Source: a virus
Direction: 5' to 3' (one strand)
IMG/VR virus record: IMGVR_UViG_3300010396_000006
Location: 1 to 64,000 of that record
Length of the DNA stretch: 64,000 nt
Part shown: positions 1 through 64,000 of the stretch, piece after piece
Layout of the letters: each line of letters opens with the position of its first letter
How positions within the stretch are numbered: the stretch's first letter is position 1
Program-made: the position numbers and the translations under genes
Notes under the pieces: generated by a model
Database searches by the model: none
What the model saw: the letters and a program-made list of their open reading frames with translations, nothing else
Told to the model about the DNA's origin: nothing

Positions 1-1
1 A

Positions 2-838
2 AAAGAAAATCCGAAAACGGATGAGAACAAATCGGGATTTGAGTTCAAGTTTCGAATGCAGATGGAACCGTATTTTTATGGTGATTTCGATCCAGAAAGA
101 TGGTCGCTGCTGAATGACTCGAATGTCTATCTCGACGACATCAACGATCGAATTCGAAAACAGGCGAACGAGTACAACAAGATCTCGACGATGATTCAGG
201 GGCTGCTCGATCGAAGTGAGATCTTACATCCACATCCGCCGGTCAAGCTGTGGACGCCGCAAGGGTTCGAGACGTTCATCGAATTGATTTACGACCATGA
301 TCGGACATTGTTCGACGGAGCCGAACCGCCATCGTGGGAAGCGTACAAAGCCCAATGCGGTGAATCGATCGACATTGGTTCTGTAGTGTTCGGTCAACAG
401 GCGATTTGGTATGCCTCATTGCCGACAGAAGTTGATCGGTATGGCCGCAGTTACCATAGTTATGTTCCGAGCCGATACACCGAGGGGAATCCTGGCCCCG
501 GAGAAATTGCCGCTGTTCAAGAGATTTCGCTGAGAGGCAATAAGGTCACGTTCCGCTGGCAGCAGACGCGATACATCTATCGGTCTCGTCGCTGGGAGCA
601 GAGCGGCGAACGGACATTCAACCGATCCATCAGTATTCCCTGTGACAAGCTATTCAACATCTCGGCATACAAGCCGGGCGATTACAAGAAATTCTTCAAC
701 GATCCAAGAACTCGGCAACAGTATTTGAAGTGGGCCGATATCCTGCTGACGGCCGAAGAATATCATGCGGGGAATTTAGATCCTGTCACGTTCAAGAAAC
801 GGGATCGTAAGCCACGAAAAAGGAAACCAAAATCGTGA
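2..838 (+). CDS. phage hypothetical protein, 5'-truncated by window edge
   Basis: Frame is open from position 2 through the ORF-track start at 56 to TGA 838; basic C-terminal tail. Confidence 0.7.
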   Translation, partial: KENPKTDENKSGFEFKFRMQMEPYFYGDFDPERWSLLNDSNVYLDDINDRIRKQANEYNKISTMIQGLLDRSEILHPHPPVKLWTPQGFETFIELIYDHDRTLFDGAEPPSWEAYKAQCGESIDIGSVVFGQQAIWYASLPTEVDRYGRSYHSYVPSRYTEGNPGPGEIAAVQEISLRGNKVTFRWQQTRYIYRSRRWEQSGERTFNRSISIPCDKLFNISAYKPGDYKKFFNDPRTRQQYLKWADILLTAEEYHAGNLDPVTFKKRDRKPRKRKPKS

Positions 839-868
839 ATGGCCACCAACTGACATCGAAAAACCGGC

Positions 869-1261
869 CTAAGCCTGTTTCGCGGCTTTCCTGGCGGCTC
901 GGTCTCTAGCTTGTTGTCCCGCTTTCTTGGCGGCTTCAACAATGTCAGCCGGGCAATCCTTCAACTTTATGTGAACGGTCGTTGCATGGCATCCTTGAAC
1001 AACGCCGATCTCTTCGTTGGACGCTCCCTTACGGAGCATCTTCAAGGCAAGCTCGGTGTCAAATTCTTTCTTCTTGCGACCAGACTTGCCCGAGGCGCGG
1101 GCCGCGGCCTGCATTCGCGAGATCGTCTTGAATCGCTGGTTGAGATATTCGCAGACTTCGTTGACAGCACGGCTGAGAGATTCAACGGCTGTCTTCGATC
1201 GAGTGACATAAACCGCATTCGCAGCGGTTTGAAGTTGTTGGGCGAGTGGATGCTGATCCAT
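869..1261 (-). CDS. small HTH-like DNA-binding protein (candidate repressor); only convincing minus-strand gene
   Basis: ATG at 1261 preceded by AAGGA on the minus strand; HTH-like segment ALKMLRKGASNEEIGVVQGCHATTVHIKL; divergent from the promoter at 1312. Confidence 0.65.
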   Translation of the reverse strand: MDQHPLAQQLQTAANAVYVTRSKTAVESLSRAVNEVCEYLNQRFKTISRMQAAARASGKSGRKKKEFDTELALKMLRKGASNEEIGVVQGCHATTVHIKLKDCPADIVEAAKKAGQQARDRAARKAAKQA

Positions 1262-1293
1262 GATGCTTGGTTCCTTAAAATGAGGACAATGGG

Positions 1294-1371
1294 AAATCAT
1301 ACTGATTATTCTTGACGTCGCAAGCCGATTCGGTTACGGTTCGCAACCCCACCACGGTCAGTAACACGCGG
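1294..1371 (+). promoter_or_regulatory. sigma70-like promoter with operator palindrome and CAGTAAC leader hairpin
   Basis: AAATC-ATACT-GATTA 1294-1308; TTGACG 1312-1317, 17 bp, TACGGT 1335-1340; CAGTAAC 1359-1365. Confidence 0.65.
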
Positions 1372-1388
1372 AATATGGGATTCTATCA

Positions 1389-1955
1389 ATGAAAAAGAAG
1401 TCGACGCGGAAGCCATCCGCCAAATCAACAACGGTCGCTGATGAATGTGCGGCCTATCGTGCAAACGGCAATTTCAGCGAATACGTCTGTGAGATCGAAC
1501 CGTTTCTGAAACAAGAACCAGAAATGCGAATTCGACTGCTGAAGAGCCTGAACAGCCCAATGGGCAAAGTGATCGAGGTCCATCACATCTACGGCCGGGT
1601 CAACAAGTGCGAAGAAAGCAACTGGCATACGGCATTGGTTCAGGTCTTCAAGGCGAGTCATCACGATTGCGGACACGATTTCAATCCACTGATTCTCGAA
1701 GTCGTCTCGCTCAAAGCAAAACTCGATCGACAGTGGCAACATGAACAACGCCAGTTGATCGGTTTGGAACCCCCGAACACGCCGCCGAATCGATTGCATT
1801 GGAACCTGCCGGTTCTCGATCTGTTGTGCAAAAAGAAACACAGCAATCCAACGCTCGCCGGTCGAATTGAAGGCATCTTGATTCCGCGCCTATCGGAGTT
1901 CCCGGTGTTCCAGCAGATGGCCAAAGAGATCCTGGCCAAGATCAATGGCGTCTGA
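1389..1955 (+). CDS. hypothetical protein, possible HNH/His-Me finger nuclease
   Basis: 188-aa ORF; EVHHIYGR...HHDCGH His cluster. Confidence 0.5.
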   Translation: MKKKSTRKPSAKSTTVADECAAYRANGNFSEYVCEIEPFLKQEPEMRIRLLKSLNSPMGKVIEVHHIYGRVNKCEESNWHTALVQVFKASHHDCGHDFNPLILEVVSLKAKLDRQWQHEQRQLIGLEPPNTPPNRLHWNLPVLDLLCKKKHSNPTLAGRIEGILIPRLSEFPVFQQMAKEILAKINGV

Positions 1956-1970
1956 TTCAAGGAATGGCCG

Positions 1971-2261
1971 ATGAGTTCTCTGTCTGAACGATATATGCCG
2001 ACCGAGAATGGCGCTCGGCCATTTATGGAGTGGCTTAAAAATGGCGAGTATCGTCATCCGTCTTCATTCGACGCAGACGATCAGGTCCAAGAACTGCGAA
2101 AGATCGTCGACATTGAAGACCAGACGGCTCGAAAGATCGCGGCCAGCATGTTCGACAAGGCCAGATACATGCAGCGCCGTCTCGATGAACGCAAAAAAGA
2201 AATCGTTGCCTTGTACGAATTGGTCAAACAGTACGAAGAAGAACAAAGGGCAAACCCATGA
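1971..2261 (+). CDS. hypothetical protein
   Basis: AAGGA RBS; ATGA overlap with next gene. Confidence 0.7.
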   Translation: MSSLSERYMPTENGARPFMEWLKNGEYRHPSSFDADDQVQELRKIVDIEDQTARKIAASMFDKARYMQRRLDERKKEIVALYELVKQYEEEQRANP

Positions 2262-3019
2262 GTGACGAGCATTTCCTTGAAGACGGTTCCTCAGTGATCA
2301 AGCTGGGTGAGTTCGATGGCGGATTCGTGGTTCAGGAAGTATTCGACAACGGAGATGATGAACCGTCGTTTGGCCAGCCGATGATTGTCAAGAATCTGTT
2401 CGCAGAACCGCCGACAACGAAAAAGCACGCTGAGATTCAGAAGTTGGTCGATCAGGTCCACGAACTGAAAGTTGAACGATCATTGCTCACTGATGAGATT
2501 CGCCAGCAAAAGCAACAACTGGAAACGGCGAAACGAGAAACCGAAGCCGCTAAAAAGCTATCCGAAGTCGATGCCGCCATGAAACTGGTCTATGACTGCA
2601 TCCAAGGCAAGTTCACCCACATTGCCAGTCCGCACGATTATCATCCCAATATCGAACTCGCAAAAGATTTCACGAAGCAGATGCCTTTGTTGGAATTGCG
2701 AGCAGACTTGCAGGACAAAACTGTCCAATGGAAGTTAAGCCGATCATACATGGATCGAGACTATCGACAGAATGTTGTTTTGTGTCAGTCGATTGGCGCG
2801 GCTCGCGACGTCGTGAGGCCGAAAGTGATTGCCAAACTGAACTCCGCCAGAGATCACAGCGACATGAAAGAAGCGATCGCATTGGCAAAGCGACTCGGGA
2901 TTGAAGTCGACGCCAAGTATGAATCGAAATCCGAAGAGTTCCGAATGACCGAACTGGAAAAGCAACGTCAAGAACTCGCCGCAAAGCTACAGGCGACCGA
3001 AGCATCCTTGGCAAAGTAA
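2258..3019 (+). CDS. coiled-coil hypothetical protein
   Basis: 253 aa, heptad-rich; translationally coupled to upstream gene. Confidence 0.75.
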   Translation: MSDEHFLEDGSSVIKLGEFDGGFVVQEVFDNGDDEPSFGQPMIVKNLFAEPPTTKKHAEIQKLVDQVHELKVERSLLTDEIRQQKQQLETAKRETEAAKKLSEVDAAMKLVYDCIQGKFTHIASPHDYHPNIELAKDFTKQMPLLELRADLQDKTVQWKLSRSYMDRDYRQNVVLCQSIGAARDVVRPKVIAKLNSARDHSDMKEAIALAKRLGIEVDAKYESKSEEFRMTELEKQRQELAAKLQATEASLAK

Positions 3020-3022
3020 ATC

Positions 3023-3334
3023 ATGTCTGCACTTCCGCTACGCGCCGCTGAAGAACATCGCATCTATGATTTGCTTCACGAACAAATCGGATTCGATGAA
3101 TTCGGAACGTGGAAGGGCAGCTTCCTTCAATGCACGGAAACCGGATGCGAAGAATATCGAATTCAAGGCAAACTCGGATTCGGCGGCAAGCTACGAAACT
3201 GTCACGGCCGAATCTACATCGATTGCTATCCAGAAGACATCAATCAAGAGCGACAGGTGTTGATCGATCGAGTGAACGCAACTTTCGTTCAATGGTCAAA
3301 AGAAGGTCTGTTGCCGAAGTTCAGGGGAGCGTGA
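3023..3334 (+). CDS. phage hypothetical protein
   Basis: 103-aa ORF in tight operon; EYRIQGKLGFGGK motif. Confidence 0.7.
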   Translation: MSALPLRAAEEHRIYDLLHEQIGFDEFGTWKGSFLQCTETGCEEYRIQGKLGFGGKLRNCHGRIYIDCYPEDINQERQVLIDRVNATFVQWSKEGLLPKFRGA

Positions 3335-3612
3335 TGTCGAATCCGAAAGCCATGCATGCCCAATATCGAGATCCAAAGACTGGCATTCTCGTCATCTACA
3401 CGTCAGCCGGCGTTCGAATGAATGCTCGCAATCCAAAGCGAGTCTGCGATCGTTGCGGAAAGCCGTTTGAAAAACATCATGATGGGTGGGATTCAACAGG
3501 TCTTGTTGTCACTGAGGAAGAAGTGTCTTGCATGCGTGGTGACGACATCGTGAAGTTCTATCATCCAGAATGTTTCGATCAGTTACAAAGCGAAGGTCAA
3601 TCCAATGGCTGA
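3334..3612 (+). CDS. small Zn-finger-like protein
   Basis: TGATG overlap start; CDRC...HPEC. Confidence 0.6.
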   Translation: MSNPKAMHAQYRDPKTGILVIYTSAGVRMNARNPKRVCDRCGKPFEKHHDGWDSTGLVVTEEEVSCMRGDDIVKFYHPECFDQLQSEGQSNG

Positions 3613-4693
3613 AACGACAATCGAATGGACGAATACCATTGATCAACTCGGCAATAGCCATCCGGGTTTCACGTTCAATCCGTGGTCGGGCTGTTCCAAG
3701 GTCAATGCGGGCTGTCAATTCTGCTATGCGGAGGTCAATCGATCAGTTCGAATTCGTGGTGTCACCTGGGGACCGAAAGGAAAACGAATCGTATCCAGTC
3801 CAGATTACTGGCAGAAACCATTGTCATGGAACAAGAAGGCATATCGTCTCGGCGTCAGACTGAAAGTATTTTGCGCCAGCTTGTCAGATGTGTTCGAAGA
3901 AATCGGAACAGACTTCGTGTTCGATCACAAAGGCAATCGGATTTTTCGACAGTTCGACGAGAATGCCACACTGTCGGGAAATCCATACATTGACGCGGCT
4001 GACCATTACCGAGTCGGGTTGCCAGAACTACGAAAGGATCTCTTCAACCTGATCGATATGACGCCGTATCTCGACTGGTTGATCCTGACAAAACGTCCGC
4101 AGAACATTCCGGAGATGTGGCCAAACACTCCTTATCCCGGACTTCAAGGACAATTCAGTTCGGAACCGCATCCGGTGAATAAGTATCGACCGAATGTCTG
4201 GCTAGGAACATCTATCAGCGATCAAGAAACAGCCAACGCGATGTTGCCAGAACTGTTGAAGTGTCGCGACCTGTCACCAGTGCTGTTCACGAGCTATGAG
4301 CCGGCATTGGGTCCCGTCGACTTCACGATGATCAGAGATCCGAACCGATTCCCTGGCTGTGCATACTTCGACGTCTTGCGTGGTCGAATGATCCATGAGG
4401 ACGACGGAAATCGCTGGACGAAAGAACCACATCTCGATCAAGTCATTGTCGGCGGTGAATCAGGTCCCAACGCTCGGCCGTACGAACTTGATTGGCCAAG
4501 GCAAACAATCAAGCAGTGTGCTGAATCCGGAATTGCTTGTTTCCATAAACAACTTGGATCATTCGCTTGGCGAAAATCAGATGGCGGTGGAATGAATGTT
4601 TACTTTCCAACCCGCGACAAGAAAGGCGGTGATCCTGCCGAGTGGCCGGAAGATCTGCGAGTCAGGCAATTTCCTGTTGTGTCAGCCGGATAG
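3605..4693 (+). CDS. DUF5131 (phage Gp37/Gp68) family protein, radical-SAM-like
   Basis: TTIEWT, FNPWSGCSKVNAGCQFCYAE (CX6CX2C), LILTKRP, SYEPALG, VIVGGESG, FHKQLG. Confidence 0.92.
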   Translation: MAETTIEWTNTIDQLGNSHPGFTFNPWSGCSKVNAGCQFCYAEVNRSVRIRGVTWGPKGKRIVSSPDYWQKPLSWNKKAYRLGVRLKVFCASLSDVFEEIGTDFVFDHKGNRIFRQFDENATLSGNPYIDAADHYRVGLPELRKDLFNLIDMTPYLDWLILTKRPQNIPEMWPNTPYPGLQGQFSSEPHPVNKYRPNVWLGTSISDQETANAMLPELLKCRDLSPVLFTSYEPALGPVDFTMIRDPNRFPGCAYFDVLRGRMIHEDDGNRWTKEPHLDQVIVGGESGPNARPYELDWPRQTIKQCAESGIACFHKQLGSFAWRKSDGGGMNVYFPTRDKKGGDPAEWPEDLRVRQFPVVSAG

Positions 4694-4699
4694 AGAACC

Positions 4700-4957
4700 A
4701 TGAGCGACAACGATCAATTCGAGGAAGAACTGGAACGATCAGGTCTGTTCCGTTGTTGGTGCGGAATGATTGGCCAATATGACGAGATGTTCGATATGGA
4801 AATCTTCGAACAGGATTGTGGCGGAAGCGGAGTTCTGAACTGCGAGTGCGGCGGCGATATTTGCACCTGTCATAATCATGGCGAGGTTCAGTGTCCCGGC
4901 TGTCCTGATTGCGAAGAGTTCGACGAAGACATGGACGATTATGACAGATCCTATTAA
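4700..4957 (+). CDS. Cys-rich acidic small protein
   Basis: CGGSGVLNCECGGDICTCHNHGEVQCPGCPDC. Confidence 0.7.
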   Translation: MSDNDQFEEELERSGLFRCWCGMIGQYDEMFDMEIFEQDCGGSGVLNCECGGDICTCHNHGEVQCPGCPDCEEFDEDMDDYDRSY

Positions 4958-5309
4958 AGAACTGGTGTCGAAGATCATCTGTTGCATCCGTGCGGCTCGG
5001 CTTGATCTCTCGGATGAGAAAGCGACTCAACGCGATCTCGCCGAGATGTTCACTCAGGAACGGATTTTCTTCGCCCGTGAAGTTCGCCTATCCAGAGCAG
5101 ACATTATCGACTTCATGATTCAAGGCATCGGCATCGAAGTGAAGTTGCAAGGGGCCGTCAAAACGGCGGTCCATCGTCAATTGGTTCGGTACGCAAAACA
5201 CGACAACATCAAGTGTCTGATTCTGGTCTCGAATCTCAGCATGGGATTGCCACAACAGATCGAAGGGAAAGACGTCTATTTCGTCAGCGCGGCAGAGGGC
5301 TGGTTGTGA
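4941..5309 (+). CDS. small PD-(D/E)XK nuclease-like protein
   Basis: IIDF...GIGIEVK...QLVRYA; coupled to the SNF2 helicase. Confidence 0.65.
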   Translation: MTDPIKELVSKIICCIRAARLDLSDEKATQRDLAEMFTQERIFFAREVRLSRADIIDFMIQGIGIEVKLQGAVKTAVHRQLVRYAKHDNIKCLILVSNLSMGLPQQIEGKDVYFVSAAEGWL

Positions 5310-6988
5310 GAACGTACGGCAAGATTCAACTTACTCCCGATGGAACGAAATGGGTGATCACCAAAGCGGAGCCGCACGTCTCGATCCGATTGAAAACCTT
5401 GTTCCCAAGTATTCCGAAAGGAAATGTCCCGCCATATTGGTTGCCTCACAGTCTGCCTGTTGATGCCGATCTCGATTGGTTCATGATCCGATATCCGCTG
5501 GAGATGTCAGAACAGGATCGAGCGGCACTAACCATCGGCCGCGAAAAGTACCTCGCACGCCAAGCCGAGATGGAACAGATCCTGATGCCGGATTACGTCC
5601 CCGCGAAGTCGGCAAAATTAAGGGAAGGCCAACAACTGAGGCCGTATCAATGGCAAGCAATCGAGATCCTGAAACGTCGCGGAAGCCTGTTGATCAGCGA
5701 CGAAATGGGACTCGGGAAAACTTACACGGCGGCAGGATTCATGGTCAGTCGGGCTGATTCGCTTCCCGCCGCCGTAGTCTGCGATGCTCACATGCAGCAA
5801 CAATGGAAAGAGAAGATCGAATCGTTCACGTACCTGAAAGTATGTCTGATCAAAAAGGCATCTGCCTATAGTTTGCCGGCGGCGGACGTCTACGTATTCC
5901 GAATCAGTCAGGTTGCCGGATGGTCAGAGATCTTCGATACCGGGTTTTTCCAATCGGTGACATACGATGAGCCTCAATCATTGAGGACGGGAACATCAAC
6001 CAGCAAAGGAACCGCCTGCAAGATTCTGTCCAAGAACACAAAGTATCGTTGCGGGCTGAGTGCTACGCCGGTTTTCAACTATGGCGATGAAATGTGGCGG
6101 ATTCTCCAATTCATCGACGATGCCGTTTTGGGATCATGGGATGATTTTGCGAGGGAATGGTGCTACCCAATGGGCAACGGAAAATTCCGCGTTGATAATC
6201 CAAAGGCCCTTGGGTCATACCTTCGCGAACAGCATGCGATGTTGAGGCGCACAAAAGCGGATATTGGTCAGCAATTGCCGAAAGTGTCCCGAATCGTCGA
6301 ACACGTTGACTATGACGAAAAGGCCGTTCAAGCCGTCGAGGATCTGGCTTGCATGCTGGCAGTCAAAGCGACTACAGCCAGTTTCGTTGAACGAGGGAAT
6401 GCCGTCAGGGAATTGGACGTCATGGTTAGGCAGGCAACGGGGATTTCCAAAGCGAAGACTGTTGCGACATTCAGCAGGATGATCGTCGAAGCCGGTGAAC
6501 CGATCATCCTATGGGGTTGGCATCGCGGGGTCTATGAAATCTGGAATCAAGAACTAGCCGATCTCAATCCCGCCATGTACACGGGAAGTGAATCAGCATC
6601 GCAGAAGCAAAAAGCGAAAGACAAATTTCTGAACGGTGAAACCGACGTATTGATCATGTCGCTGCGAAGCGGGGCCGGGGTTGATGGACTGCAAAAGCGA
6701 TGTTGTACTGGCATCTTCGGTGAATTGGATTGGTCCCCTGGGATTCATGCCCAATGCATCGGACGTCTCGATCGAGAAGGCCAAGAGAACCCCGTGACGG
6801 CATTCTTCCTTGTGGTCGATGATGGAAGCGATCCGCCGATCATGGATGTGTTGGGAATCAAAGCGTCAGAAGCATCCTCAATCATCGATCCGCATTTGGG
6901 CGTGGAGATGAAAGAGAACGACACCAGTCGATTGCAAAAGCTGGTTGAGCGATATTTAGATCGAAAGAAGTCAAAGTCGGTAGCGTGA
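5306..6988 (+). CDS. SNF2-family helicase/ATPase
   Basis: LRPYQ, DEMGLGKT (Walker A), YDEPQ, LSATP, GAGVDGLQ, QCIGRLDREGQ; GTG start overlaps upstream TGA. Confidence 0.9.
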   Translation: MRTYGKIQLTPDGTKWVITKAEPHVSIRLKTLFPSIPKGNVPPYWLPHSLPVDADLDWFMIRYPLEMSEQDRAALTIGREKYLARQAEMEQILMPDYVPAKSAKLREGQQLRPYQWQAIEILKRRGSLLISDEMGLGKTYTAAGFMVSRADSLPAAVVCDAHMQQQWKEKIESFTYLKVCLIKKASAYSLPAADVYVFRISQVAGWSEIFDTGFFQSVTYDEPQSLRTGTSTSKGTACKILSKNTKYRCGLSATPVFNYGDEMWRILQFIDDAVLGSWDDFAREWCYPMGNGKFRVDNPKALGSYLREQHAMLRRTKADIGQQLPKVSRIVEHVDYDEKAVQAVEDLACMLAVKATTASFVERGNAVRELDVMVRQATGISKAKTVATFSRMIVEAGEPIILWGWHRGVYEIWNQELADLNPAMYTGSESASQKQKAKDKFLNGETDVLIMSLRSGAGVDGLQKRCCTGIFGELDWSPGIHAQCIGRLDREGQENPVTAFFLVVDDGSDPPIMDVLGIKASEASSIIDPHLGVEMKENDTSRLQKLVERYLDRKKSKSVA

Positions 6989-6993
6989 AAGGG

Positions 6994-7298
6994 AAAACCA
7001 TTTGATCAATCGGACATGATGAACGGTAGACCGTTTACTGACCGAAGACCGCAACGCCGTGGGATCGAAAGTGAAATCGGTAAAAAAGTATTCGGAAGGG
7101 GCGATTGGGACGGAGCGATATTCCGATGCCGGTACAGGTATGGTGTGCGTTGCGGTGAATGTCACACGTCAGCGACGAAGCCCAGCCGGCAGCGACCGGA
7201 GCCGCACACAACGGCTTTCATGGATAGCGGTGATGCATGCAATTGCGAATCCATGACGCAGGGCTGTCCTAGCTTTGTCCGATTGATCAAGTGGTTTT
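6994..7298 (+). ncRNA. candidate ~305-nt multibranch structured RNA, family unassigned
   Basis: 23-bp terminal stem 6994-7016/7276-7298 (one G-U) enclosing at least eight nested helices, e.g. 7048-7057/7147-7156 and 7218-7225/7249-7256. Confidence 0.65.
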
Positions 7299-7326
7299 AG
7301 AAGCGAACTTTTAACAAGGTGCAATT

Positions 7327-8064
7327 ATGCTGGAACGAGTGACATTGACGGGCGCAGACAACACGGTCGAACCGAGCGAACTGCGAAAACTGAGCGAGGA
7401 TTTCCCGTTTGTCGAGTGGGGGATTCTGATCGGGACTCGCTTAAAGGCTCATCGAATGCCAGATGTTGATTGGATTCATCAACTGGTTGAAGAACGATTC
7501 CAAACGAACAACACAATGAATCTGTCGCTTCATATCTGCGGCCAACGATTGCGATCCATCGCGAATGGCCGACCTGATTTGAATGTGACAGTAGGCCATC
7601 AATTTATGGCGTTCTCTCGTGTGCAACTGAATTGGCATGCTGAACGATATGCGGCCGACGTCACTGAAAGCATGGCGGAAAACATTCTCACATCGTTCTG
7701 CCAAATGGGTGTGAGTGGATGGGAACCGGAATTGATCTTTCAGCTTGATGGGGTCAACGAAGATCTCTGCAAAGCCGTGATGCGTCGTTTTCGTTGTAGT
7801 GGATTATTTGATCGATCTCACGGTGCAGGCATTCTTCCCGGTGAATGGCCAAGATCACGGACCGATATGGCATGCGGTTGGGCCGGTGGCTTAGGTCCTG
7901 ACAATGTGGTCGAAGAGTTCCAGAAGATCCGTAAGCAGGCGTTCGGACCGTTCTGGATCGACATGGAAACCAAACTCTACAACGAAGACCGGACATTCAG
8001 CTTGGAAAAGTGCCGCAGTGTTCTGACTCAGATGAAACCATTCGTTGGATCGGACGCGGATTGA
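7327..8064 (+). CDS. phosphoribosylanthranilate isomerase-like TIM-barrel protein
   Basis: VTLTGAD, VEWGIL, LFDRSHGAG, GWAGGLGPDNV, FWIDMET. Confidence 0.75.
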   Translation: MLERVTLTGADNTVEPSELRKLSEDFPFVEWGILIGTRLKAHRMPDVDWIHQLVEERFQTNNTMNLSLHICGQRLRSIANGRPDLNVTVGHQFMAFSRVQLNWHAERYAADVTESMAENILTSFCQMGVSGWEPELIFQLDGVNEDLCKAVMRRFRCSGLFDRSHGAGILPGEWPRSRTDMACGWAGGLGPDNVVEEFQKIRKQAFGPFWIDMETKLYNEDRTFSLEKCRSVLTQMKPFVGSDAD

Positions 8065-8390
8065 TGGCCACCAGAACAATCACAATCGAAGTCGATGAAC
8101 TCGACGAAGCGACAATCCTGAATACGATTGCCAAGTATCAGGCCAAGTCACATGCGGCGGGCGGAGAAAATTGGTTGCCGGAAGGCGAATCTGACATTCG
8201 CGGCGCAACGCTGGCGGAGATCTGCCGAGCGTATCAGGAATACCACGACACTTGGAAACCGAGATTGCCGTTGAATCACGCAGTCCGGATCAAGGAAGCG
8301 ATTGAACGGAGAATCGAATCCATTCCCGGTGACGTCAATAAAGCTGACATGCGTGAAGTTCTGGAAAAGTTCATTGAGTACATGACATAA
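8064..8390 (+). CDS. hypothetical protein
   Basis: TGATG coupling. Confidence 0.65.
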   Translation: MATRTITIEVDELDEATILNTIAKYQAKSHAAGGENWLPEGESDIRGATLAEICRAYQEYHDTWKPRLPLNHAVRIKEAIERRIESIPGDVNKADMREVLEKFIEYMT

Positions 8391-8401
8391 AGGGGAAGTC
8401 T

Positions 8402-8740
8402 GTGGAAATCAACGTCAACATCGATAAAGACGCAGTTGAGCAACAAGTGGTCAATGCCATCATGGCGAGTGCCATCGGAGAGCAATTGCAAGTCGCGATC
8501 AACAAGGCGCTGACAACGGCGGGTCCGGGATATGGAGGAAAAACGCTCGTGGCGACGGTTGTCGATCAAGTCTTGTTAGAGAAAATTCGAGAGATTGCAA
8601 ACCAGATCATCGAATCGAAGAAAGAGGAAATGCGAACCCAAATCGCCAACACTCTGACCGACGAAGTGATCAGCAAAATGTCAACGGCAGTTTGGGCCGT
8701 GATGATCGGCCGGCTCGGCAAAGTGGATGATCGGTATTGA
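8402..8740 (+). CDS. hypothetical protein
   Basis: GTG start with AGGGG RBS. Confidence 0.7.
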   Translation: MEINVNIDKDAVEQQVVNAIMASAIGEQLQVAINKALTTAGPGYGGKTLVATVVDQVLLEKIREIANQIIESKKEEMRTQIANTLTDEVISKMSTAVWAVMIGRLGKVDDRY

Positions 8741-8754
8741 GGCTGGTGAATTAA

Positions 8755-9048
8755 ATGGCCAAAACAGACGAAGAGCGCCGCGCCTATGCCAAAGGATACC
8801 ATGCCGGCCGTTCCGGTTACTGGCCCGAGGGAGTTCCGCCAGTTCCTGACGAACTGGTTTTGAAACTGATCAAGGCCGCGAAAAAGGCCCGCGATTTTAT
8901 CGATACGGAACTGGCTCAAATGTACGACGAAGATGGCGAGTTCGAGAAGAAATTCGGACCGGCAATCGACGCCGTCGATGAAGCGTTGAGCGACCTGACA
9001 GAATACGCGATGACCGAGGTCAACAAGACTGAAAGGAGTAATTCTTGA
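8755..9048 (+). CDS. hypothetical protein
   Basis: 97-aa ORF in operon. Confidence 0.7.
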   Translation: MAKTDEERRAYAKGYHAGRSGYWPEGVPPVPDELVLKLIKAAKKARDFIDTELAQMYDEDGEFEKKFGPAIDAVDEALSDLTEYAMTEVNKTERSNS

Positions 9049-9602
9049 AACAAGCATTCCTCGACATGATTGATCGGCGAGTGGCCACGTATGAAAAAAT
9101 ACGGGACCCAAAACTTATCCCGATTGCCTTGGCGATTGTCGATCAACTGAATGAATTGAAACAAGAGGCGACGGAGTTCGTTGAGCCAGAATCAGCCGAA
9201 CAATCCGAAGCGAAGTGGCTGGAGAAGCATCAAGCCAATTTAGAGTCGATCGGAGCCGATCTGACATTCCAAAGCGGAGCAACACCAGAATTCAAACGCT
9301 GGTTCGAGACTTATCCGGGGCATCGACGGTGGGGAGAAAAAAAATGTCAACGCATCTTTCCCCGAGTGCTACAAACCATCGGTGATGAAATGAGGACAAG
9401 TTTGGACATGGCGTTAGAGCATCTGATTGCCGTGACAAAAACCTATGCGGATTCAGATAGGGGGAAAGGCGATTTCTGTTGGACCGCTGCCACATTTTTG
9501 GATGACGGACACTGGCGAGACAAACGAGATTCATGGAATGATCAAAAACCCAAGCAGACAGGAAGTCATGATGTCAGCCGACCAGTCGACACAGAATGGT
9601 GA
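9045..9602 (+). CDS. replication initiator / replisome organiser-like protein
   Basis: FKRWFETYP...ATFLDDGHWRD C-terminal signature; directly upstream of loader and DnaB. Confidence 0.6.
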   Translation: MKQAFLDMIDRRVATYEKIRDPKLIPIALAIVDQLNELKQEATEFVEPESAEQSEAKWLEKHQANLESIGADLTFQSGATPEFKRWFETYPGHRRWGEKKCQRIFPRVLQTIGDEMRTSLDMALEHLIAVTKTYADSDRGKGDFCWTAATFLDDGHWRDKRDSWNDQKPKQTGSHDVSRPVDTEW

Positions 9603-10287
9603 TGATCTCGCAAAAGAAAATCGACGTCGAATTAATCGACAACTGGAAGTCGAGCGGGCGGCAGACCGCATGTCCGAACTGCGAAAGCGAATCGGCAAAC
9701 GATATGAAAATTGTCACTTCGACAATTTCGAACTATCGCCCGTCGCATCGGTCCGTGAATCGCAGACAATGGTGATCAATCAACTCAGGCGGTACACGTC
9801 GCAACTGGCGCAATGCTGCACTGATGGAAGCGGCCTGGGGCTGATTGGGACTGTGGGGACCGGCAAGGATCATTTGATGGCGGCGTCAATGATGGTCGCC
9901 GTGGGTGACGGGCATTCAGTCGAATGGCGTGACGGCGCGGCGCTTTGCCGTGAATTTCATTCGGTCATCGAAGGTGTCACGACAGAACATCGCGTCTTGG
10001 CTCCCCTATTCAGTTGTGACATTCTGGCCATTTCGGATCTGTTGCCACCGGGAGCGGCCTTAAATGAATTTGTTCGATCAAAACTACTGGTCGTGATCGA
10101 TCAACGGTATCGGGACATGAAACCGATCTGGTGGTCGATCAATGAGACGAGAAAGAAGGATGCCGAATCGCGGATGTCACCCCCGATCTGGGACCGGCTG
10201 ACCGATGGCGGATTGATGCTGTCATTCGATTGGCCAAGTCATCGAGAAACCAGACGATGGACGGGGGCCGAATCTGATGGCCGATGA
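9568..10287 (+). CDS. DnaC/IstB-like helicase loader ATPase
   Basis: RYENCHFDNF, GTVGTGKDHL, ILAISDL, IDQRY, IWDRL. Confidence 0.85.
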   Translation: MMSADQSTQNGDDLAKENRRRINRQLEVERAADRMSELRKRIGKRYENCHFDNFELSPVASVRESQTMVINQLRRYTSQLAQCCTDGSGLGLIGTVGTGKDHLMAASMMVAVGDGHSVEWRDGAALCREFHSVIEGVTTEHRVLAPLFSCDILAISDLLPPGAALNEFVRSKLLVVIDQRYRDMKPIWWSINETRKKDAESRMSPPIWDRLTDGGLMLSFDWPSHRETRRWTGAESDGR

Positions 10288-11614
10288 CCGCAGGAAAACC
10301 AAGGCAATTGAAGACCACGGTTGCTTTCAATCACTGAGCGCCGAGAAATCGGTTCTTGGTTGTGCATTGCTTGATTCGTCAGCCGCTGACGTGATGATCG
10401 GCATTCTCAAGCGAGCAGATTTCTACAACGATCTTCATGGTGGATTGTTCGGAGTCATCGAAGAGGAACGGCGAGCAGGCCGGGAAGTCGATGTTGTCAT
10501 CGCCACCGAAAAGATCATGGAAACCGGTTGGGCAAAGGAACTGCCCGAGCATCCGGCGTTATTCGTGCGGGAAATTCTGGAAACCGTCCCCTATGCGGTC
10601 CATGTGGCACATTACGCCGAAATCGTTAGAGATCGATCACTCAGAAGAAAGGCTTGGAATGGGTATCTGCAAGCACAACAAAAACTCAAATCGTTCGAAC
10701 CAGTCTCGGAAATTGTCGGCGAGACAATGTCGGATCTCCAACAAGTCATGTCAGACTCGGTCGACGATCATCCTGAATCGGCGAAGGATCTGCTGATCGG
10801 CGTTGTGACCAAATCGGATGCCGAGATGATCCAGACCTATTACCGGTCATTGGACGCGATCACGGGAGGGATGGCCGAATGCAGTATGACCGTGATGGCA
10901 GCAAGACCGTCCATCGGTAAGACCGCCTTGGCGATTGGAATCATCCGACGTGAAGCCCAGCATCATCATCCGGTGTTATTCTTCTCAAAGGAGATGCCAA
11001 AACTGGATGTGATGCAACGTCTGGCGTCGATCACAACAGGGTTGCCGTTCTCAGCGATTCGAGATCACCAGTTGAATCAGATTGAATGCGAGCAACTGAT
11101 GGAGATGCAAGAATCGGAATGGCTTTCCCGGATCTACATTGACGACGAACCGGGCCGCACGATCACCGAACTGAGCGCGATCATCCGGCTTTATGTTCAA
11201 CAAAAAGGTGTCAAGGTTGTGGTGATTGATTACCTGCAACTGATCCGATCGGAGAACACAAAGCAGCAACGGGAGCAGCAGGTCGCCGAGATCTCACGAG
11301 CGTTGAAAGGCATCGCCAAGAAAAACAAGATTCGAATCCTTTGCTTGTCACAGCTCAATCGTGAAGTCGACAAGCGGGACTCGAAAAAACCACGGCTATC
11401 CGACCTGCGAGAATCGGGAGCGATCGAACAGGATGCCGACCAAGTCTGGCTTCTATGGCGACCGAACAAAGATCCGATTGACCATCGGGATGAGGACAAC
11501 ATCGGGGAAGTGATCGTAGCGAAATCACGGAACGGTCAGACCGGGGTTGCTAAACTTGCGTGGCACGGTCCCACGATGACGTATTCGGATTGGGAATCGA
11601 AAGACGGATTTTGA
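10277..11614 (+). CDS. dnaB: replicative DNA helicase
   Basis: AEKSVLG, AARPSIGKT, VVIDYLQL, LSQLNR, SDLRESGAIEQDAD, VAKSRNG. Confidence 0.97.
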   Translation: MADDRRKTKAIEDHGCFQSLSAEKSVLGCALLDSSAADVMIGILKRADFYNDLHGGLFGVIEEERRAGREVDVVIATEKIMETGWAKELPEHPALFVREILETVPYAVHVAHYAEIVRDRSLRRKAWNGYLQAQQKLKSFEPVSEIVGETMSDLQQVMSDSVDDHPESAKDLLIGVVTKSDAEMIQTYYRSLDAITGGMAECSMTVMAARPSIGKTALAIGIIRREAQHHHPVLFFSKEMPKLDVMQRLASITTGLPFSAIRDHQLNQIECEQLMEMQESEWLSRIYIDDEPGRTITELSAIIRLYVQQKGVKVVVIDYLQLIRSENTKQQREQQVAEISRALKGIAKKNKIRILCLSQLNREVDKRDSKKPRLSDLRESGAIEQDADQVWLLWRPNKDPIDHRDEDNIGEVIVAKSRNGQTGVAKLAWHGPTMTYSDWESKDGF

Positions 11615-11624
11615 AAGGTAGATC

Positions 11625-11861
11625 ATGCCAAGACCAGAAAGCTATCGAGTTCAAGAAGTGATCAAGATGTGCGGCGCATGCAATCACGTCGACGCATTGA
11701 ATCATCAGTTGTATTTCCGCAAGGGCGAACCGAAAAGCATTATGACATTGCTGTTGACTGAGAAGATGTCCGAGGTCAGAGAAAAAATAGAGCCAACACA
11801 AGTCGATGAGTACGGCGTCTGCGATGAGTTCGAACAAATTCCAGGAGGCGACCCGGAATAA
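11625..11861 (+). CDS. small Cys-containing hypothetical protein
   Basis: AAGGT RBS; CGACNH...VCDEF. Confidence 0.6.
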   Translation: MPRPESYRVQEVIKMCGACNHVDALNHQLYFRKGEPKSIMTLLLTEKMSEVREKIEPTQVDEYGVCDEFEQIPGGDPE

Positions 11862-11863
11862 CC

Positions 11864-12196
11864 ATGACAGACAAACCAAAAGAACCATCCGCATTTCGTC
11901 CAACATGGCCGGAAGGAATTGAAGCCAACAAGAACTATCGCATGGCTTGCGATGACAAAGGCCGTGACGGTGGATCATGGATGGAAGTCTTCATTGATGA
12001 TCAGGGGGATGCCTATCTATCGGCTCAAGATTGGGAAGACATCCTTGAGCCGGGAAGCGTTCCGATGCCAATCCCGCACATTCGGATCAGAACGTCAGTC
12101 GGCGGTGGAAGGAATCGGCGAACAAGGCAGGCCCTGTTATGGCTGGCGGACGCCATTCGTCGAGACAACGAAGAAAACGGAGTCACGCCAGAGTGA
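11864..12196 (+). CDS. phage hypothetical protein
   Basis: 110-aa ORF in operon. Confidence 0.7.
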   Translation: MTDKPKEPSAFRPTWPEGIEANKNYRMACDDKGRDGGSWMEVFIDDQGDAYLSAQDWEDILEPGSVPMPIPHIRIRTSVGGGRNRRTRQALLWLADAIRRDNEENGVTPE

Positions 12197-12228
12197 CGAT
12201 CCAGTTTGATCATTTAAGGAAACCATTC

Positions 12229-12489
12229 GTGACGACAGCAAAGAAAACATTTCTGCAAGATGGCAACGAAGTCGCGAAGTGCCGAACCGAGGTCATCAAT
12301 CAAACCGTCAAGCTGTTAAAGCTATTGCAGATTCCAAAAGACAAAGTCGACATGGAATCGGTAGACAGACTGATTGACGAGATCAGCCGATCAGCATCGC
12401 GGGCAACCCTGAAGAAACAGGCATTCAGAGCGAAGTGGACGGCGGATGGAGCGCGGAAAGCAGATCTGGAAAAGGCAGCGACACACTAA
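12229..12489 (+). CDS. hypothetical protein
   Basis: GTG start with AAGGA RBS. Confidence 0.55.
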   Translation: MTTAKKTFLQDGNEVAKCRTEVINQTVKLLKLLQIPKDKVDMESVDRLIDEISRSASRATLKKQAFRAKWTADGARKADLEKAATH

Positions 12490-12502
12490 CCACGGAGAAA
12501 TC

Positions 12503-12853
12503 ATGTCAGGAGAATTGAGCGTATTGAGTTGTTCGGCCGGTGATATCCGAGTCAAAGTCGATCCAAAAGACCCGGTGACAGTCGAGCGAGCCAAGAAGAT
12601 GATCCAAGACATGCTGAAGCGTGGCTATCTCTTGGCAATCGAGATCGATGGCAAGCTGGAAATGGTGAAAGAATTCGACCCGAAGACGGGCGAATATATC
12701 ATCATCGAAAGCGTCACAGCCGCGGAAGAGGAACCGACCGACGAGCCGGTAACAAGTACCGAACCAGTCGCCAAGCGAGGACGCGGACGGCCGAAGCGAA
12801 TTCCCATGACGGAAGCCAAGGTAACTGGGGTTCCTAGAACGGCGGGAGGTTGA
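12503..12853 (+). CDS. hypothetical protein with ubiquitin/ThiS-like C-terminal Gly-Gly
   Basis: GGAG RBS; ends KVTGVPRTAGG-stop. Confidence 0.65.
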   Translation: MSGELSVLSCSAGDIRVKVDPKDPVTVERAKKMIQDMLKRGYLLAIEIDGKLEMVKEFDPKTGEYIIIESVTAAEEEPTDEPVTSTEPVAKRGRGRPKRIPMTEAKVTGVPRTAGG

Positions 12854-12855
12854 TC

Positions 12856-13587
12856 ATGCCCGTTACCTGGGAACAAATCGCGGAAGTTGCTTCGGAACTG
12901 GCGGAAGAGGCCGGCGAATGGTGCGGCGCGCCAGTGCCTGTTGATGATCTGCGGTTATCAATCGCACCGGGATACACGTTTGGGAAACTGGACGGTTTTC
13001 GTTTCAAGGAAGACGAATATACCGAAGGGGAAGAATTGAAAGACACGCTCGCCGAGGCGATTGAAAGCCGGGTGATCAATTCATGGTGGTGCGCTCGCCG
13101 TGGCGGCTGGGTGTTTGTGCTGAAAGGACGCGGCGGGAAATCCCGTCATCTGATCGTCGATGGCTATGCGACACGGCCAGTCGAAACACTGACTCGGCTG
13201 TTAATGGGTCTGTCAGTCTGCGAGGTCCAGAAACTCGATGCCGAGTTCATGGCGATGGACAAACTGAGATCGATGGTCAAGCCGCATCTGTTCAAGATGT
13301 ACATCATTCAGAACATTCTGCTGGAGACGTCGCCAAAATCCGGAGTGACTTACATTCTCAGAAAGGGACGTCCGACGATTGCCATGAAGGCGGATGGAAA
13401 CGGCAACATGCGGATTCTGTCCGTGTTATGTCTGCATCCGCTCGGCTACTACGAGGGAAGTTTTTGCGGCTGTATGGTCCCAACGGACGAATTGATTGCA
13501 CATCTGATCATGATCCGAGCGAACGAACATTTCTTCTGGCGGAAAGCGAATCATCATCGGTCATATGAATGGGAATCGGGACTCTGA
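12856..13587 (+). CDS. phage hypothetical protein with LCLHP motif, partner of the GG-ending protein
   Basis: GGAGG RBS lies within the upstream GG codons; LCLHP...PTDELIAH...EHFFWRKANHH. Confidence 0.75.
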   Translation: MPVTWEQIAEVASELAEEAGEWCGAPVPVDDLRLSIAPGYTFGKLDGFRFKEDEYTEGEELKDTLAEAIESRVINSWWCARRGGWVFVLKGRGGKSRHLIVDGYATRPVETLTRLLMGLSVCEVQKLDAEFMAMDKLRSMVKPHLFKMYIIQNILLETSPKSGVTYILRKGRPTIAMKADGNGNMRILSVLCLHPLGYYEGSFCGCMVPTDELIAHLIMIRANEHFFWRKANHHRSYEWESGL

Positions 13588-13601
13588 AACAAAATTGAGG
13601 A

Positions 13602-13683
13602 AAATCAGTAAGATTTCTATTGACGTCTGAAAAGAACGTCGATATTCTGATCTCAGTCACGCCGCTGACAGTAACCAGCCGCG
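13602..13683 (+). promoter_or_regulatory. sigma70-like promoter with operator palindrome and CAGTAAC leader hairpin
   Basis: AAATC-AGTAA-GATTT 13602-13616; TTGACG 13620-13625, 17 bp, TATTCT 13643-13648; hairpin 13660-13683 with loop ACAGTAAC. Confidence 0.8.
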
Positions 13684-13713
13684 AACGACATTCTTAAACG
13701 AAAGGCCAAGTCA

Positions 13714-14103
13714 ATGAAAACGCATCAATGGTCTAATGTGCCCGGTTCAGTCACGCTCGAACTCAGCAGCGATGAGGGTCCCTATCTGGGCGATCTGCAA
13801 AACGAGGTCGGATTCGAAGCGGGCGAACTCGAATTCCTGCGGCCGTTCTTGTCCGAACCGAACCGTACCGAAATCTCTATCAACTTCATCTCCAATGGCG
13901 AACACACGCCGATGTCGATGCATGGCGGACCGGACGGACTCGGTTGGCCAGAAGAGGGAGCAGAGGAGCGGTTGTTTCAATCCGCCGATGTGCTGATCGA
14001 TGGCAAGCTGGCATCGACATTGCCGCCAGAAATCGGACAACGGCTGTTTGATCTGTTCCATGATCAGGTCGAAGCCGCTGAACTCGAATACGATCGCGAA
14101 TAG
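13714..14103 (+). CDS. acidic hypothetical protein
   Basis: First ORF after promoter, AAAGG RBS. Confidence 0.7.
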   Translation: MKTHQWSNVPGSVTLELSSDEGPYLGDLQNEVGFEAGELEFLRPFLSEPNRTEISINFISNGEHTPMSMHGGPDGLGWPEEGAEERLFQSADVLIDGKLASTLPPEIGQRLFDLFHDQVEAAELEYDRE

Positions 14104-14144
14104 TCGCCGGATCTCATCACAAGCAATTTTCGAAAGGTTCAGTC

Positions 14145-14582
14145 ATGACGCAAAGCAATGTTTCGACAGCCGCTCGCTATTCACTCAGCCTGATCATTGG
14201 TGATCAGACGTTGCCGCTATCTGACGTCTACGAAGATGGCGACGATCAATTCGTCATGCTGGCCGAAGCCCGCGAATATGGCACGGAAGCCAGTGAAGCA
14301 ACGATTGTCATCGTGACTGATGGCCAAGAGCATCGAGAAGACGTGTTCATCAAAGGCATCAAAGCCGATGATCGCCGAGTCGACACTGTGGCTCGTGACA
14401 AAGCCGATCTGGAAGAATTGCGAGATCAGAACGTGCGACAGTTCATCATCGACATGGAAGGCAAGTTACCAGTCGGCCAGTTGTGCGCCTGCGGAAACGA
14501 AGCGGTTGGTTGCGACAATGGCGATTGGACGTGTGCCCGCTGTTATCGGATCGCTGGCCGTCGCGAATCGTTCGTGAAGTAA
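14145..14582 (+). CDS. hypothetical protein with C-terminal Zn ribbon
   Basis: LCACG...CARC. Confidence 0.7.
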   Translation: MTQSNVSTAARYSLSLIIGDQTLPLSDVYEDGDDQFVMLAEAREYGTEASEATIVIVTDGQEHREDVFIKGIKADDRRVDTVARDKADLEELRDQNVRQFIIDMEGKLPVGQLCACGNEAVGCDNGDWTCARCYRIAGRRESFVK

Positions 14583-14634
14583 GCTGCCTGATCAAACGCA
14601 TCGAAACAAAACCTCAATTCACAAGGGACTCAAC

Positions 14635-15789
14635 ATGGCCAAGAAACAAGCAAAACCAAAAGACCTGCTCGAAGACGATGTGTTCACGCCGGAAATCGGA
14701 CAAACCGATCTGGCTGTCGCCGCACGTCCGGTTGAATCGGAACTGGTCGTCACGAAGAAAGAACTGCTCGACATGGTCGAACGCTACACGAAACTGAAGA
14801 TCGACGGACCGCACGATGCCGATGGCCAGTTGGCTGTTGACGAAGCGTTCAAGGACTGCCGCCGCGTCTGGAACTTGATCGACAAGGCCCGCGAAAAGAA
14901 AAAACGGTTCTATCTCGACGAAGGGAACCGAATTCAGGCCGCTGCAAAAGAACTGTGGGCGATCGAGGAGCAAGCCGAGAAACATCTGAAGGCAGAAAAA
15001 GACCGCGTTGAAAAGGAACTGGCTGCGATCGTCGCGAAGCAACTGGATGACCGCGAAGACAACCGCAATTCAATGGTCGAAGCAATCGGCGGAATTCCTC
15101 CGATTCTCAAGTTGTCGGTCTCTGCCGATTTCGTTCGCGTCGCCGAACCTGCTCAGTTCGAAGAGTTCCTTGGTCGCGTCAAGAGCATGAACGAGGAGAT
15201 TGCACATCAAGCCGAGCAACAGAAAGAACTGGATCGCATCAAAGCCGAGCAAGACGAACGTCAACGCAAGCTGGATGAGGCCGAAAAAGAACAACAGCGC
15301 CAACGTGACGCGGAAGCCGCCAAGAACGCCATCCCGGAAAACACAATCGTTGGCTCTCAAGAAGATCAATGGTTCCATCAGCGAGTGTCAGGCGATGTTT
15401 CCCAGATTATGCCGACTGAATTCCCATATCCTTCAGTTAGCGCACGCGAATCCCAGGTGATCGACAATATCATCGGAGACGTCGCCAAGGTTCCTGACCG
15501 AGTTCCGTTCAATGACGTGCCGGCCCCGTTCTCAGGCTATCGACCAGTTGGTCAATCGGTCTCGCCATCGCTGAGCAGCGTCGAACGTCGATTGGTGAAC
15601 AAGGTGACTGGTTGCAGTATCGAATCACCGAACGAACTGCAATTGAACATTGAAACGATCACGGGCCGTCTCGAATTGCGAATCAGCCGCAAGGAATCCG
15701 AATCCCTGGCTCATCTGATCACGTCCACAATCGGGCTGGGTCATTTGACTAGAACGATTCCACGAGAAGCCGCAGAAGTCATCGCCTGA
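14635..15789 (+). CDS. coiled-coil protein of recombination module (DUF1351-like)
   Basis: Long heptad region; upstream of ERF/exonuclease. Confidence 0.6.
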   Translation: MAKKQAKPKDLLEDDVFTPEIGQTDLAVAARPVESELVVTKKELLDMVERYTKLKIDGPHDADGQLAVDEAFKDCRRVWNLIDKAREKKKRFYLDEGNRIQAAAKELWAIEEQAEKHLKAEKDRVEKELAAIVAKQLDDREDNRNSMVEAIGGIPPILKLSVSADFVRVAEPAQFEEFLGRVKSMNEEIAHQAEQQKELDRIKAEQDERQRKLDEAEKEQQRQRDAEAAKNAIPENTIVGSQEDQWFHQRVSGDVSQIMPTEFPYPSVSARESQVIDNIIGDVAKVPDRVPFNDVPAPFSGYRPVGQSVSPSLSSVERRLVNKVTGCSIESPNELQLNIETITGRLELRISRKESESLAHLITSTIGLGHLTRTIPREAAEVIA

Positions 15790-15839
15790 CCGAACGTCGA
15801 TCAGGAAGTCAAAACAAACTCAAGGAAGGACTGAAAATC

Positions 15840-16037
15840 GTGTTAGTTTTATCACGAAAAAAGGGTGAGACGGTGGAAATCGGAAAGGCCGGAGATGTTC
15901 TGACCGGTCCGATCATTGTGACAGTCGTGGAAGTTCGTGGTGACAAAACCAGAATCGGAATTCAGGCCGATCGAGATGTCCCAGTCCACCGCGGCGAAGT
16001 GGCAGAAGCGATCGCACGGGAGCAAGAAGGCAAATAG
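15840..16037 (+). CDS. csrA: carbon storage regulator CsrA/RsmA
   Basis: MLVLSRKKGE...IIVTVVEVRGDKTRIGIQADRDVPVHRGEV. Confidence 0.93.
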   Translation: MLVLSRKKGETVEIGKAGDVLTGPIIVTVVEVRGDKTRIGIQADRDVPVHRGEVAEAIAREQEGK

Positions 16038-16044
16038 GTGAATC

Positions 16045-16284
16045 GTGTCCATTCAGTCGAACATGGCATCCAGAGTGACGCAAAATCTGGCCAACAACAT
16101 TCACAACGAAGTGAATGCTCGATGCAAAGAGGAAGCCATGAATACCGTGCTATTCGATGTCGATTGCCAAATTGTTGGATCTCGATTTGAGGATGGAAAT
16201 CTCATATTGGATATCAAAAAGAGATCTTCGGGTGATGTGTTCTGTTTGATCTTGAAGCCAGTTGAATGGGGTAAGAAGCAATGA
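16045..16284 (+). CDS. hypothetical protein
   Basis: GTG start; overlaps next ATG. Confidence 0.55.
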   Translation: MSIQSNMASRVTQNLANNIHNEVNARCKEEAMNTVLFDVDCQIVGSRFEDGNLILDIKKRSSGDVFCLILKPVEWGKKQ

Positions 16285-16577
16285 CTCAATCAATCTCATC
16301 TGTTGCTAGGCTGGGTTCAAAGCAATGTTCCACATGCCCTTTTAGGAATAATGGACTTCAGCTTGGCGCAGAGAAGATGACTGAAATTCAAGCCTACCTG
16401 CTCAATGGGACAAATCATCTCTGTCACAGCGATCAATCGAATCGCACGGTTTGTGTCGGTGGTCGAAACTATCAGTTGGAAATCTGGCATCGGATGGGAA
16501 TGATCTCTGCTCCGACCAATGAGGCATTACGGGAAGCGATGAAATCCGCCGGACAATCTCCCAAGGGACATATCTGA
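16281..16577 (+). CDS. Cys/His metal-binding hypothetical protein
   Basis: CSTCPFR...HLCH...CVG. Confidence 0.65.
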   Translation: MTQSISSVARLGSKQCSTCPFRNNGLQLGAEKMTEIQAYLLNGTNHLCHSDQSNRTVCVGGRNYQLEIWHRMGMISAPTNEALREAMKSAGQSPKGHI

Positions 16578-16606
16578 TACCGCAAGAATTCAAGCCAAGA
16601 GATCGA

Positions 16607-16801
16607 GTGATCTACGTTCCGCTTCATGCTCATGGTGACGTGAATCATCCCGACGTCGAACATGGTGCGGTATCATCGTTCAACGGCCATTCCGTGTTCG
16701 TGAAGTTCGACAAACAGGTTCAGAAATTCGGTTGGGACGGAACAACCTCTCAAGCCTGCGACCCCAGTGATCTGCAAGTGGAGAAAAATAGCCATGACTG
16801 A
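16607..16801 (+). CDS. hypothetical protein
   Basis: YVPLHAHGD...EHGAVSS...VFVKFD; true start may be upstream. Confidence 0.55.
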   Translation: MIYVPLHAHGDVNHPDVEHGAVSSFNGHSVFVKFDKQVQKFGWDGTTSQACDPSDLQVEKNSHD

Positions 16802-17678
16802 GCAAGCAACGATCGTCGAACCGGAAGTGATCAATGTCGGGGACTTCGAGCCAAAGCGAGCGCCGCACATTGTTGACTCATCAAAGTCAAAAGACACTGA
16901 TTCCCCAAACCAGTTGATCGCGATGGCGATTGATAAAGGATTGGGCGTTGATGGACTTTCGAAATTGATGGATCTCAAAAAAGACTGGGAAGATCGCGAA
17001 GCTCGCAAAGCATTCGCCCGTGACATGGCGATCGTTCAATCGAAAACGCCACGAGTTTTACGGACGAAAGAAAACAAGCAAACCAATTCATGGTATGCGC
17101 CGCTCGACGAAGTGAATTCAACCATATTGCCAGTCGCGTCCGAATATGGGTTTTCAATCTCATTCAGTGAAGGATCGGAATTCGTCGGCGAACACAAAAT
17201 CCCGATGAAGGAAAAGATGTTCCGCACGACGATGATTCTGCGCCATCGCGACGGACATCAGGAAATTCACTTCTATGATCTTCCGACCGATGAGGCGGGA
17301 TTTAAGGGAGGGGCGAACAAAACAGCCGTCCACGGGAAGGCCAGCAGCACGACGTATGCGGAGCGATATCTATTGTGCCAAGTCTTCTCGATCACGATTC
17401 AGGGGTTGGATAACGACGGCAATACGACGTCGCGAACTCTCAGCGAGACAGAGGAAAACCTGATCCGAAATCGAATGGCCGACTGCGAACGTCTCGGTAA
17501 AGTCATCAGCGAGCGGAAAATGCTGGAATATGTTGCTGAGATGCAAAAGAAGCCGGTCAATACGATCGACGAAATCGAGGTTCAATTCTTCGCTCGTGTG
17601 ATGCATTCACTGGACAACGCCTATCGTCAGGCACTTCAGGCAAATGGCTATCGGGAGGGCGGTGATCAGAAACCATGA
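16794..17678 (+). CDS. ERF-family single-strand annealing protein
   Basis: AFARDMAIVQ, WYAPLDEV, GKASSTTYAERYLL...DNDG. Confidence 0.85.
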   Translation: MTEQATIVEPEVINVGDFEPKRAPHIVDSSKSKDTDSPNQLIAMAIDKGLGVDGLSKLMDLKKDWEDREARKAFARDMAIVQSKTPRVLRTKENKQTNSWYAPLDEVNSTILPVASEYGFSISFSEGSEFVGEHKIPMKEKMFRTTMILRHRDGHQEIHFYDLPTDEAGFKGGANKTAVHGKASSTTYAERYLLCQVFSITIQGLDNDGNTTSRTLSETEENLIRNRMADCERLGKVISERKMLEYVAEMQKKPVNTIDEIEVQFFARVMHSLDNAYRQALQANGYREGGDQKP

Positions 17679-18340
17679 AGATATTCGAATTCGCCCAGAA
17701 GTCGCCGGAGTGGTGGCATATTCGCAGGGGGATTCCAACGGCGAGTCAGTTCTATCGAATCCTGACGCCAAAAAAGGGAACTCCATCAGCCTCGCAAGGT
17801 CCCTACATCGATTCGTTGATTGACGAACAACTCAATCCACAATGGTCAGTCGAAGATAGCGATTCGTATGTCAGTCCTGACATGCAAAACGGCATCAACA
17901 ACGAACCGCAGGCCCGGAATTGGTACGGTACGTTTGGTCCTGGGGAAGAAGTCAGGCAGGTCGGGTTCTGTCTGTCTGACTGCGGTCGATTCGGTTGCTC
18001 ACCGGACGGATTGGTTGGTGAAGATGGCGCATTGGAAATCAAATGCCCGTCTCAACAGGTCCACGAAAAATATCTTCGCCTCAATCGATTGCCGCCGGAA
18101 TACAAATGCCAAGTCCACGGCACATTGATTGTCACTCGGCGAAAGTGGATCGATTTTCTGAGCTATAGTCCGGTCGATGACGTCAATTGCCTGTTGATCC
18201 GAGTGTTCCCAGACGCATTTACCGAACTGCTCGAAAAAGAATTGAACAAGTTCCATCTGAAGTATCTCGCCGCATGGGCGAAGATGGGACGTCCGCTTGA
18301 CCGTCCTGTTGATCACATGGTTCCCAGTTTTGAAGCGTAA
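17675..18340 (+). CDS. YqaJ/lambda-exonuclease family protein
   Basis: QKSPEWWHIRRGIPTAS, GCSPDGLV, LEIKCP, YKCQVHG. Confidence 0.93.
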   Translation: MKIFEFAQKSPEWWHIRRGIPTASQFYRILTPKKGTPSASQGPYIDSLIDEQLNPQWSVEDSDSYVSPDMQNGINNEPQARNWYGTFGPGEEVRQVGFCLSDCGRFGCSPDGLVGEDGALEIKCPSQQVHEKYLRLNRLPPEYKCQVHGTLIVTRRKWIDFLSYSPVDDVNCLLIRVFPDAFTELLEKELNKFHLKYLAAWAKMGRPLDRPVDHMVPSFEA

Positions 18341-18345
18341 ACACA

Positions 18346-18936
18346 ATGCCTCACTATTTAGGTCTCGATCCGTCGCTTTCGGCAACCGGCATTATCGTGC
18401 TGGATGAAAACGCGAAGATGATCCACAAGGACGTCTTTACGACGGTCGCGTCCGGCTCGGCAGTCCCCGCAAGGATGAATAGGTTTGAGGCGTTGGTTGT
18501 TCTAGCCAAGAAAGTCTGTGAGGAATTCGACCCGGAAATGATCTGCATTGAGGGCTACTCGTTCATGAGCAACATGCCGGGTAGCAATGATCGAATCGAG
18601 TACGGCGGAATTCTTCGATATGCGCTCAGTCGCAAATGGCCAATCATGGAAGTATCGCCGATGAGTCTGAAGAAGTGGGCGAGCGGATCTGGCAAAGGCG
18701 ACAAGACCGGGGTCATTGCGGGCATCACCAGTCTGTACGGAATGCGGTTCCAATCCAGCGACGAATACGATGCGTATGCGTTGGCTCGAATCGCGTTGCA
18801 GTTGAAGAACGGCGAGATCCCGTCCAATACTCCGCAGCGAGAAGTCATCGAAAAGCTGTGGAATCCAGCCGTTAAGAAGAAAAAACCTCCCCGTGACAAA
18901 CCAAGTCGAAAACGAAAACCAAAGGGAATCGCATGA
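18346..18936 (+). CDS. RuvC-like Holliday junction resolvase
   Basis: LGLDPSLSATG, ICIEGY, LKKWASGSGKGDK, DEYDAYALA. Confidence 0.9.
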   Translation: MPHYLGLDPSLSATGIIVLDENAKMIHKDVFTTVASGSAVPARMNRFEALVVLAKKVCEEFDPEMICIEGYSFMSNMPGSNDRIEYGGILRYALSRKWPIMEVSPMSLKKWASGSGKGDKTGVIAGITSLYGMRFQSSDEYDAYALARIALQLKNGEIPSNTPQREVIEKLWNPAVKKKKPPRDKPSRKRKPKGIA

Positions 18937-28180: not shown

Positions 28181-28266
28181 GCGGATGGAAGTCGAGTGGC
28201 AGACGGTGTAGCCTCCGGTTTACCGGACTAGGCGACAAGGTGGGGGTTCGAGTCCTCTCAACCGCT
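28181..28266 (+). ncRNA. tRNA-like RNA (pseudo-tRNA) lacking a canonical anticodon loop
   Basis: Acceptor GCGGATG/CAACCGC, D-arm GTC-GAGTGGCA-GAC, T-arm GGGGG-TTCGAGT-CCTCT; anticodon region is TCCGG-TTTA-CCGGA. Confidence 0.65.
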
Positions 28267-28305
28267 TTGGTTAGATTCAATAAATCCCTTTCAAGGATGA
28301 GCAAA

Positions 28306-28671
28306 ATGTCAACTGGAACGACAACGAACGGTGGCACGACTCCGACGACTCCTCATCCAACGCCGGGCGTCACTCCGCCAAAGCTGAGTATTCCGCAGGT
28401 CTTCGCATCTGCCGAGGCAAGATTATCAGCGTGGGCAACCGTCTGGACGACTCATCTTCAGTCTCTGACATTGCCAATGCTCCAAAAACTTCAAGCGGCA
28501 TTGAATGCGGGAACCGCGTTGCCGTTCGGTTTGGAGATCTTCCGAGCGGACGTCGTGGCCTATATTGGCGATGCAATTGCCTACGTGACTGATGCCGCAA
28601 CATTGCTTCAACTGGTCGAGCAATTGACCGCTATCAAGGCTGCGAACGTCGACAAGCCTACTGCCAGTTGA
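28306..28671 (+). CDS. hypothetical protein
   Basis: AAGGA RBS; Thr/Pro-rich N-terminus. Confidence 0.65.
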   Translation: MSTGTTTNGGTTPTTPHPTPGVTPPKLSIPQVFASAEARLSAWATVWTTHLQSLTLPMLQKLQAALNAGTALPFGLEIFRADVVAYIGDAIAYVTDAATLLQLVEQLTAIKAANVDKPTAS

Positions 28672-28726
28672 ACCGTTGGTGATTCCGAATAATCGACAAT
28701 TCTTTCAGTTGAGGCAGGGACGCAAC

Positions 28727-29251
28727 ATGAGTCACAGGTGGATCACAATCGGAATTTGTGCGGCCGTTACCATCGTATCGATGATGGTCCTCGGCAGTTT
28801 CTTTTCAACCGCTGTTCAGCCAGCGATCGCAAAGGGAACTGCACCTGATGTTCCGACAGTCGGCTGGTTGGCTGTTGTGGTCAGCCTATTTGGCGCTGGC
28901 GGGGGTGGGATTGCGACTCTGATCGAAATGGTCGGCGCTCTGAAAGATCAGATCAAGGTTTGGTTTCCCCCAAAGTCAAATGGACAATCCAATCCTATTG
29001 GTGACGTTTTGACTGTCGTTGTTGACGCGAGCCAAGATCGACTATTTGCAAAGTTGATCAACAACGAAAAAGATCCGGCATTGAAGGCCGAAGCAAAAGC
29101 GTTGTGGAAGAAATCCAAACTGGCTCAGATCGACAGGGATGTGCCGACAAAAGATGAGCAAGATCATCCAGCGGACGTGGCGACGATTGCCCAATTGAAG
29201 TCACAACTGGCCGCGATTCAATCTTCAGCACTTACTTCCGGCATTCAGTAA
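28727..29251 (+). CDS. membrane protein (2 TM), holin/spanin-like candidate
   Basis: Two hydrophobic segments then a soluble helical tail. Confidence 0.6.
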   Translation: MSHRWITIGICAAVTIVSMMVLGSFFSTAVQPAIAKGTAPDVPTVGWLAVVVSLFGAGGGGIATLIEMVGALKDQIKVWFPPKSNGQSNPIGDVLTVVVDASQDRLFAKLINNEKDPALKAEAKALWKKSKLAQIDRDVPTKDEQDHPADVATIAQLKSQLAAIQSSALTSGIQ

Positions 29252-29311
29252 TGATGGAAGCTGACGCTGAAACCGTCCGACTGATTCAAGAATTCTGCCA
29301 AAGGCGACACG

Positions 29312-29653
29312 ATGCGAAACGGATTTCTATTCATCAGCCTGTTCATGGCAGTCGGTTGCTCCGGTTTGTTCGTGAAACCTTCTTCAGACGATACGAGCAA
29401 GCCTTCGCCGGGTCCGACGCCGATCCTGAAACACGCTCCGGCGTCTGACGTTTGGGAAGTGATGGCCCAATACGTCGAAAACAAAATCATTACGACGCCA
29501 AAAGAATTGCAGGAATACGTCAAAGGCTTCATCACGAATGGCGATCTGGAACTCGGCGATTCAACCAAGTTCGATCAACAGTTCAAGAATGCATCGACAG
29601 ACGAACGAATGTTGACCGATGCCGACGTCGTGACAATCCGCAGTCTGAAATAG
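29312..29653 (+). CDS. putative lipoprotein
   Basis: MRNGFLFISLFMAVG-C lipobox-like; Pro-rich linker. Confidence 0.65.
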   Translation: MRNGFLFISLFMAVGCSGLFVKPSSDDTSKPSPGPTPILKHAPASDVWEVMAQYVENKIITTPKELQEYVKGFITNGDLELGDSTKFDQQFKNASTDERMLTDADVVTIRSLK

Positions 29654-29690
29654 TGGTCGAGTGCCATAGGGCATCGGAAAGGAATCTGAG

Positions 29691-30707
29691 ATGTCAATCC
29701 CCGGATTCGTGGCGGGTTGGGTGAGTGATCCAAAGCGGGTTCAAGCGGTCATTCAGGCGCGTCAAGCCGCCGGCCAGTTGGTCATGGGGGCCGATTATAT
29801 CGCCAAGAGCCAGCCACAATTGGCCGGATCATGGCAGCGAGCCGTTGCCGGTGGAACAAAGGGAATCTTCCTTCGCGATCACGAGATCAAGGTCTATGGA
29901 CATTACTTGCGGCCATATCTGCAACGCCGCGGAACGTGTGTCAGCCGCGGAACTGCTCGCGGCGCTCAGACGTCGCTGACTGTCGCATTATCCCGTGGCC
30001 AAGTCTTGAAGCCGGTGAAGATCGCATTTGCTCCGATCTATTCGATGGCACGACACGAATTTGGAAAAGACCGTTGCGGAAGTGGAGACGGTGCGATTCT
30101 GGCCGATGCGATGCATGCCGTTCACGATGGCGGCGTGGCGACTGATGAACTGTTCCAAGGCATGACCGAGGATCAGATCGAGATGCAGGCCGTCCATTTC
30201 GCCGCGCCCGGTGTCGGGACGCCGCAAACATGGCTGACTGCGGCCAAGGATCATACGGCTGTCACGTTCTACCCCGAGACGCTGGAACTGATCTTTGATT
30301 GCATCGCCGCCGGTTATGCCGTCCCGTATGCATGTGGATACATCACGGGTCAACCGGACGCCAATGGAATGAGCCGACTTGGTTCGGCCGGCGGACACTG
30401 CCGCTGCTTCGTCGGGGTCTATATCGACGTCAACGGAAAGATCCGATTGGAATCGTCGGAGAGCTGGGGAGCCTTTCCAGCCGGTCAGCCGCAAGACTCC
30501 GACCAGACGGGACCTGTCTCGGCAATGCCAAGAATCACCATCAGGACGGCTGGCGGTGATCATGTGTTGGCCCCAGGGGATGTCGGTGTCGATGCCGATC
30601 AGTTCTGGTCTGCGATTCAATCTGGCGGCGAAGCGTGGGCGATTGGTATTCCCGCTTATCCCGCTTCGAGCGTGGCTGAATCACTCAATGCCAAATCGGT
30701 GACGTGA
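29691..30707 (+). CDS. papain-like (C1) cysteine peptidase
   Basis: LQRRGTCVS (Gln/Cys), GGHC (His), ESWG in place of NSWG. Confidence 0.7.
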   Translation: MSIPGFVAGWVSDPKRVQAVIQARQAAGQLVMGADYIAKSQPQLAGSWQRAVAGGTKGIFLRDHEIKVYGHYLRPYLQRRGTCVSRGTARGAQTSLTVALSRGQVLKPVKIAFAPIYSMARHEFGKDRCGSGDGAILADAMHAVHDGGVATDELFQGMTEDQIEMQAVHFAAPGVGTPQTWLTAAKDHTAVTFYPETLELIFDCIAAGYAVPYACGYITGQPDANGMSRLGSAGGHCRCFVGVYIDVNGKIRLESSESWGAFPAGQPQDSDQTGPVSAMPRITIRTAGGDHVLAPGDVGVDADQFWSAIQSGGEAWAIGIPAYPASSVAESLNAKSVT

Positions 30708-30991
30708 TGATCGGTGGGATGGTAATCGAATGCTGCGAGGTTCCGGGACGGCCTGATGTACTGTTCGTCAATGTGGCCGATCGACCGTATTCAAAACTGG
30801 AAACGTGCGGCGTTCTGGTTGAAAAGAATGAGAATTCGCTGAAGATCCAAATCGGTGACTCGCTTTGGTGGCAAAGCGGAAGTTGCTATTGGACTCCGTG
30901 GCAATCCATGAATCAACGAGACATAGCGATTCCAAAACGGTCTTATTCCGGCGTCACGTTTGAATCGATCCAAGAAAAAATCGATACCTGA
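30707..30991 (+). CDS. hypothetical protein
   Basis: TGATG coupling; IGDSLWWQ. Confidence 0.65.
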   Translation: MIGGMVIECCEVPGRPDVLFVNVADRPYSKLETCGVLVEKNENSLKIQIGDSLWWQSGSCYWTPWQSMNQRDIAIPKRSYSGVTFESIQEKIDT

Positions 30992-31003
30992 AAGGATTCA
31001 CCG

Positions 31004-32944
31004 ATGCATCCCATTAAAGCATGGCTCTGGACGTTGAAAGTCATCTTCGCTTTGTTGTCCTTTGCGGTTCAGTGCATTGGGGCTGATGTCAGCAATCGAG
31101 CGTTGGCCGAAGCCGCCGCGGTCCGGGTTCGTTTGCAGATCGGCAAGAATCACGCCGACCTGAAAGACACGAACCGATTCAACGCTGAGCCTCATCCGGC
31201 CGGGTCTGATCTGGAAACGCGACTGCTGAACGACGAAGCCATCCGTGATCTGAACGAACGAAGATTCCCCGTCAGATCCGATCCAGCACAAGACCAAGAA
31301 ATTGAGCGAGTGAATGCCGTCAATACGGAATTGATGAAGCAGCATAAAGACCTGTCTTCTCAGGTCGATCAGTTGCAAGCCAAAGTTGAAGCCGCTGAAA
31401 AAGCCAGAATCGCGGAATCCGATCAAGTCAAATTCCTGACTGTCAATGTCTGCAACGATGAACTCTGCAACATCGGTCCGGGTTATGTGATCGAGACGGG
31501 CGAAGATTGGTCCCTCGTTCAGACCGCGGCTCACCTGTCCGACCCGAAAGCCAAGCATTCGAACGTCACGATCCAATATGGATCACAGACATTCAACGTC
31601 AAAGAGATCAGTCTCGATCGCAAGACCGACGTCGCGATCTATCGGATTGATGCCGCGTTACCGTTGAATCCGCCTCCGAGTGGACCGGCAATGTCCTCGA
31701 TGTTTGGGCCGGTTCCCAATATCGATCCAATCAGAGTGCAAGATCCTTATGAGACGCCAAAGTCGTCGCCATTTCCAAGCGGAGAGACGACGAAAGCGTT
31801 ACCGCCAATTCCAATCGAAGACGTACCTCCCCCAAGAGAATTGCCATCTGGCAAACCTGCCAGAGGAAAATTCCCATTCGATTATTCGGCTCCCGGTCCA
31901 TTGATGAGGATGGAAACGATTATGCCATCCGCTGAATCCCCAATTCCTCAGACATCATTCAAACGTCATGCCATTGTCTACACGAATGAGAGAAACAAAT
32001 GGCCTGGCTGGTGTGTCGCATGTAACGACTTGAAACGACGATGGGGGTCAGGGAATGCGGATATTGAAATCGAATACTCATCTGAAGCCGCTCCCACTGG
32101 ACCTACAGGTTCCTATCCTCAAATTCGTTTTGAGGATGATCATGGGAAATGGACATGGCCAGCCGTTCGAACGAACGAAGGAATTGCCTATCAGACGATC
32201 ACTGATTTGAACGCATTGGTGCGAAAGATCGACGCCAATACGACGCGATACAATCGCAGTTATGAGGCATCAGGAGTCGCCGGGAAGATTCATGCCGCCG
32301 ACAAGATCCGACAGGGCCAGCAGTATTTCCGACAGTACATCGGCGAAGGAAATTCCGTCTCGATCCTATGGAATCACAGCCAAGGCAAAGTAAACCTTCT
32401 GGCCAAGTCGATGCCACAACTCAGGGAGATCATTGGCACGACGGGACGATTGCAGGTCAACTCGCCACGAGCGATCGGCTTACCGGTGAAAGAAATGGCT
32501 CTCAACTATCAGTTGATAGGCAAAGATGTGAAGCTGAACATGGAACCGTTCACGGTTCTCGGATTGGTCGACAAAATCAGTCTCGACCAGTCGAACGTTG
32601 TCAGGGATGAAACGCAAGTCGTTGGCAGTGGAGCAACGCCAGTTGGGATCATCGGCATTGATGATGCGTTGTTGCTGTACAACATTATCGCGATGTGTCG
32701 TGATATCTTCGCGTTGCTTCATCCGAGCGCTGATTTGATGTTGCCAGATGAAATTGCGATGACAATCACTCTCAATGGCGATACATTCACGGTCGATTGT
32801 GACAAGCCGATTAGTGCGAAACTCACTTGGCTGTTCAGCATGACGCTCGTAGTTCACAAAGTCACGGTCAGTCCATCAAATGTGCATCTTGACTTTGGAA
32901 ATAGCAGCTACTGGGTCAAATCCAGGGATTTTTCAGTCGATTGA
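31004..32944 (+). CDS. secreted/membrane mosaic protein: coiled coil, partial trypsin-like segment, Pro-rich linker, thioredoxin-like CxxC
   Basis: N-terminal hydrophobic helix; LVQTAAHL and DVAIYRI; WCVAC...YPQIRF. Confidence 0.65.
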   Translation: MHPIKAWLWTLKVIFALLSFAVQCIGADVSNRALAEAAAVRVRLQIGKNHADLKDTNRFNAEPHPAGSDLETRLLNDEAIRDLNERRFPVRSDPAQDQEIERVNAVNTELMKQHKDLSSQVDQLQAKVEAAEKARIAESDQVKFLTVNVCNDELCNIGPGYVIETGEDWSLVQTAAHLSDPKAKHSNVTIQYGSQTFNVKEISLDRKTDVAIYRIDAALPLNPPPSGPAMSSMFGPVPNIDPIRVQDPYETPKSSPFPSGETTKALPPIPIEDVPPPRELPSGKPARGKFPFDYSAPGPLMRMETIMPSAESPIPQTSFKRHAIVYTNERNKWPGWCVACNDLKRRWGSGNADIEIEYSSEAAPTGPTGSYPQIRFEDDHGKWTWPAVRTNEGIAYQTITDLNALVRKIDANTTRYNRSYEASGVAGKIHAADKIRQGQQYFRQYIGEGNSVSILWNHSQGKVNLLAKSMPQLREIIGTTGRLQVNSPRAIGLPVKEMALNYQLIGKDVKLNMEPFTVLGLVDKISLDQSNVVRDETQVVGSGATPVGIIGIDDALLLYNIIAMCRDIFALLHPSADLMLPDEIAMTITLNGDTFTVDCDKPISAKLTWLFSMTLVVHKVTVSPSNVHLDFGNSSYWVKSRDFSVD

Positions 32945-32946
32945 AA

Positions 32947-33657
32947 ATGGAACGTAGAAAATTCAAGGTGATCAATGGAATCAGAGTCGACGATCAATTC
33001 GTCGGATTCCGTAAAGGAAAGATCACTCTGCATGGCCATCGATTCAGGATTGGGAAAGAGACGTTCGTAGTCGCCGAATGTGACTGTGGAAATGCAAATG
33101 TTGTGTATTCCGTGACGATCACTCAGGCAAGAATCAAGGCCACATCTTGCGGCTGTGCGAAAATCGAGTTCCATCGTAAACGGCTCACGAAACATAGCAA
33201 CGCAATCAAAAATCATCGAACGCCAGAGTATCGAGCATGGGAATCACTTCAGCGACGTTGCTATGTGAAATCCGACAGTGCATACAAATACTACGGCAAG
33301 CGCGGAATTCGCGTGTTCTCTAAATGGCGAGGCAATGGAGGATTCCAGCGGTTTCTCGCCCATATTGGACCAAAGCCAAGCCATCGTCATTCCATCGATC
33401 GCATTGATGGGGAAAAAGGATACGAACCGGGCAATGTCAGATGGGCTGATCGTGTCACTCAATCGCAAAATCGTTCATGCGTAAAAAAGCTGAAATTTTA
33501 CGGGGAGACAAAAACGATTCGTGAATGGTCGGAAATTTCAGGAATTCCTACTTCCACGATAAGACGACGTCTTTTGAGCAATTGGCCGGAAAAACAAGCA
33601 GTTTGGGCTCCAATTTCTGACACTGGCTGTACTCGCTTGAAGGATGTCATTTACTGA
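32947..33657 (+). CDS. HNH homing endonuclease-like protein
   Basis: CDCGN, TSCGC, YRAWESLQRRC, YYGKRGIRV, SIDRIDGEKGYEPGNVRWA, C-terminal HTH. Confidence 0.88.
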   Translation: MERRKFKVINGIRVDDQFVGFRKGKITLHGHRFRIGKETFVVAECDCGNANVVYSVTITQARIKATSCGCAKIEFHRKRLTKHSNAIKNHRTPEYRAWESLQRRCYVKSDSAYKYYGKRGIRVFSKWRGNGGFQRFLAHIGPKPSHRHSIDRIDGEKGYEPGNVRWADRVTQSQNRSCVKKLKFYGETKTIREWSEISGIPTSTIRRRLLSNWPEKQAVWAPISDTGCTRLKDVIY

Positions 33658-33724
33658 CATTGCGGCTTTCCTGTAGACTGATCTCGTTCGCGTTCTGCTC
33701 GTTCCCTTTCAGGACTCTCAAATC

Positions 33725-34276
33725 ATGGACTCAATTAATCGACGTGGAATTCTCGGAGTCATCATCGCGGCTCTGTTTGCTCCGCTTGTGAAGATCGCAT
33801 CGGCCTCAACCGTCGCCAAGCCAAAGCGAAAACTCAAAATTACCTATGAGAAAATTGCGGATGGCGGATGGCTTGGGAAAGTTGTCGGGTCAGAAAAAGA
33901 TCTGATCGCGTTTTATGAGGCATGGAAAACCTCAATGTGGCCTGAGTGGAGAACGGACGCCTCGGATCACGGACGTAATGAATACGAGAAATACAAATCG
34001 CAAATCGCCGAAGGATTGTGTGGACTGTTCTGGCTCGGCTTTAAATCGGAGGACTGGCTTGTCAGATCGTTTGGCGATGCCGTTGAATCCTGTTGGGATA
34101 GATGCGATAGCGTTGAACCGATGCCGGACGAAGTCTGCCGTCGTCATGGTATTTCACGAGCTACCGGAACTAGGACCTGCGGATTAATGTCGTATTGGAC
34201 AGACGAGACGGAACTTCTGAAAGAATGGCGAGTGATTGAAAAGGTTCGCCACGGTAAAAATCAGGCCAATTGTTAA
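33725..34276 (+). CDS. hypothetical protein with twin-arginine-like signal peptide
   Basis: INRRGILGVIIAALFAPLVKIASA. Confidence 0.7.
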   Translation: MDSINRRGILGVIIAALFAPLVKIASASTVAKPKRKLKITYEKIADGGWLGKVVGSEKDLIAFYEAWKTSMWPEWRTDASDHGRNEYEKYKSQIAEGLCGLFWLGFKSEDWLVRSFGDAVESCWDRCDSVEPMPDEVCRRHGISRATGTRTCGLMSYWTDETELLKEWRVIEKVRHGKNQANC

Positions 34277-34515
34277 TCAAGATCTGGACTGCAATCAACC
34301 AATCTGCTCAAATCCCGTTCATCAGGAGCGACTTCTGCAAAGTCTTTCAATCTGATCAGGAAAAACCTGACGAATAGGCTATCCCGTTCAGTTGCAAGAA
34401 ATGTGGAAAACCACGTAGCCTTTTTGCGTGGCGTCGACTCAGTCTTTCATTGATTTTGGAACGATCGATGCCCAATCCATTCCTAGACGTTGTTTCACGC
34501 AAACGCGAGGGTATC

Positions 34516-35079
34516 ATGGCATCACACGTTCTGAATTCGTTTACCGACTCCCATGAATGGACGTTCCGTCATCAAACAGCCGCGGTCAAGCCGGTTCGGC
34601 GGAATCACCACAACGTAATTCACAACAGGGATTTCATGATGAAAGCCTGCCTCTTGCTCGTGGTGTTGCTCGCAACCGATGCGAGTGCCGTAACAGCCGC
34701 AATCGAGACCCGCGATACAATGTGGTCTGATTTAGCGGCTGCCTCATTCGGCGGCACGATGGGTGTGCTGGTTGGCATTTCTCAATATCGTGGTTCGTGG
34801 CGTCCGCAAGATCTCCCCGGACTCGGCCAGGAACTGATGGGAAACTTCTGCTTGGCAATCGTCGGCGGCATCTGGCTGGCTCGGTTGCTGGCTCCTTGGT
34901 TCTTGCAAAAGGCTGATGTCTATTGGATCTGGGCAACGTCTGCGGCCATGTGCATCGGCGGCATGATTGTCGTGAAGACGGTGATTCAGTATCTGCCTGA
35001 ATGGGTATTGGGGGCCATGAACATCAATCGAAAGCCGGCGGTTCCTGTCGTGCCGGAGATGCCCAAAAGTGACGTTTGA
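34516..35079 (+). CDS. multi-pass membrane protein, holin candidate
   Basis: 3-4 hydrophobic segments; alternative start at 34636. Confidence 0.55.
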   Translation: MASHVLNSFTDSHEWTFRHQTAAVKPVRRNHHNVIHNRDFMMKACLLLVVLLATDASAVTAAIETRDTMWSDLAAASFGGTMGVLVGISQYRGSWRPQDLPGLGQELMGNFCLAIVGGIWLARLLAPWFLQKADVYWIWATSAAMCIGGMIVVKTVIQYLPEWVLGAMNINRKPAVPVVPEMPKSDV

Positions 35080-35177
35080 TGGATGATCTTCCATTCGCCG
35101 TGAAGCTGATTTTGTGCTGTCTTGCGGGGATGGCTGGCGGTGCTTTGATGATTGCGATCTTCGGTGATCGGTTGTAA
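35079..35177 (+). CDS. 32-aa single-TM peptide (not in ORF track)
   Basis: TGATG coupling; MDDLPFAVKLILCCLAGMAGGALMIAIFGDRL. Confidence 0.5.
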   Translation: MDDLPFAVKLILCCLAGMAGGALMIAIFGDRL

Positions 35178-35253
35178 ACAGATTGCCGTTAAACATTTGA
35201 TGCGATAAACTCGCCCGTGAACGGATTCCACTCCCTCACGGGCGAGTTGCATT

Positions 35254-38200
35254 ATGACTGGCGTAACGGCTCCCGATCGTTTCAATGGTGGCGAAGAGGT
35301 CCTATTTCCGCCAGATCAAGGGACTGTCGGTCAAGCGATGGTATCGCTTGGGAATGGCCAATCCGCTTGGCAAGACGTTGGAACTGTCCGATCTGTGGCA
35401 GTCGCCACGGCCAACGGATTCACCGGAGTCTCCAGCGGCGGACCTAATCCCGTTCTGACGCTAACCTATCAACTGACGGCTCCCGGACCGTCAACGCTGG
35501 GCGGCGTGAACTCGATTGCGGCCGTGTCCCATCAGTGGATCAGTTCGATCACCACTGCCGGCCAGCCGATTCTGACTCAGCCCGCCTTTGCGGATATCGC
35601 TGGGCTGGGGTCCATGGCGCAGCAAAGTGCCGCATCGGTGGCCATCACGGGCGGTTCGATCACTGGAATGCCATCGCCAGTGAACGCCAGCGATGTTGTG
35701 ACAAAAGCTTATTGCGATGCGATGACGTCCAATCTCTCGCAGAAAAACGCCTGTCTGGTGGCGACGACAGCACAACTGACAGCAACCTACAACAATGGTT
35801 CCAGTGGTGTCGGGGCGACACTGACGAATTCTGGATCTCAGGCCGCATTGTCGATTGACAGTGTTGTGTTGCCATTGAATGCCCGAGTGCTGGTAAAAGA
35901 TCAAACCAGCAATACATTCCAAAACGGTATCTTTTCGCTCACGAACCAAGGCAGTGGTTCAACGAACTGGGTATTGACGCGAACATCTGATTTTGACGGG
36001 TCCATCGGACCAAATGGAGGAATCACCGCTGGTTCGTATACGGTGATTCAATCAGGATCAGTCAACGCCGGTACGCTCTGGGTTGAGACAGGCGAAGGGC
36101 CATTTACGGTCGGTACGACGCCAATCCTATTTACGAAATTGTCAGCGGCGAGCCAGACTCTAACGCTCACTGGCGATGTGACCGGAACCGGCGCAGCATC
36201 GATTGCAGTGACAGTCACTCAGATCAATGGGGTGGCATTGGGCAATACGGCAGCGACGGCCGGTCATCTGCTGATTGGGAGTGGCACGAATTGGGCCTCC
36301 CAGACGGTTGGCGGCGACGGAACATTGAACAGTTCCGGTTCGCTGACAATCACAAAAACCAATGGCGTCAATTTCACGAGTGCAGCAACGACGGCCATCG
36401 GCACAAGCGGGGCAACAATTCCGCTTCTCAATGCTGAAAATACATGGTCGGCCCAACAGGATTACACAACCGGCGTATCGTTGACGTCCGGTCATGCGTT
36501 GCTGCTGAACGGATCAGCCGACCAGAACTGGCGGCTTGGTCTCGGCATCAATGCCTATACCGTCACGACAGTCGGATCAACAACGTCGATTCAGGTTGTT
36601 TATGGATCAGGATCAAGCGGACCCGATGGAATGGCATTTGGTCCCACGGGCGGATCGTCAACGCTGGAACTTCGTGGTGATGACAATTCGGCCTACTTCC
36701 GCGGTCCGGTTCGGATGGCGAATTATTCGACCGGAGTTGCTCAGTTCGATGGATCAGGCAATCTGAGCAGCGGTCCCTATGCGGCATCCGCAGCGACATT
36801 ACTGGGATCTGTTCTGAATTCCACGGTTGTCACATCGTCGCTGACATCGGTCGGAACGATCGGAACGGGAACTTGGCAGGGCAGTGTTGTCGCCGGTCAA
36901 TACGGGGGAACCGGCGTTGCAAATACCGGACTCACGCTGACTTTGAGCGCCAACAATGCCGTTTCCTCCTGGGCAATCACCGGCAACGCTGTTGCGTCTG
37001 TCTCACCGATCCAAATCACGGGAACAATCTTCTCTGGGACGAATGCCGTCCCCTACATGCTGATCTCGCCCACGGGGACGACACTGACGTTTCCGTGGAG
37101 TTCGCTCGGAACGATGCTGGCGGCAAATCTCAGTGCAGGATTTGTCGGCGATTACCTAAATCTCCGACGTAGCGGTCAAACATCTCCAGATTTCATTTTT
37201 AGCAGTACGGGAGCAATTACCTACGGTGGAAATCTGGTCTCGAAAGTGCCGTTCAATCAATTCAACGATAGCGTTGGCCTGGGCGTTCTCTCATTCGATG
37301 CCAATTATGTCTGGGGATTTAGGAACTCAACGCTCGGACCTAATGAACTCCGGGTCTATGGAACCTATTCGAATGGGGCGAACTACGAACGTCTGGTCAT
37401 TCGCACGGCGGCAGGGACGCATACGATCGGAACCGAGAATGCTGGAACCGGCGTTGCTCGCGCTCTGAACATCGAGACAGCCGGCACGACAGCCATCGCA
37501 ATCGATACTTCGCAAAATGTGTCTGTCTCATCTCTGACGGCCTCTCGCCCAGTCGGAACTGATGGATCGAAGAATCTCGTCAGCTTGACAATCACGGGGA
37601 CTGGGGCCGCCGTCCTGTCTACGGGACCAACGCTCACAAATCCCATCGTTGGAACCCAATCACCCGGAGACAATTCTACCAAAGCGGCGTCTACGGCTTA
37701 CGTCGCGACGGCCGTCTCAAATGCGGCCTACACGTTGCCAATCGCAAGTACATCGATTCTGGGCGGCGTGAAAGTCGATGGCACGACGATCACGATTAAT
37801 GGCAGCGGGGTAATCAGTTCGACTGGAGGCGGTTCAGGAACGGTTACAACGATCTCCGTGACGGCCAATAATGGAATCACGCAATCTGTCTCGAATCCGA
37901 CCACGACACCAAACATCACGCTCGGACTCGGCAATATCACTCCGACGTCGGTCTCAACCGGAACAGTGACGCTCACAGGGACATTGGCGCTCAAGAACGG
38001 TTCGAATGCCAATATCCTGAATCTGCAAGCCGGAGTAACGGCCAGCACCATCACATTCACACTGCCAACGGCCGATGGAACGGTCGGCCAAACTCTCATC
38101 ACAGACGGTTCACAGAATTGGTCATTTGGAACTCTCTCAGTGGCTGGCGGCGGAACAGGGGCCATGACACTGACGGGATTGGTGAAAGGCAACGGAACTT

Positions 38201-40449
38201 CCGCGTTCACATCCGCCACGGCGGGAACCGACTATTCCGCCGGAACGAGCGGATTAACAACTGGGATTCTGAAAAGCACAACATCAACAGGGGTCTTGTC
38301 GATCGCGACGGCTGGTGATTTTCCGACGCTCAATCAGAATACAAGCGGACAAGCGGGAACCGTTGCGACGATTTCCGGTCTGATCGTTCAAGGCTCGAAT
38401 ATCATGATTACCGGGTCTGGCACATCCGGCAGTCCGTATTCCATTGCGGCAAGTGGAAGCGCGAATCCGACGTTCGATACTTTGACGAGCGGGACGAACA
38501 CAACAGCGGCAATGCTGGTTGGGACTGGTGCAAGCCTCGGCACGACCGGAACAGGAACGATCGCTGCGACAACAGTTGTCACGAATGCCAATCTCTCGGG
38601 AGTGGTCACAAGCGTCGGCAATACAACCTCGTTTGGATCGTTCACGTCAGCAACACTTGCAGCCGCTTTGAGCGATGAGACGGGAACGGGAGCGGCGGTC
38701 TTCGCGACATCCCCTACGCTGGTCACTCCAATCCTGGGGACGCCGACATCCGGCAATCTAGCCAACTGCACATTTCCGACACTGAATCAGAATACAACTG
38801 GTAATGCTGCGACGGTCACAACGAATGCAAATCTTTCGGGTGTCGTGACGAGTGTTGGCAATACGACATCATTCGGATCATTCATATCTGGGACATTGCG
38901 AGCGGCAATCACGGATTCGACTGGGACTGGCGCTGCGGTATTCGGGACATCACCAGCATTAAGCGGGACAGTTCTTCTCAGTTCTCAAGTAAAATTCAGT
39001 AGTCCTGCCAGTGGCGTGTTAATGCTCGCCAACTTTGCTGCAACAGGATTCACGGGAATTCAATATGGATCGGCAACAGCCGCTAATACGGCTGGATCGA
39101 ACGTCACTGAAACCGCCAGCTTGAGTACAGGAACCGGGGTTGCTGGAACGCTGGGCGTTGTGACGGGATTCGCAGGTGTCTCACAAGCCACGACAGTGAC
39201 AGTGACGATTGCAAATCCAGCGGTATTCTCTCTGACGGCCCACGGATTCGTTCCCGGTTCATCATTCACATTGACGACGACGGGAGCATTGCCAACCGGA
39301 TTGGCGACGGCCACAACGTACTATGTCATCGCGACTGGATTAACAGCGAATGCATTCCAAGCTTCTGCCACTCCAGCCGGTTCAGCAATCGTTACGACAG
39401 GATCTCAGTCGGGAACGCATACGCTGACATCGACGACAACTGTCCAGAATCCCGGTGCAACAATCGCGACATGGGGTCCATCAGCCAATACAGGTTCCCA
39501 AGCAATCAACTTGCTGAATCTTGCTCAAGTCTGGAATACCTCGTCATCCGTGACGGCCATCCTGATGAATATCACGATGGTCGCTGCTGGCGGTTCCAGT
39601 AATCTGATGGATCTGCAAGTCGGCGGTTCGTCAATGTTCAAAGTATCGACCGGCGGTAATATCACTAGTCTTGCGCTGACAACCAATACTTGGAATAACT
39701 CGAACGGGACTGTCTCGATCTGGCAAGGAGCAGCGAGTTCTAACAACGCAACATTCATGGTTGCTGCGACGACTCCGATCATGCGATGGGCTACATCGAC
39801 ATCGGCATCGTTCGGAATTAAGCGATCTGGAACGACGGCGGCGTTCCGTCTTGCTGACGACTCGGCTGATGCTCCAATTACAGCCGCGGCAGCAACCTTT
39901 AGCGGAACTGTCAATAATACGACCCTGACCGCATCCAATATCGTGATGACGGATGGATCGAAGAATCTCACCAGTCTCGCCACGTTGACAGTCAGCAATG
40001 GGGGGACCGGCGTTGCGACACTGACAGGGATTGTCAAAGGGAATGGAACGAGTGCATTCTCGGCAGCGACGGCTGGAACAGATTTTGTCGCACCGGGTAC
40101 TGTTACGGCTTTCACGGCTCAGCAGTATTTCGCTGAACAAACTCTGATCGATGCCTCGACCATCACATGGAATGCGAACACGCAACAGGCGGCATTCGTG
40201 CTACTGACGAGTGCTGTCGGATCAACCCGTGTACTGGGCTTCCCGTCAAATATTCAAGCGGGAGCAACTTACACGATTGTCATCAAGCAAAGTTCCACCG
40301 GATCAAATGCGATCACTTATGGGGCCGGATATCTGTTTCCTGGCGGAACAGCTTTTGTTCTCAGTACAGCCAACAATGCGATTGATGTGCTGACATTCGT
40401 CTGTCATGGCAGCAATTTGCTCGGCGTTGGCCAAAAGGCATTCGCATAA
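35254..40449 (+). CDS. long Gly/Thr/Ser-rich tail fibre or virion appendage protein
   Basis: 1731 aa; VVTKAYCD, RVLVKDQ...QNGI...WVLTR module, GGTG repeats, internal duplications, C-terminal IVIKQ...LST...IDVLTF module typical of phage fibres. Confidence 0.8.
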   Translation: MTGVTAPDRFNGGEEVLFPPDQGTVGQAMVSLGNGQSAWQDVGTVRSVAVATANGFTGVSSGGPNPVLTLTYQLTAPGPSTLGGVNSIAAVSHQWISSITTAGQPILTQPAFADIAGLGSMAQQSAASVAITGGSITGMPSPVNASDVVTKAYCDAMTSNLSQKNACLVATTAQLTATYNNGSSGVGATLTNSGSQAALSIDSVVLPLNARVLVKDQTSNTFQNGIFSLTNQGSGSTNWVLTRTSDFDGSIGPNGGITAGSYTVIQSGSVNAGTLWVETGEGPFTVGTTPILFTKLSAASQTLTLTGDVTGTGAASIAVTVTQINGVALGNTAATAGHLLIGSGTNWASQTVGGDGTLNSSGSLTITKTNGVNFTSAATTAIGTSGATIPLLNAENTWSAQQDYTTGVSLTSGHALLLNGSADQNWRLGLGINAYTVTTVGSTTSIQVVYGSGSSGPDGMAFGPTGGSSTLELRGDDNSAYFRGPVRMANYSTGVAQFDGSGNLSSGPYAASAATLLGSVLNSTVVTSSLTSVGTIGTGTWQGSVVAGQYGGTGVANTGLTLTLSANNAVSSWAITGNAVASVSPIQITGTIFSGTNAVPYMLISPTGTTLTFPWSSLGTMLAANLSAGFVGDYLNLRRSGQTSPDFIFSSTGAITYGGNLVSKVPFNQFNDSVGLGVLSFDANYVWGFRNSTLGPNELRVYGTYSNGANYERLVIRTAAGTHTIGTENAGTGVARALNIETAGTTAIAIDTSQNVSVSSLTASRPVGTDGSKNLVSLTITGTGAAVLSTGPTLTNPIVGTQSPGDNSTKAASTAYVATAVSNAAYTLPIASTSILGGVKVDGTTITINGSGVISSTGGGSGTVTTISVTANNGITQSVSNPTTTPNITLGLGNITPTSVSTGTVTLTGTLALKNGSNANILNLQAGVTASTITFTLPTADGTVGQTLITDGSQNWSFGTLSVAGGGTGAMTLTGLVKGNGTSAFTSATAGTDYSAGTSGLTTGILKSTTSTGVLSIATAGDFPTLNQNTSGQAGTVATISGLIVQGSNIMITGSGTSGSPYSIAASGSANPTFDTLTSGTNTTAAMLVGTGASLGTTGTGTIAATTVVTNANLSGVVTSVGNTTSFGSFTSATLAAALSDETGTGAAVFATSPTLVTPILGTPTSGNLANCTFPTLNQNTTGNAATVTTNANLSGVVTSVGNTTSFGSFISGTLRAAITDSTGTGAAVFGTSPALSGTVLLSSQVKFSSPASGVLMLANFAATGFTGIQYGSATAANTAGSNVTETASLSTGTGVAGTLGVVTGFAGVSQATTVTVTIANPAVFSLTAHGFVPGSSFTLTTTGALPTGLATATTYYVIATGLTANAFQASATPAGSAIVTTGSQSGTHTLTSTTTVQNPGATIATWGPSANTGSQAINLLNLAQVWNTSSSVTAILMNITMVAAGGSSNLMDLQVGGSSMFKVSTGGNITSLALTTNTWNNSNGTVSIWQGAASSNNATFMVAATTPIMRWATSTSASFGIKRSGTTAAFRLADDSADAPITAAAATFSGTVNNTTLTASNIVMTDGSKNLTSLATLTVSNGGTGVATLTGIVKGNGTSAFSAATAGTDFVAPGTVTAFTAQQYFAEQTLIDASTITWNANTQQAAFVLLTSAVGSTRVLGFPSNIQAGATYTIVIKQSSTGSNAITYGAGYLFPGGTAFVLSTANNAIDVLTFVCHGSNLLGVGQKAFA

Positions 40450-41120
40450 TGTTTTCATTTCCCGTAGCTCATTGGTCCGCACCTGCTGCTACCGGTATCT
40501 CTTTCGGTCGAAATGCGACAGGGAGTATCACTGGGACAAACACCAACTATACGGTTGGATTCTCTGGGGGAGCTTCTGCTGCTGGAACATGGGTTGTTGC
40601 AGTAATTCAAGATGTGGATACTGGCCAAGCAACGATTTCCGGCGGTTCGGCCTGGACAAAGGCGGCTGGCGGACAAGATGTCGGGAGCGGATATTCGGCG
40701 AGATGTTATTACAAGAAATGCGGTGCGAGCGAGCCATCAACATACACAGTCACCTACGCCGGTTCATCAAAATCAGATGCGAATTGTGTCACCATCTTCG
40801 AGGTCCTGGGAGCCAATGCAACAAATCCTGACGACATCCAAGTAACGTCGAATACGGCAACGCCACATTCTGTCACGTCATCGGCTACCACTGACTGCGT
40901 TGTCTTGGTCGCCGCCGATTCACAAATGACCGGGGCCGGATTCACTCCTCCAACTGGATACACGGCTCAAGGAAATATTGAAGTGGCGAATGGGACAACA
41001 TTCCTACTGACAGCAATCGCCGCCAAACTGAATGTAGGAGCCGGAACGATTTCACCGGGAGCGTGGGGCAGTCCCGAGACGTCAGCCGACTTCCTTTGGA
41101 CGATCGCGTTTAAGTTATGA
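40449..41120 (+). CDS. fibre-associated beta-rich protein
   Basis: TAATG coupling; similar G/T/S/A composition. Confidence 0.65.
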   Translation: MFSFPVAHWSAPAATGISFGRNATGSITGTNTNYTVGFSGGASAAGTWVVAVIQDVDTGQATISGGSAWTKAAGGQDVGSGYSARCYYKKCGASEPSTYTVTYAGSSKSDANCVTIFEVLGANATNPDDIQVTSNTATPHSVTSSATTDCVVLVAADSQMTGAGFTPPTGYTAQGNIEVANGTTFLLTAIAAKLNVGAGTISPGAWGSPETSADFLWTIAFKL

Positions 41121-41683
41121 ATAACATTCAAGAAATCATCGCAGAACATCAGAAGTGGATTGCTGATCCATCAAAGGGAAAACGTGGCAAGTTGAAATGC
41201 TGCGACCTATCAGGGTTGGATCTATCGACAGTTGATGTCCGTGGAATTGATTTGTCTCATGCGGTCCTCGCCAATTGCAAGCTTCCGGCCAATTGTCGAT
41301 CGGTCAAGTTAGTTTGTGCCAGGGGACCGTTGTCTCTCAGCGGTCATGACATCTCGGGTGCAAATTTCGAAAAAATGGATTTGGAATCAATCGATCTGAT
41401 CGGTGCAATTTGGAACGCGACGATTATCAATCAAGTGTCGGGCTGGATCATTCGCGATGGATACTGGGCATTCGCAACCAACGCATTCGTACAAATCGGT
41501 TGCATGACAAAAACAATGGCCGAATGGGAAACGATCGGCGGAACTCGCGAGTCTTTGATGGTGTTGCACCAAGAACAATCAAACATCGATCTGGATTTAA
41601 CATGGTCATGGTGGGAAACTCACAAGAAAACGATTCGCGATTGGTACTCTTCTCAGATTGTCGATTCCAAAATATCTGGCTAG
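41117..41683 (+). CDS. pentapeptide-repeat protein
   Basis: HQKW, DLSGLDLS...GIDLSHA...ISGANF, VQIGC...EW. Confidence 0.75.
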   Translation: MNNIQEIIAEHQKWIADPSKGKRGKLKCCDLSGLDLSTVDVRGIDLSHAVLANCKLPANCRSVKLVCARGPLSLSGHDISGANFEKMDLESIDLIGAIWNATIINQVSGWIIRDGYWAFATNAFVQIGCMTKTMAEWETIGGTRESLMVLHQEQSNIDLDLTWSWWETHKKTIRDWYSSQIVDSKISG

Positions 41684-41731
41684 ACTGCCAGTCGCTTTGA
41701 GCCTCTCCATTCTTCACAAAGGGAATTTACT

Positions 41732-42103
41732 GTGGCAGAAAAAATTACTGTTGATTTCGGTGTGACCGCTCTGAACTTCGATGGGAAGCCATTGGACTTC
41801 CCGACCGGAACTCGGAACCCGCAAACCGGTCAGCCCGACGTTGAAAGCAAGACTCTAGCATGGTGGCTGGCCAATAATATTCTCGCTGGGAAAACTGACG
41901 GCCCGGCAATGACAATTCTTCCCTGGATGTTCCGCCTCGGGGAAGTGCCGCCAGCACCATTGGAATTGAGCGTTGCCGACTATGATTTGCTCGACAGCAT
42001 CGTCGATAAATCAGGAACCGCATTGCTGCTCCGTGGACAAGTTCAAAAACTCATGAGTGATGCCCGCGCCGCATCAAAGGCGGCTGAAGCCAAGAAAGAT
42101 TGA
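41732..42103 (+). CDS. hypothetical protein (possible fibre chaperone)
   Basis: GTG with AAGGGA RBS; location. Confidence 0.6.
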   Translation: MAEKITVDFGVTALNFDGKPLDFPTGTRNPQTGQPDVESKTLAWWLANNILAGKTDGPAMTILPWMFRLGEVPPAPLELSVADYDLLDSIVDKSGTALLLRGQVQKLMSDARAASKAAEAKKD

Positions 42104-42104
42104 C

Positions 42105-42881
42105 ATGGCGAACAAGTACCTTCAGGACAACATCCCAAACGGGAATGGCACGCTGACATCAAACGTCTATGACTTCAATGGGAACCTGTTGAATGTGTCA
42201 GGACCGTTGTCCTGGGTACAGTTCGGCGACAATCCATCGAATCGGCGGGCGCTCATGACAGACCCCGCAACGGGAACCTGTCGCGTCGTTCAATATCGGA
42301 ATGGTGGAGAATTTGCGAATTGGAAAGTCGATTTCCCGGCAGTTGAGACAGCCGGCGTCTACTCTTTACAAGAGTCTCCTACGGCCGCAGAGACGGCTGT
42401 CAAAGTCGGGAAAATTCAGGTCCAACCGGTCCTTGCCATCAATACTCAACAGGCGAGAGCGGCATTGAGTCCGTTGACGCTGGGGATTGTTCGCGGCGAT
42501 TTCTACGCGCAAGCACTTCCCGGAGCGCTTGGAACGATTGTCGGCCGAAGCGGACTCACGCTCACGGCAAAAGAAACGTGGCTCACGCAGCAACCGGGTG
42601 ATACGGATTCTCAGGCCACGTTCCAGATCACCGAAGCCGGTGGACTGATCATTCTCAACGGTTCCACATCTGGAATCCAAAGCAATTGGGCCAGTTTGGT
42701 TGTCACAGATGAGCAACAGGGAACAGCAATTCTGACGATGAAAGCGGATATGACATCACAACTCGGATTGCTCGATCTAACATGGGATGTGCAGGTTCAA
42801 ATGCCGAACGGCCCATCATCCCCAATTCTGAATGGCAGAGTCTCATTGGCGTCTGATGTGACTCAAAAGATCGTTGCCTGA
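42105..42881 (+). CDS. virion structural protein, BppU-like C-terminal domain
   Basis: IVRGD...LTAK...WDVQV...GRV...DVT pattern. Confidence 0.55.
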   Translation: MANKYLQDNIPNGNGTLTSNVYDFNGNLLNVSGPLSWVQFGDNPSNRRALMTDPATGTCRVVQYRNGGEFANWKVDFPAVETAGVYSLQESPTAAETAVKVGKIQVQPVLAINTQQARAALSPLTLGIVRGDFYAQALPGALGTIVGRSGLTLTAKETWLTQQPGDTDSQATFQITEAGGLIILNGSTSGIQSNWASLVVTDEQQGTAILTMKADMTSQLGLLDLTWDVQVQMPNGPSSPILNGRVSLASDVTQKIVA

Positions 42882-42902
42882 AATTTGCGCCATGAAATAG
42901 AA

Positions 42903-42973
42903 AAATCTAGTTGATTTTCCGAAATGATGTCGATAGAGTCAGATCACGCCGCTGATTCAGTAACATCGCGGTG
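42903..42973 (+). promoter_or_regulatory. sigma70-like promoter with operator palindrome and CAGTAAC leader hairpin
   Basis: AAATC-TAGTT-GATTT 42903-42917; TTGATT 42911-42916, 17 bp, TAGAGT 42934-42939; hairpin 42945-42973 with loop TCAGTAAC. Confidence 0.75.
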
Positions 42974-43005
42974 AACTTCTGAATCATTCTTGAAAGGAAA
43001 TCGCC

Positions 43006-43287
43006 ATGTCTTTCGTTCTTAAACTCATTTCTTGGCCATTCAAGATTGTATTCGGAATCAGTCCGTTCGCGGGAATCGTTGTTTCGATGATATTGGTGGC
43101 CTATTTGTCAAAATCCGGCGCGGAGGTTGTGGCAATGCATCGAGAAATGGCAGCCGCTGATGCGTGCGCTGAGCGAGAAAAACTCAGAGAAGATGAGAGG
43201 CGTCAGCAAGCATTGGACAATTGGCGACGGCGAGAAAACGAGACCCCCTCTTCTGATGATGGATATTCTGGATTGCATGATCGGTAG
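43006..43287 (+). CDS. small membrane protein
   Basis: AAAGGA RBS; N-terminal TM. Confidence 0.7.
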   Translation: MSFVLKLISWPFKIVFGISPFAGIVVSMILVAYLSKSGAEVVAMHREMAAADACAEREKLREDERRQQALDNWRRRENETPSSDDGYSGLHDR

Positions 43288-43298
43288 TTCACTGTAAG

Positions 43299-43877
43299 AT
43301 GAGACATCCTCAAGGAGTCAAGTCAGTGGCCGATTCATGGAACAACTGGGTAACCGAAAACATCCCCTATATCCGAAAGCAGTTGCTTTTAATCTGGGAT
43401 AAAGCGTGTTTTGTCCAGAAGAAAGAAAGCGAATTGGAAGATCGCTTGGCCATTGACGAGCAGAAAGAGCAGACCGAGCAGGCGATGTTGCAGGCTCAAA
43501 TCGACGAACTCAGTAAAAAGGTAGAAATTCTTATGACCGGACAAGCCGATTTCGCCGCCCAGCAAGCCGCCGTCGACGCGACGATGGATGCCTGTGCCAC
43601 ATTGCTTGGACAGACCGTGACGTTGCTGACTGGATTGGGATCTCTGATCATCGGACTGCAAACGACCGTGACCAATCTTCAGTCGCAAGCGACCGAAGGC
43701 ACGCAAGCGGATGCCGTATTCGAAGCCGCCGCCGTCGATCTCGGAACGCACAAAGCAACTCTGCAAACCGCCCTCGACAATGCTCAGGCCGCGCTCAATA
43801 CCGCCAGTTCGTTCGTTCCGCCGGCCCCACAAACCGATCCGAACGCTCCCGCAAACCAGAATCAATCGAGTACCTGA
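43299..43877 (+). CDS. coiled-coil hypothetical protein
   Basis: Ala/Gln/Thr-rich heptads. Confidence 0.65.
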   Translation: MRHPQGVKSVADSWNNWVTENIPYIRKQLLLIWDKACFVQKKESELEDRLAIDEQKEQTEQAMLQAQIDELSKKVEILMTGQADFAAQQAAVDATMDACATLLGQTVTLLTGLGSLIIGLQTTVTNLQSQATEGTQADAVFEAAAVDLGTHKATLQTALDNAQAALNTASSFVPPAPQTDPNAPANQNQSST

Positions 43878-43929
43878 ACGGTGCGCCCGGCCTAGATGCT
43901 GGGTGGCTTACTGGCTTCGGATGGCCAAG

Positions 43930-43969
43930 AATAGCGGGCTGAGAACTCTCCTCTTCAGCCCGCTATTTT
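43930..43969 (+). terminator. intrinsic terminator-like hairpin
   Basis: AATAGCGGGCTGA/TCAGCCCGCTATT followed by TT. Confidence 0.65.
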
Positions 43970-43996
43970 CACATCGGTACATCGAATGGATTCGCC

Positions 43997-44356
43997 ATGA
44001 ACCCAAAGCGGGAATTGCTTCATCACCTTCATGCTGGCCGCTGTTTGTGGTGTAACTGCCAGACAAAGCTGGTTCGGCCAAAATGTTTTCACTCGCTTAA
44101 GGCGAATGCGTCAACGATCGATCATCTGATCAATAAGCTGGACAGGCCAGACCCGATGCAAGACGTGATCGTCAATGCCTGCAATCGTTGCAATGAGAGG
44201 CGTGGACGAGAGGCTACGCGGACTCAAACGGTTGAACAGCAGAAAGCACGGGTCGCGTTAGACAAAGCCCTGTATCAAGCATGGCTGGCTCGCAACGATG
44301 TTCGGATGGGAGCCGTTGACACAGATCGGGAAAAACAACAAAGGGCCACTGCATGA
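43997..44356 (+). CDS. HNH endonuclease
   Basis: RCLWC...TIDHL...NACNRCNERRG. Confidence 0.8.
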   Translation: MNPKRELLHHLHAGRCLWCNCQTKLVRPKCFHSLKANASTIDHLINKLDRPDPMQDVIVNACNRCNERRGREATRTQTVEQQKARVALDKALYQAWLARNDVRMGAVDTDREKQQRATA

Positions 44357-44850
44357 CGTTCAAAGTCGGCGATTTGGTTGAATGCATCGATAAAGATGCA
44401 ATTCACGGCGTTGGGAATCGGTTCAATATTCTCGAAGTCAGTCCGGACGGCCTGCACATTCGGATCGACGGAACTGGGCTCTGGTTGAAATCCAGATTCA
44501 AGCTTATTGAACCTAGTGAGAAATCCAGAGGGCAGCTTGCATGTGAGGCATTCGCGGCCCGGCGAAGAATTTCCGGGCATGACTATAGCGGCTGGAACCA
44601 TCTGGATGTCAGCGAACAAGAGGCATGGGAAGCCGCCGCGATCGCAAATCGAGAGATTCCCTCTCAATCGATCACGAAAGAGGAACTGGACGTCGTCGCG
44701 GCATTGAAGAGTGCCTACAACGCATACCAGAAGCTTGATCAACGCGATGCCGATCAAGACGAGCATTTCCTACAGTCAATGGAAACATCTCTCCGGATCA
44801 TCACGTTCCGCATCGCCAAACGAGTCAACCCAGAAGTCTGGGGTGACTGA
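44353..44850 (+). CDS. hypothetical protein with SH3/KOW-like N-terminal module
   Basis: FKVGDLVECID...SRFKL. Confidence 0.7.
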   Translation: MTFKVGDLVECIDKDAIHGVGNRFNILEVSPDGLHIRIDGTGLWLKSRFKLIEPSEKSRGQLACEAFAARRRISGHDYSGWNHLDVSEQEAWEAAAIANREIPSQSITKEELDVVAALKSAYNAYQKLDQRDADQDEHFLQSMETSLRIITFRIAKRVNPEVWGD

Positions 44851-44884
44851 CAAAACCGAACCCCTTAAATCAAAGGGCAATTTT

Positions 44885-45571
44885 ATGACAGAAATCGACG
44901 TTAATACTCTGTTCGCAGTTGGGGCCACTGTTCATCCGAAGGAAACCGGATTTGGATTGATTGCAGGTATACCGTATGGAATCGTGACTGTGACGCCGGA
45001 ACCGACCGCACCGGGCGGCGCTGTTCTGACGCTCACGGGAATGGAGGCCGAAAAGCCATATTCACCGCATCTATTCATGGAATACGATCTGTGGCTCGCT
45101 GGAACCGAGAAGAAAAAGGCGGCAGACGCAAAACCAAAACTTCCCCCTATCCAAAAAATCGCGCAAGCGACTGGTTCACAACGATCCGTTGTGTTCGTCA
45201 AACTCGATACCGGTGTTTTCAAGGATGACCTATTCCCATCGATCCGAGCCGCAATTCAGCAGCAACTGATTGGATCATGCCTCGAAGGATGCGTGGTTAT
45301 TGTCTACTCGCAAGCTGAAATCGCGATCGTCAGCGAGCATGCCGAATCTGAGATCAAATCTGAATTCGACGAACCGTGGTATCCAATCTATAAATTCGAT
45401 GCGCCACAATGGGAACACGTGTGGGTTAGATGCGAAGATGGAACAACTCAACTGGCCTATTGCACGGGGGATGATGAGTTCATGACTCTCGAATCGAATA
45501 TCGCAGCGCCAGATCTGATCAACGAAGTCACTCACTGGTCTAAATTCATCAACAAGCAGTTCACGGAATAG
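44885..45571 (+). CDS. hypothetical protein with DUF551-like C-terminus
   Basis: WYPI...VWV...VTHW. Confidence 0.6.
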   Translation: MTEIDVNTLFAVGATVHPKETGFGLIAGIPYGIVTVTPEPTAPGGAVLTLTGMEAEKPYSPHLFMEYDLWLAGTEKKKAADAKPKLPPIQKIAQATGSQRSVVFVKLDTGVFKDDLFPSIRAAIQQQLIGSCLEGCVVIVYSQAEIAIVSEHAESEIKSEFDEPWYPIYKFDAPQWEHVWVRCEDGTTQLAYCTGDDEFMTLESNIAAPDLINEVTHWSKFINKQFTE

Positions 45572-45576
45572 ATCCG

Positions 45577-45813
45577 ATGGCCAAAATCGATCTGACCGAC
45601 TTAGAGCAGATCCGGACGTCATGCCCGGTCTGCCTGGGTCGAGTCCAGAACTGCAATCACTGCGGCAATACGGGAAGAGTCTCATTCAATTCGGATGCTG
45701 AATGGCTTTCGGCACGTCGACGAGTCATCACCGATGAACAGCGGCGACAGATGGACATGAGGCTCGGTCAACTGGCCGTTGTCGCCTATCTGACCGACGA
45801 ACTGTATCAGTGA
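45577..45813 (+). CDS. small Zn-finger protein
   Basis: CPVCLG...CNHCGNTG. Confidence 0.65.
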   Translation: MAKIDLTDLEQIRTSCPVCLGRVQNCNHCGNTGRVSFNSDAEWLSARRRVITDEQRRQMDMRLGQLAVVAYLTDELYQ

Positions 45814-45822
45814 GGCTAATTC

Positions 45823-46110
45823 ATGCCGTTTCCTCAAATATCGCATCTGCAATTCAAAGTGCTGGCCTGCCTGATGAAAGGCGAGATGCACGGAAAGAAC
45901 ATTCGTCAAGCGATCGCGGCTGAAGGAGTGAAGCAGTCTAATCCAGCGTTCTACCAATTGATGGCCAGAATGGAGAAGGCTGATTACGTATCCAGCAGAT
46001 ATGACCAATCGATACACGATGGTATACCACTGACGGAATGCGTCTATCGTATCACCAAAACAGGCCAAAAGACGGCCGAGTCAACCATCGAATTCTACTC
46101 CGCCAAGTAG
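45823..46110 (+). CDS. PadR-family winged-helix regulator
   Basis: VLACL...MHGKNI...FYQLMARMEKADYV...YRITKTG. Confidence 0.8.
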   Translation: MPFPQISHLQFKVLACLMKGEMHGKNIRQAIAAEGVKQSNPAFYQLMARMEKADYVSSRYDQSIHDGIPLTECVYRITKTGQKTAESTIEFYSAK

Positions 46111-46116
46111 TTAGAC

Positions 46117-46146
46117 TTGACGCAACCCCAAATACCTGAATAGAGT
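46117..46146 (+). promoter_or_regulatory. sigma70-like promoter for terminase operon
   Basis: TTGACG, 18 bp, TAGAGT. Confidence 0.55.
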
Positions 46147-46158
46147 CTGCACATGTCC

Positions 46159-46250
46159 ACCTGAAAAGGTCCGACACAGAACTCCTGAAAAGGACTTCGC
46201 CAAAGAACTCCCGAAACGGACTTCAACAGCAAGGGAACTCCAGAAATGGA
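46159..46250 (+). repeat. four GAAA-loop mini-hairpin repeats in the terS leader
   Basis: ACCT-GAAA-AGGT, GAAC-TCCT-GAAA-AGGA-CTTC, GAAC-TCCC-GAAA-CGGA-CTTC, GAAC-TCCA-GAAA-TGGA. Confidence 0.8.
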
Positions 46251-47073
46251 GGATAAGCTATCGTCTGCGGAGCGAAGGAAGCTCAGAAGGCAGTTAAAGG
46301 AACAAGGCGAATCAATACCCGCTGACCTAACGCCTAAGCCCAATCGTAAAGCCCATCTGGATAAACTCCCCAATACGGAAACAAAGACACCGAAGACGGA
46401 GAGTAAACCAAGGGGCCAAGCGAAGCCAAAGCCCAAAGCGAAAGCCAAGCCCAAGCCAAGAAAGACTGAGACAACACCGGCCGGTAATGAATCAGTCGAT
46501 CAACAGAACGAGACGGAACAACCCAAGCCAGTCACGGTAGAAGCGGTCCCCGCTCCCGAGTCTGAAATCTCACCCGAATCTGTGTCGGGGGGATGGGGGG
46601 ACGGTGGCAAATATGGTCCATCTGGTCTGACGAAAACGCACGAACAGCGGATGGTTGTCAGTTCATTCAATTGGCAAAACCGCAATCGATTCCCGCTGGA
46701 AAAGGCTGTTGACGAAAACCTGAAGATCGTTGATGCGGTTGATGGCAAGTCGGATGTCTATCAGGAAATCCTGACCACGACTGTCGAGATGATGAGATCG
46801 AAGTCGGCGAGGTCAAAGGGCATTGGATTGCGGGCCGGCGTTCAACTCGTGACGGCCGTGCAAAAAGACGACCATGCCAAGTTGAGGGCTGAACTGCGTC
46901 CGATGGTATTCACTCCTCCCTCCCCTGCGCCAGAGATGCCGGCTCCCGCAGTTCCGGCCCATGTCGACCAAAGCATGAACATCGATAACAGCCATCGCGT
47001 CGTGATCTTCAACATTCCGGATAACGGACGAGATCCACAATTGAAGGCGCAATTGACTGGGGCCGCTCAATGA
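46246..47073 (+). CDS. putative terminase small subunit
   Basis: Overlaps terL start; Lys/Pro-rich N-terminus; C-terminal VVIFNIPDNGRD as in many TerS proteins. Confidence 0.6.
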   Translation: MEDKLSSAERRKLRRQLKEQGESIPADLTPKPNRKAHLDKLPNTETKTPKTESKPRGQAKPKPKAKAKPKPRKTETTPAGNESVDQQNETEQPKPVTVEAVPAPESEISPESVSGGWGDGGKYGPSGLTKTHEQRMVVSSFNWQNRNRFPLEKAVDENLKIVDAVDGKSDVYQEILTTTVEMMRSKSARSKGIGLRAGVQLVTAVQKDDHAKLRAELRPMVFTPPSPAPEMPAPAVPAHVDQSMNIDNSHRVVIFNIPDNGRDPQLKAQLTGAAQ

Positions 47074-48797
47074 GTTCCGTTCTCGAACAGTACGGACCAA
47101 ATGCGACGATCGTAGGACCGCAACCGGGTCCCCAGACTCAGGCCATGCAGAGCGCTGCCGATATCGTGATCATGGGTGGGGCGAACGGAGGGGGCAAATC
47201 GCATTGGATTCTGCTCGAAGCAGCGCGTCATGCCCGAGTGCCAGGATATCGAGCTGTCGTGTTCCGGCGTGAATCGACTGATATCACTGACCCCGGCGGA
47301 CTCCAAGATACGTCGATGACGATCTATCCCCAGCTTGATGGATGGTTCCGATCCAACAAACTGGATTGGATATTCGATCCGGATGCTCGCATTTCATTCC
47401 GAGGACTGCCGCACGCCAAGGATGCTATCTCGTGGGATGGAAAAGAACTGGCGTTCATCGGCTTTGATGAATTGCAATTGTTCACCGAATTTCAATTCTG
47501 GTATCTGTTCAGCCGCATGAGGTCCAGTTGCGGCGTCAACCCCGTTATTCGAGCGACATGCAATCCCGTTCATGAGGAAGATCCGACCGGCGGATGGTTG
47601 AAGATCCTGATTGGCTGGTGGCTCAACTGGGAAACCGGGTTTCCAATTCCAGAGCGATCCGGGAAAGTGCGATGGTTCGTGCGGTTGAACAATGAACTTC
47701 ACTGGGGCGATTCCCGCGAAGAACTGATTGAGCGATTCACCGATCCGGACAGTAAAGAGGAAGGCCCAACCGTCTTTCCGATGTCGATCACGTTCATCCC
47801 GTCGAAGTTACGGGACAACCCGATACTGATGAACTCGTCGCCCCAGTATCGAGCCAGCTTGATGGCGTTGCCGGACTATCTGAAGAAACAGAAATACGAA
47901 GGCAACTGGAACGCGAAACTTCAGGCCGGAACATTCTTCAAGATTGGTGTGATGGGCCGCAAAGGTCAGATCATTCCGATAGAGGAACTGCCGGCGATCG
48001 GCCTACGTTATTGCCGTGCCTGGGATCTGGCATACACGGAAGGGGCTGGAGACTGGACCGTTGGTGACTTATTGGCGACTGATGGGAAAGGAACATTTTA
48101 TCTCATTGATCAAGTTCGTGGACAATGGGAATCAAGCAATCGCAATGATCGAATGTTGGCAGTCGCCGCTGACGATGAAGAGAAATACGGTCGAGTCAAG
48201 ATCTGCGTTCCACAAGATCCATCGGCCGGAACTGAAATTTGTGAGCGACTGCTGAAAATGTTTGCCGGTTATTGGGTTGTCGGTCGAAGGCCAATCAAGA
48301 ACAAGGCAGAGCGAGCGTCGGCTTATTCGTCGTCATTCAATGGCGGAAATGTGAAGTTCGTCAAAGCGCCATGGAATTCCGGATTGCTTCAACGAATGGA
48401 TTCATTCCCGACGAAAGATATCCCAGATGATGAGATTGACGCATCTGCGGACGCCTATGAAGAACTCAGAGGCCCATCGCCTGGGGGAGCAATGGCTGAT
48501 CAAAGTGCCGTTGCCAACCCGACAGAGAAGGAAAACGTCAATCCGTTCCGCGGGTTGCTGGAAAGCTATGTTCGCGAATTCTGGTCGACCATGTCGAAGA
48601 ATGAACCAACCTGTCCCGAGTGGAAGGGATCGTTGGCAAGATTCGTTGATGATGTCGGTGAGCGCCCAAGCGACGATCACAAACTCGCAAGACGCGATCG
48701 CAACGAACTATGGGGTCCAGCAAACTTCTACTGGCAACTGGGCGATGAACCGCCTCCACCGATCAAAAGAGGCTGGGGCAAGGCAATGGCGGATTGA
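47070..48797 (+). CDS. terL: terminase large subunit with C-terminal extension
   Basis: PQPGPQ, GGANGGGKS (Walker A), FIGFDEL (Walker B), RATCNP, AWDLA and DDEIDA nuclease acids. Confidence 0.95.
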   Translation: MSSVLEQYGPNATIVGPQPGPQTQAMQSAADIVIMGGANGGGKSHWILLEAARHARVPGYRAVVFRRESTDITDPGGLQDTSMTIYPQLDGWFRSNKLDWIFDPDARISFRGLPHAKDAISWDGKELAFIGFDELQLFTEFQFWYLFSRMRSSCGVNPVIRATCNPVHEEDPTGGWLKILIGWWLNWETGFPIPERSGKVRWFVRLNNELHWGDSREELIERFTDPDSKEEGPTVFPMSITFIPSKLRDNPILMNSSPQYRASLMALPDYLKKQKYEGNWNAKLQAGTFFKIGVMGRKGQIIPIEELPAIGLRYCRAWDLAYTEGAGDWTVGDLLATDGKGTFYLIDQVRGQWESSNRNDRMLAVAADDEEKYGRVKICVPQDPSAGTEICERLLKMFAGYWVVGRRPIKNKAERASAYSSSFNGGNVKFVKAPWNSGLLQRMDSFPTKDIPDDEIDASADAYEELRGPSPGGAMADQSAVANPTEKENVNPFRGLLESYVREFWSTMSKNEPTCPEWKGSLARFVDDVGERPSDDHKLARRDRNELWGPANFYWQLGDEPPPPIKRGWGKAMAD

Positions 48798-48822
48798 CAA
48801 CGAAAATCTTTATGATTACCGT
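48794..48822 (+). promoter_or_regulatory. sigma70-like promoter with operator palindrome in spacer
   Basis: TTGACA 48794-48799, 17 bp, TACCGT; AAATC-TTTAT-GATTA 48804-48818. Confidence 0.65.
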
Positions 48823-48857
48823 TGACGCCGTTCAGTTTCACCTCAAAGGGTTGCGGC

Positions 48858-49475
48858 ATGACAGGCGAAGAATACGACTTTGCTGATCGAGCGCTCAGTT
48901 TCATGGGCCGTTTGGATGCGTTACAAGCCGCTCAGTCGGAATGGTCTCAGCGAACATTCGGGTCAGATGAGAAGAGAGGTCCCCGCGGCCCGTTGCTTCA
49001 TCTCGCCAAGGAGGCCGACGAAGCCGCTCAAGAGGAGGTCGGATCGGCCAAGCAACTGAAGGAATTCGGAGACGTATTCCTGTTGACCCTTGAGTCATTC
49101 CGGCGCGGAAAAAGAACGATCGATGAAGTTCTGGAAGCCGCAATTGCGAAGCATGCCGAAAACAGGCTTCGCGTATGGAATGTGATCGATGCGGAAGAAC
49201 CAATCTTCCACAAGAAAGAACCGTCGTTTCGGATCAAGCCACTCGAATGGCAGGATTCTCAGTTCGACGTCAATCTTAAAAGAGCCGAAACGATATTTGG
49301 ATTCTATTGGGTGCAATACAATCCGATGTTTGAAACCGATTTCGCCTGGGGATTTCATTTCCACGATTTCACCGATGAAGAACAGCACTGTTGCATGTCG
49401 TTTGATCAGGGTAAGCAACTCGCCTGGGAGAACTGGCAGGAACGAATCAAAAGCGCATTGATCGAGGCCGAGTGA
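48858..49475 (+). CDS. DUF550 / MazG-like dNTP pyrophosphohydrolase domain protein
   Basis: EWSQRTFG...GPRGPLLHLAKEADE...EFGDVFLL...KHAENRLRVW. Confidence 0.8.
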   Translation: MTGEEYDFADRALSFMGRLDALQAAQSEWSQRTFGSDEKRGPRGPLLHLAKEADEAAQEEVGSAKQLKEFGDVFLLTLESFRRGKRTIDEVLEAAIAKHAENRLRVWNVIDAEEPIFHKKEPSFRIKPLEWQDSQFDVNLKRAETIFGFYWVQYNPMFETDFAWGFHFHDFTDEEQHCCMSFDQGKQLAWENWQERIKSALIEAE

Positions 49476-49498
49476 CGGCACTAATGCAGGAGACCGGA

Positions 49499-49771
49499 AT
49501 GAGTAAGAAGCTGGACCGAGATCTATACACAGTGATCAAAATCATCACGAATTTCTTGCCCGATGATGAATTGGGGCGGAAGATTGAAGGCGAATTGACT
49601 GATGTTCTTGAAAACACGAGATGGATTCCTCCAGAACTCCGATGGGAATCGTGGGGAGAACTGATGTCCTGCCTAGATCGCAATCTGACAGGAAAATTTG
49701 AGACAGAACCTGTTTGGGTTAAAGCGATCCAGTCTGTCTGTAATGACACAAAGTTCATTTTGGAAAGCTAG
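49499..49771 (+). CDS. hypothetical protein
   Basis: AGGAG RBS. Confidence 0.6.
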   Translation: MSKKLDRDLYTVIKIITNFLPDDELGRKIEGELTDVLENTRWIPPELRWESWGELMSCLDRNLTGKFETEPVWVKAIQSVCNDTKFILES

Positions 49772-49830
49772 ACAAATGAAGCCGCTACTGAAATGGCTCA
49801 TTCAGTTATTGGGTAGTTCCAAGTCATGGG

Positions 49831-50385
49831 ATGACGAATGGGATTCATCGCTTGTTGACTGAACAATATCTTGAACTCAAAAGCCGTGTCGCGGCTGAAT
49901 ACAGTTCTGAAATCGAGTGGGCGGCAAATCTCAAGCTGTGCGCCGACTCGCTTCGATTCGCCTATGAAACGATCTGGGTCATTCTGAACGCCGGGATGAA
50001 GATGCAGGTTGCTCGACAGATCGAATCAAAGATCCTGCCGACACTGGCCAAAGGCGAATCGGCATCAATGGTATTCGGTCACAAACTGAAATGCCGGGCA
50101 ATTGATGATGTCTGGAAGAATCGAGTCAAACTGTTCAGCGAGTACCAATCGGCAAATGACAAGCTGGAATACCTCGAAACACTGCCGCACATTGGGCCGA
50201 TCACCAAATTCCATCTGGCTCGAAATCTTGGTTTAGACTTCTGCAAACCAGACCGTCACTTAGTTCGTATTGCAGGAGATGAGACGGCGTCAGTAATGTG
50301 TCAGCGGCTGGCGGACGCGACTGGCGATCGAATTGGCGTTGTTGATTGTGTGATCTGGCGAGCCGCAAATCTGGGGTGGGTGTGA
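49831..50385 (+). CDS. HhH-GPD DNA glycosylase-like protein
   Basis: LETLPHIGPITKFHLARNLG (HhH) ... KPDRHLVR. Confidence 0.75.
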   Translation: MTNGIHRLLTEQYLELKSRVAAEYSSEIEWAANLKLCADSLRFAYETIWVILNAGMKMQVARQIESKILPTLAKGESASMVFGHKLKCRAIDDVWKNRVKLFSEYQSANDKLEYLETLPHIGPITKFHLARNLGLDFCKPDRHLVRIAGDETASVMCQRLADATGDRIGVVDCVIWRAANLGWV

Positions 50386-50386
50386 T

Positions 50387-50812
50387 ATGACAATCTTCGC
50401 CGCGCTCATAATCGGTCAGATGATCCAATTCCAATCAGACCGAGGCTACGCCGAATGCGTTGGAACAAAGGAACAAGTCGCCTCGTTCTACGTGACTTGG
50501 AAATTCTGCTGCGATCCAAATTGCCAAACGACCAACAAAGCTACCTGGGATAGATGGGATAAGCTGTGGGCCGATAATCTGTCAGAGACAATGCTGTTTC
50601 AGAATGACCGAGCGACACGGCTTGGAATCGCCAAGGCGGTCTTCTATCGCGGCTTGTGGGTGAGGTTCAGAGTTCGTATTGACCCGTTCGGATCGTTTTG
50701 GGTCTACTATTCACCGTGGGTCCATGTCGCGGCCACAATTGGTTTCCTGTTGGGTGTGATCTGGTGGCTGAAGCGAAGGATGAATCGTCAATGCAAAAGT
50801 TCGCCTGCCTGA
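50387..50812 (+). CDS. membrane protein, partial paralogue of 33725-34276
   Basis: C-terminal TM; ECVGTKEQVASFYVTWK resembles KVVGSEKDLIAFYEAWK. Confidence 0.6.
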   Translation: MTIFAALIIGQMIQFQSDRGYAECVGTKEQVASFYVTWKFCCDPNCQTTNKATWDRWDKLWADNLSETMLFQNDRATRLGIAKAVFYRGLWVRFRVRIDPFGSFWVYYSPWVHVAATIGFLLGVIWWLKRRMNRQCKSSPA

Positions 50813-50967
50813 AATGCGGCAACGTGCAAGAGATCAACAGCGAGGAAGAACACTCGGTCCGTTGCATCAAATGCAATCACGAAACAAAAGACGTACGGTC
50901 AATGGTGCGGTTGGACAGTTCAAAAGAGTTTCTGAAAAACTGGAAACCTGTCGAATATAAGGACTGA
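50791..50967 (+). CDS. Zn-ribbon protein
   Basis: CLKCG...CIKCN. Confidence 0.6.
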   Translation: MQKFACLKCGNVQEINSEEEHSVRCIKCNHETKDVRSMVRLDSSKEFLKNWKPVEYKD

Positions 50968-51203
50968 TGATGCCCGTCAATGGACCGCCTCCCAGGGGAC
51001 AATACTGCGGACCGAGGCCGCTATCGCTGATTCCATATCCCACGTCACCGCCCGCGCCGCCAAAGCGGTATGTTCGAAGAGAACCGGAGCAACGCTGCGA
51101 ACCTCCAGCCGAGAAGCCAGACAATAGCTGGATGATCCTCGCCGGTCTGTTCGGCCTGCCGTTCTTATTCGGCAGTTGTGAAAATTCCTCAAGCGACGAA
51201 TGA
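50967..51203 (+). CDS. Pro-rich small membrane protein
   Basis: TGATG coupling; C-terminal hydrophobic stretch. Confidence 0.5.
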   Translation: MMPVNGPPPRGQYCGPRPLSLIPYPTSPPAPPKRYVRREPEQRCEPPAEKPDNSWMILAGLFGLPFLFGSCENSSSDE

Positions 51204-51210
51204 GGCCAGC

Positions 51211-51411
51211 TTGAACGAACGGCAATACCCGCTGAATGTTCTCGCCATCGCGAAAGACGGTGAACGGTTCTTGTTCTTGTACGATGACGACAGTGTCGAG
51301 GAACTGATTCGCGTTCTTGGCCAATACGCCGCTGATACTGAACTCAACTTCTCATGGTATGACGCCGCCCTTCTGAGTAAGCGAATTAAAGATCGCCGAC
51401 CCGCCGATTGA
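51211..51411 (+). CDS. small protein resembling a conserved Planctomycetota hypothetical family
   Basis: NVLAIAKDGERFLFLYDD...LGQYAADTELNFSWYDAALLS; recognised from memory. Confidence 0.7.
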   Translation: MNERQYPLNVLAIAKDGERFLFLYDDDSVEELIRVLGQYAADTELNFSWYDAALLSKRIKDRRPAD

Positions 51412-51427
51412 ATCTGTCAGTCCGCTA

Positions 51428-51456
51428 TTGCAAAAATCAGTAAGATTTCACAAGAT
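51428..51456 (+). promoter_or_regulatory. operator palindrome in promoter-like site
   Basis: TTGCAA 51428-51433; AAATC-AGTAA-GATTT 51434-51448, identical to 13602-13616. Confidence 0.6.
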
Positions 51457-51512
51457 GCCAATTAACCGATTGTTGGGCAATCGGACTTGATAGACGCGGC
51501 TTGTCTGTGTCG

Positions 51513-51559
51513 GCCTGTCGTAATACTGCCCAACGGTATTGCGACAGGCTTTTTCTTTT
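51513..51559 (+). terminator. intrinsic terminator/attenuator in leader
   Basis: 16-bp stem GCCTGTCGTAATACTG/CGGTATTGCGACAGGC followed by TTTTCTTTT. Confidence 0.75.
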
Positions 51560-51576
51560 GATCAAAGGGCAATCAG

Positions 51577-53325
51577 ATGACAGTCTATGGCAGTGTGTGC
51601 GTGAGTGTTCCAACCGGTCCATCGTCAACGAAAAGCTTCTCGTTTGGGGTCCCAGGCGAGATCGTGGATCGGATGTGTGCAAGACCGGATATTGAATGGG
51701 AACCCCAATTCAAGGCGATGGTCAACAAGGCAATCAACGGGCCACCGATCGAATCAGACAATAAGGAAGAACTGAAACCGCCATTCGTTTCCGGCCAGAA
51801 AGTGATCTGCGTTCTGAACAGCAAAAATCTCGGCGGATTGACTGTCGGTGAGGAATATACGATCTGGAGATGCTTGAAGGACTCGATGATGTCGAGCGGC
51901 TTCAAATGCGAACTCAAGGAAAAGATGGTGGGCCAGATGTATTGTGCATCGCTGTTCAAAGCGAAGTCGGAGTCTGGAAAACTGTCAAACGATGAACCAC
52001 CATTCCAAGTCGGCGATCATGTTGAGATGCTCAAAGAGAGAGATCAAAAACCAACCGGGGTTGCCAGTCTCGTAGTTACGGGCGTTCGTTCACCGGAGCA
52101 GATGGCGGGGCATTGGACGCTTCCAGGCGTCAAGGCAAACGAAGGTGAGTGGTTTGTGTCGTGCGATCCAAAATGCACTGCATGGGGACCGGCAGGATAT
52201 TTTCGCAAGGCGTTCTTACCGCCATTCGCAGTCGGTGAGGAAGTGTTGGCGAATTACAACTTTTGGTCTGACTTGAATACGCTGGCTTCTGCAATCCAGA
52301 TCCACGAGAACAAGCCATATCGAATTAGAGCAATCCAAAAGGAAGTCGACTGCAATTCCGGTTGGAAAGTCTGGGTGGAAGGACAGCAAGGCGGTTGCGA
52401 TGCGTCGAAGTTCAGGAAGATGGATTCAATCGGAGAACAAATACGAAAGTCGCTCGAAGGAACATATCGCAATGCCCAGGAACTTATTGATTTTGAAGTC
52501 GGCCATGAAGCGGCAATTGCGAGAACGAACTATTTCGCATATCACGGACCGTTCGAAAGCGGCGATTTGCGATGGGGCCAAGTCAATATTGGCGAAAGAC
52601 GTCGATGGTTGAACGCCGCGAAAGCTGTCGAAGCAATCGTGAAAGATTGTGACGAATTTCGTATCGCCAATTCGATCGAAGAACTGATCCAGCAGAACAG
52701 CGGACCGGAAGATCTGAACCTCGAAGCTGGCGTGAACAAACTGGAACTGGCGTTGCAGTGGGTGAAAGATCGGATTGTCCACGAAAAGGCGAAGATCGCA
52801 CCGCAACCGTTCCAAGTCGGAGAAGTAGTTCAGGCTGTTGAAAACGTGATGAGCGGAAACGGAAAAGGAACTGTCGCCGCTGGTTGTCATATCAAAGTAT
52901 CGGCCTGCGAACGACGCAACCCTGATATCTGTCCTTCAGGCTGGATCGTGTATGCCGAAGATTGTGACCACTGGGGCGGATTCGATTCAGCGAAGTTCAA
53001 GAAAGATCCGATTGTTAATCCGGTCTCGACAGATCAATGGAAATTGCCCAATTCAGGGACTGTCAAATTCAGTCCCATCATTAATCCAAAACCAGGACAG
53101 ATCCCCATCTACAGGGGTGATGGTCAAGTTGAATGGATTGATCTTCCGAAAGATCAAACAAGATCGATAGCGTGGGAATACAGAGTAACTCCATGTCTGG
53201 ATGTCATTGATGAAGGATTTGATTCTGGCGTTGTCGACAGATTGAATAACAGCGGTGAAATCGGCTGGGAATTTGTAGCGTTCACTCCTATGACAGGACG
53301 AGCCGTATTCAAGCGCAGGAAGTGA
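51577..53325 (+). CDS. protein with four SH3/KOW-like repeats and DUF4177-like C-terminus
   Basis: PPFVSGQKV, PPFQVGDHV, PPFAVGEEV, QPFQVGEVV; WEYRV...LNNSGEIGWEFV. Confidence 0.75.
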   Translation: MTVYGSVCVSVPTGPSSTKSFSFGVPGEIVDRMCARPDIEWEPQFKAMVNKAINGPPIESDNKEELKPPFVSGQKVICVLNSKNLGGLTVGEEYTIWRCLKDSMMSSGFKCELKEKMVGQMYCASLFKAKSESGKLSNDEPPFQVGDHVEMLKERDQKPTGVASLVVTGVRSPEQMAGHWTLPGVKANEGEWFVSCDPKCTAWGPAGYFRKAFLPPFAVGEEVLANYNFWSDLNTLASAIQIHENKPYRIRAIQKEVDCNSGWKVWVEGQQGGCDASKFRKMDSIGEQIRKSLEGTYRNAQELIDFEVGHEAAIARTNYFAYHGPFESGDLRWGQVNIGERRRWLNAAKAVEAIVKDCDEFRIANSIEELIQQNSGPEDLNLEAGVNKLELALQWVKDRIVHEKAKIAPQPFQVGEVVQAVENVMSGNGKGTVAAGCHIKVSACERRNPDICPSGWIVYAEDCDHWGGFDSAKFKKDPIVNPVSTDQWKLPNSGTVKFSPIINPKPGQIPIYRGDGQVEWIDLPKDQTRSIAWEYRVTPCLDVIDEGFDSGVVDRLNNSGEIGWEFVAFTPMTGRAVFKRRK

Positions 53326-53329
53326 CGCC

Positions 53330-53533
53330 ATGATCGATGTCACCGCAATCCAATGTCCAGAGTGCGATCATCTCCCATTGAAGATCATCCATCAGTCGGA
53401 AGAACAGATCGTCGCCAAATGTCGCAATTGCGGGAATGACTGGATCATCACGGTCAAGACGGTCGTTTTATCGGAGTCGGAAATTGAGGCCGGACAAGAT
53501 GATGCTGTTGAAATCACAGACATGCCGTTCTGA
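53330..53533 (+). CDS. Zn-ribbon protein
   Basis: CPEC...CRNCG. Confidence 0.65.
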   Translation: MIDVTAIQCPECDHLPLKIIHQSEEQIVAKCRNCGNDWIITVKTVVLSESEIEAGQDDAVEITDMPF

Positions 53534-53560
53534 GAGGGAGAGTGAATCATCTGCGACGAA

Positions 53561-53839
53561 ATGAGTTCCGAAGAACGCTACGCCATGCATGAGGATATGG
53601 CGGATAAAATCACCGATGCATGCGCCGAATTGTTCCCCGAAGATGGAATGTGTGCTGATGTTTTATTCGCGTTGCTGACGGCTGCGTCATGGGGAGCGTT
53701 ATTTCTCATTGATATGCCGCCGGATCAAAAACAAAGGTTCGTTAATAACGGCGTCGTGCCGGAACTCGTTGCCACCGCTTCATGTGCGATACGAGAACGA
53801 TTAGAAAAGATGCGTGTTGCTGACAATAGCCGAAACTAA
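53561..53839 (+). CDS. hypothetical protein
   Basis: 92-aa ORF in operon. Confidence 0.6.
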   Translation: MSSEERYAMHEDMADKITDACAELFPEDGMCADVLFALLTAASWGALFLIDMPPDQKQRFVNNGVVPELVATASCAIRERLEKMRVADNSRN

Positions 53840-53854
53840 ATGAGGAGTGAATTA

Positions 53855-54574
53855 ATGGGAACGCAAGTTTGGAATGTGGCATCGCTGCTCGTCATGACGT
53901 CTATGTTCATTGGCTTGGCGACAATGCTCTATCGAGCATTCCGTCATCAACCGGACGTGAAGACTCCAGAAGATCCATACGGATTCGGTTGCAAGCCAAC
54001 GCCGATTCAATTGAGAGTCCTGAAATCAACGGCTGACATCGTGATCTATTGCGGGCCTGCTGGATCTGGAAAGAGCATGCTGATGCGAATGGCCGCAATG
54101 ATGCGAGCCAGGTTGTATCCGTCACAGCCTATCCTCACGTTCTGGTTTCAGCAGCGAGAAACGTGGGAAATGTTGGACAAGCACATTCCGTCAATTCGCG
54201 TGATCGGCCTCAAAGGCATCAATGAGGCTTGTGATCAATTTGCGGGAGTTGCGGCCCACACGATTTGCATCGACGGGATTGACTGGATCAGGGAAGAGTC
54301 GTTCTGGTTTCTGCTGTCGCGGTTGCGATCGAACGATTCGAACGTCAATCCGCAAATGTTCTGCTCAATGGATCGTCTTACAGATCCAAAGCCGCTATGG
54401 CTCGCAAAGCTGGTGAAGCATTGGGAGGAACCAGCAGACGGAATCGGCATTCGTGGAAAGCGGAATGGAATCCGTCACTTCCAAAGGATTGACGGCAATT
54501 TGCATCTTGTGGATATCACAAAGCATGATGCGTTGCTCAGCAAGCCGATCTCGATCGAATACATCCAAGGATGA
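53855..54574 (+). CDS. membrane-anchored degenerate paralogue of the terminase ATPase domain
   Basis: GAGGAG RBS; N-terminal TM; STADIVIYCGPAGSGKS and FWFLLSRLRS align with TerL SAADIVIMGGANGGGKS and FWYLFSRMRS; no nuclease domain. Confidence 0.8.
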   Translation: MGTQVWNVASLLVMTSMFIGLATMLYRAFRHQPDVKTPEDPYGFGCKPTPIQLRVLKSTADIVIYCGPAGSGKSMLMRMAAMMRARLYPSQPILTFWFQQRETWEMLDKHIPSIRVIGLKGINEACDQFAGVAAHTICIDGIDWIREESFWFLLSRLRSNDSNVNPQMFCSMDRLTDPKPLWLAKLVKHWEEPADGIGIRGKRNGIRHFQRIDGNLHLVDITKHDALLSKPISIEYIQG

Positions 54575-54624
54575 CTAATCAGGGCACGATGCCATCATCA
54601 AACCAATAACAGGAGAATCACAAG

Positions 54625-54981
54625 ATGGGATTAGCGAGACGATGGATGCGCAAAGTCGAACACAAATTTGCCGATCAATTTCAGGAAGGGGAATTCTTCG
54701 ACAAACGACAGAAACACGCCAAGCCGCAAGTATTCAACACTCGGATCTACTTCCAAGATCCAGAATCGGAATGCGTTCAAGTGTCTCGGATCATGGGAAC
54801 CACGTCTGTTGCTCATCGCCTCAAAGGCCACATGGACCGCAACCCGACATGTCGAATCTTGCAGGTGAAGAACACGCCTCATAAACGATGGACAAAGCCA
54901 GAACATCCTCTGGTCGCTCGCCGCAAGATGGCAAAGGCCAGAGCTGAAAGGCTCAAGCGTCAAATCCCGGTCAAGAGATAA
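54625..54981 (+). CDS. basic hypothetical protein
   Basis: AGGAG RBS. Confidence 0.65.
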   Translation: MGLARRWMRKVEHKFADQFQEGEFFDKRQKHAKPQVFNTRIYFQDPESECVQVSRIMGTTSVAHRLKGHMDRNPTCRILQVKNTPHKRWTKPEHPLVARRKMAKARAERLKRQIPVKR

Positions 54982-55059
54982 TCGTTACCGGTCCGTGAAT
55001 GGGTAATTGTGCCGCCAAGTTTTAAATACTCCTACGAATGTTCAAGAAAGGCTGATTTG

Positions 55060-55536
55060 ATGCCGGAGAATTTGACGATCGAGCAGAAGGCCACTAACAA
55101 CGACACATTCCGCCACATTGAACGGGTGAGAAATCTGATCAATACTTGCGTGACGGATCTACTTCGACGGGGAGAAAGACACGATCAAACGAAACTGGAA
55201 TCACCAGAGGTTGAACTGTTCACAGAATTCACGCCAAAGTTGGCTGAGTGTACTTACGGAAGCGCCGAGTACGAGGGATTCCGGAAAGCAATGGGGCCGG
55301 CGCTCGCTCACCACTATGCGAACAATTCGCACCATCCAGAGCATTGGAAGAATGGCATTGACGACATGAGCCTGCTGGACATTGTCGAAATGTTGTGTGA
55401 CTGGAAAGCAGCGAGTGAACGCCATAACGATGGAAACATCCGGAAGTCGATCACGATCAATGCCGACCGATTCAAGATGTCGCCGCAGTTGGTGAAGATT
55501 CTGGAAAACACAGCCGACTTGCTGTTCTCAGATTGA
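55060..55536 (+). CDS. HD-like phosphohydrolase (DUF5662 family)
   Basis: HIERV...HDQTK...HHYANNSHHPEH...EMLCDW. Confidence 0.8.
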   Translation: MPENLTIEQKATNNDTFRHIERVRNLINTCVTDLLRRGERHDQTKLESPEVELFTEFTPKLAECTYGSAEYEGFRKAMGPALAHHYANNSHHPEHWKNGIDDMSLLDIVEMLCDWKAASERHNDGNIRKSITINADRFKMSPQLVKILENTADLLFSD

Positions 55537-55594
55537 GACCGCTGGCAATGTGCTGACGGCAAACAGACCGTAACTCAAGTTTCAGGAGAAATCA

Positions 55595-55888
55595 GTGAAT
55601 TCAAGACCATTGGCCGATCAGGTGATCATCAAGCGAGATGACGCCGAAAAAGTGACTCAGGGAGGAATCCACCTGCCGGATCGAGCGCAGAACGTCCCGC
55701 GAAAAGGAACTGTCCTCGCCGCAGGACCTGGGCGACTTCTGGACAACGGAACCCGCGGAGAAATGGAACTGAAAGCCGGGGATCGAGTCTATTTCTCAGC
55801 TTACGGCGTTCAGGAAGTGGAGATTGACGACGAAAAAGTCATCATCTGCCGGGAGGCGGATGTGTTAGCGGTGATCGAATCTGAGTGA
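55595..55888 (+). CDS. groES: co-chaperonin GroES
   Basis: PLADQVII...TQGGIHLP...GTVLAAGPG...KAGDRV...EADVLAVI. Confidence 0.95.
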   Translation: MNSRPLADQVIIKRDDAEKVTQGGIHLPDRAQNVPRKGTVLAAGPGRLLDNGTRGEMELKAGDRVYFSAYGVQEVEIDDEKVIICREADVLAVIESE

Positions 55889-55925
55889 TCTGCCGTCGCA
55901 AAGCCCTGTCTGATATCGATTTCCA

Positions 55926-55968
55926 AGGCTGAGTTGACTATTTTGTTGACTCAGCCTCTTTCGTTTTC
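55926..55968 (+). terminator. intrinsic terminator-like hairpin
   Basis: AGGCTGAGTTGAC/GTTGACTCAGCCT followed by CTTTCGTTTT. Confidence 0.65.
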
Positions 55969-55976
55969 AGGCAAGG

Positions 55977-58900
55977 ATGTCACAAATCATGAGCCGACGC
56001 CGCAACCGCAACCGTCGCGTTGAGAACTATCGCAAGAATTCGGATCGGGTTGTTGAGCATCCAAATGTTCCGGCCCCCGAACTGAACGACTCCCAAATCA
56101 AGTCGATGGCGTCTCAGATGCGGGCGGCTCTGGCCGGAAGCTTCGGCGGCGCTCAAGTCACGAATCACCGCGAAGAAGCTCTCCACTATGAGGGCAATAG
56201 CTACGTCAATATCGCGGCCATCTGCGCCCAAATGATGATGGTGACGATAACAGCCTATGTCGACGGATCGAACCAGCTTCGACAGCAGTCGGTCCGGAAG
56301 TCGCTGCGAGGTCTCGTCGGAAGCCGATGGAAGTCTCAATATGGGGTTGATGAGGCATCGTCGAAGCAACTCGAATCAGACCATTACCTGATGCGATTGC
56401 TGTCGAAGCCAAATCCGCACGAACCGGGCAGCATGTTCCGGTATCGGCAAACTCTTCAACTCAGGCTCACTGGAGGTGCGTTCCTGTGGAACGTCCCAAA
56501 TATCAACGGCCGGACGTGCGAACGGTACGTCATCCCCACCACATGCCTGACGCCGGTCTATCCAGACAACACGTTGCCGTACGGTGGTTATCGCGTTCAA
56601 CCAAACTGTATGCGATGGATTCCACTGGTTGACGATGGATTCGTGATCGGGACCCCGGCCCTGATGCGAGTGTTGGGCATGATCATTGATGCCCGAGAAA
56701 TCCAAAAGGTTGGCTATCCACATCCGATCTGGCTGGATGACTTCCAAAGCCCGATGTCTGCTGGCGCTCAGTGGGTCGATGCCGAACGATCGATCAACAT
56801 CGCACGGGCAATGGGCATCAGCCGCGGCATGAATCCGAGCGGTTTCCTTGAACTATCCAAAGAATACATGGGCATCGAACAAGATGCGCTGAACATCACT
56901 CAGCGGAAACTCGATCGACAATATGGCGGCGTCAACAACACGGGCAAGGTCATTGCCGTGGCTCCCGATACCAAGTTCACCGGATACGATCGAAGCCCGA
57001 AAGACATGGAATACCATGAAGGGTACTTGGATCACCGGGAAGCGAATCAGTCTCTACACGGCGTTCATCCGATCATCACTGGCGGACAGCCCCCCGGCGC
57101 ATACGCGGCCTACTACGCCGCCATGCGAGCATTCGACAACAACACGTTGACTCCCATTTGTGACATGCTGGCGGAATCAGACACGTTCCACATTGCACCG
57201 CAATTCGGCGAAGGGATCACGATCGAGATCGAGCCAAAGCCGATCAACGATGAGGACGAACTGAATTCACGTCTCCAGGTCGATGGTCAATTGGGGATCA
57301 TCAAGGTCAATGAAGCGCGAGCATTGCGAGGAATGCCGCCATTGGACGGAGCGCAAGGAGAAAAGCTGTGCGGACCGACTTCAAAGGATAAGGTTGGTCA
57401 GGATCAAGACAGCGACAATCCATCCAAGCCGAAGAAACCAAAGCAGTCTGGCGATGCGCCGTCAACTCCCGAGGTCCAAGAAGCCGAACAAGCGGACGTC
57501 CCCAAGGCTCCCGAAAATCCCATCGTCGGCAAGAGTGAATCAAAATCACTTCAAGCCGCAATGGAAGGGATGAAGGAGGCGGACGAAGACTACATTCAAG
57601 AAATAGTTGCCAAGGCGTTGGATTCGCGACTGAAGGCGATGCAACCTGCCGAGAAGCCAAAGCGGAAGTATTCCTCGACGCAGTTTGATCTGCCTGCCGG
57701 TCTCGCCGAAAAAGTGCAGGAGATGGCAGCCCTGATCAATCCGGCCGATCTCGCATCGGATGGAATCGAAGAAAATCCGCACGTGACTTGCTTGTACGGG
57801 CTGACCGAAGAATCACCCAATGATGTCAAGAAAGCCGTCAAGGGAATCTCGGCCGGTCCGATCGTTCTTGAATCGCTGTCGTTGTTCCCGGCTGGTGACA
57901 AGCTTGCTCAGCATGGCGGCGAACAGTTCGACGTTTTGAAGATCAGCATCGGCGGAAAGTTCATTCACGAGATTCACAATGCGATCGCAGAATCGTGCGA
58001 GTATGAAACCGATTATGCCGACTATTCTCCTCACTGTACGATCGCCTACTTGAAGCCGGGAAAAGGCCGCAAGTATGTGACGATGAACAATCCAGTGGAT
58101 GGGATGACGTTCATTCCTGACAAGCTGATCTTCAGTAGCAAAAACCGAACGGTCTCGGCAATTCGATTGAGCGTTCTGAAATCAGTCGAAGAACAACCAT
58201 CAGAAGCTCAGATTACTGCCGGCAATTACAAAAAAGATCACATCACAATTCAGGGGCTAAGGATCTCAATCGAAAATCCGAAAGGATCTGTTCGAAGTGG
58301 TCGTGACGATGATGGCAATGAGTGGTCAACGAAAATGCGGAATGATTACGGCTACATCAAAGGAACGAAATCAGATTCCGATGGTGATCACATTGATGTC
58401 TTCGTTGGGCCAAATCCAAGTTCAGAATTGGTGTTCGTAATTGATCAGGTCAATCCGCAAAGCGGGCAACATGACGAACACAAATGCATGTTGGGATTCG
58501 ATTCGAAAGATCAAGCGAAGTCTGCCTATCTCGAAAACTATTCCAAGGGTTGGAAAGGCTTCGGCGGCATTACTCCAATGCACATGGATCAATTCAAGGA
58601 ATGGCTAGACAGCGGAGATTCATCAAAAGGAATCGCGAGAAAATCTCTCACGGCAGCATTCTCCGAATCAGAAATGAAGGGCCACAATCCAATCAGCGAC
58701 ATCCAAGCCATTGGAAAGAGACTCGCTGAATCCGATTGTGGAATGCCCGGATACGGTCAGATCTTTATCAAGGAAAACGGATCTGGCCAAGCATGGTATG
58801 TCGGTGGCGACGGAGATGAACGAGGATTCGATAAGACTGTCATTCAAGAACTGAAGAAAGTCACGGGGATTGACGAAGTTCGTTATGAGTCTGAATCGTT

Positions 58901-61900
58901 CCCGCCCGATGGGGAAGGATGGATTCAGGTCTATCCGAAAGTGTCGAAGCGTAAATCTCTCGGCATGTCCGAAGGGATCGGGTCAGATGGAGGATTCGCC
59001 GTCGCTTCCGAAGACGAACGATGCCCAAAATGTCCCAAATGCGGATCACGGGAAACGCATCATGCTAGAACTGATGGCACAGGGAACGCGATCTGTAGCA
59101 ATTGCAAATCAATTTTCACTGATCCTGATTATGGAAAACAGAAATCAGTTTCGTTTCCATCGTCAGAAGTCGTACCGGGCAACAACGGCCATCAATTCCC
59201 CAAGAACACATTGATTCTTGGTGGGGATCAAGTTCTGATGCCACCAGAGTCAGAACTCAAATCCAAATGGATCACGATTCATCCTGGGGGAGACAAAGAC
59301 GCAACTGGCATTCACATCCTGATTGACGAAGACGGCGAAATCAAAGGCGGTCCGGCCGAACTGCGAGACAAAGGCATCCGCAAGATGTCTGACTTCGGGA
59401 AAGAAGACCTGAAGCCAGTCAAACCAAAAGACAATCACGAGAAGGCCGCATTCAACGCCAGCAAGCGAGCCGATCAAGCATCCGCCGATGCTAAAGAGTC
59501 GGGCGACCTGTTCGACCATATTGCGGCTAAAGAAGCCCACATGCACGCCGCAGCCCATCACAGCAAAGGCGGCAATGAAGATCAGGCGTCATATCACAGA
59601 AAGGCGGCTCAACAGCACGGTTCAGCCGCGACACCAACGGCTCCAGCGTCAAACGGACAACTGAGCGACGAAAAGATCATCCAGGCAATGAAGCCATCCG
59701 TTGATCGCAGCGGCATGGTTGAGGCCGAAGAACTGCGATCGATGCCAGAATTCGCTGGGATGTCGAAAGAGAAATTCGACCAACGAATGATGGACATGGC
59801 CAAAGTTGATCAGCCGGGCGGACCGAAGGTCTCGTTGCACCGATACGACCGAGCCGAATCGCTGTCAGCGGACGATAAAAAAAAGATGATCTTCGATCCG
59901 GATGCGCCGGCACGATTCGAAGATGGACAAAAGGGAGCGTATTACAATGCGGTCTCCATCCGCAAATCGTTGTCAGAAATGAAATCGCATTGGATTACGA
60001 TCCATCCTCATGGCGATGAGCATGATGGAACGCACGTTTTGATCGATGGAGAAGGGAATATCGAAGGCGGTCCCGAAGGACTGGCGAAACGTGGGATTCA
60101 CAAGCTGTCCGACTTTGGGAAAGGCGGCGAATCAGCAGACAAACCACACGAAACCCGTGAAGAGTGGGCGAAGAGACATTCCGATGCCGCCGATCATTGG
60201 TTACATGGAGTGAACAATGATCTGGCAGCCGTGCATCAAGAACACGGCGACTTGATCACAAAAAAGCACATGACGGACAGCTTTCGAAATCACGTCAATA
60301 CCGGAAGAATGACCCCAGATCAATATGAGGATCATGTTTCTAAGGGAACCATTCTCGGTGGACACGATTACGAACGCGCTCAGCATGTCGAGCAGAAAAT
60401 CCATGAGATCAAAAATCGTCCGCTAACTGTCCCGGAGCCAGATGGAAAGCATCCATACGTTGAACCGCCCGCCAAGCCGCCGGAAGAAAAGCCAGAAATC
60501 CGACCAGACATCGACGCTCCGATCAGCAAGAAAGACACGCCTCGCGAAACGGCGGCAAAGCAAAAGAAGATTGACGATGATTATGCGTTTGCTCGCAATT
60601 CATCCATCCCGAATGTCGGCGAAGATGTTGCCGATTCGGCTCGTCACAAGCGAAATGCTTGGCGTGGATTGGAAGATGCGGAATCCAATGGAACCGCCGA
60701 ATCAATGGTGACTCGTGATAATCTGCTCAAGGCCGAACCGCACAACTTGATGTCTCATGCCGGAAAACATCCACTGACATCACTGGCCATGCATTACGCG
60801 ATGAGATCGTTCCCAGCGAAACCATCCAGCAATCGCGAAGTGGCCAATGCCAGCGATCGGAAGGACTATCACGAAGCGTATCAGAGCATCAAAGCAAAAG
60901 CCGAGCATCTGGCGGAAACAGAATCCGATCCACGGGCAGCCGCAGAGAAGCTACGAGAACACGTCGGCAATCATCTGAAGGGATTGAGGGAGCGGAAGAT
61001 TCCCGGACCCACAATTCCCGTGGCCGATCGATACAACAAGACCGCGAACAATTTGGTTGGAATGCACAAGGCGTTACGATTCGCCAGCTACGGCCGACCA
61101 TCGGCAAATAGCGTTCATGGCAAGATGGAAGAGTTCTCAAAGGCGATGGCCGGGAAATATGGACTTCCAGAAAAGTATGAACCTGAAGCGGCCAAGCAAT
61201 TCGCCTCCCATATTGAGACTCACGCCAAGGACATTATTGACGGGAAATCGCTTCCACAGTCATTTGGCATTAAGGGAGAAAAGAAAAACGAATTTAATCC
61301 TGCCGATCGATACGTCAAGCATGCTGAACGAGCCGGGGGCAAGGATGTCAGTCACCAAACCGCAACGGGAGTCTCGGCGGCAAACTCCGTCGTAAACGAC
61401 TTCGGGATGCGTGGCGTCCAATGGGGTAACAGCGTCACTGACGACGAACGCCATCATCACGCTGCCAAGGTTGTCGAAGCGTTGACCGATCTGGCCGATA
61501 CTCTCGGCATCAAGCCGGCTGATCTCAGTCTCGGCGGAAAGCTGGCCTTGGCCATTGGCGCTCGCGGTAAGGGAACTGCCTCGGCTCATTACGAACCGCA
61601 TACCCAGGCCATCAACCTGACGCGGGCCAGCGGAGTCGGTACTCTCGCCCATGAGTGGGGACACGCCTTTGATCATTCACTGGAGAATTTCGCGAATCGT
61701 GCGACGAGTGCGGTCTATCACAGCGAAAACTATCGATCCAGTCCGGCAATGCAAAAGCTGACATCCGATTTCCGATCATCGGGATTCACGAATCGAATTC
61801 ATAGTGAGGTTCGTGATATGGTGCGTCAGGGCCTGATGTCGAAAAAGAAAGCGGAATACTGGCTATCAACCAGAGAACAATTCGCCCGTTGCTTCGAGAG

Positions 61901-62684
61901 TTATGTTCAACACAAGCTGGCTGACACGAATCAGAAGAATACGTATCTTGCTGGTCTGATTTCGGACGGCGGCTTGTGGCCGACCAAGGAAGAAACGGCC
62001 AAGATGGCCCCCGCTTTTGACAGTCTGTTCGCTGAATTCCGCAAACAAAAGTATGGAAGCGAAAATCGGATTGATCAGTCTCGATCGGAAATCAAATCGG
62101 CAGTCTTGGATTTGGTTGGTCAATCCGTCTTTAAATCGTCGCGATGGATCACAATCCATCCGCACGGTGAAGACGCGAAAGGCGTCCATATCCAGATCAA
62201 TGACGACGGCGAGATCCTGTCAGGTCCCGCACATCTTCGCGACAAGGGAATTACCCACATGGGGGATTTCGCGAAGCGGGGAAGCAATCAAGCGGCCGTG
62301 GACGAACTGAAGCCTCACGCTCTCGAATTCCTGACCGAGCAACACAAGCTGAGAGAACATCACAAAGCCGAAGCTCGCAAACTGACTGGCAAGAATGCCG
62401 GCAATCTGGCGATGTCGGAAAACAGCTATCACGATCATTCGGATGCTCATCGATTCGAGACCGCCGCTCGCACATTCGCCCGAGAGAATCCCGATGCTGG
62501 ATTGAATCCAGATGCTCACGACACGCCGGCCAAAGTCTGGGAGCTAATCCGGGAGGGCAAGAAGAAAGCCCCGCTGATCAATTCGAAGGAAGTCCACGAG
62601 ACAGCCAGAGCCTGGGTGAAGAATCACCGAACGAAGCGTGCGCCGGTAGGCACATACGAACACGATTCCGATTGGAACTTCTGA
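55977..62684 (+). CDS. portal-fused polyvalent protein (HK97-like portal + 2H phosphoesterase + PPase-like + Zn ribbon + LPD/zincin)
   Basis: Portal: LLSKPNP, LRLTGGAF, SPKDMEY, VNEARALRGMPPL; 2H: PHVT/PHCT; PPase-like: PSEAQITAGNYKK, IENPKGSVRSG, YGYIKGT, DGDHIDVF, DEHKCMLGF; zincin: RGVQWGN, LAHEWGHAFD, EQFARCFESYV. Confidence 0.88.
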   Translation: MSQIMSRRRNRNRRVENYRKNSDRVVEHPNVPAPELNDSQIKSMASQMRAALAGSFGGAQVTNHREEALHYEGNSYVNIAAICAQMMMVTITAYVDGSNQLRQQSVRKSLRGLVGSRWKSQYGVDEASSKQLESDHYLMRLLSKPNPHEPGSMFRYRQTLQLRLTGGAFLWNVPNINGRTCERYVIPTTCLTPVYPDNTLPYGGYRVQPNCMRWIPLVDDGFVIGTPALMRVLGMIIDAREIQKVGYPHPIWLDDFQSPMSAGAQWVDAERSINIARAMGISRGMNPSGFLELSKEYMGIEQDALNITQRKLDRQYGGVNNTGKVIAVAPDTKFTGYDRSPKDMEYHEGYLDHREANQSLHGVHPIITGGQPPGAYAAYYAAMRAFDNNTLTPICDMLAESDTFHIAPQFGEGITIEIEPKPINDEDELNSRLQVDGQLGIIKVNEARALRGMPPLDGAQGEKLCGPTSKDKVGQDQDSDNPSKPKKPKQSGDAPSTPEVQEAEQADVPKAPENPIVGKSESKSLQAAMEGMKEADEDYIQEIVAKALDSRLKAMQPAEKPKRKYSSTQFDLPAGLAEKVQEMAALINPADLASDGIEENPHVTCLYGLTEESPNDVKKAVKGISAGPIVLESLSLFPAGDKLAQHGGEQFDVLKISIGGKFIHEIHNAIAESCEYETDYADYSPHCTIAYLKPGKGRKYVTMNNPVDGMTFIPDKLIFSSKNRTVSAIRLSVLKSVEEQPSEAQITAGNYKKDHITIQGLRISIENPKGSVRSGRDDDGNEWSTKMRNDYGYIKGTKSDSDGDHIDVFVGPNPSSELVFVIDQVNPQSGQHDEHKCMLGFDSKDQAKSAYLENYSKGWKGFGGITPMHMDQFKEWLDSGDSSKGIARKSLTAAFSESEMKGHNPISDIQAIGKRLAESDCGMPGYGQIFIKENGSGQAWYVGGDGDERGFDKTVIQELKKVTGIDEVRYESESFPPDGEGWIQVYPKVSKRKSLGMSEGIGSDGGFAVASEDERCPKCPKCGSRETHHARTDGTGNAICSNCKSIFTDPDYGKQKSVSFPSSEVVPGNNGHQFPKNTLILGGDQVLMPPESELKSKWITIHPGGDKDATGIHILIDEDGEIKGGPAELRDKGIRKMSDFGKEDLKPVKPKDNHEKAAFNASKRADQASADAKESGDLFDHIAAKEAHMHAAAHHSKGGNEDQASYHRKAAQQHGSAATPTAPASNGQLSDEKIIQAMKPSVDRSGMVEAEELRSMPEFAGMSKEKFDQRMMDMAKVDQPGGPKVSLHRYDRAESLSADDKKKMIFDPDAPARFEDGQKGAYYNAVSIRKSLSEMKSHWITIHPHGDEHDGTHVLIDGEGNIEGGPEGLAKRGIHKLSDFGKGGESADKPHETREEWAKRHSDAADHWLHGVNNDLAAVHQEHGDLITKKHMTDSFRNHVNTGRMTPDQYEDHVSKGTILGGHDYERAQHVEQKIHEIKNRPLTVPEPDGKHPYVEPPAKPPEEKPEIRPDIDAPISKKDTPRETAAKQKKIDDDYAFARNSSIPNVGEDVADSARHKRNAWRGLEDAESNGTAESMVTRDNLLKAEPHNLMSHAGKHPLTSLAMHYAMRSFPAKPSSNREVANASDRKDYHEAYQSIKAKAEHLAETESDPRAAAEKLREHVGNHLKGLRERKIPGPTIPVADRYNKTANNLVGMHKALRFASYGRPSANSVHGKMEEFSKAMAGKYGLPEKYEPEAAKQFASHIETHAKDIIDGKSLPQSFGIKGEKKNEFNPADRYVKHAERAGGKDVSHQTATGVSAANSVVNDFGMRGVQWGNSVTDDERHHHAAKVVEALTDLADTLGIKPADLSLGGKLALAIGARGKGTASAHYEPHTQAINLTRASGVGTLAHEWGHAFDHSLENFANRATSAVYHSENYRSSPAMQKLTSDFRSSGFTNRIHSEVRDMVRQGLMSKKKAEYWLSTREQFARCFESYVQHKLADTNQKNTYLAGLISDGGLWPTKEETAKMAPAFDSLFAEFRKQKYGSENRIDQSRSEIKSAVLDLVGQSVFKSSRWITIHPHGEDAKGVHIQINDDGEILSGPAHLRDKGITHMGDFAKRGSNQAAVDELKPHALEFLTEQHKLREHHKAEARKLTGKNAGNLAMSENSYHDHSDAHRFETAARTFARENPDAGLNPDAHDTPAKVWELIREGKKKAPLINSKEVHETARAWVKNHRTKRAPVGTYEHDSDWNF

Positions 62685-62708
62685 TTCATCAATAGCCAGA
62701 CAGTTGCG

Positions 62709-62723
62709 GAATCTCTAAGATTT
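62709..62723 (+). promoter_or_regulatory. operator-like palindrome (one mismatch)
   Basis: GAATC-TCTAA-GATTT in intergenic gap after TTGCG. Confidence 0.45.
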
Positions 62724-62791
62724 CTGCGATTGATCTGGTCCCGTTGATGGAGCATGAAGATGATTCAACGCATGCAAGAAAGGTTTTCAAA

Positions 62792-63478
62792 ATGGAGATG
62801 AATCGACGCTCACTACTCGGAATGATCCTTGGTTCGGCTTGCTCGTTATTATTGCCAACTAAGTCGATATCCGCTGGTTTGAAGTCACTGGAAATTCCGG
62901 TCGATGCGAACGGCATCCCAATTCACTGTTATGTCTGGAACGTGCCAAACATCAACGGCCGGACGTGCCAGAGACATATTATTCCTGTCGACGATCTTGC
63001 ATTGATTAAAGCGAATACGGAGTTGCCTTATAGTGGGTATCGTATCAGCCAATCCCCCAATCGATGGGCATCCATGCCGCTTTATGGGGAAAGCCCGGTT
63101 GAAAATCCATCATTGCGAGTCGCTGGATATATCATTGATGACAGGCAAGTAGAACGAATCTCTCCATCGAATCCATTTCGGCTGAAGTTGCTTTACCATC
63201 ATGACGTCGAGGTATGCTTTATTGACGGGTCTGCCGATGACTCGATCGCCTTCTATCTCGCATGGCAAAGATGCCGCCAAACTCCATCGCAAGAATCGGA
63301 GTTGCGAAAACATTTAGCGAATGGCGACGGCATTGCGATTGGCTTTCGCAAATCAAATTTGATGTCTTTTGTGGCAATCAACCAAGCGGTTATGGACTGC
63401 GGTGTCCCATGCTTTGAGACAGACAAAATGACAGAAAGCGAAAATCGATGCACGCGGACGTATGCTCACGTCAGCTAG
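62792..63478 (+). CDS. Tat-like signal peptide fused to a duplicated portal segment
   Basis: MNRRSLLGMILGSACSLLLP; WNVPNINGRTC...LPY.GYR...RV.G.IID.R matches the portal. Confidence 0.8.
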   Translation: MEMNRRSLLGMILGSACSLLLPTKSISAGLKSLEIPVDANGIPIHCYVWNVPNINGRTCQRHIIPVDDLALIKANTELPYSGYRISQSPNRWASMPLYGESPVENPSLRVAGYIIDDRQVERISPSNPFRLKLLYHHDVEVCFIDGSADDSIAFYLAWQRCRQTPSQESELRKHLANGDGIAIGFRKSNLMSFVAINQAVMDCGVPCFETDKMTESENRCTRTYAHVS

Positions 63479-63487
63479 GGAATCGCA

Positions 63488-63574
63488 AAATCTTACTGAT
63501 TTCAGTTGACATCCTTGCCGATATCTGGATAGCATTCTGAACATGTGAGCGGGTTGAACCAGTAACTCCCCGCG
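63488..63574 (+). promoter_or_regulatory. sigma70-like promoter with operator palindrome and CAGTAAC leader hairpin
   Basis: AAATC-TTACT-GATTT 63488-63502; TTGACA 63506-63511, 18 bp, TAGCAT; GCGGG...CAGTAAC(63560-63566)...CCCGC. Confidence 0.75.
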
Positions 63575-63610
63575 AAATTCTCTTGTTCCTGCTATCAGAA
63601 GGTGCGACGT

Positions 63611-63994
63611 ATGGCAACGAAAAATGGTCCCGAGAATATGTCTGAGTACATCCGAGGATTGTTGAAAAGCGATCCAAGTCGAACGATGTCGAATGTGGTC
63701 GAGTGTCTGGCCGAAGACTATCCAGGCTACAAGGCCAACAAAGGAAGCCTGTCGGTCGGCTTTTACACGATGCGAAAGAAGCTCGGTATCACGTCAGGGC
63801 GCAAGGCTCGCGGCAAGTCACAACGGAAGCCGATCAAGGTTCATCGACCAGTATCCATTCGTGGAGGGACGATAACCGGAGTCCGTCTTTCAATCGATCA
63901 TCTGGCGTCTGCCGCAAAGTTCGTCGGTGAAGTCGGCGGGTTCAAAGCCGCGATTGAATCCGTCAAGCAAGTCCAGACGGTTCAGGTTCGCTGA
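63611..63994 (+). CDS. basic putative DNA-binding protein resembling Planctomycetota hypothetical proteins
   Basis: SEYIRGLL...basic linker...IDHLASAAKFVGEVGGFKAA. Confidence 0.65.
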   Translation: MATKNGPENMSEYIRGLLKSDPSRTMSNVVECLAEDYPGYKANKGSLSVGFYTMRKKLGITSGRKARGKSQRKPIKVHRPVSIRGGTITGVRLSIDHLASAAKFVGEVGGFKAAIESVKQVQTVQVR

Positions 63995-64000
63995 TCATTG

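What the first reader, a model, noticed from the sequence alone, without database searches (positions are those of the whole stretch)
1352..63574. Five promoter-proximal hairpins share an invariant CAGUAAC loop with different stems
Seen: CAGTAAC at 1359, 13669, 20075, 42958 and 63560, each 18-24 nt after a predicted -10 hexamer and each in a hairpin loop. The stems differ in sequence but keep pairing (GCTG/CAGC; TCGTG/CACGA; CCGC.GAT/ATC.GCGG; GCGGG/CCCGC; the 1352 stem is weakest). All five promoters also carry the operator palindrome. Inference: a constant loop on variable stems points to an RNA-level recognition element at the transcript 5' end, either a nut/boxB-like antitermination site or the target of an antisense RNA.
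Basis: partly seen in the sequence, partly recalled or inferred. Interest (0 to 1): 0.8.

Follow-up and report, generated by a model that had tools for sequence, protein, structure and literature searches.

The report
Shared-loop RNA hairpin tags on phage operons
An uncultivated 105-kb phage, probably of Planctomycetes, starts eight of its operons with a small RNA hairpin whose stem differs each time but whose loop is always CAGUAAC, which marks these transcripts for one common partner, either the matching GUUACUG loop found in one leader or an unidentified protein.

Summary
The window is the first 64 kb of a 105,647-bp phage genome. That genome has eight such sites, five in the window and three beyond it. 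Each has the AAATC-N5-GATTT operator, a sigma70-like promoter, and a hairpin starting 7-15 nt after the -10 box with CAGUAAC in its loop. The loop is identical in all eight copies. The stems differ and co-vary, and they use G-U pairs that work only on the + strand, so this is an RNA-level element.

Two readings remain open:
- **RNA partner (0.40).** The leader of the third operon displays the exact complement, GUUACUG, in an 8-nt loop (chance about 0.016). Two other RNAs in this genome also carry complementary loop pairs.
- **nut/boxB-like antitermination site (0.30).** U-tailed terminators sit just before genes with no new promoter, and a weak boxA-like AUUCUU follows the hairpin. No binding protein was found.

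There was no Rfam match. No relative (65% protein identity or less) carries the element, so cross-species covariation could not be tested. The scan noted the same hairpins in overlapping windows of this genome, not on other DNA. I rate it a new variant of a known kind, interest about 0.6.

The parts
1294..1308 (.). Operator palindrome AAATC-N5-GATTa of promoter P1
1312..1340 (+). P1 promoter, TTGACG-17-TACGGT
   Evidence: 8/12, below the scan tool's threshold
1348..1379 (+). P1 leader hairpin with CAGUAAC at 1359-1365; the weakest copy
   Evidence: -8.4 kcal/mol, z -0.6
13602..13616 (.). Operator AAATCAGTAAGATTT of P2
13620..13648 (+). P2 promoter, TTGACG-17-TATTCT
   Evidence: flagged by the tool, 9/12
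13656..13689 (+). P2 leader hairpin with 8-nt loop ACAGUAAC (motif 13669-13675)
   Evidence: -12.7 kcal/mol, z -3.9
13690..13698 (+). boxA-like AUUCUUAAA after the P2 hairpin (suggestive only)
20027..20055 (+). P3 promoter, TTGACA-17-TTAGAA, with operator 20032-20046 in the spacer
   Evidence: not flagged by the scan
20062..20092 (+). P3 leader hairpin with 11-nt loop holding CAGUAAC (20075-20081)
20088..20230 (+). Structured domain of the P3 leader, closed by a 30-bp stem (20088-20118 with 20200-20230)
   Evidence: whole leader z = -6.0
20119..20136 (+). Hairpin A with 8-nt loop A-GUUACUG (20125-20131), the exact complement of the eight leader loops
20145..20183 (+). Hairpin B with loop UCUUAAUU (20160-20167), followed by AUUUUCUC; a possible attenuator
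   Evidence: not flagged by the terminator scan
42903..42917 (.). Operator of P4, overlapping the -35 box
42911..42939 (+). P4 promoter, TTGATT-17-TAGAGT
42947..42973 (+). P4 leader hairpin with loop UCAGUAAC (motif 42958-42964)
   Evidence: -10.8 kcal/mol, z -2.5
42986..42995 (+). boxA-like AUUCUUGAAA (suggestive only)
   Evidence: compare host rrn AUCUUUGAAAAC
43930..43969 (+). Terminator-like hairpin plus U-tract after the first two genes of the P4 operon; no promoter before the next gene (43997)
63488..63502 (.). Operator of P5
63506..63535 (+). P5 promoter, TTGACA-18-TAGCAT
   Evidence: 10/12
63549..63573 (+). P5 leader hairpin, GCGGG/CCCGC around CAGUAAC (63560-63566); large or bulged loop. 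Its 3' half CAGUAACUCCC is complementary to hairpin A over 11 nt
   Evidence: 11-nt match read from the sequences

Best explanation
The hairpins are RNA tags at the 5' end of the phage's operator-controlled, host-RNAP (sigma70-type) operons. These operons carry replication, recombination and small non-structural genes. There are eight in the genome and five in the window. The stem only has to hold the loop open. The invariant seven loop bases CAGUAAC are the address.

The partner I consider most likely is RNA. The leader of operon P3 carries the exact complement, GUUACUG, in an 8-nt hairpin loop at the tip of a 30-bp stem.
- In a short form of that leader, the two sequences pair with each other in cis.
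- In the full-length leader, or a fragment released by RNase III, GUUACUG is exposed. It can then form a 7-bp loop-loop (kissing) helix with the 5' hairpins of the other seven operon transcripts.

One leader-derived RNA would then set the fate (stability or elongation) of all tagged transcripts. The untagged terminase operon, and apparently the head-tail genes, for which no tagged promoter was found, would escape.

Shown: the elements, their covariation, the complementarity and the predicted accessibility. Inferred: the transcription start sites, that pairing occurs in trans, and what pairing does.
For: 1. Eight loops are identical (56 of 56 bases) on unrelated, co-varying stems.
2. G-U pairs in the stems, in hairpin A and in the long stem work only on the + strand RNA.
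3. GTTACTG occurs only twice on the + strand. One copy sits in a -12.5 kcal/mol hairpin with an 8-nt loop, 50 nt after the P3 tag. Expected number by chance: 0.28 non-coding occurrences times 0.06 probability of a small-loop hairpin, about 0.016.
4. The P3 leader is highly structured (z = -6.0). GUUACUG is 84% unpaired in the full leader, but pairs with its own CAGUAAC (p = 0.9) in the short form. The target loops are 82-100% unpaired.
5. The same design recurs in this genome. The 51.4-kb leader has a 5' hairpin loop UUGGG and a terminator loop CCCAA, with 8 complementary nt. A minus-strand small RNA near 79.1 kb has GGUGACAGC and GCUGUCACC.
6. The P5 tag extends the complementarity to hairpin A to 11 nt (sequences).
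7. Searches found no RNA-binding protein candidate.
Against: - A single 7-nt match is a single observation and was found after the fact.
- The nearest-neighbour duplex energy is only -6.7 kcal/mol.
- The complement may serve only as a cis switch within P3. The other two loop pairs in the genome are both intramolecular.
- The tag does not overlap any ribosome-binding site or terminator, so the result of pairing is unclear.
- Internal U-tailed terminators and a boxA-like motif fit antitermination better.
- No relative carries the element, so loop and anti-loop covariation could not be tested.
- No transcript data could be obtained.
Confidence: 0.4

Rival explanations
1. nut/boxB-like site. The hairpin loop, possibly together with the AUUCUU element downstream, recruits a phage RNA-binding protein or binds host RNAP/Nus factors directly. 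RNAP starting at these promoters then becomes termination-resistant and reads through the internal terminators of the long one-directional operons. GUUACUG in the P3 leader would be only a local cis switch that masks the P3 tag.
For: - U-tailed terminators lie directly before genes with no intervening promoter: 43930-43969, after 2 genes of the P4 operon; 64010-64031, after the first gene of the P5 operon; and 55926-55957, before the portal gene.
- ATTCT occurs within 45 nt after the hairpin in 5 of 8 leaders, against 0.5 expected. The ATTCTT motif has information content 5.7 against 4.98 +/- 0.28 in shuffles, with 0 of 60 shuffles as high.
- The motif resembles the rrn boxA of a planctomycete, GAUCUUUGAAAAC.
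- The order hairpin-then-boxA is the order in rrn leaders (boxB, boxA, boxC; PMC10250234).
- The loop shares UAAC with the CUAACC loop of phi21 boxB, which N recognises (PMC12550061).
- The layout of tag, RNase III-type stem and then gene recalls the lambda N leader (from my own knowledge).
Against: - No N-like or other RNA-binding protein was found. The one N-terminal arginine-rich ORF (12139) probably starts 30 residues later. The P5 first gene looks like an HTH DNA binder.
- The boxA-like motif is weak: at widths 7 and 8, 1 and 3 of 60 shuffles reach the observed value, and two leaders lack it.
- The 8-nt loop is larger than known boxB loops.
- This reading explains the exact complement in the P3 leader only by an added assumption.
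- Internal terminators are common in phages in any case.
Confidence: 0.3
2. 5'-terminal stabiliser or self-mark. The hairpin protects the triphosphate end from 5'-end-dependent decay. A host or phage protein (an RNase, a protective factor or a translation factor) reads the loop to tell phage early mRNAs from host mRNAs.
For: In 5 of 8 sites the helix starts at the 7th-9th nt after the -10 box, which is at the predicted +1 or +2. The others start at the 11th-15th nt. The hairpin is a separate module that does not touch the Shine-Dalgarno sequence or the AUG. It is established that 5'-terminal stem-loops stabilise bacterial mRNAs (the ompA type; from my own knowledge).
Against: Stabilisation needs no particular loop, so the 56/56 invariance is left unexplained unless a reader protein is added. 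None was found. The anti-loop is also left unexplained.
Confidence: 0.12
3. DNA-level element. This could be a cruciform or single-strand hairpin used as a promoter-proximal pause or loading site, a phage-RNAP hairpin promoter of the N4 type, or a priming site.
For: It has a fixed position next to the promoter and operator. The most common operator variant, AAATCAGTAAGATTT, shares CAGTAA with the loop.
Against: G-U pairs become A-C mismatches on the other strand. All copies are on the coding strand. The stems vary, so no double-stranded DNA site is conserved beyond 7 bp. An N4-type promoter hairpin forms on the template strand and has a 3-nt loop (from my own knowledge).
Confidence: 0.05
4. 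A small riboswitch of the PreQ1-I type. The Thermoanaerobacter preQ1-I aptamer has GCAGUAAC in its loop.
For: The 7-mer occurs in preQ1-I papers. As I recall that aptamer, the 7-mer lies in its loop; I did not check this in the papers. A-rich stretches precede some Shine-Dalgarno sequences.
Against: No Rfam match even at E <= 10 on all leaders. By my comparison with the recalled aptamer, the loop is 2 nt shorter and lacks the U and C that contact the ligand. No leader except P3 has a downstream partner for a pseudoknot (sequences).
Confidence: 0.02

Closest known systems
Lambdoid nut sites (boxA + boxB) read by N; closest loop is phi21 boxB (CUAACC hexaloop, PDB 1NYB)
   Same: A short hairpin with an invariant loop on a stem of free sequence lies promoter-proximal in early operons. 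Terminators lie downstream. The loop shares UAAC with phi21 boxB. A pyrimidine-rich boxA-like element lies nearby.
   Different: There are eight sites rather than two, and the loop is 8 nt. The hairpin comes before the boxA-like element, as in rrn leaders. The hairpin sits at the very 5' end. No N-like protein was found. There is no sequence or Rfam relation. The host is a planctomycete.
Leader-derived antisense RNAs of phage immunity: P4 CI RNA (seqB pairs with seqA and seqC), P1/P7 c4, N15 CB
   Same: The antisense element is made from the same strand, inside the leader of an operon it controls. A target lies upstream in the same leader. Complementarity is short and presented on structured RNA (PMC4825925 for P4).
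   Different: Those RNAs control one operon through 2 target sites and act by blocking a ribosome-binding site or causing termination. Here a single 7-nt loop would address eight operons, and no ribosome-binding site or terminator is covered. There is no Rfam C4 match. Processing is not known.
Kissing-loop antisense control (ColE1 RNA I/RNA II, R1 CopA/CopT, S. aureus RNAIII with target hairpins)
   Same: A 7-bp loop-loop helix forms between two hairpins with loops of 7-8 nt. In the RNAIII case one regulator has several targets.
   Different: Those pairs are mostly cis-encoded on opposite strands and extend into longer duplexes. Here only the P5 tag can extend, to 11 nt. No YUNR U-turn motif is evident.
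rrn antitermination leader (boxB-boxA-boxC)
   Same: The order is hairpin and then a boxA-like element soon after the promoter (PMC10250234). A planctomycete rrn boxA, GAUCUUUGAAAAC, resembles the phage element (C/G)AUUCUU(A/G)AA.
   Different: The rrn boxB loop is not conserved and is dispensable (from my own knowledge). The phage boxA-like motif is weak and absent from two leaders.
HK022 put RNA
   Same: A cis RNA just after early promoters that needs no phage protein.
   Different: put is about 70 nt with two stem-loops. This element is a single hairpin of 25-35 nt.

Membership tests
Lambdoid nut site (N-dependent antitermination) | boxB: a short hairpin with a conserved loop in the early leader | tested here: met
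   Eight hairpins with an invariant loop. However, the loop is 8 nt rather than a GNRA-like penta- or hexaloop, and the fold of the loop cannot be tested here.
Lambdoid nut site (N-dependent antitermination) | boxA (the NusB/S10 site) next to boxB | tested here: inconclusive
   AUUCUU occurs in 5 of 8 leaders. The motif is significant at width 6 only. The order is reversed relative to lambda.
Lambdoid nut site (N-dependent antitermination) | A phage-encoded N-like protein with an arginine-rich motif | tested here: not met
   No Pfam hit suggesting an RNA-binding protein or antiterminator among about 80 ORFs scanned. The arginine-rich N-terminus at 12139 is probably untranslated. Many small ORFs remain unexamined.
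Lambdoid nut site (N-dependent antitermination) | Downstream terminators that are read through only by modified RNAP | not testable with these tools
   Terminator-like sites exist at 43930-43969, 51512-51550, 55926-55957 and 64010-64031. Read-through needs experiments.
P4 CI / P1 c4-type leader-derived antisense RNA | An antisense segment on the same strand within the leader, complementary to a target in that leader | tested here: met
   GUUACUG at 20125-20131 against CAGUAAC at 20075-20081.
P4 CI / P1 c4-type leader-derived antisense RNA | Sequence and structure family (Rfam C4, RF01695, and relatives) | tested here: not met
   No Rfam match at the gathering threshold or at E <= 10.
P4 CI / P1 c4-type leader-derived antisense RNA | The target overlaps a ribosome-binding site or precedes a termination site, so that pairing shuts off the operon | tested here: not met
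   The tags lie 23-57 nt (162 nt in P3) before the start codon and fold independently of the Shine-Dalgarno sequence. No terminator lies immediately downstream.
P4 CI / P1 c4-type leader-derived antisense RNA | A stable processed small RNA | not testable with these tools
PreQ1-I riboswitch (RF00522) | A match to the covariance model, with an H-type pseudoknot and an A-rich tail | tested here: not met
   No hit at E <= 10. No downstream partner in 7 of 8 leaders.
5'-terminal mRNA stabiliser hairpin | A stem beginning within a few nt of the 5' end | tested here: inconclusive
   The helix starts at the 7th-15th nt after the -10 box, but transcription start sites are inferred, not mapped.

The most novel reading that the evidence does not exclude
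One leader-derived RNA governs a whole viral transcription programme. The GUUACUG loop of the P3 leader kisses identical 5'-terminal hairpin tags on all eight early and middle operons of a 105-kb phage. This would give an RNA-only global switch, either shutting off early transcripts or providing immunity. The late operons are untagged and would escape. The other complementary loop pairs in the genome, at 51.4 kb and 79.1 kb, would then be members of the same loop-address system.
Probability: 0.3. Interest if true: 0.8.

Novelty: new variant of a known kind. Interest (0 to 1): 0.62.

Why it matters
Phages of Planctomycetes are almost unstudied. This one shows a compact, readable regulatory code in which each tagged operon carries an operator, a promoter and a 5' RNA tag.

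If the tag is read by the complementary loop, this would be the first case I know of in which one short kissing interaction addresses most operons of a large phage. It would also provide a set of portable, orthogonal RNA address pairs. If a protein reads the tag, it is a nut-like antitermination system far outside the lambdoid phages, and the binding protein remains to be discovered.

Either way the element gives a concrete handle for mapping temporal control in an uncultivated phage lineage. The 8-copy alignment and the loop pair support clean compensatory-mutation tests.

Tried and rejected
- **Relatives.**
  - The TerL, capsid, portal and helicase searches of IMG/VR, the JGI metagenome search (helicase) and the GTDB genome search (capsid) found only relatives with 65% protein identity or less.
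  - The 76-kb relative G001 has 1 forward CAGTAAC and no shared leader motif.
  - In most relatives shown, the stretch upstream of the helicase gene shows no separate structured leader.
  - Across 1.1 Mb of relatives' DNA (both strands counted), CAGTAAC is about twice as frequent as the window's shuffle expectation. Only 3 copies sit in a stable local hairpin, and none shows the operator-promoter context.
- **Pattern scan.** An operator-plus-loop pattern scan of IMG/VR gave only single matches, and none showed the promoter-hairpin context.
- **Loop-enrichment scan.** A generic loop-enrichment scan was too noisy to use.
- **Rfam.** No match at either threshold, so the PreQ1-I resemblance is rejected.
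- **Protein searches.** Pfam and PHROGs on about 90 ORFs and two Atlas look-ups found no RNA-binding candidate.
- **97.7-kb pair.** The 10-nt "loop pair" at 97.7 kb turned out to be an ordinary helix.
- **Recent duplication as the cause of identical loops.** I rejected this. Flanks and stems have diverged, while the loop, the operator and the promoter hexamers have not.
- **Literature.** Searches found no description of this element.
Full report
**Context**

The window is bases 1-64000 of a 105,647-bp IMG/VR virus record with a 123-bp terminal repeat. Nearly all genes lie on the + strand. The capsid is of the HK97 type. Its nearest named relative is a prophage of Schlesneria sp. at 58% identity, and other relatives come from Planctomycetaceae, so the host is probably a planctomycete. 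No close relative is available. TerL is at most 39% identical to any phage record, and capsid and helicase relatives are at most 66% identical.

**The observation**

CAGTAAC occurs 8 times in the window on both strands, against 1.65 expected. On the + strand of the whole genome it occurs 10 times against 1.3 expected, and 8 of the 10 lie in the 7.5% of the genome that is non-coding. The eight sites are 1359, 13669, 20075, 42958 and 63560 in the window, and 66792, 75317 and 101226 outside it.

Each site has three parts:
- a 15-bp palindrome, AAATC-N5-GATTT;
- a TTGAC(A/G)-17-TA(N3)T promoter;
- the motif, 18-25 nt after the -10 box.

Seven of eight sites have a promoter match of at least 8/12 in that position, against 1.8% of random positions. 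P3 has a good -35 box but a poor -10 box. The scan tool itself flags only P2 and P5.

**Hairpins**

With the motif held unpaired, all eight sites are enclosed by helices of -7 to -13 kcal/mol. Only 11% of random positions reach -6. Five copies have a clean stem and an 8-nt loop, (A/U)CAGUAAC. P3 has an 11-nt loop, P5 a bulged or large loop, and P1 is weak.

On the ungapped eight-copy alignment, only the seven loop bases are invariant. The stem pairs co-vary:
- the covariation score is 0.50, against 0.16 in shuffles;
- 0 of 500 shuffles reach the observed score;
- slid registers give at most 0.17.

Some copies are clearly paralogous (P2/P4/P8 and P6/P7). P6 and P7 differ by double, pair-preserving changes. 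P2 and P4 share the 5' arm but pair it in different registers. This argues for selection on the fold rather than recent copying. P8 and P4 use G-U pairs, which would be A-C mismatches on the other strand. No one-mismatch loop variant exists in any intergenic hairpin.

**Position in the transcript**

The outermost pair lies at the 7th-9th nt after the -10 box in five sites and at the 11th-15th nt in three. The hairpin is therefore at or very near the predicted 5' end. Folding the whole leaders keeps the hairpin as a separate module. The loop is 82-100% unpaired, and there is no pairing to the Shine-Dalgarno sequence or the AUG. Transcription start sites are inferred, not measured.

**A complementary loop**

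GTTACTG occurs only twice on the + strand. One copy, at 20125-20131, lies in the P3 leader 50 nt after the P3 tag.

The leader 20056-20250 folds at -86.5 kcal/mol with z = -6.0. It contains:
- the tag hairpin;
- a 30-bp stem (20088-20118 with 20200-20230) containing several G-U pairs;
- hairpin A (20119-20136), at the tip of that stem, with the 8-nt loop A-GUUACUG;
- hairpin B, with loop UCUUAAUU, followed by AUUUUCUC.

The real start of the helicase gene is then ATG 20244.

The chance expectation for such an anti-loop is about 0.016. That is 0.28 expected non-coding occurrences times 0.06, the probability of lying in a small-loop hairpin. In a short RNA ending after hairpin B, CAGUAAC and GUUACUG pair with each other (p = 0.9). 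In the full leader they do not, and GUUACUG is 84% unpaired. Hairpin B is terminator-like only by my own reading; the scan tool does not flag it.

**The same design elsewhere in the genome**

At 51428-51560 a ninth operator-bearing promoter (TTGCAA, operator as the spacer, CAAGAT) is followed by a 5' hairpin with loop UUGGG. Next comes a strong terminator (51512-51550) with loop CCCAA. The complementarity extends to 8 nt.

On the minus strand near 79.06-79.16 kb there is a promoter, TTGATT-17-TAGGAT. It drives an RNA of about 90 nt. Its 5' loop, GGUGACAGC, matches the loop of its terminator, GCUGUCACC. Complementary loops therefore recur in this phage's RNAs. This raises the odds that the CAGUAAC/GUUACUG match is functional. 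However, both of these other pairs are intramolecular.

**Evidence for antitermination**

U-tailed terminator-like hairpins lie directly before genes with no promoter in between:
- 43930-43969, after two genes of the P4 operon;
- 64010-64031, after the first gene of the P5 operon;
- 55926-55957, before the portal polyprotein.

After the hairpin, 5 of 8 leaders carry ATTCT, against 0.5 expected. A motif search gives ATTCTT with information content 5.7 against 4.98 +/- 0.28. No shuffle of 60 reaches this at width 6, but 1 and 3 of 60 do at widths 7 and 8.

The element (C/G)AUUCUU(A/G)AA resembles the rrn boxA of Schlesneria, GAUCUUUGAAAAC. The order hairpin-then-boxA is that of rrn leaders (PMC10250234). 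The loop shares UAAC with the CUAACC loop of phi21 boxB, which N binds (PMC12550061).

Against this reading, no N-like or other RNA-binding protein turned up. The arginine-rich start of ORF 12139 is probably not translated. The first gene of P5 looks like a small HTH protein, which is more likely the operator binder.

**What the tagged operons encode**

- P1: SNF2 helicase, DnaC-like loader and DnaB.
- P2: ERF, YqaJ exonuclease, RuvC and the beta clamp.
- P3: helicase, methylase and a 1731-aa protein.
- P4 to P8: mostly small unknown genes.

The terminase operon has its own untagged promoter (46117-46146) and a different leader. I found no tagged promoter immediately upstream of the head genes. 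The tag therefore goes with the operator regulon of non-structural operons.

**Weighing the readings**

That this is a functional + strand RNA element is close to certain (about 0.9). What reads the loop is open.

The RNA-partner reading explains the exact complement and fits the phage's other loop pairs. It also needs no unseen protein. It leaves the consequence of pairing unclear. I give it 0.40.

The nut-like reading explains the terminators and the boxA-like motif and has strong precedent. It lacks a reader protein and treats the complement as a local extra. I give it 0.30.

The remaining readings and my weights are:
- a 5' stabiliser or self-mark read by some protein, 0.12;
- a DNA-level element, 0.05;
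- a preQ1-like aptamer, 0.02 (no Rfam hit even at E <= 10).

The two main readings are not exclusive. A protein could read the tags while the P3 anti-loop masks or titrates them.

**Comparison and novelty**

The element works like boxB/nut or like the leader-derived antisense RNAs of P4, P1 and N15 (PMC4825925). It is a member of neither family. There is no Rfam match, no N protein, and no covered ribosome-binding site or terminator. What is unusual is the combination of eight identical loop addresses, their position at the very 5' end, and a single candidate anti-loop. Four literature searches found nothing like it. I class it as a new variant of a known kind.

**Limits**

All evidence comes from one genome. 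No relative carries the element. No sequencing runs could be queried.

Noticed in passing
window:46117-46250: There is an untagged promoter, TTGACG-18-TAGAGT, before the putative terS gene and TerL. It is followed by four 16-nt direct repeats, GAACTCCNGAAANGGA, spaced 24-30 nt apart. Three of them are predicted to form small hairpins, two with a GAAA tetraloop (lambda boxB-like CCUGAAAAGG) and one with a 6-nt loop. The fourth covers the start codon at 46246. This may be a second, separate RNA or protein-binding array for the packaging operon.
   Followed up: partly
window:51428-51560: This is a ninth operator-bearing promoter (the operator forms the spacer). Its 5' hairpin loop, UUGGG, is complementary (8 nt with flanks) to the loop, CCCAA, of a strong terminator just before the 582-aa gene. 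It is a candidate loop-loop controlled attenuator.
   Followed up: partly
L014:15040-15170 (genome 79.04-79.17 kb, minus strand): A minus-strand promoter, TTGATT-17-TAGGAT, drives an RNA of about 90 nt with no ORF. Its 5' loop, GGUGACAGC, is complementary to the loop, GCUGUCACC, of its own U-tailed terminator.
   Followed up: partly
window:20160-20167: The loop of hairpin B in the P3 leader reads UCUUAAUU. This is the same sense as the boxA-like (A/C)UUCUUAA motif of the other leaders. Hairpin B is followed by AUUUUCUC and may act as an attenuator.
   Followed up: partly
window:869-1323: The only sizeable minus-strand ORF seen near a promoter (869-1300, 143 aa, no Pfam hit) diverges from P1. 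A minus-strand promoter-like site (1323-1296) overlaps the operator. This is a candidate autoregulated repressor.
   Followed up: partly
window:63611-64031: The first gene of the P5 operon encodes a 127-aa basic protein with an HTH-like N-terminal domain. Its homologues are mainly from Planctomycetota. A terminator at 64010-64031 follows directly. The protein is a candidate operator-binding regulator.
   Followed up: partly
window:27700, 48805, 62710: There are further copies of AATC-N5-GATT with no recognisable promoter or tag hairpin.
   Followed up: no
window:55977-62684: A 2235-aa protein has an N-terminal portal domain. It is followed by regions that match minor-head, DarB-like and RNA-ligase-like PHROG families.
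   Followed up: no
window:28188-28266: ARAGORN calls a tRNA-Gly (anticodon ACC) inside ORF 28051-28671. It may be a false call or an overlapping gene.
   Followed up: no

What the first reader, a model, noticed from the sequence alone, without database searches (positions are those of the whole stretch)
6994..7298. ~305-nt multibranch ncRNA candidate closed by a 23-bp stem
Seen: the gap between the SNF2 helicase and the TIM-barrel gene is almost fully pairable. Terminal stem 6994-7016/7276-7298; AACGG/CCGTT; CTGAC/GTCAG (7038/7168); perfect ACCGCAACGC/GCGTTGCGGT (7048/7147); ATCGGTA/TGCCGGT; TCGGAA/TTCCGA; and a second domain closed by AGCCC/GGGCT (7179/7261) holding CCGG/CCGG, AGCCG/CGGCT and TCATGGAT/ATCCATGA. 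The purine-rich loop segment TTGGGAC could pair with GTCCTAG (7266-7272) as a long-range pseudoknot. I could not match it to RNase P, tmRNA, 6S, group I/II introns or small ribozymes. Inference: an unclassified large structured phage RNA, possibly excised by RNase III from the early transcript.
Basis: partly seen in the sequence, partly recalled or inferred. Interest (0 to 1): 0.8.

Follow-up and report, generated by a model that had tools for sequence, protein, structure and literature searches.

The report
Long RNA stem bracketing a phage spacer
The two ends of a 338-base spacer between two genes of an uncultured soil phage form one exceptional 23-base-pair stem, most likely an RNA-cutting or silencing site, but the claimed large folded RNA inside it is no better than chance.

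Summary
The 23-bp inverted repeat 6994-7016/7276-7298 is real. It matches 22/23, and the one exception is a G-U wobble on the + strand. It is far beyond chance and is one of only two outlier stems in the 105.6-kb phage genome. However, the 259-nt interior folds no better than shuffles (z -0.64), so the whole-element z of -4.79 comes from the terminal stem alone.

Rfam gives nothing. No homologue of the DNA, the arms or the enclosed 94-codon ORF turned up in viral, metagenome or genome collections, so covariation cannot be tested.

The ORF runs exactly from the end of the left arm to the end of the right arm. It has shadow-frame-like codon statistics, no properly spaced ribosome-binding site and no relatives. 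It is also absent from the protein collection that holds both neighbouring genes.

Best reading (about 0.4): a long-range double-stranded RNA helix on the polycistronic + transcript at a mosaic junction, acting as an RNase III-type processing or insulating site. Its anatomy is closest to the RNase III-excised intervening sequences of 23S rRNA. Rivals: a real orphan gene with a 5'-3' translational lock, a single-copy tiny mobile element, a neutral inverted duplication, a structured ncRNA, an inversion switch.

Interest is low to moderate.

The parts
6994..7016 (+). Left arm of the 23-bp long-range helix. It starts 6 nt after the SNF2-family gene stop, and its last base is the A of ATG 7016.
7276..7298 (+). 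Right arm of the helix. Its last base is the T of the TAG stop of ORF 7016-7300, and it ends 28 nt before ATG 7327. G7291 pairs with U7001 as the single G-U wobble, which would be an A-C mismatch on the - strand.
7017..7275 (+). 259-nt enclosed segment. It is not detectably more structured than shuffled sequence and shares no repeated motif with the rest of the genome.
7016..7300 (+). 94-codon open frame (P0001, Cys/Arg-rich) of doubtful coding status.
   Evidence: Open frame of 90 aa or more in 2.9% of shuffled gaps. Codon and Markov scores are shadow-like. No Pfam or PHROG match. No true homologues. Not in the protein collection, although both neighbouring genes are.
6988..6993 (+). AAAGGG, the phage's usual ribosome-binding motif, directly 5' of the left arm. 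It lies 8 nt before TTG 7002 but 22 nt before ATG 7016.
7002..7019 (+). Possible 5-codon mini-frame (TTG...TGA) lying inside the left arm. Its stop overlaps ATG 7016 and ATG 7019. This is speculative.
   Evidence: Read. TTG 7002 has predicted unpaired probability 0.0.
7179..7265 (+). The only sub-domain with a weak stability signal (z -2.0).
5213..6988 (+). Upstream SNF2-family helicase gene (context). A roughly 95-99% identical relative in another soil run diverges from the window at 6977.
7327..8064 (+). Downstream 245-aa gene (context) with an AAGGTG ribosome-binding site 16 nt after the right arm. Its relatives elsewhere are not linked to an SNF2 gene.

Best explanation
The real feature is a single long-range RNA helix. 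On the + strand transcript, on which nearly all genes of this phage lie, the first 23 nt after the helicase gene pair with the last 23 nt before the leader of the next gene. This closes off a 259-nt segment. A perfect duplex of this length, two helical turns, is the classic substrate of the host's double-strand-specific RNase III.

I propose that the helix is a processing or insulating site. Cleavage in the stem would separate the helicase message from the downstream message. It would also excise or silence the enclosed segment, whose 94-codon frame is probably not a working gene. Where the helix is not cut, it buries the start region of that frame.

Shown here: the helix exists, is far beyond chance, is wobble-compatible only on the + strand, and is predicted to form with probability about 1. 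Also shown: the interior is not specially structured, and the element sits at a mosaic junction.

Inferred, not shown: that both arms are on one transcript, that RNase III or any nuclease cuts there, and what the consequence is for neighbouring genes.
For: The 23-bp stem matches 22/23, against 0 expected by chance. In a genome-wide scan allowing G-U pairs it is one of only two outliers. The other is 20088-20119/20199-20230: 32 bp with 5 G-U on +, but only 20 bp on -. That stem is therefore clearly an RNA-level helix, and it lies in the leader just before a ribosome-binding site. So this phage does use long leader helices.

The single non-Watson-Crick position here is U7001-G7291, a wobble on + and an A-C mismatch on -. 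The duplex energy is -35 kcal/mol, and pair probabilities are 0.73-1.0 in a 900-nt context. The right arm ends 16 nt before the ribosome-binding site of gene 7327, the same layout as the 20088 element.

The enclosed ORF looks non-coding. Its Markov score is -0.043 per codon: none of 209 in-frame windows scores that low, while 14% of shadow ORFs score that high. There is no ribosome-binding site at normal spacing. It has no homologues among 1.84 billion representatives except summed TPR-repeat noise. It was not found in the protein collection with any start tested, although both neighbours are there.

There is a precedent with the same anatomy. The Coxiella 23S intervening sequence is 428-444 nt, has a 28-bp terminal stem with one mismatch, carries an ORF with a poor Shine-Dalgarno site in the loop, and is excised by RNase III (PMC4990558). 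RNase III also cuts the duplexes that flank 16S and 23S rRNA (PMC8708148).
Against: No transcript data exist; no RNA run was listed. No homologue exists, so there is no covariation, and the strand argument rests on one wobble (roughly a 3:1 likelihood). An open frame of 90 codons or more on the + strand occurs in only 2.9% of shuffled gaps, and it fits the gap neatly. That favours a real gene. A frame bounded exactly by inverted repeats is also the classic anatomy of an insertion sequence. The host and its RNase III specificity are unknown, and the phage encodes no RNase III of its own.
Confidence: 0.4

Rival explanations
1. ORF 7016-7300 is a real orphan accessory gene encoding a small Cys-rich protein. 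The helix is its translational lock: the 5' arm covers positions -22 to +1 of the start region and the 3' arm is the last eight codons. Initiation would then need the stem to be opened. That could happen through ribosomes terminating on the helicase gene 6 nt upstream, through the 5-codon TTG mini-frame, or through ribosomes reaching the 3' end of the ORF. This is comparable to long-distance pairing in RNA phages and to the T7 gene 1.1/1.2 case, both recalled from general knowledge.
For: An open frame of this size is seen in only 2.9% of shuffled gaps. It is on the same strand as its neighbours and fills the gap, 28 nt after one gene and 26 nt before the next. The wobble G7291 is the third base of a Lys codon and so is synonymous. 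An AAAGGG motif plus TTG 7002 sits just upstream, with the mini-frame's stop overlapping the ATG. The slot between these modules holds small accessory genes in relatives.
Against: Coding statistics lie about 3 sd below the phage's genes. There is no ribosome-binding site at 5-13 nt. No homologue was found anywhere. AlphaFold confidence is pLDDT 41. The Atlas recognition score is 1172, well under the 2300 that most real families reach. The sequence is absent from the protein collection, although neighbours of 245 and 108 aa are present.
Confidence: 0.2
2. The 305-bp unit is a tiny mobile element bounded by terminal inverted repeats, or its remnant. It would resemble a MITE or the 439-bp mycobacteriophage MPME elements, inserted at a module junction. 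The RNA helix would then be a by-product, as with Neisseria Correia elements, whose repeats become RNase III hairpins.
For: The 23-bp terminal inverted repeats bound a frame that starts just inside the left repeat and stops in the right repeat, which is typical insertion-sequence anatomy. It lies in an intergenic slot at a mosaic junction. Its codon usage is foreign to the phage. Precedents are MPME (PMC3029335) and CREE (PMC2649163).
Against: It is single-copy in the genome. The arms were not found in viral contigs. Only single-arm, chance-level hits turned up in metagenomes (3) and in 185,579 species genomes (6). There is no target-site duplication at the ends. The genome encodes no transposase, recombinase or reverse transcriptase. 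The 94-aa product has no relatives. The close relative in run X2 diverges 17 nt before the arm, not at it.
Confidence: 0.13
3. The repeat is a neutral by-product: a young inverted duplication created by template switching or illegitimate recombination when two modules were joined. It has no function of its own.
For: It sits exactly at a junction. Relatives share the upstream pair (orf4878 plus SNF2) or the downstream gene, but never both. A 95-99% identical relative diverges at 6977. There is no conservation anywhere and no repeated motif.
Against: The 22/23 match with a wobble-compatible change, the exact bracketing of the whole spacer, and a second, clearly RNA-selected long stem in the same genome all argue for selection.
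Confidence: 0.1
4. One reading: a roughly 305-nt multibranch structured non-coding RNA of a new class, closed by the stem.
For: The closing stem is real. Automated gene calling apparently treats the gap as non-coding. Sub-domain 7179-7265 has z -2.0 and hairpin 7020-7037 has z -3.05.
Against: The interior has z -0.64 and -0.34. Rfam gives nothing at E<=10. There are no homologues, hence no covariation. The centroid keeps few of the proposed helices.
Confidence: 0.08
5. A DNA inversion switch (inverton), or a pair of inverted protein-binding sites that loop the DNA.
For: Inverted repeats of about 20-30 bp flanking a few hundred bp in an intergenic region are the typical inverton layout (general knowledge).
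Against: There is no serine or tyrosine recombinase in the complete genome. No sigma-70-like promoter lies inside. The source-run contig shows one orientation only and no joints (contigs only). No further copy of the arm exists in the genome to serve as an operator.
Confidence: 0.05

Closest known systems
Intervening sequences (IVS) of bacterial 23S rRNA, e.g. Coxiella burnetii (PMC4990558)
   Same: A few-hundred-nt segment (428-444 nt there, 305 nt here) closed by near-perfect terminal inverted repeats: a 28-bp stem with one mismatch there, a 23-bp stem with one wobble here. The loop carries an ORF with a poor ribosome-binding site that is probably not translated. The IVS is excised by RNase III cutting in the stem.
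   Different: The IVS sits in helix 25 or 45 of 23S rRNA, and its ORF belongs to the S23p family. This element lies between two protein genes of a phage. Its ORF matches no Pfam family, and cleavage is untested.
RNase III processing sites in phage polycistronic mRNAs (T7 early region, lambda N leader) and the stems flanking 16S/23S rRNA (PMC8708148; the T7 and lambda details are from general knowledge)
   Same: Intergenic double-stranded RNA of about two helical turns on a polycistronic transcript, just ahead of the next gene's leader.
   Different: T7 sites are local hairpins of about 60 nt with an internal loop. Here the arms are 259 nt apart and fully paired, more like the rRNA stalks. There is no sequence similarity.
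Correia repeat-enclosed elements and other MITEs (PMC2649163, PMC10969869)
   Same: Inverted repeats of about 23-26 bp enclosing a short core in intergenic regions. When transcribed they form RNase III hairpins that change the expression of adjacent genes.
   Different: CREE occur in 100 or more copies with TA target sites. This element is single-copy, has no target duplication, and has no relatives in any collection searched.
Mycobacteriophage mobile elements MPME1/2 (PMC3029335)
   Same: An ultra-small element (439 bp there) in a phage genome with inverted repeats and one small ORF.
   Different: MPMEs are found at different sites in near-identical phages. No second copy or empty site was found here, and there is no protein similarity.

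Membership tests
Any Rfam family (RNase P, tmRNA, 6S, introns, ribozymes, large phage RNAs) | Covariance-model match | tested here: not met
   No match at E<=10 in 6500-7800. No gathering-level match in the whole window.
Structured non-coding RNA (generic) | Fold more stable than shuffles, beyond the closing stem | tested here: not met
   Interior z -0.64 on + and -0.34 on -. Sub-domains z -0.36 and -2.0.
Structured non-coding RNA (generic) | Covariation among homologues | not testable with these tools
   No homologue was found in phage records, viral contigs, metagenomes or genomes.
RNase III substrate | About 20 bp or more of uninterrupted double-stranded RNA | tested here: met
   23 bp with no mismatch on + and one G-U, -35 kcal/mol, pair probability about 1.
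RNase III substrate | Both arms on one transcript, and cleavage by the enzyme | not testable with these tools
   No RNA run was listed. The host is unknown.
23S rRNA intervening sequence | Located in a 23S rRNA gene, with an S23p-family ORF | tested here: not met
   No rRNA in the window. P0001 has no Pfam family.
MITE / MPME-like mobile element | Terminal inverted repeats | tested here: met
MITE / MPME-like mobile element | Several copies, or a presence/absence polymorphism | tested here: not met
   Single copy. Arm scans gave only chance single-arm hits. The relative in X2 diverges at 6977, not at the arm.
MITE / MPME-like mobile element | Target-site duplication | tested here: not met
   The flanks ...AAAGGG and AGAAGC... 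are not direct repeats.
Inverton | Recombinase available, and both orientations present | tested here: inconclusive
   No resolvase or tyrosine recombinase in the genome. Only contigs could be laid, and they show one orientation.
Retron non-coding RNA | a1/a2 repeats next to a reverse transcriptase gene | tested here: not met
   No RVT_1 match in the genome.
Protein-coding gene (ORF 7016-7300) | Coding statistics, ribosome-binding site, homologues | tested here: not met
   Only the openness of the frame (p about 0.03) speaks for it.

The most novel reading that the evidence does not exclude
The 305-bp unit could be a new, exceptionally small mobile cassette bounded by terminal inverted repeats. 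It would carry a 94-aa Cys-rich protein of no known family, smaller than the mycobacteriophage MPMEs. Its ends would double as an RNase III hairpin in the phage transcript. Alternatively, the enclosed RNA could be a new stem-closed non-coding RNA released by RNase III.
Probability: 0.12. Interest if true: 0.6.

Novelty: new member of a known kind. Interest (0 to 1): 0.27.

Why it matters
If the helix is cut, this shows an uncultured soil phage using rRNA-stalk-like long-range duplexes to punctuate its polycistronic messages. A second such helix lies at 20088. This would extend a mechanism known from T7 and lambda. It would also give a handle on transcript architecture in a phage group with no cultured member.

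The practical lesson for the scan is methodological. A long closing stem inflates a whole-element folding z-score, so interiors must be tested separately.

Tried and rejected
Searches that found nothing:
- Rfam at permissive threshold: nothing.
- blastn of 6500-7800 against 50,697 phage records: no match.
- Arm and two-arm patterns in viral contigs: 0 hits.
- Arm 19-mer in metagenomes: 3 single-arm hits with no flanking similarity.
- Arm 19-mer in species genomes: 6 single-arm hits, about the number expected by chance. The best, L014 at 26/27, lies inside a 512-aa ORF of a Planctomycetaceae MAG and is neither a CRISPR spacer nor a repeat.
- Relatives found through the flanking genes (L004-L008) carry neither the element nor an analogous long stem.
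- No reverse transcriptase, RNase III, rve or Y1 transposase, resolvase or tyrosine recombinase in the phage.
- No sigma-70-like promoter or intrinsic terminator in the gap.
- No motif of the gap recurs in the genome above chance.

Protein-level tests of P0001:
- Word-index search: none.
- Full HMMER scan: six hits, all TPR-repeat proteins. They matched through a 'GDWDGAI' motif summed over repeats, with single stretches of only 27-31 bits. I rejected these as noise.
- PHROGs: none.
- AlphaFold single sequence: pLDDT 41, uninformative.
- Protein atlas: best score 0.83, low recognition.

Sequencing runs:
- No RNA holder was listed.
- Only Logan contigs could be laid. The probable source run shows the window's form. 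The second soil run has no cover of 6977-8228.

Full report
**Context.** The window is the first 64 kb of a complete 105,647-bp virus record with direct terminal repeats. It was assembled from a soil metagenome. Genes are densely packed, with crude coding density 0.91, and lie almost all on the + strand. The finding lies between a 591-aa SNF2-family helicase gene (5213-6988; Pfam SNF2-rel_dom 3e-21, PHROG 62) and a 245-aa gene of no known family (7327-8064).

**The observation.** The closing stem is real. Positions 6994-7016 and 7276-7298 are 23 nt and 96% complementary. A search for the arm with up to 3 mismatches finds only these two places, against 0.00 expected.

The whole 305 nt folds at -121.2 kcal/mol with z -4.79. 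That signal is the terminal stem alone. The interior 7017-7275 gives z -0.64, with 54 of 200 shuffles as good, and its reverse complement gives z -0.34. The first domain, 7038-7172, which includes the perfect 10-bp helix, has z -0.36. The second, 7179-7265, has z -2.0. A 7-bp hairpin just after the ATG has z -3.05. After multiple testing these are marginal. So 'almost fully pairable' is what any 259-nt sequence of this composition yields.

**How exceptional is the stem?** I scanned the whole genome for helices of at least 17 bp spanning up to 700 nt, allowing G-U pairs and one mismatch, on both strands. There is a background of about 60 G-U-rich helices per strand and only two outliers.
- One is this stem: 23 bp, no mismatch, one G-U on +; on the - strand the same position is an A-C mismatch.
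- The other is 20088-20119/20199-20230: 32 bp with five G-U on +, but only 20 bp on -. That one is plainly an RNA-level helix. It lies in a leader, ending 2 nt before an AAAGGG ribosome-binding site and ATG 20245.

In a 900-nt context the 6994/7276 pairs have probabilities of 0.73-1.0. The isolated duplex is worth -35 kcal/mol.

**Is the enclosed frame a gene?** ORF 7016-7300 (94 aa, P0001) starts at the last base of the left arm, and its stop begins at the last base of the right arm.

For coding:
- A + strand frame of at least 90 codons appears in only 2.9% of dinucleotide shuffles of the gap.
- It fills the gap on the right strand.
- The wobble G7291 is a synonymous third position.

Against coding:
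- The codon log-odds is 0.016 per codon, against 0.273 +/- 0.104 for in-frame windows.
- The 3-periodic Markov score is -0.043. None of 209 in-frame windows scores that low, while 14% of shadow ORFs score that high.
- The phage's ribosome-binding motif is AAAGG(G), 7-9 nt before the start. The only such motif (6988-6993) is 22 nt from ATG 7016. It is 8 nt from a TTG that opens a 5-codon mini-frame whose stop overlaps the ATG.
- There is no Pfam or PHROG match.
- No homologue shares words in 5.8 billion clusters.
- A full HMMER pass over 1.84 billion representatives returns only TPR-repeat proteins, matched through one short motif summed over repeats.
- AlphaFold gives pLDDT 41, and Atlas recognition is low.
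- The exact products of both neighbouring genes (245 aa and 108 aa) are in the 15-billion-protein collection from this very contig. No frame in the gap is, with any start or strand I tried.

I put the chance that this is a working gene at about one in four.

**Relatives.** The nearest SNF2 relative (L007, 72-73% aa) and L008 (44%) share the upstream pair orf4878 plus SNF2, but different small genes follow. Relatives of the downstream gene (L004-L006, 36-53%) have other genes abutting it and no SNF2.

A second soil run holds a 95-99% identical relative of the SNF2 gene. Its contig departs from the window at 6977, three codons before the stop and 17 nt before the left arm. Nothing from that run covers 6977-8228.

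The element therefore sits at a mosaic junction. It has no detectable homologue anywhere: phage records, viral contigs, metagenomes, species genomes. Covariation, the decisive test for any RNA model, cannot be run.

**DNA-level alternatives.** The complete genome has no resolvase, tyrosine recombinase, rve or Y1 transposase, or reverse transcriptase. The ends show no target-site duplication. There is no second copy of the element or the arm, and no promoter-like site inside. The contig from the probable source run shows a single orientation and no joints (contigs only). These results weaken the MITE/MPME, inverton and retron readings but do not exclude a single-copy remnant.

**Mechanism.** A perfect 23-bp duplex is about two helical turns. 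That is the substrate of RNase III, which is known to cut duplexes formed by distant sequences flanking 16S and 23S rRNA (PMC8708148).

The closest anatomical match I found is the 23S rRNA intervening sequence of Coxiella. [quoted passage not shown] It carries an ORF with a poor Shine-Dalgarno site in the loop. It is excised by RNase III, which removes that site, and the protein is probably not made (PMC4990558). Correia elements show that inverted repeats of this size, once transcribed, become RNase III sites that alter neighbouring gene expression (PMC2649163).

I therefore commit, at about 0.4, to a long-range double-stranded RNA processing or insulating site. It would lie on the + transcript between the helicase message and the next message, and the enclosed frame would be a passenger. 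The translational-lock version, with a real orphan gene, gets about 0.2.

**Verdict.** The stem is real and non-random. The multibranch RNA is not supported. Nothing here lies far from known kinds of element, and the lack of any relative leaves the function inferred only. Interest is low to moderate.

Noticed in passing
window 20088-20119 / 20199-20230: A 32-bp long-range stem with five G-U pairs on the + strand and only 20 bp on the - strand. It encloses 79 nt and ends 2 nt before AAAGGG and ATG 20245. A TTGACA lies at about 20027. It is the only other outlier stem in the genome and clearly an RNA-level leader helix.
   Followed up: partly
window, upstream of most + strand starts (e.g. 2258, 8402, 11625, 13714, 18933): The phage's ribosome-binding motif is AAAGG(G/T), 7-9 nt before the start. 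AAGG and AGGG are about 4-fold enriched upstream of starts.
   Followed up: partly
window 28188-28266: ARAGORN calls a 79-nt tRNA-Gly with anticodon ACC here.
   Followed up: no
window 6977 (run X2): Another soil metagenome from a different study holds a 95-99% identical relative of the SNF2 gene. Its sequence leaves the window's at 6977 and encodes a different 6-residue tail and stop. This marks a recombination junction just before the element.
   Followed up: partly
window 7002-7019: A five-codon frame, TTG ATC AAT CGG ACA TGA, lies inside the left arm, 8 nt after AAAGGG. Its stop overlaps ATG 7016 and ATG 7019, which is a termination-reinitiation layout. It may be chance.
   Followed up: no
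L011:2067-2085: One chance metagenome hit of the arm directly follows the 3' end (…CCGCACCA) of a tRNA-like sequence. There is no further similarity to the element.
   Followed up: no
window 3605-4693 and 4878-5309: A DUF5131 protein (Pfam 1.5e-48) and a PHROG 5928 protein precede the helicase. The orf4878-SNF2 pair is conserved in L007 and L008.
   Followed up: no

What the first reader, a model, noticed from the sequence alone, without database searches (positions are those of the whole stretch)
12503..13587. Protein ending in ...VPRTAGG coupled to a Cys/His partner: possible minimal ubiquitin-like conjugation pair
Seen: the 116-aa protein ends KVTGVPRTAGG-stop, a beta-strand plus di-glycine tail like ThiS/MoaD/ubiquitin-like proteins. 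The next gene starts 2 nt later and carries LCLHP...CGCMVPTD...E.FFWRKAN. No E1/ThiF, JAB or sulfur-transfer gene is visible in the window. I recall similar two-gene pairs in other phages but cannot verify this. Inference: a phage modifier plus a thioester-forming ligase or peptidase, or a decoy against host Ubl-based defences (CBASS Cap2/Cap3, Bil). Caveat: the GG codons also supply the downstream GGAGG RBS.
Basis: partly seen in the sequence, partly recalled or inferred. Interest (0 to 1): 0.75.

Follow-up and report, generated by a model that had tools for sequence, protein, structure and literature searches.

The report
Phage Gly-Gly-tailed protein and Cys-His partner
A complete 106-kb phage genome carries an undescribed but widespread two-gene unit: a small protein that almost always ends exactly at Ala-Gly-Gly, and a partner with an invariant Cys-x-His-Pro centre; it looks like a ubiquitin-style tagging or processing pair with no activating enzyme of its own, but no chemistry has been shown.

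Summary
Gene 12503-12853 encodes 116 aa ending VPRTAGG-stop. Gene 12856-13587 (243 aa) carries LCLHP, CGCMVPTD and EHFFWRKAN.

The Gly-Gly end is not a by-product of the ribosome-binding site:
- 102 of 106 homologues in other phages and prophages end AGG-stop.
- All four Gly codons and all three stop codons are used.
- Only 35 of 96 unique tails hold a GGAGG/AGGAG motif.
- Five loci have the gene order swapped and still end in GG.

The two genes are the only conserved neighbours across 130 loci. In at least 14 protein clusters they are fused in one frame at AGG|M (once AGG|C). That implies cutting after Gly-Gly, or function without a free end.

In the partner only C192 and H194 are invariant; the CGC cysteines are not.

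Best reading (0.4): a Cys/His enzyme acts on the tail, closest in mechanism to E1-free E2-CBASS.

This scan noted the same pair before on other DNA.

The parts
12503..12853 (+). Small gene (116 aa plus stop), protein P0001
   Evidence: Translation. Eight close homologues share the same start. 106 adjacent homologues were found in fetched loci. No Pfam, PHROG, NCBIfam or PADLOC family matches.
12503..12712 (+). N-terminal conserved globular domain (residues 1-70), predicted as strand-strand-helix-strand-strand-strand
   Evidence: AF2 secondary structure and pLDDT of 64-83. Invariant residues are L8, G13, G41 and Y65; near-invariant are G11, D14, D36, M37 and F58. The fold match is weak: ubiquitin-like or Sm-like.
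12713..12790 (+). Variable, predicted-disordered acidic-then-basic linker (residues 71-96); the AT-hook-like RGRGRPKR run lies at 12776-12799 and extends into the tail
   Evidence: pLDDT is below 50 for residues 70-95. Length and sequence vary between homologues. PF02178 (AT_hook) matches weakly in 10 of 88 homologues.
12791..12850 (+). Conserved C-terminal tail (residues 97-116) ending P-R-T-A-G-G; the Gly-Gly codons are at 12845-12850
   Evidence: Tail logo from 96 unique homologues: [RK][RE][VI]PAxx[TA][RK]A[VT]AV[AG]R[TS]AGG. The stop follows GG directly in 102 of 106.
12846..12850 (+). GGAGG formed by the Gly-Gly codons, 5 nt before the partner's ATG: the likely RBS in this phage only
   Evidence: Sequence. 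Only 35 of 96 relatives have such a motif at this place.
12856..13587 (+). Partner gene (243 aa plus stop), protein P0002
   Evidence: Translation. 66 homologues. 697 clusters at 50% identity with E <= 0.001. No family in any library. No PDB sequence match.
13204..13584 (+). Highly conserved C-terminal domain (residues 117-243): helices, a four-strand meander, then two helices
   Evidence: AF2 block pLDDT is 92-98 over residues 121-230. Invariant residues are E130, A133, L137, S159, Y166, P173, T174, C192, H194, G205, P209, D211, R221, E224 and W228. The UBC/RWD/UEV resemblance is weak.
13426..13440 (+). LCLHP: invariant C192 (13429-13431) and H194 (13435-13437) at the end of the fourth strand; candidate catalytic centre
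   Evidence: Invariant in 88 of 88 sequences. Position taken.

Best explanation
The two genes form one functional unit. The 243-aa partner is proposed to be an enzyme whose invariant Cys192-x-His194-Pro centre acts on the invariant Ala-Gly-Gly C-terminus of the small protein.

Inferred steps:
1. The extended tail docks on the partner's conserved C-terminal domain.
2. Where residues follow Gly-Gly (the fused clade and rare extended forms), the partner cuts after Gly-Gly.
3. The Gly-Gly carboxyl is held as an acyl (thioester) intermediate on Cys192 and passed to an amine on a target, or is released. This would be ubiquitin-like tagging without a phage-encoded E1.

The closest worked-out mechanism is the E1-free E2 of E2-CBASS. 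For the majority form, which already ends at Gly-Gly, activation would need either a host ThiF/MoeB-type enzyme or chemistry not yet known.

The small protein's basic, AT-hook-like linker and the position of the pair among replication and recombination genes suggest action at DNA early in infection.

What is shown: the conservation, the gene linkage, the fusions, the invariant residues and the absence of a phage E1 or JAB. What is inferred: docking, cleavage, thioester formation and any target.
For: - The end of the protein is fixed at AGG in 102 of 106 homologues, despite linkers of very different length.
- Codon use shows selection on the amino acids, not on an RBS.
- GG is kept in five loci with swapped gene order. 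It is also kept in loci where the partner's start appears to lie 120-158 nt upstream.
- The pair is the only conserved gene set in 130 loci from many phyla.
- Natural in-frame fusions keep AGG exactly at the junction in at least 14 clusters. Four homologues carry short extensions after AGG. Both patterns are those of ubiquitin-like precursors that need a cognate peptidase.
- The partner has an invariant Cys and His plus D211, E224, R221 and S159 in a domain modelled at pLDDT above 90.
- That domain's best structural resemblances are Ubc9, RWD and UEV domains.
- The top Foldseek hits for the small protein are nearly all ubiquitin, SUMO or NEDD8, and full-length alignments run from residue 1 to the GG end.
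- Precedent: an E2 with a Cys/His pair cleaves after the C-terminal Gly of its partner and links to it without an E1 (bioRxiv 10.1101/2022.05.25.493364, sections read; PMC12948482).
Against: - No profile similarity to Prok-E2_A or Prok-E2_B (probability below 5%).
- None of 88 members hits ThiS, ubiquitin or E2 families in Pfam.
- The cysteine at the canonical E2 distance from His-Pro (C204) is not conserved. The invariant Cys lies two residues before the His, which is not the E2 arrangement.
- Most family members have nothing to cleave after GG, so transpeptidation cannot supply the energy. No adenylating enzyme is encoded.
- The disordered insert between the globular domain and the tail is unlike classical Ubls.
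- Simple covariation between tail and partner gave no clear signal.
Confidence: 0.4

Rival explanations
1. A purely non-covalent pair. The conserved tail is a docking peptide that adds a strand to the partner, with the terminal carboxylate clamped by conserved arginines. The small protein then tethers the partner, an enzyme or regulator of unknown activity, to DNA through its AT-hook-like linker during early infection.
For: - The alternating small residues of the tail (A-V-A-V-A-R) suit a beta-strand.
- The basic, AT-hook-like linker recurs.
- The pair sits among replication and recombination genes: SNF2 helicase, DnaC-like loader, DnaB and ERF.
- No E1 is encoded.
- Fused forms show that a covalent peptide link between the two is tolerated.
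- Folds are unresolved.
Against: - A docking peptide does not explain why translation stops exactly after GG in 96% of very divergent homologues.
- It does not explain why AGG is kept at fusion junctions.
- The invariant Cys-x-His-Pro with Asp, Glu and Ser points to catalysis, though that catalysis need not act on the tail.
Confidence: 0.3
2. Hijack or decoy. The small protein mimics MoaD, ThiS or a defence Ubl, or the Gly-ended tail of CD-NTases. It is adenylated by a host E1-type enzyme (MoeB/ThiF, Cap2 or BilD). The partner is its peptidase/deconjugase or traps the host enzyme. The outcome is either phage-directed tagging that uses host activation, or blockage of Ubl-based defence.
For: - The phage has the GG protein and a Cys/His partner but no E1.
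- ThiF-type enzymes were found in all 14 control genomes, so a host activator is generally at hand.
- The tail resembles the sulfur-carrier ending [PA]-x-T-[GA]-G-G (recalled from E. coli MoaD; my own knowledge, not tested).
- An early-gene position suits counter-defence.
Against: - The pair is spread over phages of many phyla, whereas Bil and type II CBASS are patchy.
- No PADLOC or anti-defence family match.
- Nothing links the pair to any host E1.
- The small protein's own domain is strongly conserved, more than a mere tail decoy would need.
Confidence: 0.17
3. Sulfur relay. The small protein is a thiocarboxylate carrier like ThiS, MoaD or TtuB. The partner's Cys192 carries a persulfide for thiolation of a nucleic acid or cofactor.
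For: - A GG end with no conjugation machinery is typical of sulfur carriers (Iyer et al. 2006, PMC1779556).
- The partner has a single invariant Cys.
- Related loci often carry nucleic-acid-modification-type neighbours, DUF5131-like and ASCH-like by motif only.
Against: - No PP-loop, rhodanese, ThiF or radical-SAM partner is conserved with the pair.
- No ThiS/MoaD profile match in 88 members.
- Fusion of carrier to partner at the GG end would block thiocarboxylate formation unless the fusion is cleaved.
Confidence: 0.05
4. The GG end is incidental: a by-product of the GGAGG ribosome-binding site for the next gene, or chance.
For: In this window the GG codons do form GGAGG 5 nt before the partner's ATG. 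A next gene often starts within about 10 nt of the stop in relatives.
Against: - All four Gly codons are used at both positions.
- 61 of 96 tails lack any GGAGG/AGGAG motif.
- Gaps to the partner range from -10 to more than 200 nt, and some loci have the swapped order.
- In many loci the partner's start appears to lie well upstream of the GG codons.
- Ala at position -3 is 93/96.
Confidence: 0.02

Closest known systems
E2-CBASS (type II short CBASS): stand-alone E2 with its CD-NTase, e.g. Serratia marcescens SmE2/SmCdnG
   Same: - A two-protein unit without an E1.
- The substrate has a conserved C-terminal Gly on an extended tail that inserts into the enzyme.
- The enzyme is built as a helix, four strands, a loop carrying the catalytic Cys near the last strand, then a helix.
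- A Cys/His pair does protease-type cleavage after the Gly and forms a thioester, then an isopeptide.
- Here the partner has the same order of elements, with invariant Cys and His at the end of strand 4. Natural forms exist with residues after the Gly.
   Different: - That system is a host defence; this pair is phage-borne.
- There the substrate is a large nucleotidyltransferase; here it is a small dedicated protein.
- No sequence or profile similarity to prokaryotic E2 families.
- The Cys lies before the His by two residues, not about 14 after.
- The partner has an extra N-terminal half of about 115 aa.
- Covalent linkage is not shown here.
ThiS/MoaD/ubiquitin-type beta-grasp modifiers with ThiF-type E1 (including TtuB and SAMPs, which conjugate without an E2)
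   Same: - A small protein with a free, invariant Gly-Gly end on a flexible tail.
- Rare precursor-like forms with residues after GG.
- Secondary-structure order compatible with a beta-grasp.
- Foldseek's top hits are ubiquitin-family chains.
   Different: - No profile match.
- The fold is unproven and ties with the Sm fold.
- A disordered insert of 10-60 aa precedes the last strands and the tail.
- No E1 in the phage.
- The partner family is unknown.
Phage lambda/T1 tail-assembly Ubl (TAPI) with the JAB/NlpC peptidase TAPK (Iyer, Burroughs and Aravind 2006, PMC1779556)
   Same: A phage-encoded Ubl-like domain with a conserved C-terminal Gly, next to or fused to a peptidase predicted to cut at that Gly.
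   Different: - That pair lies in the tail module and uses JAB and NlpC/P60 folds.
- This pair lies in the early replication region.
- The partner has no JAB motif, and no Prok-JAB match exists anywhere in the genome.
Bil/Bub bacterial Ubl conjugation operons (E1, E2, Ubl, deubiquitinase)
   Same: [quoted passage not shown]
   Different: - Those are four-gene host defence operons with E1 and DUB.
- Here there are two genes, on the phage side.
- No PADLOC match.

Membership tests
Ubiquitin-like / ThiS-MoaD beta-grasp modifiers | Beta-grasp fold | tested here: inconclusive
Ubiquitin-like / ThiS-MoaD beta-grasp modifiers | Free C-terminal Gly-Gly (or Gly) that is conserved | tested here: met
   102 of 106 homologues end AGG-stop. 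G-1 and G-2 are 96/96 and A-3 is 93/96, with all Gly codons used.
Ubiquitin-like / ThiS-MoaD beta-grasp modifiers | Sequence-profile membership (Pfam ThiS, ubiquitin and relatives) | tested here: not met
   No such family among the hits of 88 members scanned at E <= 10. No hit for P0001 in Pfam or NCBIfam.
Ubiquitin-like / ThiS-MoaD beta-grasp modifiers | Cognate adenylating E1 (ThiF/MoeB type) in the same system | tested here: not met
   PF00899 has no match at E <= 1 in the complete phage genome, while the same search matched in all 14 control genomes (over the family's cut-off in 11). No third conserved gene in 130 loci. A host E1 cannot be excluded.
Ubiquitin-like / ThiS-MoaD beta-grasp modifiers | Covalent attachment through the terminal Gly (thioester, isopeptide or thiocarboxylate) | not testable with these tools
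   Needs biochemistry or mass spectrometry.
E2 / UBC superfamily (including RWD and UEV) | UBC-like fold: helix, four-strand meander, then helices | tested here: inconclusive
E2 / UBC superfamily (including RWD and UEV) | HPN motif with the catalytic Cys about 10 residues downstream | tested here: not met
   His194-Pro195 is invariant and follows strand 4, but the next residue is L/I/V, not Asn. Cys204 (His+10) and Cys206 are not conserved. The only invariant Cys is at His-2.
E2 / UBC superfamily (including RWD and UEV) | Profile similarity to prokaryotic E2 families | tested here: not met
   hhalign of A4, or of its halves, against small alignments of Prok-E2_A (4 sequences) and Prok-E2_B (10 sequences) gives probability of 4.5% or less. 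No E2 family among the Pfam hits of 88 members. The template alignments were shallow.
E2-CBASS-type Cys/His protease-ligase | Conserved Cys and His needed for cleavage after the partner's C-terminal Gly | tested here: inconclusive
   Invariant C192 and H194 exist, and forms with residues after GG exist. Spacing and order differ from SmE2 (C101, H87). Activity is untested.
JAB/MPN metallopeptidase | E...HxH...S..D zinc motif and MPN fold | tested here: not met
   CxH replaces HxH, and the S..D spacing is absent. No Prok-JAB match in the genome or in the Pfam scan of 88 members. No MPN chain among the fold matches listed, which by itself is not proof.

The most novel reading that the evidence does not exclude
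Phages of many bacterial phyla carry a self-contained protein-tagging system that needs no E1. An enzyme with a UBC/RWD-like domain and a new Cys-x-His-Pro centre processes a DNA-associating ubiquitin-like protein at Ala-Gly-Gly. It then transfers that protein to host or phage targets early in infection. This would be a viral counterpart, and possibly an evolutionary relative, of the E1-free E2 of CBASS.
Probability: 0.22. Interest if true: 0.9.

Novelty: new variant of a known kind. Interest (0 to 1): 0.7.

Why it matters
Ubiquitin-like conjugation in bacteria is so far known from host sulfur metabolism and host defence operons (CBASS Cap2/Cap3, E2-CBASS, Bil/Bub). On the phage side, the only case I met in the papers read was the predicted lambda-type tail-assembly Ubl with a JAB peptidase.

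This pair is large: 697 clusters at 50% identity for the partner alone. It is spread over phages and prophages of Planctomycetota, Verrucomicrobiota, Pseudomonadota, Acidobacteriota, Chloroflexota and candidate phyla. No family in any library searched names it.

If the partner really works on the Gly-Gly end, it would be a new enzyme family for Ubl processing or transfer and a new phage strategy in early infection. It would also be a useful comparison for how E2-type chemistry can run without an E1.

The natural fused forms give a simple test: does the fusion cut itself at AGG|M? Two related loci lie in genome records of named strains, not MAGs, and are probably prophages: Sphingopyxis flava R11H (L100) and Verrucomicrobium sp. 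BvORR034 (L097).

Tried and rejected
- **Family libraries.** Pfam, PHROGs, NCBIfam and PADLOC gave nothing for either protein. Pfam scans of all 88 members of each family gave nothing apart from weak AT_hook and DUF hits.
- **PDB by sequence.** A profile search of PDB sequences with A2 found no match at E <= 10.
- **Partner fold searches.** Foldseek against PDB found nothing at E <= 0.001. pdb_via added nothing. BFVD found only one apparent family member, A0A1P8DIP4.
- **ESM Atlas.** Only unnamed viral clusters.
- **hhalign against Prok-E2_A and Prok-E2_B.** No relation. The only recurring weak alignment was the partner's N-terminal residues 6-42 against the E2 strand region, at P about 0.01-0.07. 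I treat it as noise.
- **Covariation.** Mutual information between tail positions -6, -5 and -4 and partner columns was dominated by phylogeny and gave no clear pair.
- **Annotated collections.** GenBank phages gave only one distant hit, Virus Rctr197k. PLSDB plasmids gave none.
- **Literature.** Four full-text searches found no paper on this pair; a fifth failed on a term that was too short.
- **Ideas dropped.**
  - A sortase-type LPXTG reading of VPRTAGG: the Pro is not conserved and there is no membrane anchor.
  - A JAB-like reading of CLHP...PTD: the motif spacing is wrong and there is no MPN fold match.
  - A +1 ribosomal frameshift at GG-stop: Gly tRNA cannot re-pair, and an SD plus ATG was found upstream instead.
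Full report
**1. What is in the window**

The + strand holds two closely spaced genes.
- Gene 1 runs 12503-12853 and encodes 116 aa ending KVTGVPRTAGG. The codons GGA GGT lie at 12845-12850 and TGA at 12851-12853.
- Gene 2 starts at ATG 12856, two nucleotides after the stop, and ends at 13587. It encodes 243 aa with LCLHP at residues 191-195, CGCMVPTD at 204-211 and EHFFWRKAN at 224-232.
- The start at 12503 is preferred over the in-frame ATG at 12446, because every close homologue begins M-(S/G)-GEL.

The window belongs to a complete virus record of 105,647 bp with direct terminal repeats. The pair sits in a run of + strand early genes:
- SNF2-type helicase, 5213-6988
- DnaC-like loader, 9445-10287
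- DnaB-type helicase, 10277-11614
- ERF-type annealing protein, 16767-17678

**2. No known family**

Neither protein matches Pfam, PHROGs, NCBIfam or PADLOC at E <= 1 in any meaningful way. A profile of the partner finds no PDB sequence at E <= 10. Among GenBank phages only one distant hit exists, Virus Rctr197k. PLSDB plasmids give none.

The partner family is nevertheless large. A profile search of 1.84 billion representatives gives 697 clusters at E <= 0.001 and 482 at E <= 1e-30. ESM Atlas neighbours are unnamed, mostly viral clusters.

**3. The pair is a unit**

A profile of the partner fetched 77 viral loci and 53 loci in bacterial genome assemblies. The assemblies include Pirellulales, Phycisphaerales, Verrucomicrobiota, Alpha- and Betaproteobacteria, Myxococcales, Acidobacteriota, Dehalococcoidia, Saccharibacteria and others.
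- In 106 of the 130 loci a homologue of the small protein lies beside the partner on the same strand. It is usually directly upstream; in six loci it lies downstream.
- All-against-all clustering of every ORF in the loci shows that these two families are the only genes shared widely: 128 and 111 loci. The next clusters are antisense shadow ORFs or mixed groups.
- No E1-like, JAB-like or other third gene travels with the pair. The complete genome of this phage has no match to ThiF (PF00899) or Prok-JAB (PF14464) at E <= 1. The ThiF search matched in all 14 control genomes, over the family's cut-off in 11.

**4. The Gly-Gly end is selected as protein**

Of the 106 homologues, 102 end in AGG followed at once by a stop. 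Among 96 unique GG-ended sequences:
- The last two residues are Gly in 96/96 and the third-last is Ala in 93/96.
- The penultimate Gly uses GGC 39, GGA 35, GGT 13, GGG 9. The last Gly uses GGC 35, GGA 26, GGT 21, GGG 14.
- Stops are TGA 47, TAA 28, TAG 21.
- Only 35 have GGAGG or AGGAG in that stretch.

The distance to the partner's homologous region runs from -10 to more than 200 nt, and five of the six loci with the swapped order still end in GG.

In this window GGAGG probably does serve as the partner's RBS, but that is not why GG is there.

The whole tail is conserved: [RK][RE][VI]PAxx[TA][RK]A[VT]AV[AG]R[TS]AGG. The linker before it varies in length and sequence.

**5. Fusions and extensions**

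- Four homologues carry 2-17 residues after AGG: L064, L065, L086 and L115.
- The representative search and a targeted search for long proteins that contain the small domain found at least 14 distinct clusters (52-63% identical to the query in that domain) in which the two proteins are one reading frame. Thirteen have the junction ...AR[ST][AS]GG|MS..., and one has ...PRTAGG|CPPRD... with no Met.
- AGG is kept exactly at the junction.

This is Rosetta-stone evidence of a shared function. There are two possibilities: the free carboxylate is dispensable in that clade, or, as in ubiquitin precursors, the fusion is cut after Gly-Gly. The only conserved candidate for that cut is the partner itself.

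**6. The partner**

In 88 diverse sequences the invariant residues are E130, A133, L137, S159, Y166, P173, T174, C192, H194, G205, P209, D211, R221, E224 and W228. All lie in the C-terminal half.

AlphaFold2 with 30 sequences gives mean pLDDT 85, with block values of 92-98 over residues 121-230. The order of elements is two helices, four antiparallel strands, C192-L-H194-P right after strand 4, a short strand, a loop, and then two helices starting at P209-T-D211.

Fold searches:
- Foldseek finds nothing at E <= 0.001 in the PDB.
- Profile-profile comparison with small alignments of Prok-E2_A and Prok-E2_B gives no relation.

I therefore call the fold "possibly UBC/RWD-like, unproven". I do not file the protein as an E2. 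The canonical His-Pro-Asn plus Cys at +10 is not met, although His-Pro after strand 4 is. From memory, and as a lead only: Atg3-type E2s place the catalytic Cys directly next to His-Pro (the HPC motif).

**7. The small protein**

AlphaFold2 with only eight sequences gives mean pLDDT 66. The order is strand, strand, helix, three strands (residues 3-68), a disordered stretch (70-95), then two short strands (97-110) that pack back on the domain, and PRTAGG.

Fold searches:
- Foldseek's top 50 are almost all ubiquitin, SUMO or NEDD8 chains, at E 0.015-0.1.

The beta-grasp reading is compatible but not shown. The linker often holds GRP/RGR runs; PF02178 (AT_hook) matches weakly in 10 of 88 members. 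In this phage the run is RGRGRPKR.

**8. Mechanism**

The strict end at AGG, the fused and extended forms, the tight gene linkage and the invariant Cys/His point to an enzyme that works on the tail.

The nearest worked-out case is the stand-alone E2 of E2-CBASS:
- The C-terminal tail of the CD-NTase inserts into the E2.
- Cys101 with His87 removes what follows the conserved Gly.
- A thioester forms and converts to an isopeptide, without E1 or added ATP (10.1101/2022.05.25.493364; PMC12948482).
- That E2 is described as a helix, four strands, a loop carrying the Cys near the last strand, and a helix. This is the order of elements seen here.

The weak point of the analogy is energy. Most members of the present family have nothing to cleave after GG. 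A thioester would then need adenylation, perhaps by a host ThiF/MoeB-type enzyme, or the enzyme's normal job is only binding, deconjugation or something else.

My odds:
- Tail-directed catalysis (processing and/or transfer): 0.4
- Non-covalent docking pair: 0.3
- Host-E1 hijack or decoy: 0.17
- Sulfur carrier: 0.05
- RBS artefact or chance: 0.02

**9. A side result bearing on the RBS question**

In 71 of 97 loci the partner is in the +1 frame relative to the small gene. In about 25 loci, mostly in assemblies labelled Alpha- or Betaproteobacteria, there is no ATG, GTG or TTG near the start of homology.

Instead an ATG lies 120-158 nt before the small gene's stop, preceded by GGAG, GAGG or AAGGA. 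It opens a Lys/Arg-rich extension, for example M-T-K-N-R-Q-A-R-R-R, that runs into the partner. Gene callers also predict such extended partners (hits starting at residues 50-70).

The SD and ATG are spelled by the Glu-Glu...His/Asp-Gly/Ala/Val codons of the small protein's acidic linker. If real, the partner gene overlaps the linker and tail codons of the small gene, and the GG codons lie inside the partner's reading frame there. The tail is equally conserved in clades without the overlap, this window included. So the overlap does not explain the tail.

**10. Earlier notes of this scan**

The same pair was noted on other genomes: e1-5895670 and e1-5968821 by first readers, and e1-5926161 and e1-5940980 with follow-up. 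Those readings agree with mine: an undescribed Ubl-like GG protein with a partner carrying an invariant Cys, and no activating enzyme.
- One note says the partner is predicted to hold the tail.
- It also mentions Bradyrhizobium plasmids. This window's partner finds no plasmid in PLSDB.
- A note on this genome calls the host the planctomycete Schlesneria. I did not test it. The best genome-assembly matches are Pirellulales and Phycisphaerales MAGs.

**11. Verdict**

Both folds and all chemistry are still open.

I rate it a new variant of a known kind (Ubl-type tail chemistry). The partner belongs to no named family in the libraries searched.

Noticed in passing
L039, L050, L100, L056, L041, L094 and about 20 further loci (junction region near locus position 3800-3960): The partner gene seems to start 120-158 nt inside the small gene, in the +1 frame. 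An SD-like GGAG/GAGG and an ATG are spelled by the acidic linker codons. The result is a Lys/Arg-rich N-terminal extension (M-T/S-K-N-R-Q-x-R-R) and a dual-coding stretch that covers the linker and the GG tail.
   Followed up: partly
protein P0095 (413 aa): A family member carries an insert of about 175 aa with an HNH-endonuclease-like motif (HHVNEDKADN...NYH). It lies inside the conserved C-terminal helix region, between MRGD and the final PEAGL. This could be an intein-like or homing-endonuclease insertion.
   Followed up: no
protein P0076 (340 aa): The variable middle of this partner homologue holds four tandem copies of a 17-aa unit (GVDQKATHHAS-x-LISTL).
   Followed up: no
window 15840-16037 (+): A 65-aa ORF beginning MLVLSRKKGETVEIG looks like a CsrA-type RNA-binding regulator encoded by the phage. 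This is judged by eye only and was not searched.
   Followed up: no
window 14145-14582 (+): A 145-aa ORF of no known family ends with a four-Cys pattern (C-A-C-G ... C-D ... C-A-R-C) that looks like a zinc ribbon. The ORF at 13714-14103 and the 384-aa ORF at 14635-15789 also have no family.
   Followed up: partly
related loci, e.g. L045:2519-3604, L053:1482-2555, L100:4956-6002; L110:2909-3625; L004:4684-5139: Frequent, though not constant, neighbours of the pair are genes with the IEW-D-TWNP...C...C motif (DUF5131/Gp37-Gp68-like by eye), genes starting M-x-D-R-P-I-L-F-S-A-P-M-V, and ASCH-like genes (MKAISLWQPWA). None was searched against a library.
   Followed up: no
ESM Atlas structural neighbours of P0001: Clusters of 73-aa and 97-aa bacterial proteins resemble the N-terminal domain alone (TM 0.62-0.71 by the target). 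The 97-aa Verrucomicrobiota cluster probably matches the short-linker homologues seen in L082-L098. The 73-aa cluster may be a tail-less form.
   Followed up: no
window 13588-13713: The pair ends a gene run. The 126-nt gap after the partner's stop holds TTGACG...TATTCT, which looks like a promoter, and other notes of this scan place a CAGTAAC-loop hairpin at 13669. The pair would then be the last two genes of a transcription unit.
   Followed up: no

What the first reader, a model, noticed from the sequence alone, without database searches (positions are those of the whole stretch)
53855..54574. Membrane-anchored, catalytically degenerate copy of the terminase ATPase domain (possible decoy)
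Seen: colinear similarity to this phage's TerL ATPase domain (ADIVI..G..G.GKS; FW.L.SR.RS...VNP; WL..L...W; R.F.R....LH; P.SI..I). Walker B DE has become DG, ATCNP has become CSMDR, the nuclease domain is absent, and an N-terminal TM helix and a strong RBS are present. Known: Avs1-3 STAND defence proteins sense the large terminase. Inference: a decoy that sequesters terminase sensors at the membrane, or a dominant-negative inhibitor of competing phage packaging.
Basis: partly seen in the sequence, partly recalled or inferred. Interest (0 to 1): 0.8.

Follow-up and report, generated by a model that had tools for sequence, protein, structure and literature searches.

The report
Membrane-anchored dead copy of terminase ATPase
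An uncultured 106-kb phage carries, besides its normal DNA-packaging enzyme, a short membrane-anchored relative of that enzyme's motor domain that has lost its catalytic residues yet is conserved in a second virus; the object is real and unusual, but the proposed immune-decoy role is untested.

Summary
ORF 53855-54574 (+, 239 aa; 244 aa from the ATG at 53840) is a true homologue of the large terminase (TerL) ATPase domain. It matches phrog_979 at E 1.3e-15, the resident TerL (47070-48797) at 28% identity and E 5e-14, and a TerL-only profile at E 1.8e-29.

It keeps the Q motif, Walker A and the Walker B Asp. It has lost the catalytic Glu (now Gly), the coupling motif N-P (now D-R), a ~30-residue segment carrying an Arg invariant in 42/42 TerLs, the lid and the nuclease domain. 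An N-terminal hydrophobic helix and a GAGGAG ribosome-binding site are present.

It is not neutral decay. Among 1.84 billion representative proteins there is one real relative, P0004 (42-46% identity, E 1.7e-39). P0004 has the same N-terminal anchor, the same D-G, the same deletion and the same truncation.

The feature is very rare: 0 of about 87 related phage contigs carry a second TerL-like ORF.

I read it as a selected, probably nucleotide-binding but hydrolysis-dead pseudo-terminase tethered to the cytoplasmic face of the membrane. It most likely acts by competitive mimicry of TerL. The Avs-decoy and dominant-negative ideas remain untested. The scan noted this same stretch twice before in overlapping windows, without follow-up.

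The parts
53842..53847 (+). Shine-Dalgarno GAGGAG, 7 nt upstream of the ATG at 53855
   Evidence: Read directly from the sequence. The database gene call also starts at this ATG (P0003, 239 aa).
53855..54574 (+). Pseudo-terminase CDS, 239 aa (the alternative in-frame ATG at 53840 gives 244 aa = P0002; residue numbers in this report use the 244-aa form)
   Evidence: ORF list; phrog_979 E 1.3e-15; BLASTP to TerL E 5e-14; AF2 pLDDT 81; best structural match D6E TerL, Z 11.8.
53876..53932 (+). N-terminal hydrophobic helix (residues 13-31), predicted single-pass anchor with the C-terminal domain in the cytoplasm
   Evidence: KD-19 score 1.87; AF2 helix 13-35; basic residues follow the helix in both P0002 and P0004. 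The topology is inferred.
54008..54010 (+). Q57, retained Q-motif glutamine upstream of Walker A
   Evidence: Q in 41/42 TerLs and in all four short proteins.
54053..54076 (+). Walker A, G-P-A-G-S-G-K-S (residues 72-79), intact
   Evidence: P0004 has G-K-H-M-V-G-K-T.
54260..54277 (+). Walker B strand T-I-C-I-D-G: the Asp is kept, the catalytic Glu is replaced by Gly (codon GGG)
   Evidence: The same D-G is in P0004.
54359..54376 (+). Degenerate coupling (C) motif F-C-S-M-D-R in place of R-A-T-x-N-P
   Evidence: Column counts: N 42/42, P 41/42, R 31/42 in TerLs.
47070..48797 (+). The phage's functional TerL (575 aa, ATPase + RNaseH-like nuclease + C-terminal extension)
   Evidence: phrog_979 E 1.5e-121; Terminase_6N and 6C above the Pfam cut-offs.
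51512..51550 (+). Strong terminator-like hairpin (17 bp stem + T run) that closes the preceding unit; the operon holding the pseudo-terminase begins after it
53561..53839 (+). Upstream 92-aa ORF; its stop codon abuts the 53840 ATG and it contains a hydrophobic stretch; no family match
55926..55957 (+). Terminator-like hairpin after the GroES gene (55595-55888), closing the operon just before the portal gene at 55977
   Evidence: Cpn10 E 5.3e-28; portal phrog_2662 E 4.4e-29.

Best explanation
The gene encodes a selected pseudo-enzyme. It is a single-pass membrane protein whose cytoplasmic domain is a stripped-down TerL ATPase core. It keeps the elements that hold a nucleotide: the Q motif, the Walker A Gly-Lys-Ser and the Walker B Asp. 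It lacks the elements that hydrolyse ATP and pass the signal on: the catalytic Glu, the coupling motif N-P, the Arg-bearing loop after strand 2 and the lid. It also lacks the nuclease domain. Shown here: the homology, the fold, the motif losses, the hydrophobic N-terminus, conservation of this whole architecture in a second virus, and rarity. Inferred: it binds ATP without turning it over, sits on the inner face of the membrane, and works non-catalytically as a TerL look-alike. In that role it would compete for something that recognises the TerL ATPase core. The most probable target is a TerL-directed factor of the host or of a competing element, such as an Avs-type sensor. Because it offers only the ATPase-core epitope, it could occupy such a factor without completing activation. 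My odds: selected pseudo-ATPase of TerL origin about 0.85; competitive-mimic mode of action about 0.3; Avs specifically about 0.12.
For: Homology: and ESM Atlas features 0.95 with TM 0.68-0.70 to TerL clusters. Fold: AF2 pLDDT 81; VIA-align top hits are TerLs (D6E Z 11.8, P74-26 Z 11.4, Sf6 10.7, HK97 10.6), and the PhiV-1 TerL chain of the Avs3 complex 8dgc scores Z 9.9. Motif retention and loss were counted against 42 TerLs. Selection: P0004 is 42-46% identical (E 1.7e-39) and both ORFs are intact. P0004 has the same N-terminal hydrophobic helix (KD 2.55), the same D-G, the same ~30-aa deletion, the same N-to-D change in the C motif and the same truncation point. The two form a clade (SH-aLRT 99) on a stem of 2.99 substitutions per site, which indicates an early burst of change followed by retention. 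GC, GC3 and in-frame codon usage match the genome. Accessory character: the gene lies in a terminator-bracketed operon of lineage-specific genes between TerL and portal. It is absent from about 87 related contigs (1.18 Mb) and from 10 whole related records.
Against: There is no experimental or in-silico evidence for any binding partner. For Avs proteins, ligand binding is what activates them, and a small protein with weak TerL-ATPase-like structure (Ksap2) triggers KpAvs2 (PMC11564622), so a mimic might be a liability. Described anti-Avs proteins work otherwise. The host, and whether it has Avs, was not established. P0004's Walker A interior is bulky (K-H-M-V), so nucleotide binding is not assured. 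Only two family members are known, so conservation statistics are thin, and dN/dS could not be computed because no DNA was available for P0004.
Confidence: 0.3

Rival explanations
1. Morphogenetic helper. A membrane tether would bind the portal, prohead or packaging complex through surfaces inherited from TerL. It would nucleate or hold head assembly or packaging at the membrane, or block premature TerL docking. This would be analogous in role to T4 gp40, which assists the membrane-bound portal initiator (from my own knowledge of T4, not tested here).
For: Same operon as a GroES co-chaperonin and immediately upstream of the portal gene. Lineage-specific morphogenesis would explain the absence from smaller relatives.
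Against: In many phages the portal is bound by the TerL C-terminus or nuclease domain, which is missing here (general knowledge). The other operon genes (Zn ribbon, DUF5662, a 582-aa repeat protein) are not morphogenetic families. No partner was predicted.
Confidence: 0.2
2. A neofunctionalised nucleotide-binding membrane protein whose present role has nothing to do with terminase partners. Examples would be superinfection exclusion, a nucleotide-sensing switch or a membrane remodelling factor. Only the P-loop scaffold would be reused.
For: The very long stem branch (2.99 subs/site) shows wholesale change after the split from TerLs. The gene sits in an accessory island. The nucleotide-binding motifs are the best-kept part.
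Against: Family-specific TerL surface motifs outside the P-loop are also kept (F-W-x-L-x-S-R-x-R/K-S, W187, W195, and the G-I-R-x-F hairpin). This suggests that TerL-like surfaces still matter.
Confidence: 0.2
3. Dominant-negative subunit. It would enter terminase rings, either of competing phages or of this phage as a timing brake, and stall them, as Walker B Glu mutants do in ring ATPases.
For: Walker A intact with the catalytic Glu lost is the classic trap configuration.
Against: The lid subdomain and the Arg-bearing loop are deleted; by general knowledge of P74-26-type TerL rings these make the inter-subunit contacts. It is only 28% identical to the resident TerL and equally distant from foreign TerLs, so no target specificity is evident. 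Membrane tethering is hard to reconcile with a ring seated on a portal.
Confidence: 0.08
4. A decaying remnant of a duplicated or acquired TerL gene, with no function.
For: Catalytic motifs are lost and the gene is truncated. Only two members are known, so it could be a short-lived lineage feature.
Against: Two lineages at about 44% identity both keep an open frame, the same added N-terminal anchor, the same motif set and the same end point. The gene has a strong SD and genome-typical codon usage in frame. A random 240-codon frame stays open with probability of about 1e-5.
Confidence: 0.05

Closest known systems
Large terminase ATPase domain of the Terminase_6N / phrog_979 type (solved examples: D6E 5oe8, P74-26 4zni, Sf6 gp2 4idh, HK97 6z6d)
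   Same: Sequence homology (E 1e-15 to 1e-29), the same ASCE core fold (Z 10.6-11.8), the Q motif, Walker A, the Walker B Asp, and family-specific S-R-x-R-S and Trp motifs.
   Different: No catalytic Glu, no N-P coupling motif, no invariant Arg loop, no lid, no nuclease domain, and an added N-terminal membrane anchor. It does not reach any Pfam terminase model.
Ksap2 (Bas60_220), a small phage protein with weak structural similarity to the D6E TerL ATPase domain that binds and activates KpAvs2 (Bechon et al. 2024, PMC11564622)
   Same: A small phage-encoded protein that resembles the TerL ATPase domain, lacks the nuclease domain, and is restricted to a narrow phage group.
   Different: Ksap2 shows no sequence homology to TerL and is a trigger of immunity, not an inhibitor. 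No membrane anchor is reported. Its relationship to the present protein was not tested because I held no sequence for it.
Known anti-Avs proteins ORF55 (DNA ligase) and ORF83 (DprA/Smf-like) of phage DruSM1, as summarised in the EVADES preprint 10.1101/2025.06.06.658234
   Same: They would share a target system if the decoy idea were right.
   Different: They have unrelated folds and, as predicted there, act downstream (repairing damage) or by nucleotide binding rather than by mimicking the sensed protein.
Paralogous decoys of pathogens, e.g. Phytophthora PsXLP1, a truncated inactive paralogue that shields the active PsXEG1 from a host inhibitor (from my own knowledge, not checked here)
   Same: The logic: a truncated, catalytically dead paralogue of the pathogen's own targeted enzyme.
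   Different: A eukaryotic pathogen with secreted proteins and experimentally shown binding. Nothing comparable is shown here.

Membership tests
Functional large terminase (TerL, Terminase_6N + 6C) | Sequence homology to the TerL ATPase domain | tested here: met
   phrog_979 E 1.3e-15; TerL-only profile E 1.8e-29; BLASTP to the resident TerL E 5e-14. No Pfam terminase model is reached.
Functional large terminase (TerL, Terminase_6N + 6C) | Walker A P-loop G-x4-G-K-[ST] | tested here: met
   G72...G77-K78-S79.
Functional large terminase (TerL, Terminase_6N + 6C) | Walker B with a catalytic glutamate (D-E, or the D-Q-x-E variant) | tested here: not met
   D145-G146. TerLs have E in 35 of 42 and D-Q-x-E in 7 of 42. 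P0004 has D-G-L-N, with no acidic residue at +1 to +3.
Functional large terminase (TerL, Terminase_6N + 6C) | Coupling (C) motif T-x-N-P | tested here: not met
   S-M-D-R. N is 42/42 and P 41/42 in TerLs.
Functional large terminase (TerL, Terminase_6N + 6C) | Invariant Arg after strand 2 (the 'F-R-R' segment), and the lid subdomain | tested here: not met
   The segment is deleted in P0002 and P0004 (R is 42/42 in TerLs). The protein ends before the lid.
Functional large terminase (TerL, Terminase_6N + 6C) | C-terminal RNaseH-like nuclease domain | tested here: not met
   The ORF ends at residue 244. The downstream ORFs have no nuclease match. Only one nuclease domain is present in the genome.
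Anti-defence decoy against terminase-sensing Avs1-3 | Binds the Avs sensor domain | not testable with these tools
   No Avs sequence of the (unknown) host was available. The model superposes on the TerL chain of the Avs3-TerL complex 8dgc at Z 9.9, which shows only a shared fold.
Anti-defence decoy against terminase-sensing Avs1-3 | Suppresses rather than triggers Avs activation by the real TerL | not testable with these tools
   This needs co-expression toxicity assays. The literature precedent, Ksap2, is a trigger.
Anti-defence decoy against terminase-sensing Avs1-3 | Under selection, not neutral decay | tested here: met
   The conserved relative P0004 has the same architecture. dN/dS was not computable.
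Single-pass (signal-anchor) membrane protein | One hydrophobic segment of about 19 or more residues, with basic residues on the cytoplasmic flank | tested here: met
   KD-19 scores of 1.87 (P0002) and 2.55 (P0004) at the N-terminus. R/K follow the helix in both. AF2 models helix 13-35. Insertion itself was not tested.

The most novel reading that the evidence does not exclude
A phage protects its own essential packaging enzyme from fold-recognising immune receptors (Avs1-3 type) with a self-mimic. This would be a membrane-tethered, ATP-binding but dead TerL ATPase core that occupies the sensor without offering the second (nuclease-domain) epitope, so it acts as a competitive antagonist. To my knowledge it would be the first 'paralogous decoy' described in phage-bacterium conflict.
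Probability: 0.12. Interest if true: 0.85.

Novelty: new variant of a known kind. Interest (0 to 1): 0.5.

Why it matters
Terminase is one of the few phage proteins that bacterial pattern-recognition receptors sense by fold, and phages cannot easily mutate it. A conserved, catalytically dead, membrane-anchored copy of just the sensed ATPase core is a concrete, clonable candidate for a new escape route: self-mimicry. If that is wrong, it could instead be a new kind of packaging or assembly regulator. Either way it is a clean example of a viral pseudo-enzyme derived from a hallmark gene. Its value is limited by rarity (two known members) and by the lack of any functional evidence.

Tried and rejected
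- **Context of the only real relative, P0004 (and of P0007, P0008):** Scans of viral contigs, metagenome contigs and genome contigs with P0002, P0004, P0007, P0008 or their alignment found nothing relevant. The two metagenome hits were ordinary full-length TerLs. P0004 sits on a 1,622-bp Logan contig. Synteny and dN/dS were therefore not obtainable.
- **Complex prediction:** Complex prediction with TerL residues 1-295, the C-terminal part of the ORF upstream of TerL (a TerS candidate), and the pseudo-terminase soluble domain as partner returned 'no answer' (score 0.00). This is no evidence either way.
- **Structure and sequence searches:** Foldseek against the PDB returned only generic RecA/KaiC P-loop folds at TM about 0.33, probably disturbed by the long N-terminal helix; VIA-align was needed to see the TerLs. 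phmmer against PDB sequences gave nothing useful. PADLOC gave no defence-system match. The phage GenBank collection gave no tblastn hit.
- **Split terminase:** rejected, because there is no second nuclease domain and no intron or intein signs.
- **P0007 and P0008 as members of the same family:** not supported. They lack the anchor, sit on separate long branches, and P0007's D-Q-L-E matches a natural TerL Walker B variant.
- **Origin by duplication of the resident TerL:** neither shown nor rejected. The constrained tree is not worse (p-AU 0.81), and BLAST scores to own and foreign TerLs are equal.

Full report
**What is there.** The window belongs to a complete 105,647-bp IMG/VR virus record with direct terminal repeats. 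ORF 53840-54574 (+) encodes 244 aa (P0002). The likelier start is the ATG at 53855 (239 aa), because GAGGAG lies 7 nt upstream and the public gene call starts there (P0003). The phage's functional large terminase is 47070-48797 (575 aa). It matches phrog_979 at E 1.5e-121 and both Terminase_6N and Terminase_6C above the Pfam cut-offs. The portal, fused to a long polyprotein, starts at 55977 (phrog_2662, E 4.4e-29).

**Checking the observation.**
- The short ORF aligns colinearly with TerL residues 16-214 at 28% identity, E 5e-14. The final strand (P-I-S-I-E-Y-I against P-M-S-I-T-F-I) aligns as well.
- It matches phrog_979 at E 1.3e-15.
- A profile built only from full-length TerLs finds it at E 1.8e-29 among all window ORFs. 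This is far beyond chance.
- No Pfam terminase model is reached; only generic P-loop families appear, below their cut-offs.
- An AF2 model built on a 46-sequence alignment has mean pLDDT 81.
- VIA-align ranks TerL structures at or near the top: D6E Z 11.8, P74-26 11.4, Sf6 10.7 and HK97 10.6. These are tied with SF1/SF2 helicases, which share the ASCE core.
- The ESM Atlas gives TerL clusters both by features (0.95) and by structure (TM 0.68-0.70).

**Motifs, counted against 42 full-length TerLs.**
- Kept: Q57 (Q in 41/42), the Walker A G-x4-G-K-S, the Walker B Asp (42/42), and the S-R-x-R-S, W187, W195 and R212 positions.
- Lost:
  - The catalytic Glu is Gly146. TerLs have E in 35 cases and the D-Q-x-E variant in 7.
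  - The coupling motif N-P (42/42 and 41/42) is D-R.
  - R174 (31/42) is F.
  - A ~30-residue segment after strand 2 is deleted. It carries an Arg found in 42/42 TerLs, a second Arg or Lys, and a G-G pair.
- The protein stops before the lid subdomain, and there is no nuclease domain anywhere else in the genome.
- The N-terminus carries a 19-residue hydrophobic window scoring 1.87 on the Kyte-Doolittle scale. TerL's maximum is 0.64. AF2 models this stretch as a helix, residues 13-35. Basic residues follow it, which suggests an N-out, C-in anchor; this topology is an inference.

**Is it decaying or selected?**
- An exhaustive HMMER scan of 1.84 billion representative proteins found one true relative, P0004 (270 aa, E 1.7e-39). 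All other hits are ordinary TerLs at E above 1e-8, plus two unrelated short proteins.
- P0004 is 42-46% identical. It has an even more hydrophobic N-terminal helix (KD 2.55), the same D-G at Walker B, the same ~30-residue deletion, N-to-D in the C motif, an intact G-x4-G-K-T and the same end point.
- The two form a clade with SH-aLRT 99 on a stem of 2.99 substitutions per site. The median TerL tip branch is 0.78. This fits a burst of change after the split from catalytic TerLs, followed by retention.
- Two lineages this far apart would not keep open frames and an added anchor under neutrality.
- GC, GC3 and in-frame codon usage match the rest of the genome.
- dN/dS could not be computed.

**Origin.** The ORF scores the same against the resident TerL (57.8 bits) and a foreign TerL, P0022 (57.0 bits). 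An AU test does not reject a clade of P0002 + P0004 + resident TerL (p 0.81). The constrained tree was in fact better than the quick free search. Descent from this phage lineage's own TerL is therefore allowed but not demonstrated.

**How common is it?**
- A profile search of about 87 phage contigs of the same TerL family (1.18 Mb, up to 10 kb on each side of TerL) found no second TerL-like ORF.
- Whole-record searches of 15 related records found matches only inside the single TerL frame.
- A profile of the two members found no further member among 5.8 billion clusters.
- P0007 (215 aa) and P0008 (314 aa) are other short TerL-N-like proteins with altered motifs. They have no anchor, sit on separate long branches, and no context could be obtained for them.

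**Genomic setting.** Terminator-like hairpins at 51512-51550 and 55926-55957 bracket a co-directional set of genes:
- a 582-aa protein with four P-P-F-x-V-G repeats;
- a Zn-ribbon protein;
- a 92-aa ORF whose stop codon abuts the pseudo-terminase;
- the pseudo-terminase itself;
- a 118-aa ORF;
- a DUF5662 protein;
- a bona fide GroES (Cpn10, E 5.3e-28).

This roughly 7-kb block, together with a dATP/dGTP-pyrophosphohydrolase-like gene after TerL, separates TerL from portal and consists of accessory, lineage-specific genes.

**Mechanism.**
- What is shown is a conserved, anchored TerL ATPase core that keeps nucleotide-holding residues and lacks hydrolysis, coupling, inter-subunit and nuclease elements.
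- I infer a non-catalytic, probably ATP-binding TerL look-alike on the cytoplasmic face of the membrane, acting by competition for a factor that recognises the TerL ATPase core.
- A host or competitor factor directed at TerL is the leading candidate for that factor. The gene is accessory and fast-evolved, and it preserves exactly the part of TerL that Avs sensors are reported to contact. KpAvs2 is predicted to bind the TerL ATPase domain (PMC11564622). The model also superposes on the TerL chain of the Avs3 complex 8dgc, which shows only a shared fold.
- Against the decoy idea: binding activates Avs, Ksap2 (with weak TerL-ATPase-like structure) is a trigger, and known anti-Avs proteins are not mimics.
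- Ring poisoning is unlikely, because the lid and the Arg loop are gone.
- A morphogenetic tether, suggested by the GroES and portal neighbours, and an unrelated new function both remain live.
- One complex prediction gave no answer and counts for nothing.

**Verdict.** The object is a genuine, selected pseudo-terminase with a membrane anchor, and I found no description of such a family in the literature searches. Its function is open and the decoy reading is possible but unsupported. I score interest as moderate (0.5). It is unusual and directly testable, but it is known from only two sequences and has no functional evidence.

Noticed in passing
window 51577-53325 (+): A 582-aa ORF with no Pfam or PHROG match carries four spaced repeats of a P-P-F-x-V-G-x-x-V motif (possibly SH3- or Tudor-like small barrels). 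It is the first gene of the operon that holds the pseudo-terminase.
   Followed up: no
window 48600-48797 (+), TerL residues ~515-555: The functional TerL has a C-terminal extension beyond the nuclease domain with a weak match to an HNH-endonuclease PHROG (phrog_3377, E 1.4e-4).
   Followed up: no
window 46246-47073 (+): The ORF overlapping the TerL start by 4 nt (275 aa) has a Lys/Pro-rich low-complexity N-terminal half and no family match. By position it is a small-terminase candidate, but this is unverified.
   Followed up: partly
window 48822-49475, 55009-55536, 55595-55888 (+): Between TerL and portal lie a dATP/dGTP pyrophosphohydrolase-like gene (PF04447, E 4.7e-8), a DUF5662 protein (E 7.5e-38) and a true GroES/Cpn10 (E 5.3e-28). 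This is an unusually large accessory block splitting the packaging genes.
   Followed up: partly
alignment A3 (proteins P0006, P0009, P0022, P0024, P0038, P0041, P0056): Seven of 42 full-length TerLs of this family have D-Q-x-E instead of D-E at Walker B. The acidic residue appears shifted by two positions, which looks like a natural variant of the catalytic motif.
   Followed up: partly
proteins P0007 (215 aa, Logan) and P0008 (314 aa, ENA): Two other short, nuclease-less TerL-N-like proteins from metagenomes have altered Walker B or C motifs (D-Q-L-E-D with S-P; D-N-L-T-D with H-D) and no membrane anchor. They may be independent pseudo-terminases or gene fragments; their contigs could not be fetched.
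   Followed up: partly
window 53561-53839 (+): The 92-aa ORF directly upstream (stop TAA immediately before the 53840 ATG) contains a ~17-residue hydrophobic stretch (V-L-F-A-L-L-T-A-A-S-W-G-A-L-F-L-I). It could be a second small membrane protein made together with the pseudo-terminase.
   Followed up: no

Follow-up and report, generated by a model that had tools for sequence, protein, structure and literature searches.

Lys-Ser and related sites in a portal-fused phage polyprotein suggest possible release of cargo by the capsid maturation protease

How could an effector domain that is covalently tied to the portal of a phage head reach the host? Portal-fused and other polyvalent effectors are common in metagenomic phages, and the route by which a portal-tied domain gets to the host has so far gone unexplained. 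Fusions of polyvalent proteins to a portal or to MuF have been described, and packaging of their effector domains has been proposed (Iyer, Burroughs, Anand, de Souza, Aravind 2017, PMC5512222; 2022, PMC9503650). Effector packaging via portal fusion is thus already on record, and what is new here is the release mechanism only: release by the prohead protease would be a plausible new variant. The question is posed by P0001, encoded by an uncultured 106-kb phage (complete virus record of 105,647 bp with terminal repeats), of which we analyzed a window of 64,000 nucleotides; in P0001, a portal is followed by a chain of effector modules of ~1,700 residues. An earlier note on this DNA had proposed that the maturation protease frees the portal-fused cargo at Lys-Ser (KS) dipeptides. 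Restated as cleavage at K-S/A/T sites, this idea is, taken as a whole, the explanation that best fits the sequence features, and a slight balance of probability lies on its side.

The module order first read from the letters alone (portal, then 2H, PPase-like, Zn-ribbon, repeat, and LPD/zincin modules) was confirmed within one ORF by Pfam matches and an HExxH motif (Table 1). The portal match spans positions 28-321 of the 321 in the PF04860 profile, and PHROG portal families 2662 and 12 also match. The 2H domain exceeded the Pfam cut-off when its sub-range was scanned alone (27.7 vs 27 bits), while LPD1 (aa 1955-2024) reached 52.3 bits against a cut-off of 27. In the zincin, the HExxH at aa 1892-1896 (nt 61650-61664) is intact and falls inside a weak Pfam match at aa 1865-1921, and a short repeat opening W-I-T-I (WITI) is present in three copies. 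Homologues of P0001 are mostly giants bearing LPD and InPase, and the effector modules seen among relatives comprise 2H, InPase, topoisomerase IB, GNAT, a kinase-like domain, and zincins. With TerL at 47070-48797, P0001 sits in the virion/packaging module of a portal-terminase phage.

Table 1. Features of the polyprotein and of the protease gene (nucleotide positions in the window unless marked as genome positions)
Feature	Position	Strand	Details
Polyprotein P0001, single ORF	55977-62684	+	2235 aa, intact ~245 kDa; portal-fused polyvalent (cargo) polyprotein
N-terminal extension	55977-56300	+	aa 1-108; ends at candidate cut site R-K108-S109
Portal domain PF04860	56361-57332	+	aa 129-452; Pfam 80.2 bits vs cut-off 39.1
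Post-portal disordered linker, Pro/Lys/Asp-rich	57372-57542	+	aa 466-522; pLDDT<50
Portal C-terminal helix	57543-57638	+	aa 524-553; candidate sites K523-S524 and K553-A554 on either side
2H phosphoesterase module	57663-58175	+	aa 563-733; pLDDT 84-92; K735-S736 directly after
InPase module	58203-58607	+	aa 743-877; Pfam 193.7 bits; internal KS at 798, 848
K889-S890 site and unknown module of ~100 aa	58641-58952	+	aa 890-992
Copy of capsid maturation site and N-arm start	58953-59015	+	aa 993-1013; 15/21 identical to MCP aa 143-163
Zn-ribbon	59028-59123	+	aa 1018-1049; weak Pfam match (E 0.002), CxxC pairs; K1056-S1057 after
K1095-S1096 site and WITI repeat 1 (small beta module)	59259-59402	+	helical region after, to ~aa 1220
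K1330-S and K1336-S sites and WITI repeat 2	59964-60122	+	
Large helical zincin/LPD1 module	60594-62090	+	aa 1540-2038
K2040-S and K2053-S sites, WITI repeat 3, and C-terminal helical module	62094-62681	+	ends D-W-N-F
Putative HK97-like (S78) protease with scaffold-like tail	genome 79602-81026		474 aa; directly upstream of the MCP gene

We then considered how KS is distributed along P0001. The coordinates given in the earlier note, which had placed KS at or near domain boundaries, were all correct and cover 11 of the 18 KS; the seven not listed there are K42, K108, and K119 in the portal N-terminal region and the four that lie within folded domains, namely K798 and K848 (InPase), K1044 (Zn ribbon), and K1757 (zincin module). 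The InPase pair is not kept in relatives, and K1757-S is also conserved among unrelated polyvalent proteins. Enrichment of KS as a raw dipeptide did not hold up, since 18 were seen vs 13.2 expected (shuffle p = 0.11) and SK, its reverse, is present 20 times. Ser follows Lys, however, at 11 of 51 linker Lys vs 4 of 109 domain Lys (Fisher p = 7e-4), and after correction for linker composition the 11 linker KS compare with 5.1 expected (Poisson p = 0.016), the linkers being defined by AlphaFold pLDDT<50 and Pfam envelopes over aa 440-2235 in a map partly drawn post hoc, with the sites already known. The first AlphaFold model was poor (mean pLDDT 49), with aa 440-1400 poorly predicted and InPase itself not modelled. 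A cruder, family-wide test placed 38% of KS vs 35% of SK no more than 10 residues from a homology break point and thus gave no KS-specific signal. Overall, the first observation was borne out in part. Among 26 further portal relatives, KS totaled 143 vs ~76 expected (row sum), with 24 of the 26 above expectation.

A prohead protease and a capsid KS site had been expected outside the window, and this was borne out in part: a putative HK97-like protease gene and an MCP with a KS-rich N-terminus were found, but the MCP site is not K-S and the protease did not reach the S78 threshold. Nearest neighbors of the protease/scaffold protein in ESM-Atlas are Peptidase_S78 (feature score 0.95, structure TM 0.59), and NCBIfam gives a weak match (E 0.013) to a model of protease/MCP fusions. 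When a profile of the protein and two relatives was compared with HK97 gp4 by hhalign, the E value was 0.004 but the probability 8%; this weak alignment pairs H90 with gp4 H65 and S148 with gp4 S114, both invariant in three relatives. A Pfam search gave no match at E<=0.05 (S78 being PF04586), and neither a PDB sequence match nor a tblastn match among cultured phages was obtained. The MCP is of HK97 type by profile match (PF05065, 131 bits over aa 196-440; TIGR01554, 175.5 bits) and has a delta-like, putatively removable N-terminal extension of 143 aa, homology to other MCPs beginning at aa 141-142.

It is in these parts that KS is abundant. The protease/scaffold protein has 15 KS vs 3.8 expected (shuffle p = 5e-5 and 2e-4 in two runs) and its two relatives 7 vs 3.0 and 9 vs 3.4, while the MCP N-terminal regions of three related genomes have 4, 5, and 6 KS vs ~1.2-1.5 expected and the mature MCP parts have zero in all three. 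The HK97 proteins follow a similar pattern: all four KS of gp5 are in the 103-residue scaffolding domain, the last being K103-S104, and all four KS of gp4 are located after the catalytic domain. Direct alignment of the MCP N-terminal region to gp5 was unsuccessful. The MCP maturation site itself reads K-A or K-T, and at aligned scaffold sites in relatives KS changes to KA or KC with the Lys retained; the motif is better written as K-S/A/T than as KS. The presumed specificity of this protease family for cutting between K and S rests on one experimental HK97 site and sequence bias.

Several candidate sites in the polyprotein are conserved. R-K108-S109, before the portal core, is invariant in seven close relatives and reads R-K-S/A/T in ~23 of 25 further portal relatives. 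Across ~30 relatives (identity 35-53%), both this site and the K523 column are kept, the latter as K-S/T/A; the K553-A554 column at the portal/cargo junction also stays K-S/T/A in relatives. The K523 motif and its helix are also present in apparently unfused portals of 550-580 aa, so the role of this motif may be structural, with Ser/Thr capping the helix, and not that of a junction with cargo. Further along, K-S lies ahead of 10 of 11 matched WITI modules at a spacing of 0-11 residues, and P0001 ends at the point where P0007, P0008, and P0009 continue through K-S into their next module. At the hinge after InPase, P0001 has K-S vs Y-E in P0034, an unrelated polyvalent protein with 48% identity elsewhere.

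The polyprotein also contains a copy of the capsid maturation site. All 13 portal fusions having the region carry K-S/T and then this ~17-residue copy, L-G-M-S...G-x-D-G-G-F, and in each fusion it matches that phage's MCP where homology to other capsid proteins starts. In P0001, 15 of 21 residues but just 43 of 63 nucleotides are identical to the MCP, and 9 of those 15 residues are encoded by different codons, which argues for selection on the peptide and against a recent DNA copy.

Together, these features suggest a mechanism in which we infer four elements: that the chain is cut, which protease cuts it, that the fragments stay in the head, and that they are ejected. The portal C-terminus, facing the capsid interior, bears the string of effector and accessory modules, making P0001 a portal-anchored polyvalent protein, and twelve copies would enter each prohead within the portal ring. 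The putative HK97-like serine protease, made as a protease-scaffold fusion, would cut behind a Lys whose next residue is small (Ser, Ala, or Thr). It would do so in the MCP N-terminal scaffolding region, in its own tail, and in the polyprotein, where the predicted cuts are at K108 (ahead of the portal core), K523 and/or K553 (portal/cargo junction), and K735, K889, K993, K1056, K1095, K1330/1336, and K2040/2053 (from one cargo module to the next). Cutting would clear the portal channel for DNA packaging and yield ~12 copies each of the 2H phosphoesterase, InPase, a Zn-ribbon piece, and three WITI-led fragments, one with zincin/LPD1, and the freed fragments would be ejected with the DNA. The idea as first put forward is supported in part: the KS-rich protease and MCP regions, the HK97 pattern, and the capsid-site copy raise its plausibility considerably, whereas its raw KS premise failed, K553-A554 had been missed, and the motif had to be widened to K-S/A/T. 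To the broader view that some phages use a true polyprotein strategy, with the portal as a 12-copy loader of interchangeable anti-defence effectors that the maturation protease separates into WITI-led fragments at junction motifs evolved to match, and once to copy, the capsid site, the WITI module at the start of each fragment perhaps being a tag for ejection or retention, we give slightly less than even weight.

The same sites could also be read as signs of a more limited processing, in which the portal is trimmed (at the N-terminal R-K-S and/or by one portal/cargo cut) and a cut is made at the capsid-site copy, the remaining cargo staying as one or two large polyvalent proteins and most other KS being incidental to Lys/Ser-rich linkers. 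We regard this as rather unlikely. Only K108, K523, and K993 keep their position across the whole family, overall KS enrichment is lacking, SK is equally frequent in linkers, and large polyvalent proteins such as phi24B gp47 (2811 aa) have been found in virions, the accessible part of the source mentioning no processing. However, K-S precedes nearly every WITI module although the spacing varies, the module end D-W-x-F that precedes K-S in relatives is the natural C-terminus of P0001, and the Y-E vs K-S change at the InPase hinge and the Lys-to-Ser bias in P0001 linkers also speak against this reading.

Self-processing by the embedded zincin, with the prohead protease uninvolved, appears improbable. 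This is the model of Iyer et al. 2017, who had a precedent in P1 DdrB (PMC5512222), and in P0001 the HExxH is intact and the helical module is confidently modelled, with a weak fold resemblance, to zincin peptidases only (best Foldseek E 0.035). Yet fusions without HExxH (P0007, P0008, and G001) retain the K-S/T sites along with the capsid-site copy, and these sites resemble those in capsid and scaffold proteins, the proposed substrates of the serine protease. That the extension is not cleaved at all, staying on the portal as an internal core or barrel or acting in the producing cell while the KS pattern and N-arm-like peptide bind the capsid interior or scaffold, is also very doubtful: the phage N4 virion RNA polymerase is packaged without processing (PMC5512222), and in HK97 the scaffolding-domain end and the N-arm bind to the inside of the capsomer, so that a peptide resembling the N-arm could serve for docking, but a portal crown with twelve extensions of 190 kDa would probably obstruct DNA entry, portal-tethered effectors would be unable to reach the host, and the Lys-small motif is concentrated in exactly those parts that HK97-type proteases remove.

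Release by the maturation protease has partial counterparts in known systems. Like the polyvalent proteins of Iyer et al., P0001 combines many effector-type domains, LPD1, InPase, a portal-fused 2H, and a zincin in a virion-module context, with packaging and injection predicted for both; those papers invoke metallopeptidase autoproteolysis or none, whereas the P0001 junctions carry a capsid-protease motif and a capsid-site copy that are kept without a zincin. With HK97 gp4/gp5, this phage shares the gene order (protease, then capsid protein), a weakly aligning His/Ser pair, KS clustered in the N-terminal scaffolding region, and a final Lys-small site followed by L-G, but HK97 has K-S at the maturation site instead of K-A or K-T, and the protease of this phage has in addition a scaffold-like tail of ~270 aa. 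No cargo and no cleavage are known for the HK97 portal (424 aa).

T4 internal proteins and Alt have a capsid-targeting sequence that is removed by gp21, and the ejection proteins of phiKZ and SPN3US are cut by the prohead protease. Such cargo, as in the proposed mechanism, shares the cleavage motif of the head protease and is ejected with the DNA, but it consists of separate gene products with an N-terminal tag or scaffold-core targeting and a motif after Glu, whereas for P0001 covalent portal fusion would provide targeting and many cargos would come from one polyprotein. In lambda (gpB to B*) and P2 (gpQ), the head protease trims a short portal piece of ~20-26 residues and no functional cargo is freed, which offers a precedent for the proposed K108 cut. 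In retroviral Gag-Pol and in picornaviruses, one translation product fixes stoichiometry and location, and a virion-associated protease separates the parts at short junction motifs; these share no homology with P0001, and the likeness is one of analogy only.

If the maturation protease does read a code at the junctions, this would amount to a simple, sequence-checkable rule predicting which head proteins are cargo and what their mature fragments are; new effectors would be swapped in as modules between two Lys-Ser sites, and the code could guide the design of phage heads that deliver proteins of choice. The capsid-site copy makes the idea concrete, as it predicts that one short peptide suffices for protease recognition. 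As for attachment to the head, a Pfam scan of P0001 for the MuF/SPP1 gp7 domain (PF04233) gave no match, the head anchor being the portal itself. P0014, a homologue of the zincin module, does carry PF04233.

The virus record whose first 64 kb form the window is complete (105,647 bp, with direct terminal repeats), and its polyprotein is encoded by a single plus-strand ORF of 2235 aa at 55977-62684. The domain architecture that the earlier note had read from this ORF was borne out by Pfam matches, an intact HExxH motif, the repeats, and a separate scan of aa 523-735, which brought the 2H phosphoesterase above the Pfam cut-off and showed a faint likeness to Acb1. Two AlphaFold models were analyzed, of which the one covering aa 1300-2235 was usable (mean pLDDT 72), while the one covering aa 440-1400 was poor (mean pLDDT 49), with only the 2H domain and repeat 1 well modelled; the InPase and Zn-ribbon borders were therefore taken from Pfam. 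When the aa 1300-2235 model was searched against the PDB with Foldseek, nothing was found at E≤0.001 and generic zincin peptidases appeared at E 0.03-0.3; we read the predicted fold no further than "zincin-like". A tblastn search of a phage collection with the portal gave no cultured relative, the best match being 26% identical.

Domains of the polyprotein (aa) and genes of the phage (window or whole-genome positions)
Feature	Position	Evidence or remark
Phage_portal	aa 129-452	Pfam, 80 bits
InPase	aa 743-877	Pfam, 194 bits
Zn ribbon	aa 1018-1049	Pfam, weak
Zincin	aa 1892	intact HExxH; Pfam signal weak
LPD1	aa 1955-2024	Pfam, 52 bits
WITI module, ~45 residues, 3 copies	start aa 1098, 1339, 2057; window 59262-59402, 59985-60122, 62136-62276	
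TerL, full	window 47070-48797	
TerL-like protein, 244 aa	window 53840-54574 (+)	P-loop and TerL-ATPase-like PHROG matches
Cpn10/GroES	window 55595-55888 (+)	97 bits; directly upstream of portal gene
Portal-like ORF, 244 aa	window 62744-63478 (+)	directly downstream of polyprotein
Double Clp_N domain protein	genome 65316-66125	2.6 kb downstream of portal gene
Portal-family match, 497 aa	genome 73249-74742 (outside window)	residues 119-242 match PHROG portal family positions 583-708 of 717
Protease/scaffold protein, 474 aa	genome 79602-81026	directly upstream of capsid gene
HK97-type major capsid protein	genome 81109-82482	PF05065 131 bits, TIGR01554 175 bits

The earlier note had suggested looking outside the window for the prohead protease and for a KS site in the capsid protein; the capsid gene and a candidate HK97-like protease gene both lie there (genome 79602-82482). 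The protease/scaffold protein matched nothing in Pfam, falling below the profile threshold for S78, nor did phmmer against the PDB or tblastn against cultured phages return a match. Its nearest ESM-Atlas clusters are nonetheless Peptidase_S78 (features 0.95; structure TM 0.59), and a profile built from three protease sequences placed His90 on His65 and Ser148 on Ser114 of HK97 gp4. We read it as a putative HK97-like protease with an acidic, scaffold-like tail of ~270 residues. This protein contains 15 Lys-Ser (KS) dipeptides against 3.8 expected (p 5e-5 and 2e-4 in two runs), and the capsid protein contains four, all within residues 1-107 and none in the mature part. In two related genomes, the protease/scaffold proteins hold 7 KS versus 3.0 expected and 9 versus 3.4, and the capsid N-terminal regions 5 versus 1.2 and 6 versus 1.15, again with none in the mature part. 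The pattern is strong and repeated in all three genomes (G000, G001, and G002), the only ones from which matched portal, protease, and capsid sets were drawn. HK97 is alike: 4/4 KS of gp5, of which K103-S104 is the last, lie inside its 103-residue scaffolding domain, and 4/4 of gp4 lie past the catalytic domain (boundary taken from PMC10275583). At aligned scaffold positions in the relatives, KS gives way to KA or KC with the Lys retained. From the bias in the protease, the capsid N-terminal regions, and HK97, we may reasonably infer that this protease prefers Lys followed by a small residue.

We consider the strongest single argument for the polyprotein as a likely substrate of the capsid-maturing enzyme to be a copy of the capsid site within it. 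From aa 141-142 onward the capsid protein is homologous to those of other phages, and its site there reads K143-A-L-G-M-S-E-G-I-A-S-D-G-G-F-G-V, while the polyprotein carries K993-S-L-G-M-S-E-G-I-G-S-D-G-G-F-A-V. Of 21 aligned residues, 15 are identical, 9 of these being encoded by different codons, and 43/63 nucleotides agree. The match is maintained at the peptide level, and on account of the codon differences we rejected a recent DNA duplication as its source. The element, always after K-S or K-T, was found in 7/7 close portal fusions, in the fusion of G002, and in five further relatives, and the capsid proteins of related phages bear a matching site (K-T-I-Q-G-M-S or K-A-V-Q-G-M-S). Co-variation between capsid site and copy was not shown with the three available pairs, which are too few and too alike. 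Because neither BLASTP nor hhalign aligned the N-terminal regions of the capsid protein and HK97 gp5, we regard K143-A144 as the probable equivalent of HK97 K103-S104 from motif similarity and the start of homology.

Within the polyprotein, the KS coordinates listed in the earlier note were all correct and comprise 11 of 18. The dipeptide as such is not enriched (18 versus 13.2 expected, shuffle p 0.11; SK occurs 20 times); over 26 further portal relatives, the tabulated counts sum to 143 versus about 76 expected. The proposal that KS falls at domain boundaries stood up in part. In the aa 1300-2235 model, K1330, K2040, and K2053 lie in low-confidence linkers and K1336 is one residue ahead of the first strand of repeat 2; in the aa 440-1400 model, a disordered linker of 57 residues precedes K523, K735 immediately follows the 2H domain (aa 563-733), and the first strand of repeat 1 begins directly past K1095. 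Ser follows 11/51 linker Lys compared to 4/109 domain Lys (Fisher p 7e-4), and after correction for composition the 11 linker KS compare with 5.1 expected (p 0.016). The linker map combined AlphaFold models with Pfam envelopes, and since part of it was drawn once the sites were known, this bias lends moderate support to the junction reading. Conversely, at the homology break points of ~30 relatives, a test independent of the linker map but noisy, KS was not separated from SK (38% versus 35% within 10 residues), and unlisted KS fall within domains, at K798 and K848 (InPase), K1044 (Zn ribbon), and K1757 (zincin module). The two in the InPase are not conserved even inside the family, and the one at K1757 is kept in the consensus even of unrelated polyvalent proteins.

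Individual candidate sites are conserved. R-K108-S, at the start of the canonical portal profile, is invariant in the close set and recurs as R-K-S/A/T in about 23/25 further portal relatives; cuts at K108 and K523 would leave a core of 415 residues, close to the 424 of the HK97 portal. K523-S/T/A-L is conserved among portal relatives, but it may be structural, since the motif and the next helix are also present in apparently unfused portals of 550-580 aa. A better candidate for the portal/cargo junction is K553-A554, conserved at the end of that helix and L-K-S-L or L-K-S-M in relatives, which the earlier note had missed because it is K-A rather than K-S. Where A-R-K-S-L forms the hinge after the InPase here, an unrelated polyvalent protein that is otherwise 48% identical has A-R-Y-E-L. 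Of the 11 WITI modules matched in the retrieved proteins, 10 have K-S 0-11 residues ahead of them, and where the polyprotein ends in D-W-N-F, three relatives (P0007, P0008, and P0009) go on with K-S and another module. The WITI module itself follows the pattern W-I-T-I/L, then G-x-H-I/V-x-I-D-x-D-G-x-I, then G-P; it has no Pfam family and only a weak match to a PHROG family of unknown function. Portal fusions and other polyvalent proteins contain further copies, almost all of them directly behind K-S, and the module may indicate where each released piece of cargo begins.

For polyvalent proteins, autoproteolysis by the zincin was proposed by Iyer et al. (PMC5512222). However, in P0007, P0008, and the G001 fusion, HExxH is absent while the K-S/T sites and the capsid-site copy are retained, which argues for a cutting enzyme acting in trans; the zincin of the polyprotein may be an effector instead. 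The pathway we infer, from sequence features alone, is that the portal-fused polyprotein would become part of the prohead as its portal dodecamer, the cargo lying inside, and that the protease, carried in by its scaffold-like tail, would cut after Lys at exposed junctions. The portal crown would thereby be cleared, about 12 copies per module would stay in the head, and the modules would exit alongside the DNA for an early action, such as that of the 2H enzyme on defence signals made of nucleotides. Processing of ejection proteins by a protease is known from T4 and phiKZ-like phages. The action on nucleotide signals assigned here to the 2H enzyme was suggested by Iyer et al. (PMC5512222, PMC9503650), who also described, by computation, polyvalent proteins and effectors fused to a portal or MuF domain. 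What is new is the combination of many cargos in one portal-anchored polyprotein, an HK97-type-protease motif at the junctions, and an embedded capsid site; a literature search of incomplete coverage found no description of portal polyprotein, junction motif, and capsid-site copy together.

Other members of the same portal lineage (P0128, P0133, P0127, and L009:734-5098) carry a topoisomerase IB, a GNAT acetyltransferase, an ATLF-like zincin, and a kinase-like C-terminal domain, and such different fused cargo points to fast module exchange behind a constant portal. A 7.2-Mb Schlesneria sp. (Planctomycetota) genome includes an annotated portal-InPase protein of 976 aa (P0139; 41% identical), and this hints at the lineage's host range.

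In the ORF downstream of the polyprotein, an 88-residue stretch preceded by an N-terminal hydrophobic segment is 42% identical to portal aa 168-253 (BLASTP E 8e-19), and a 33-nt DNA stretch is near-identical at 56487-56519 and 62936-62968. This ORF is evidently a partial portal paralogue, conceivably a decoy or an assembly factor. Along with the TerL-like protein, encoded apart from the full TerL, it is one of two partial packaging-protein copies close to the portal gene. With the Cpn10/GroES and double Clp_N genes, the phage encodes chaperone or unfoldase parts beside its head genes. The 497-aa protein matches the C-terminal part of the portal family, a piece that appears to be fused to the portal in other phages.
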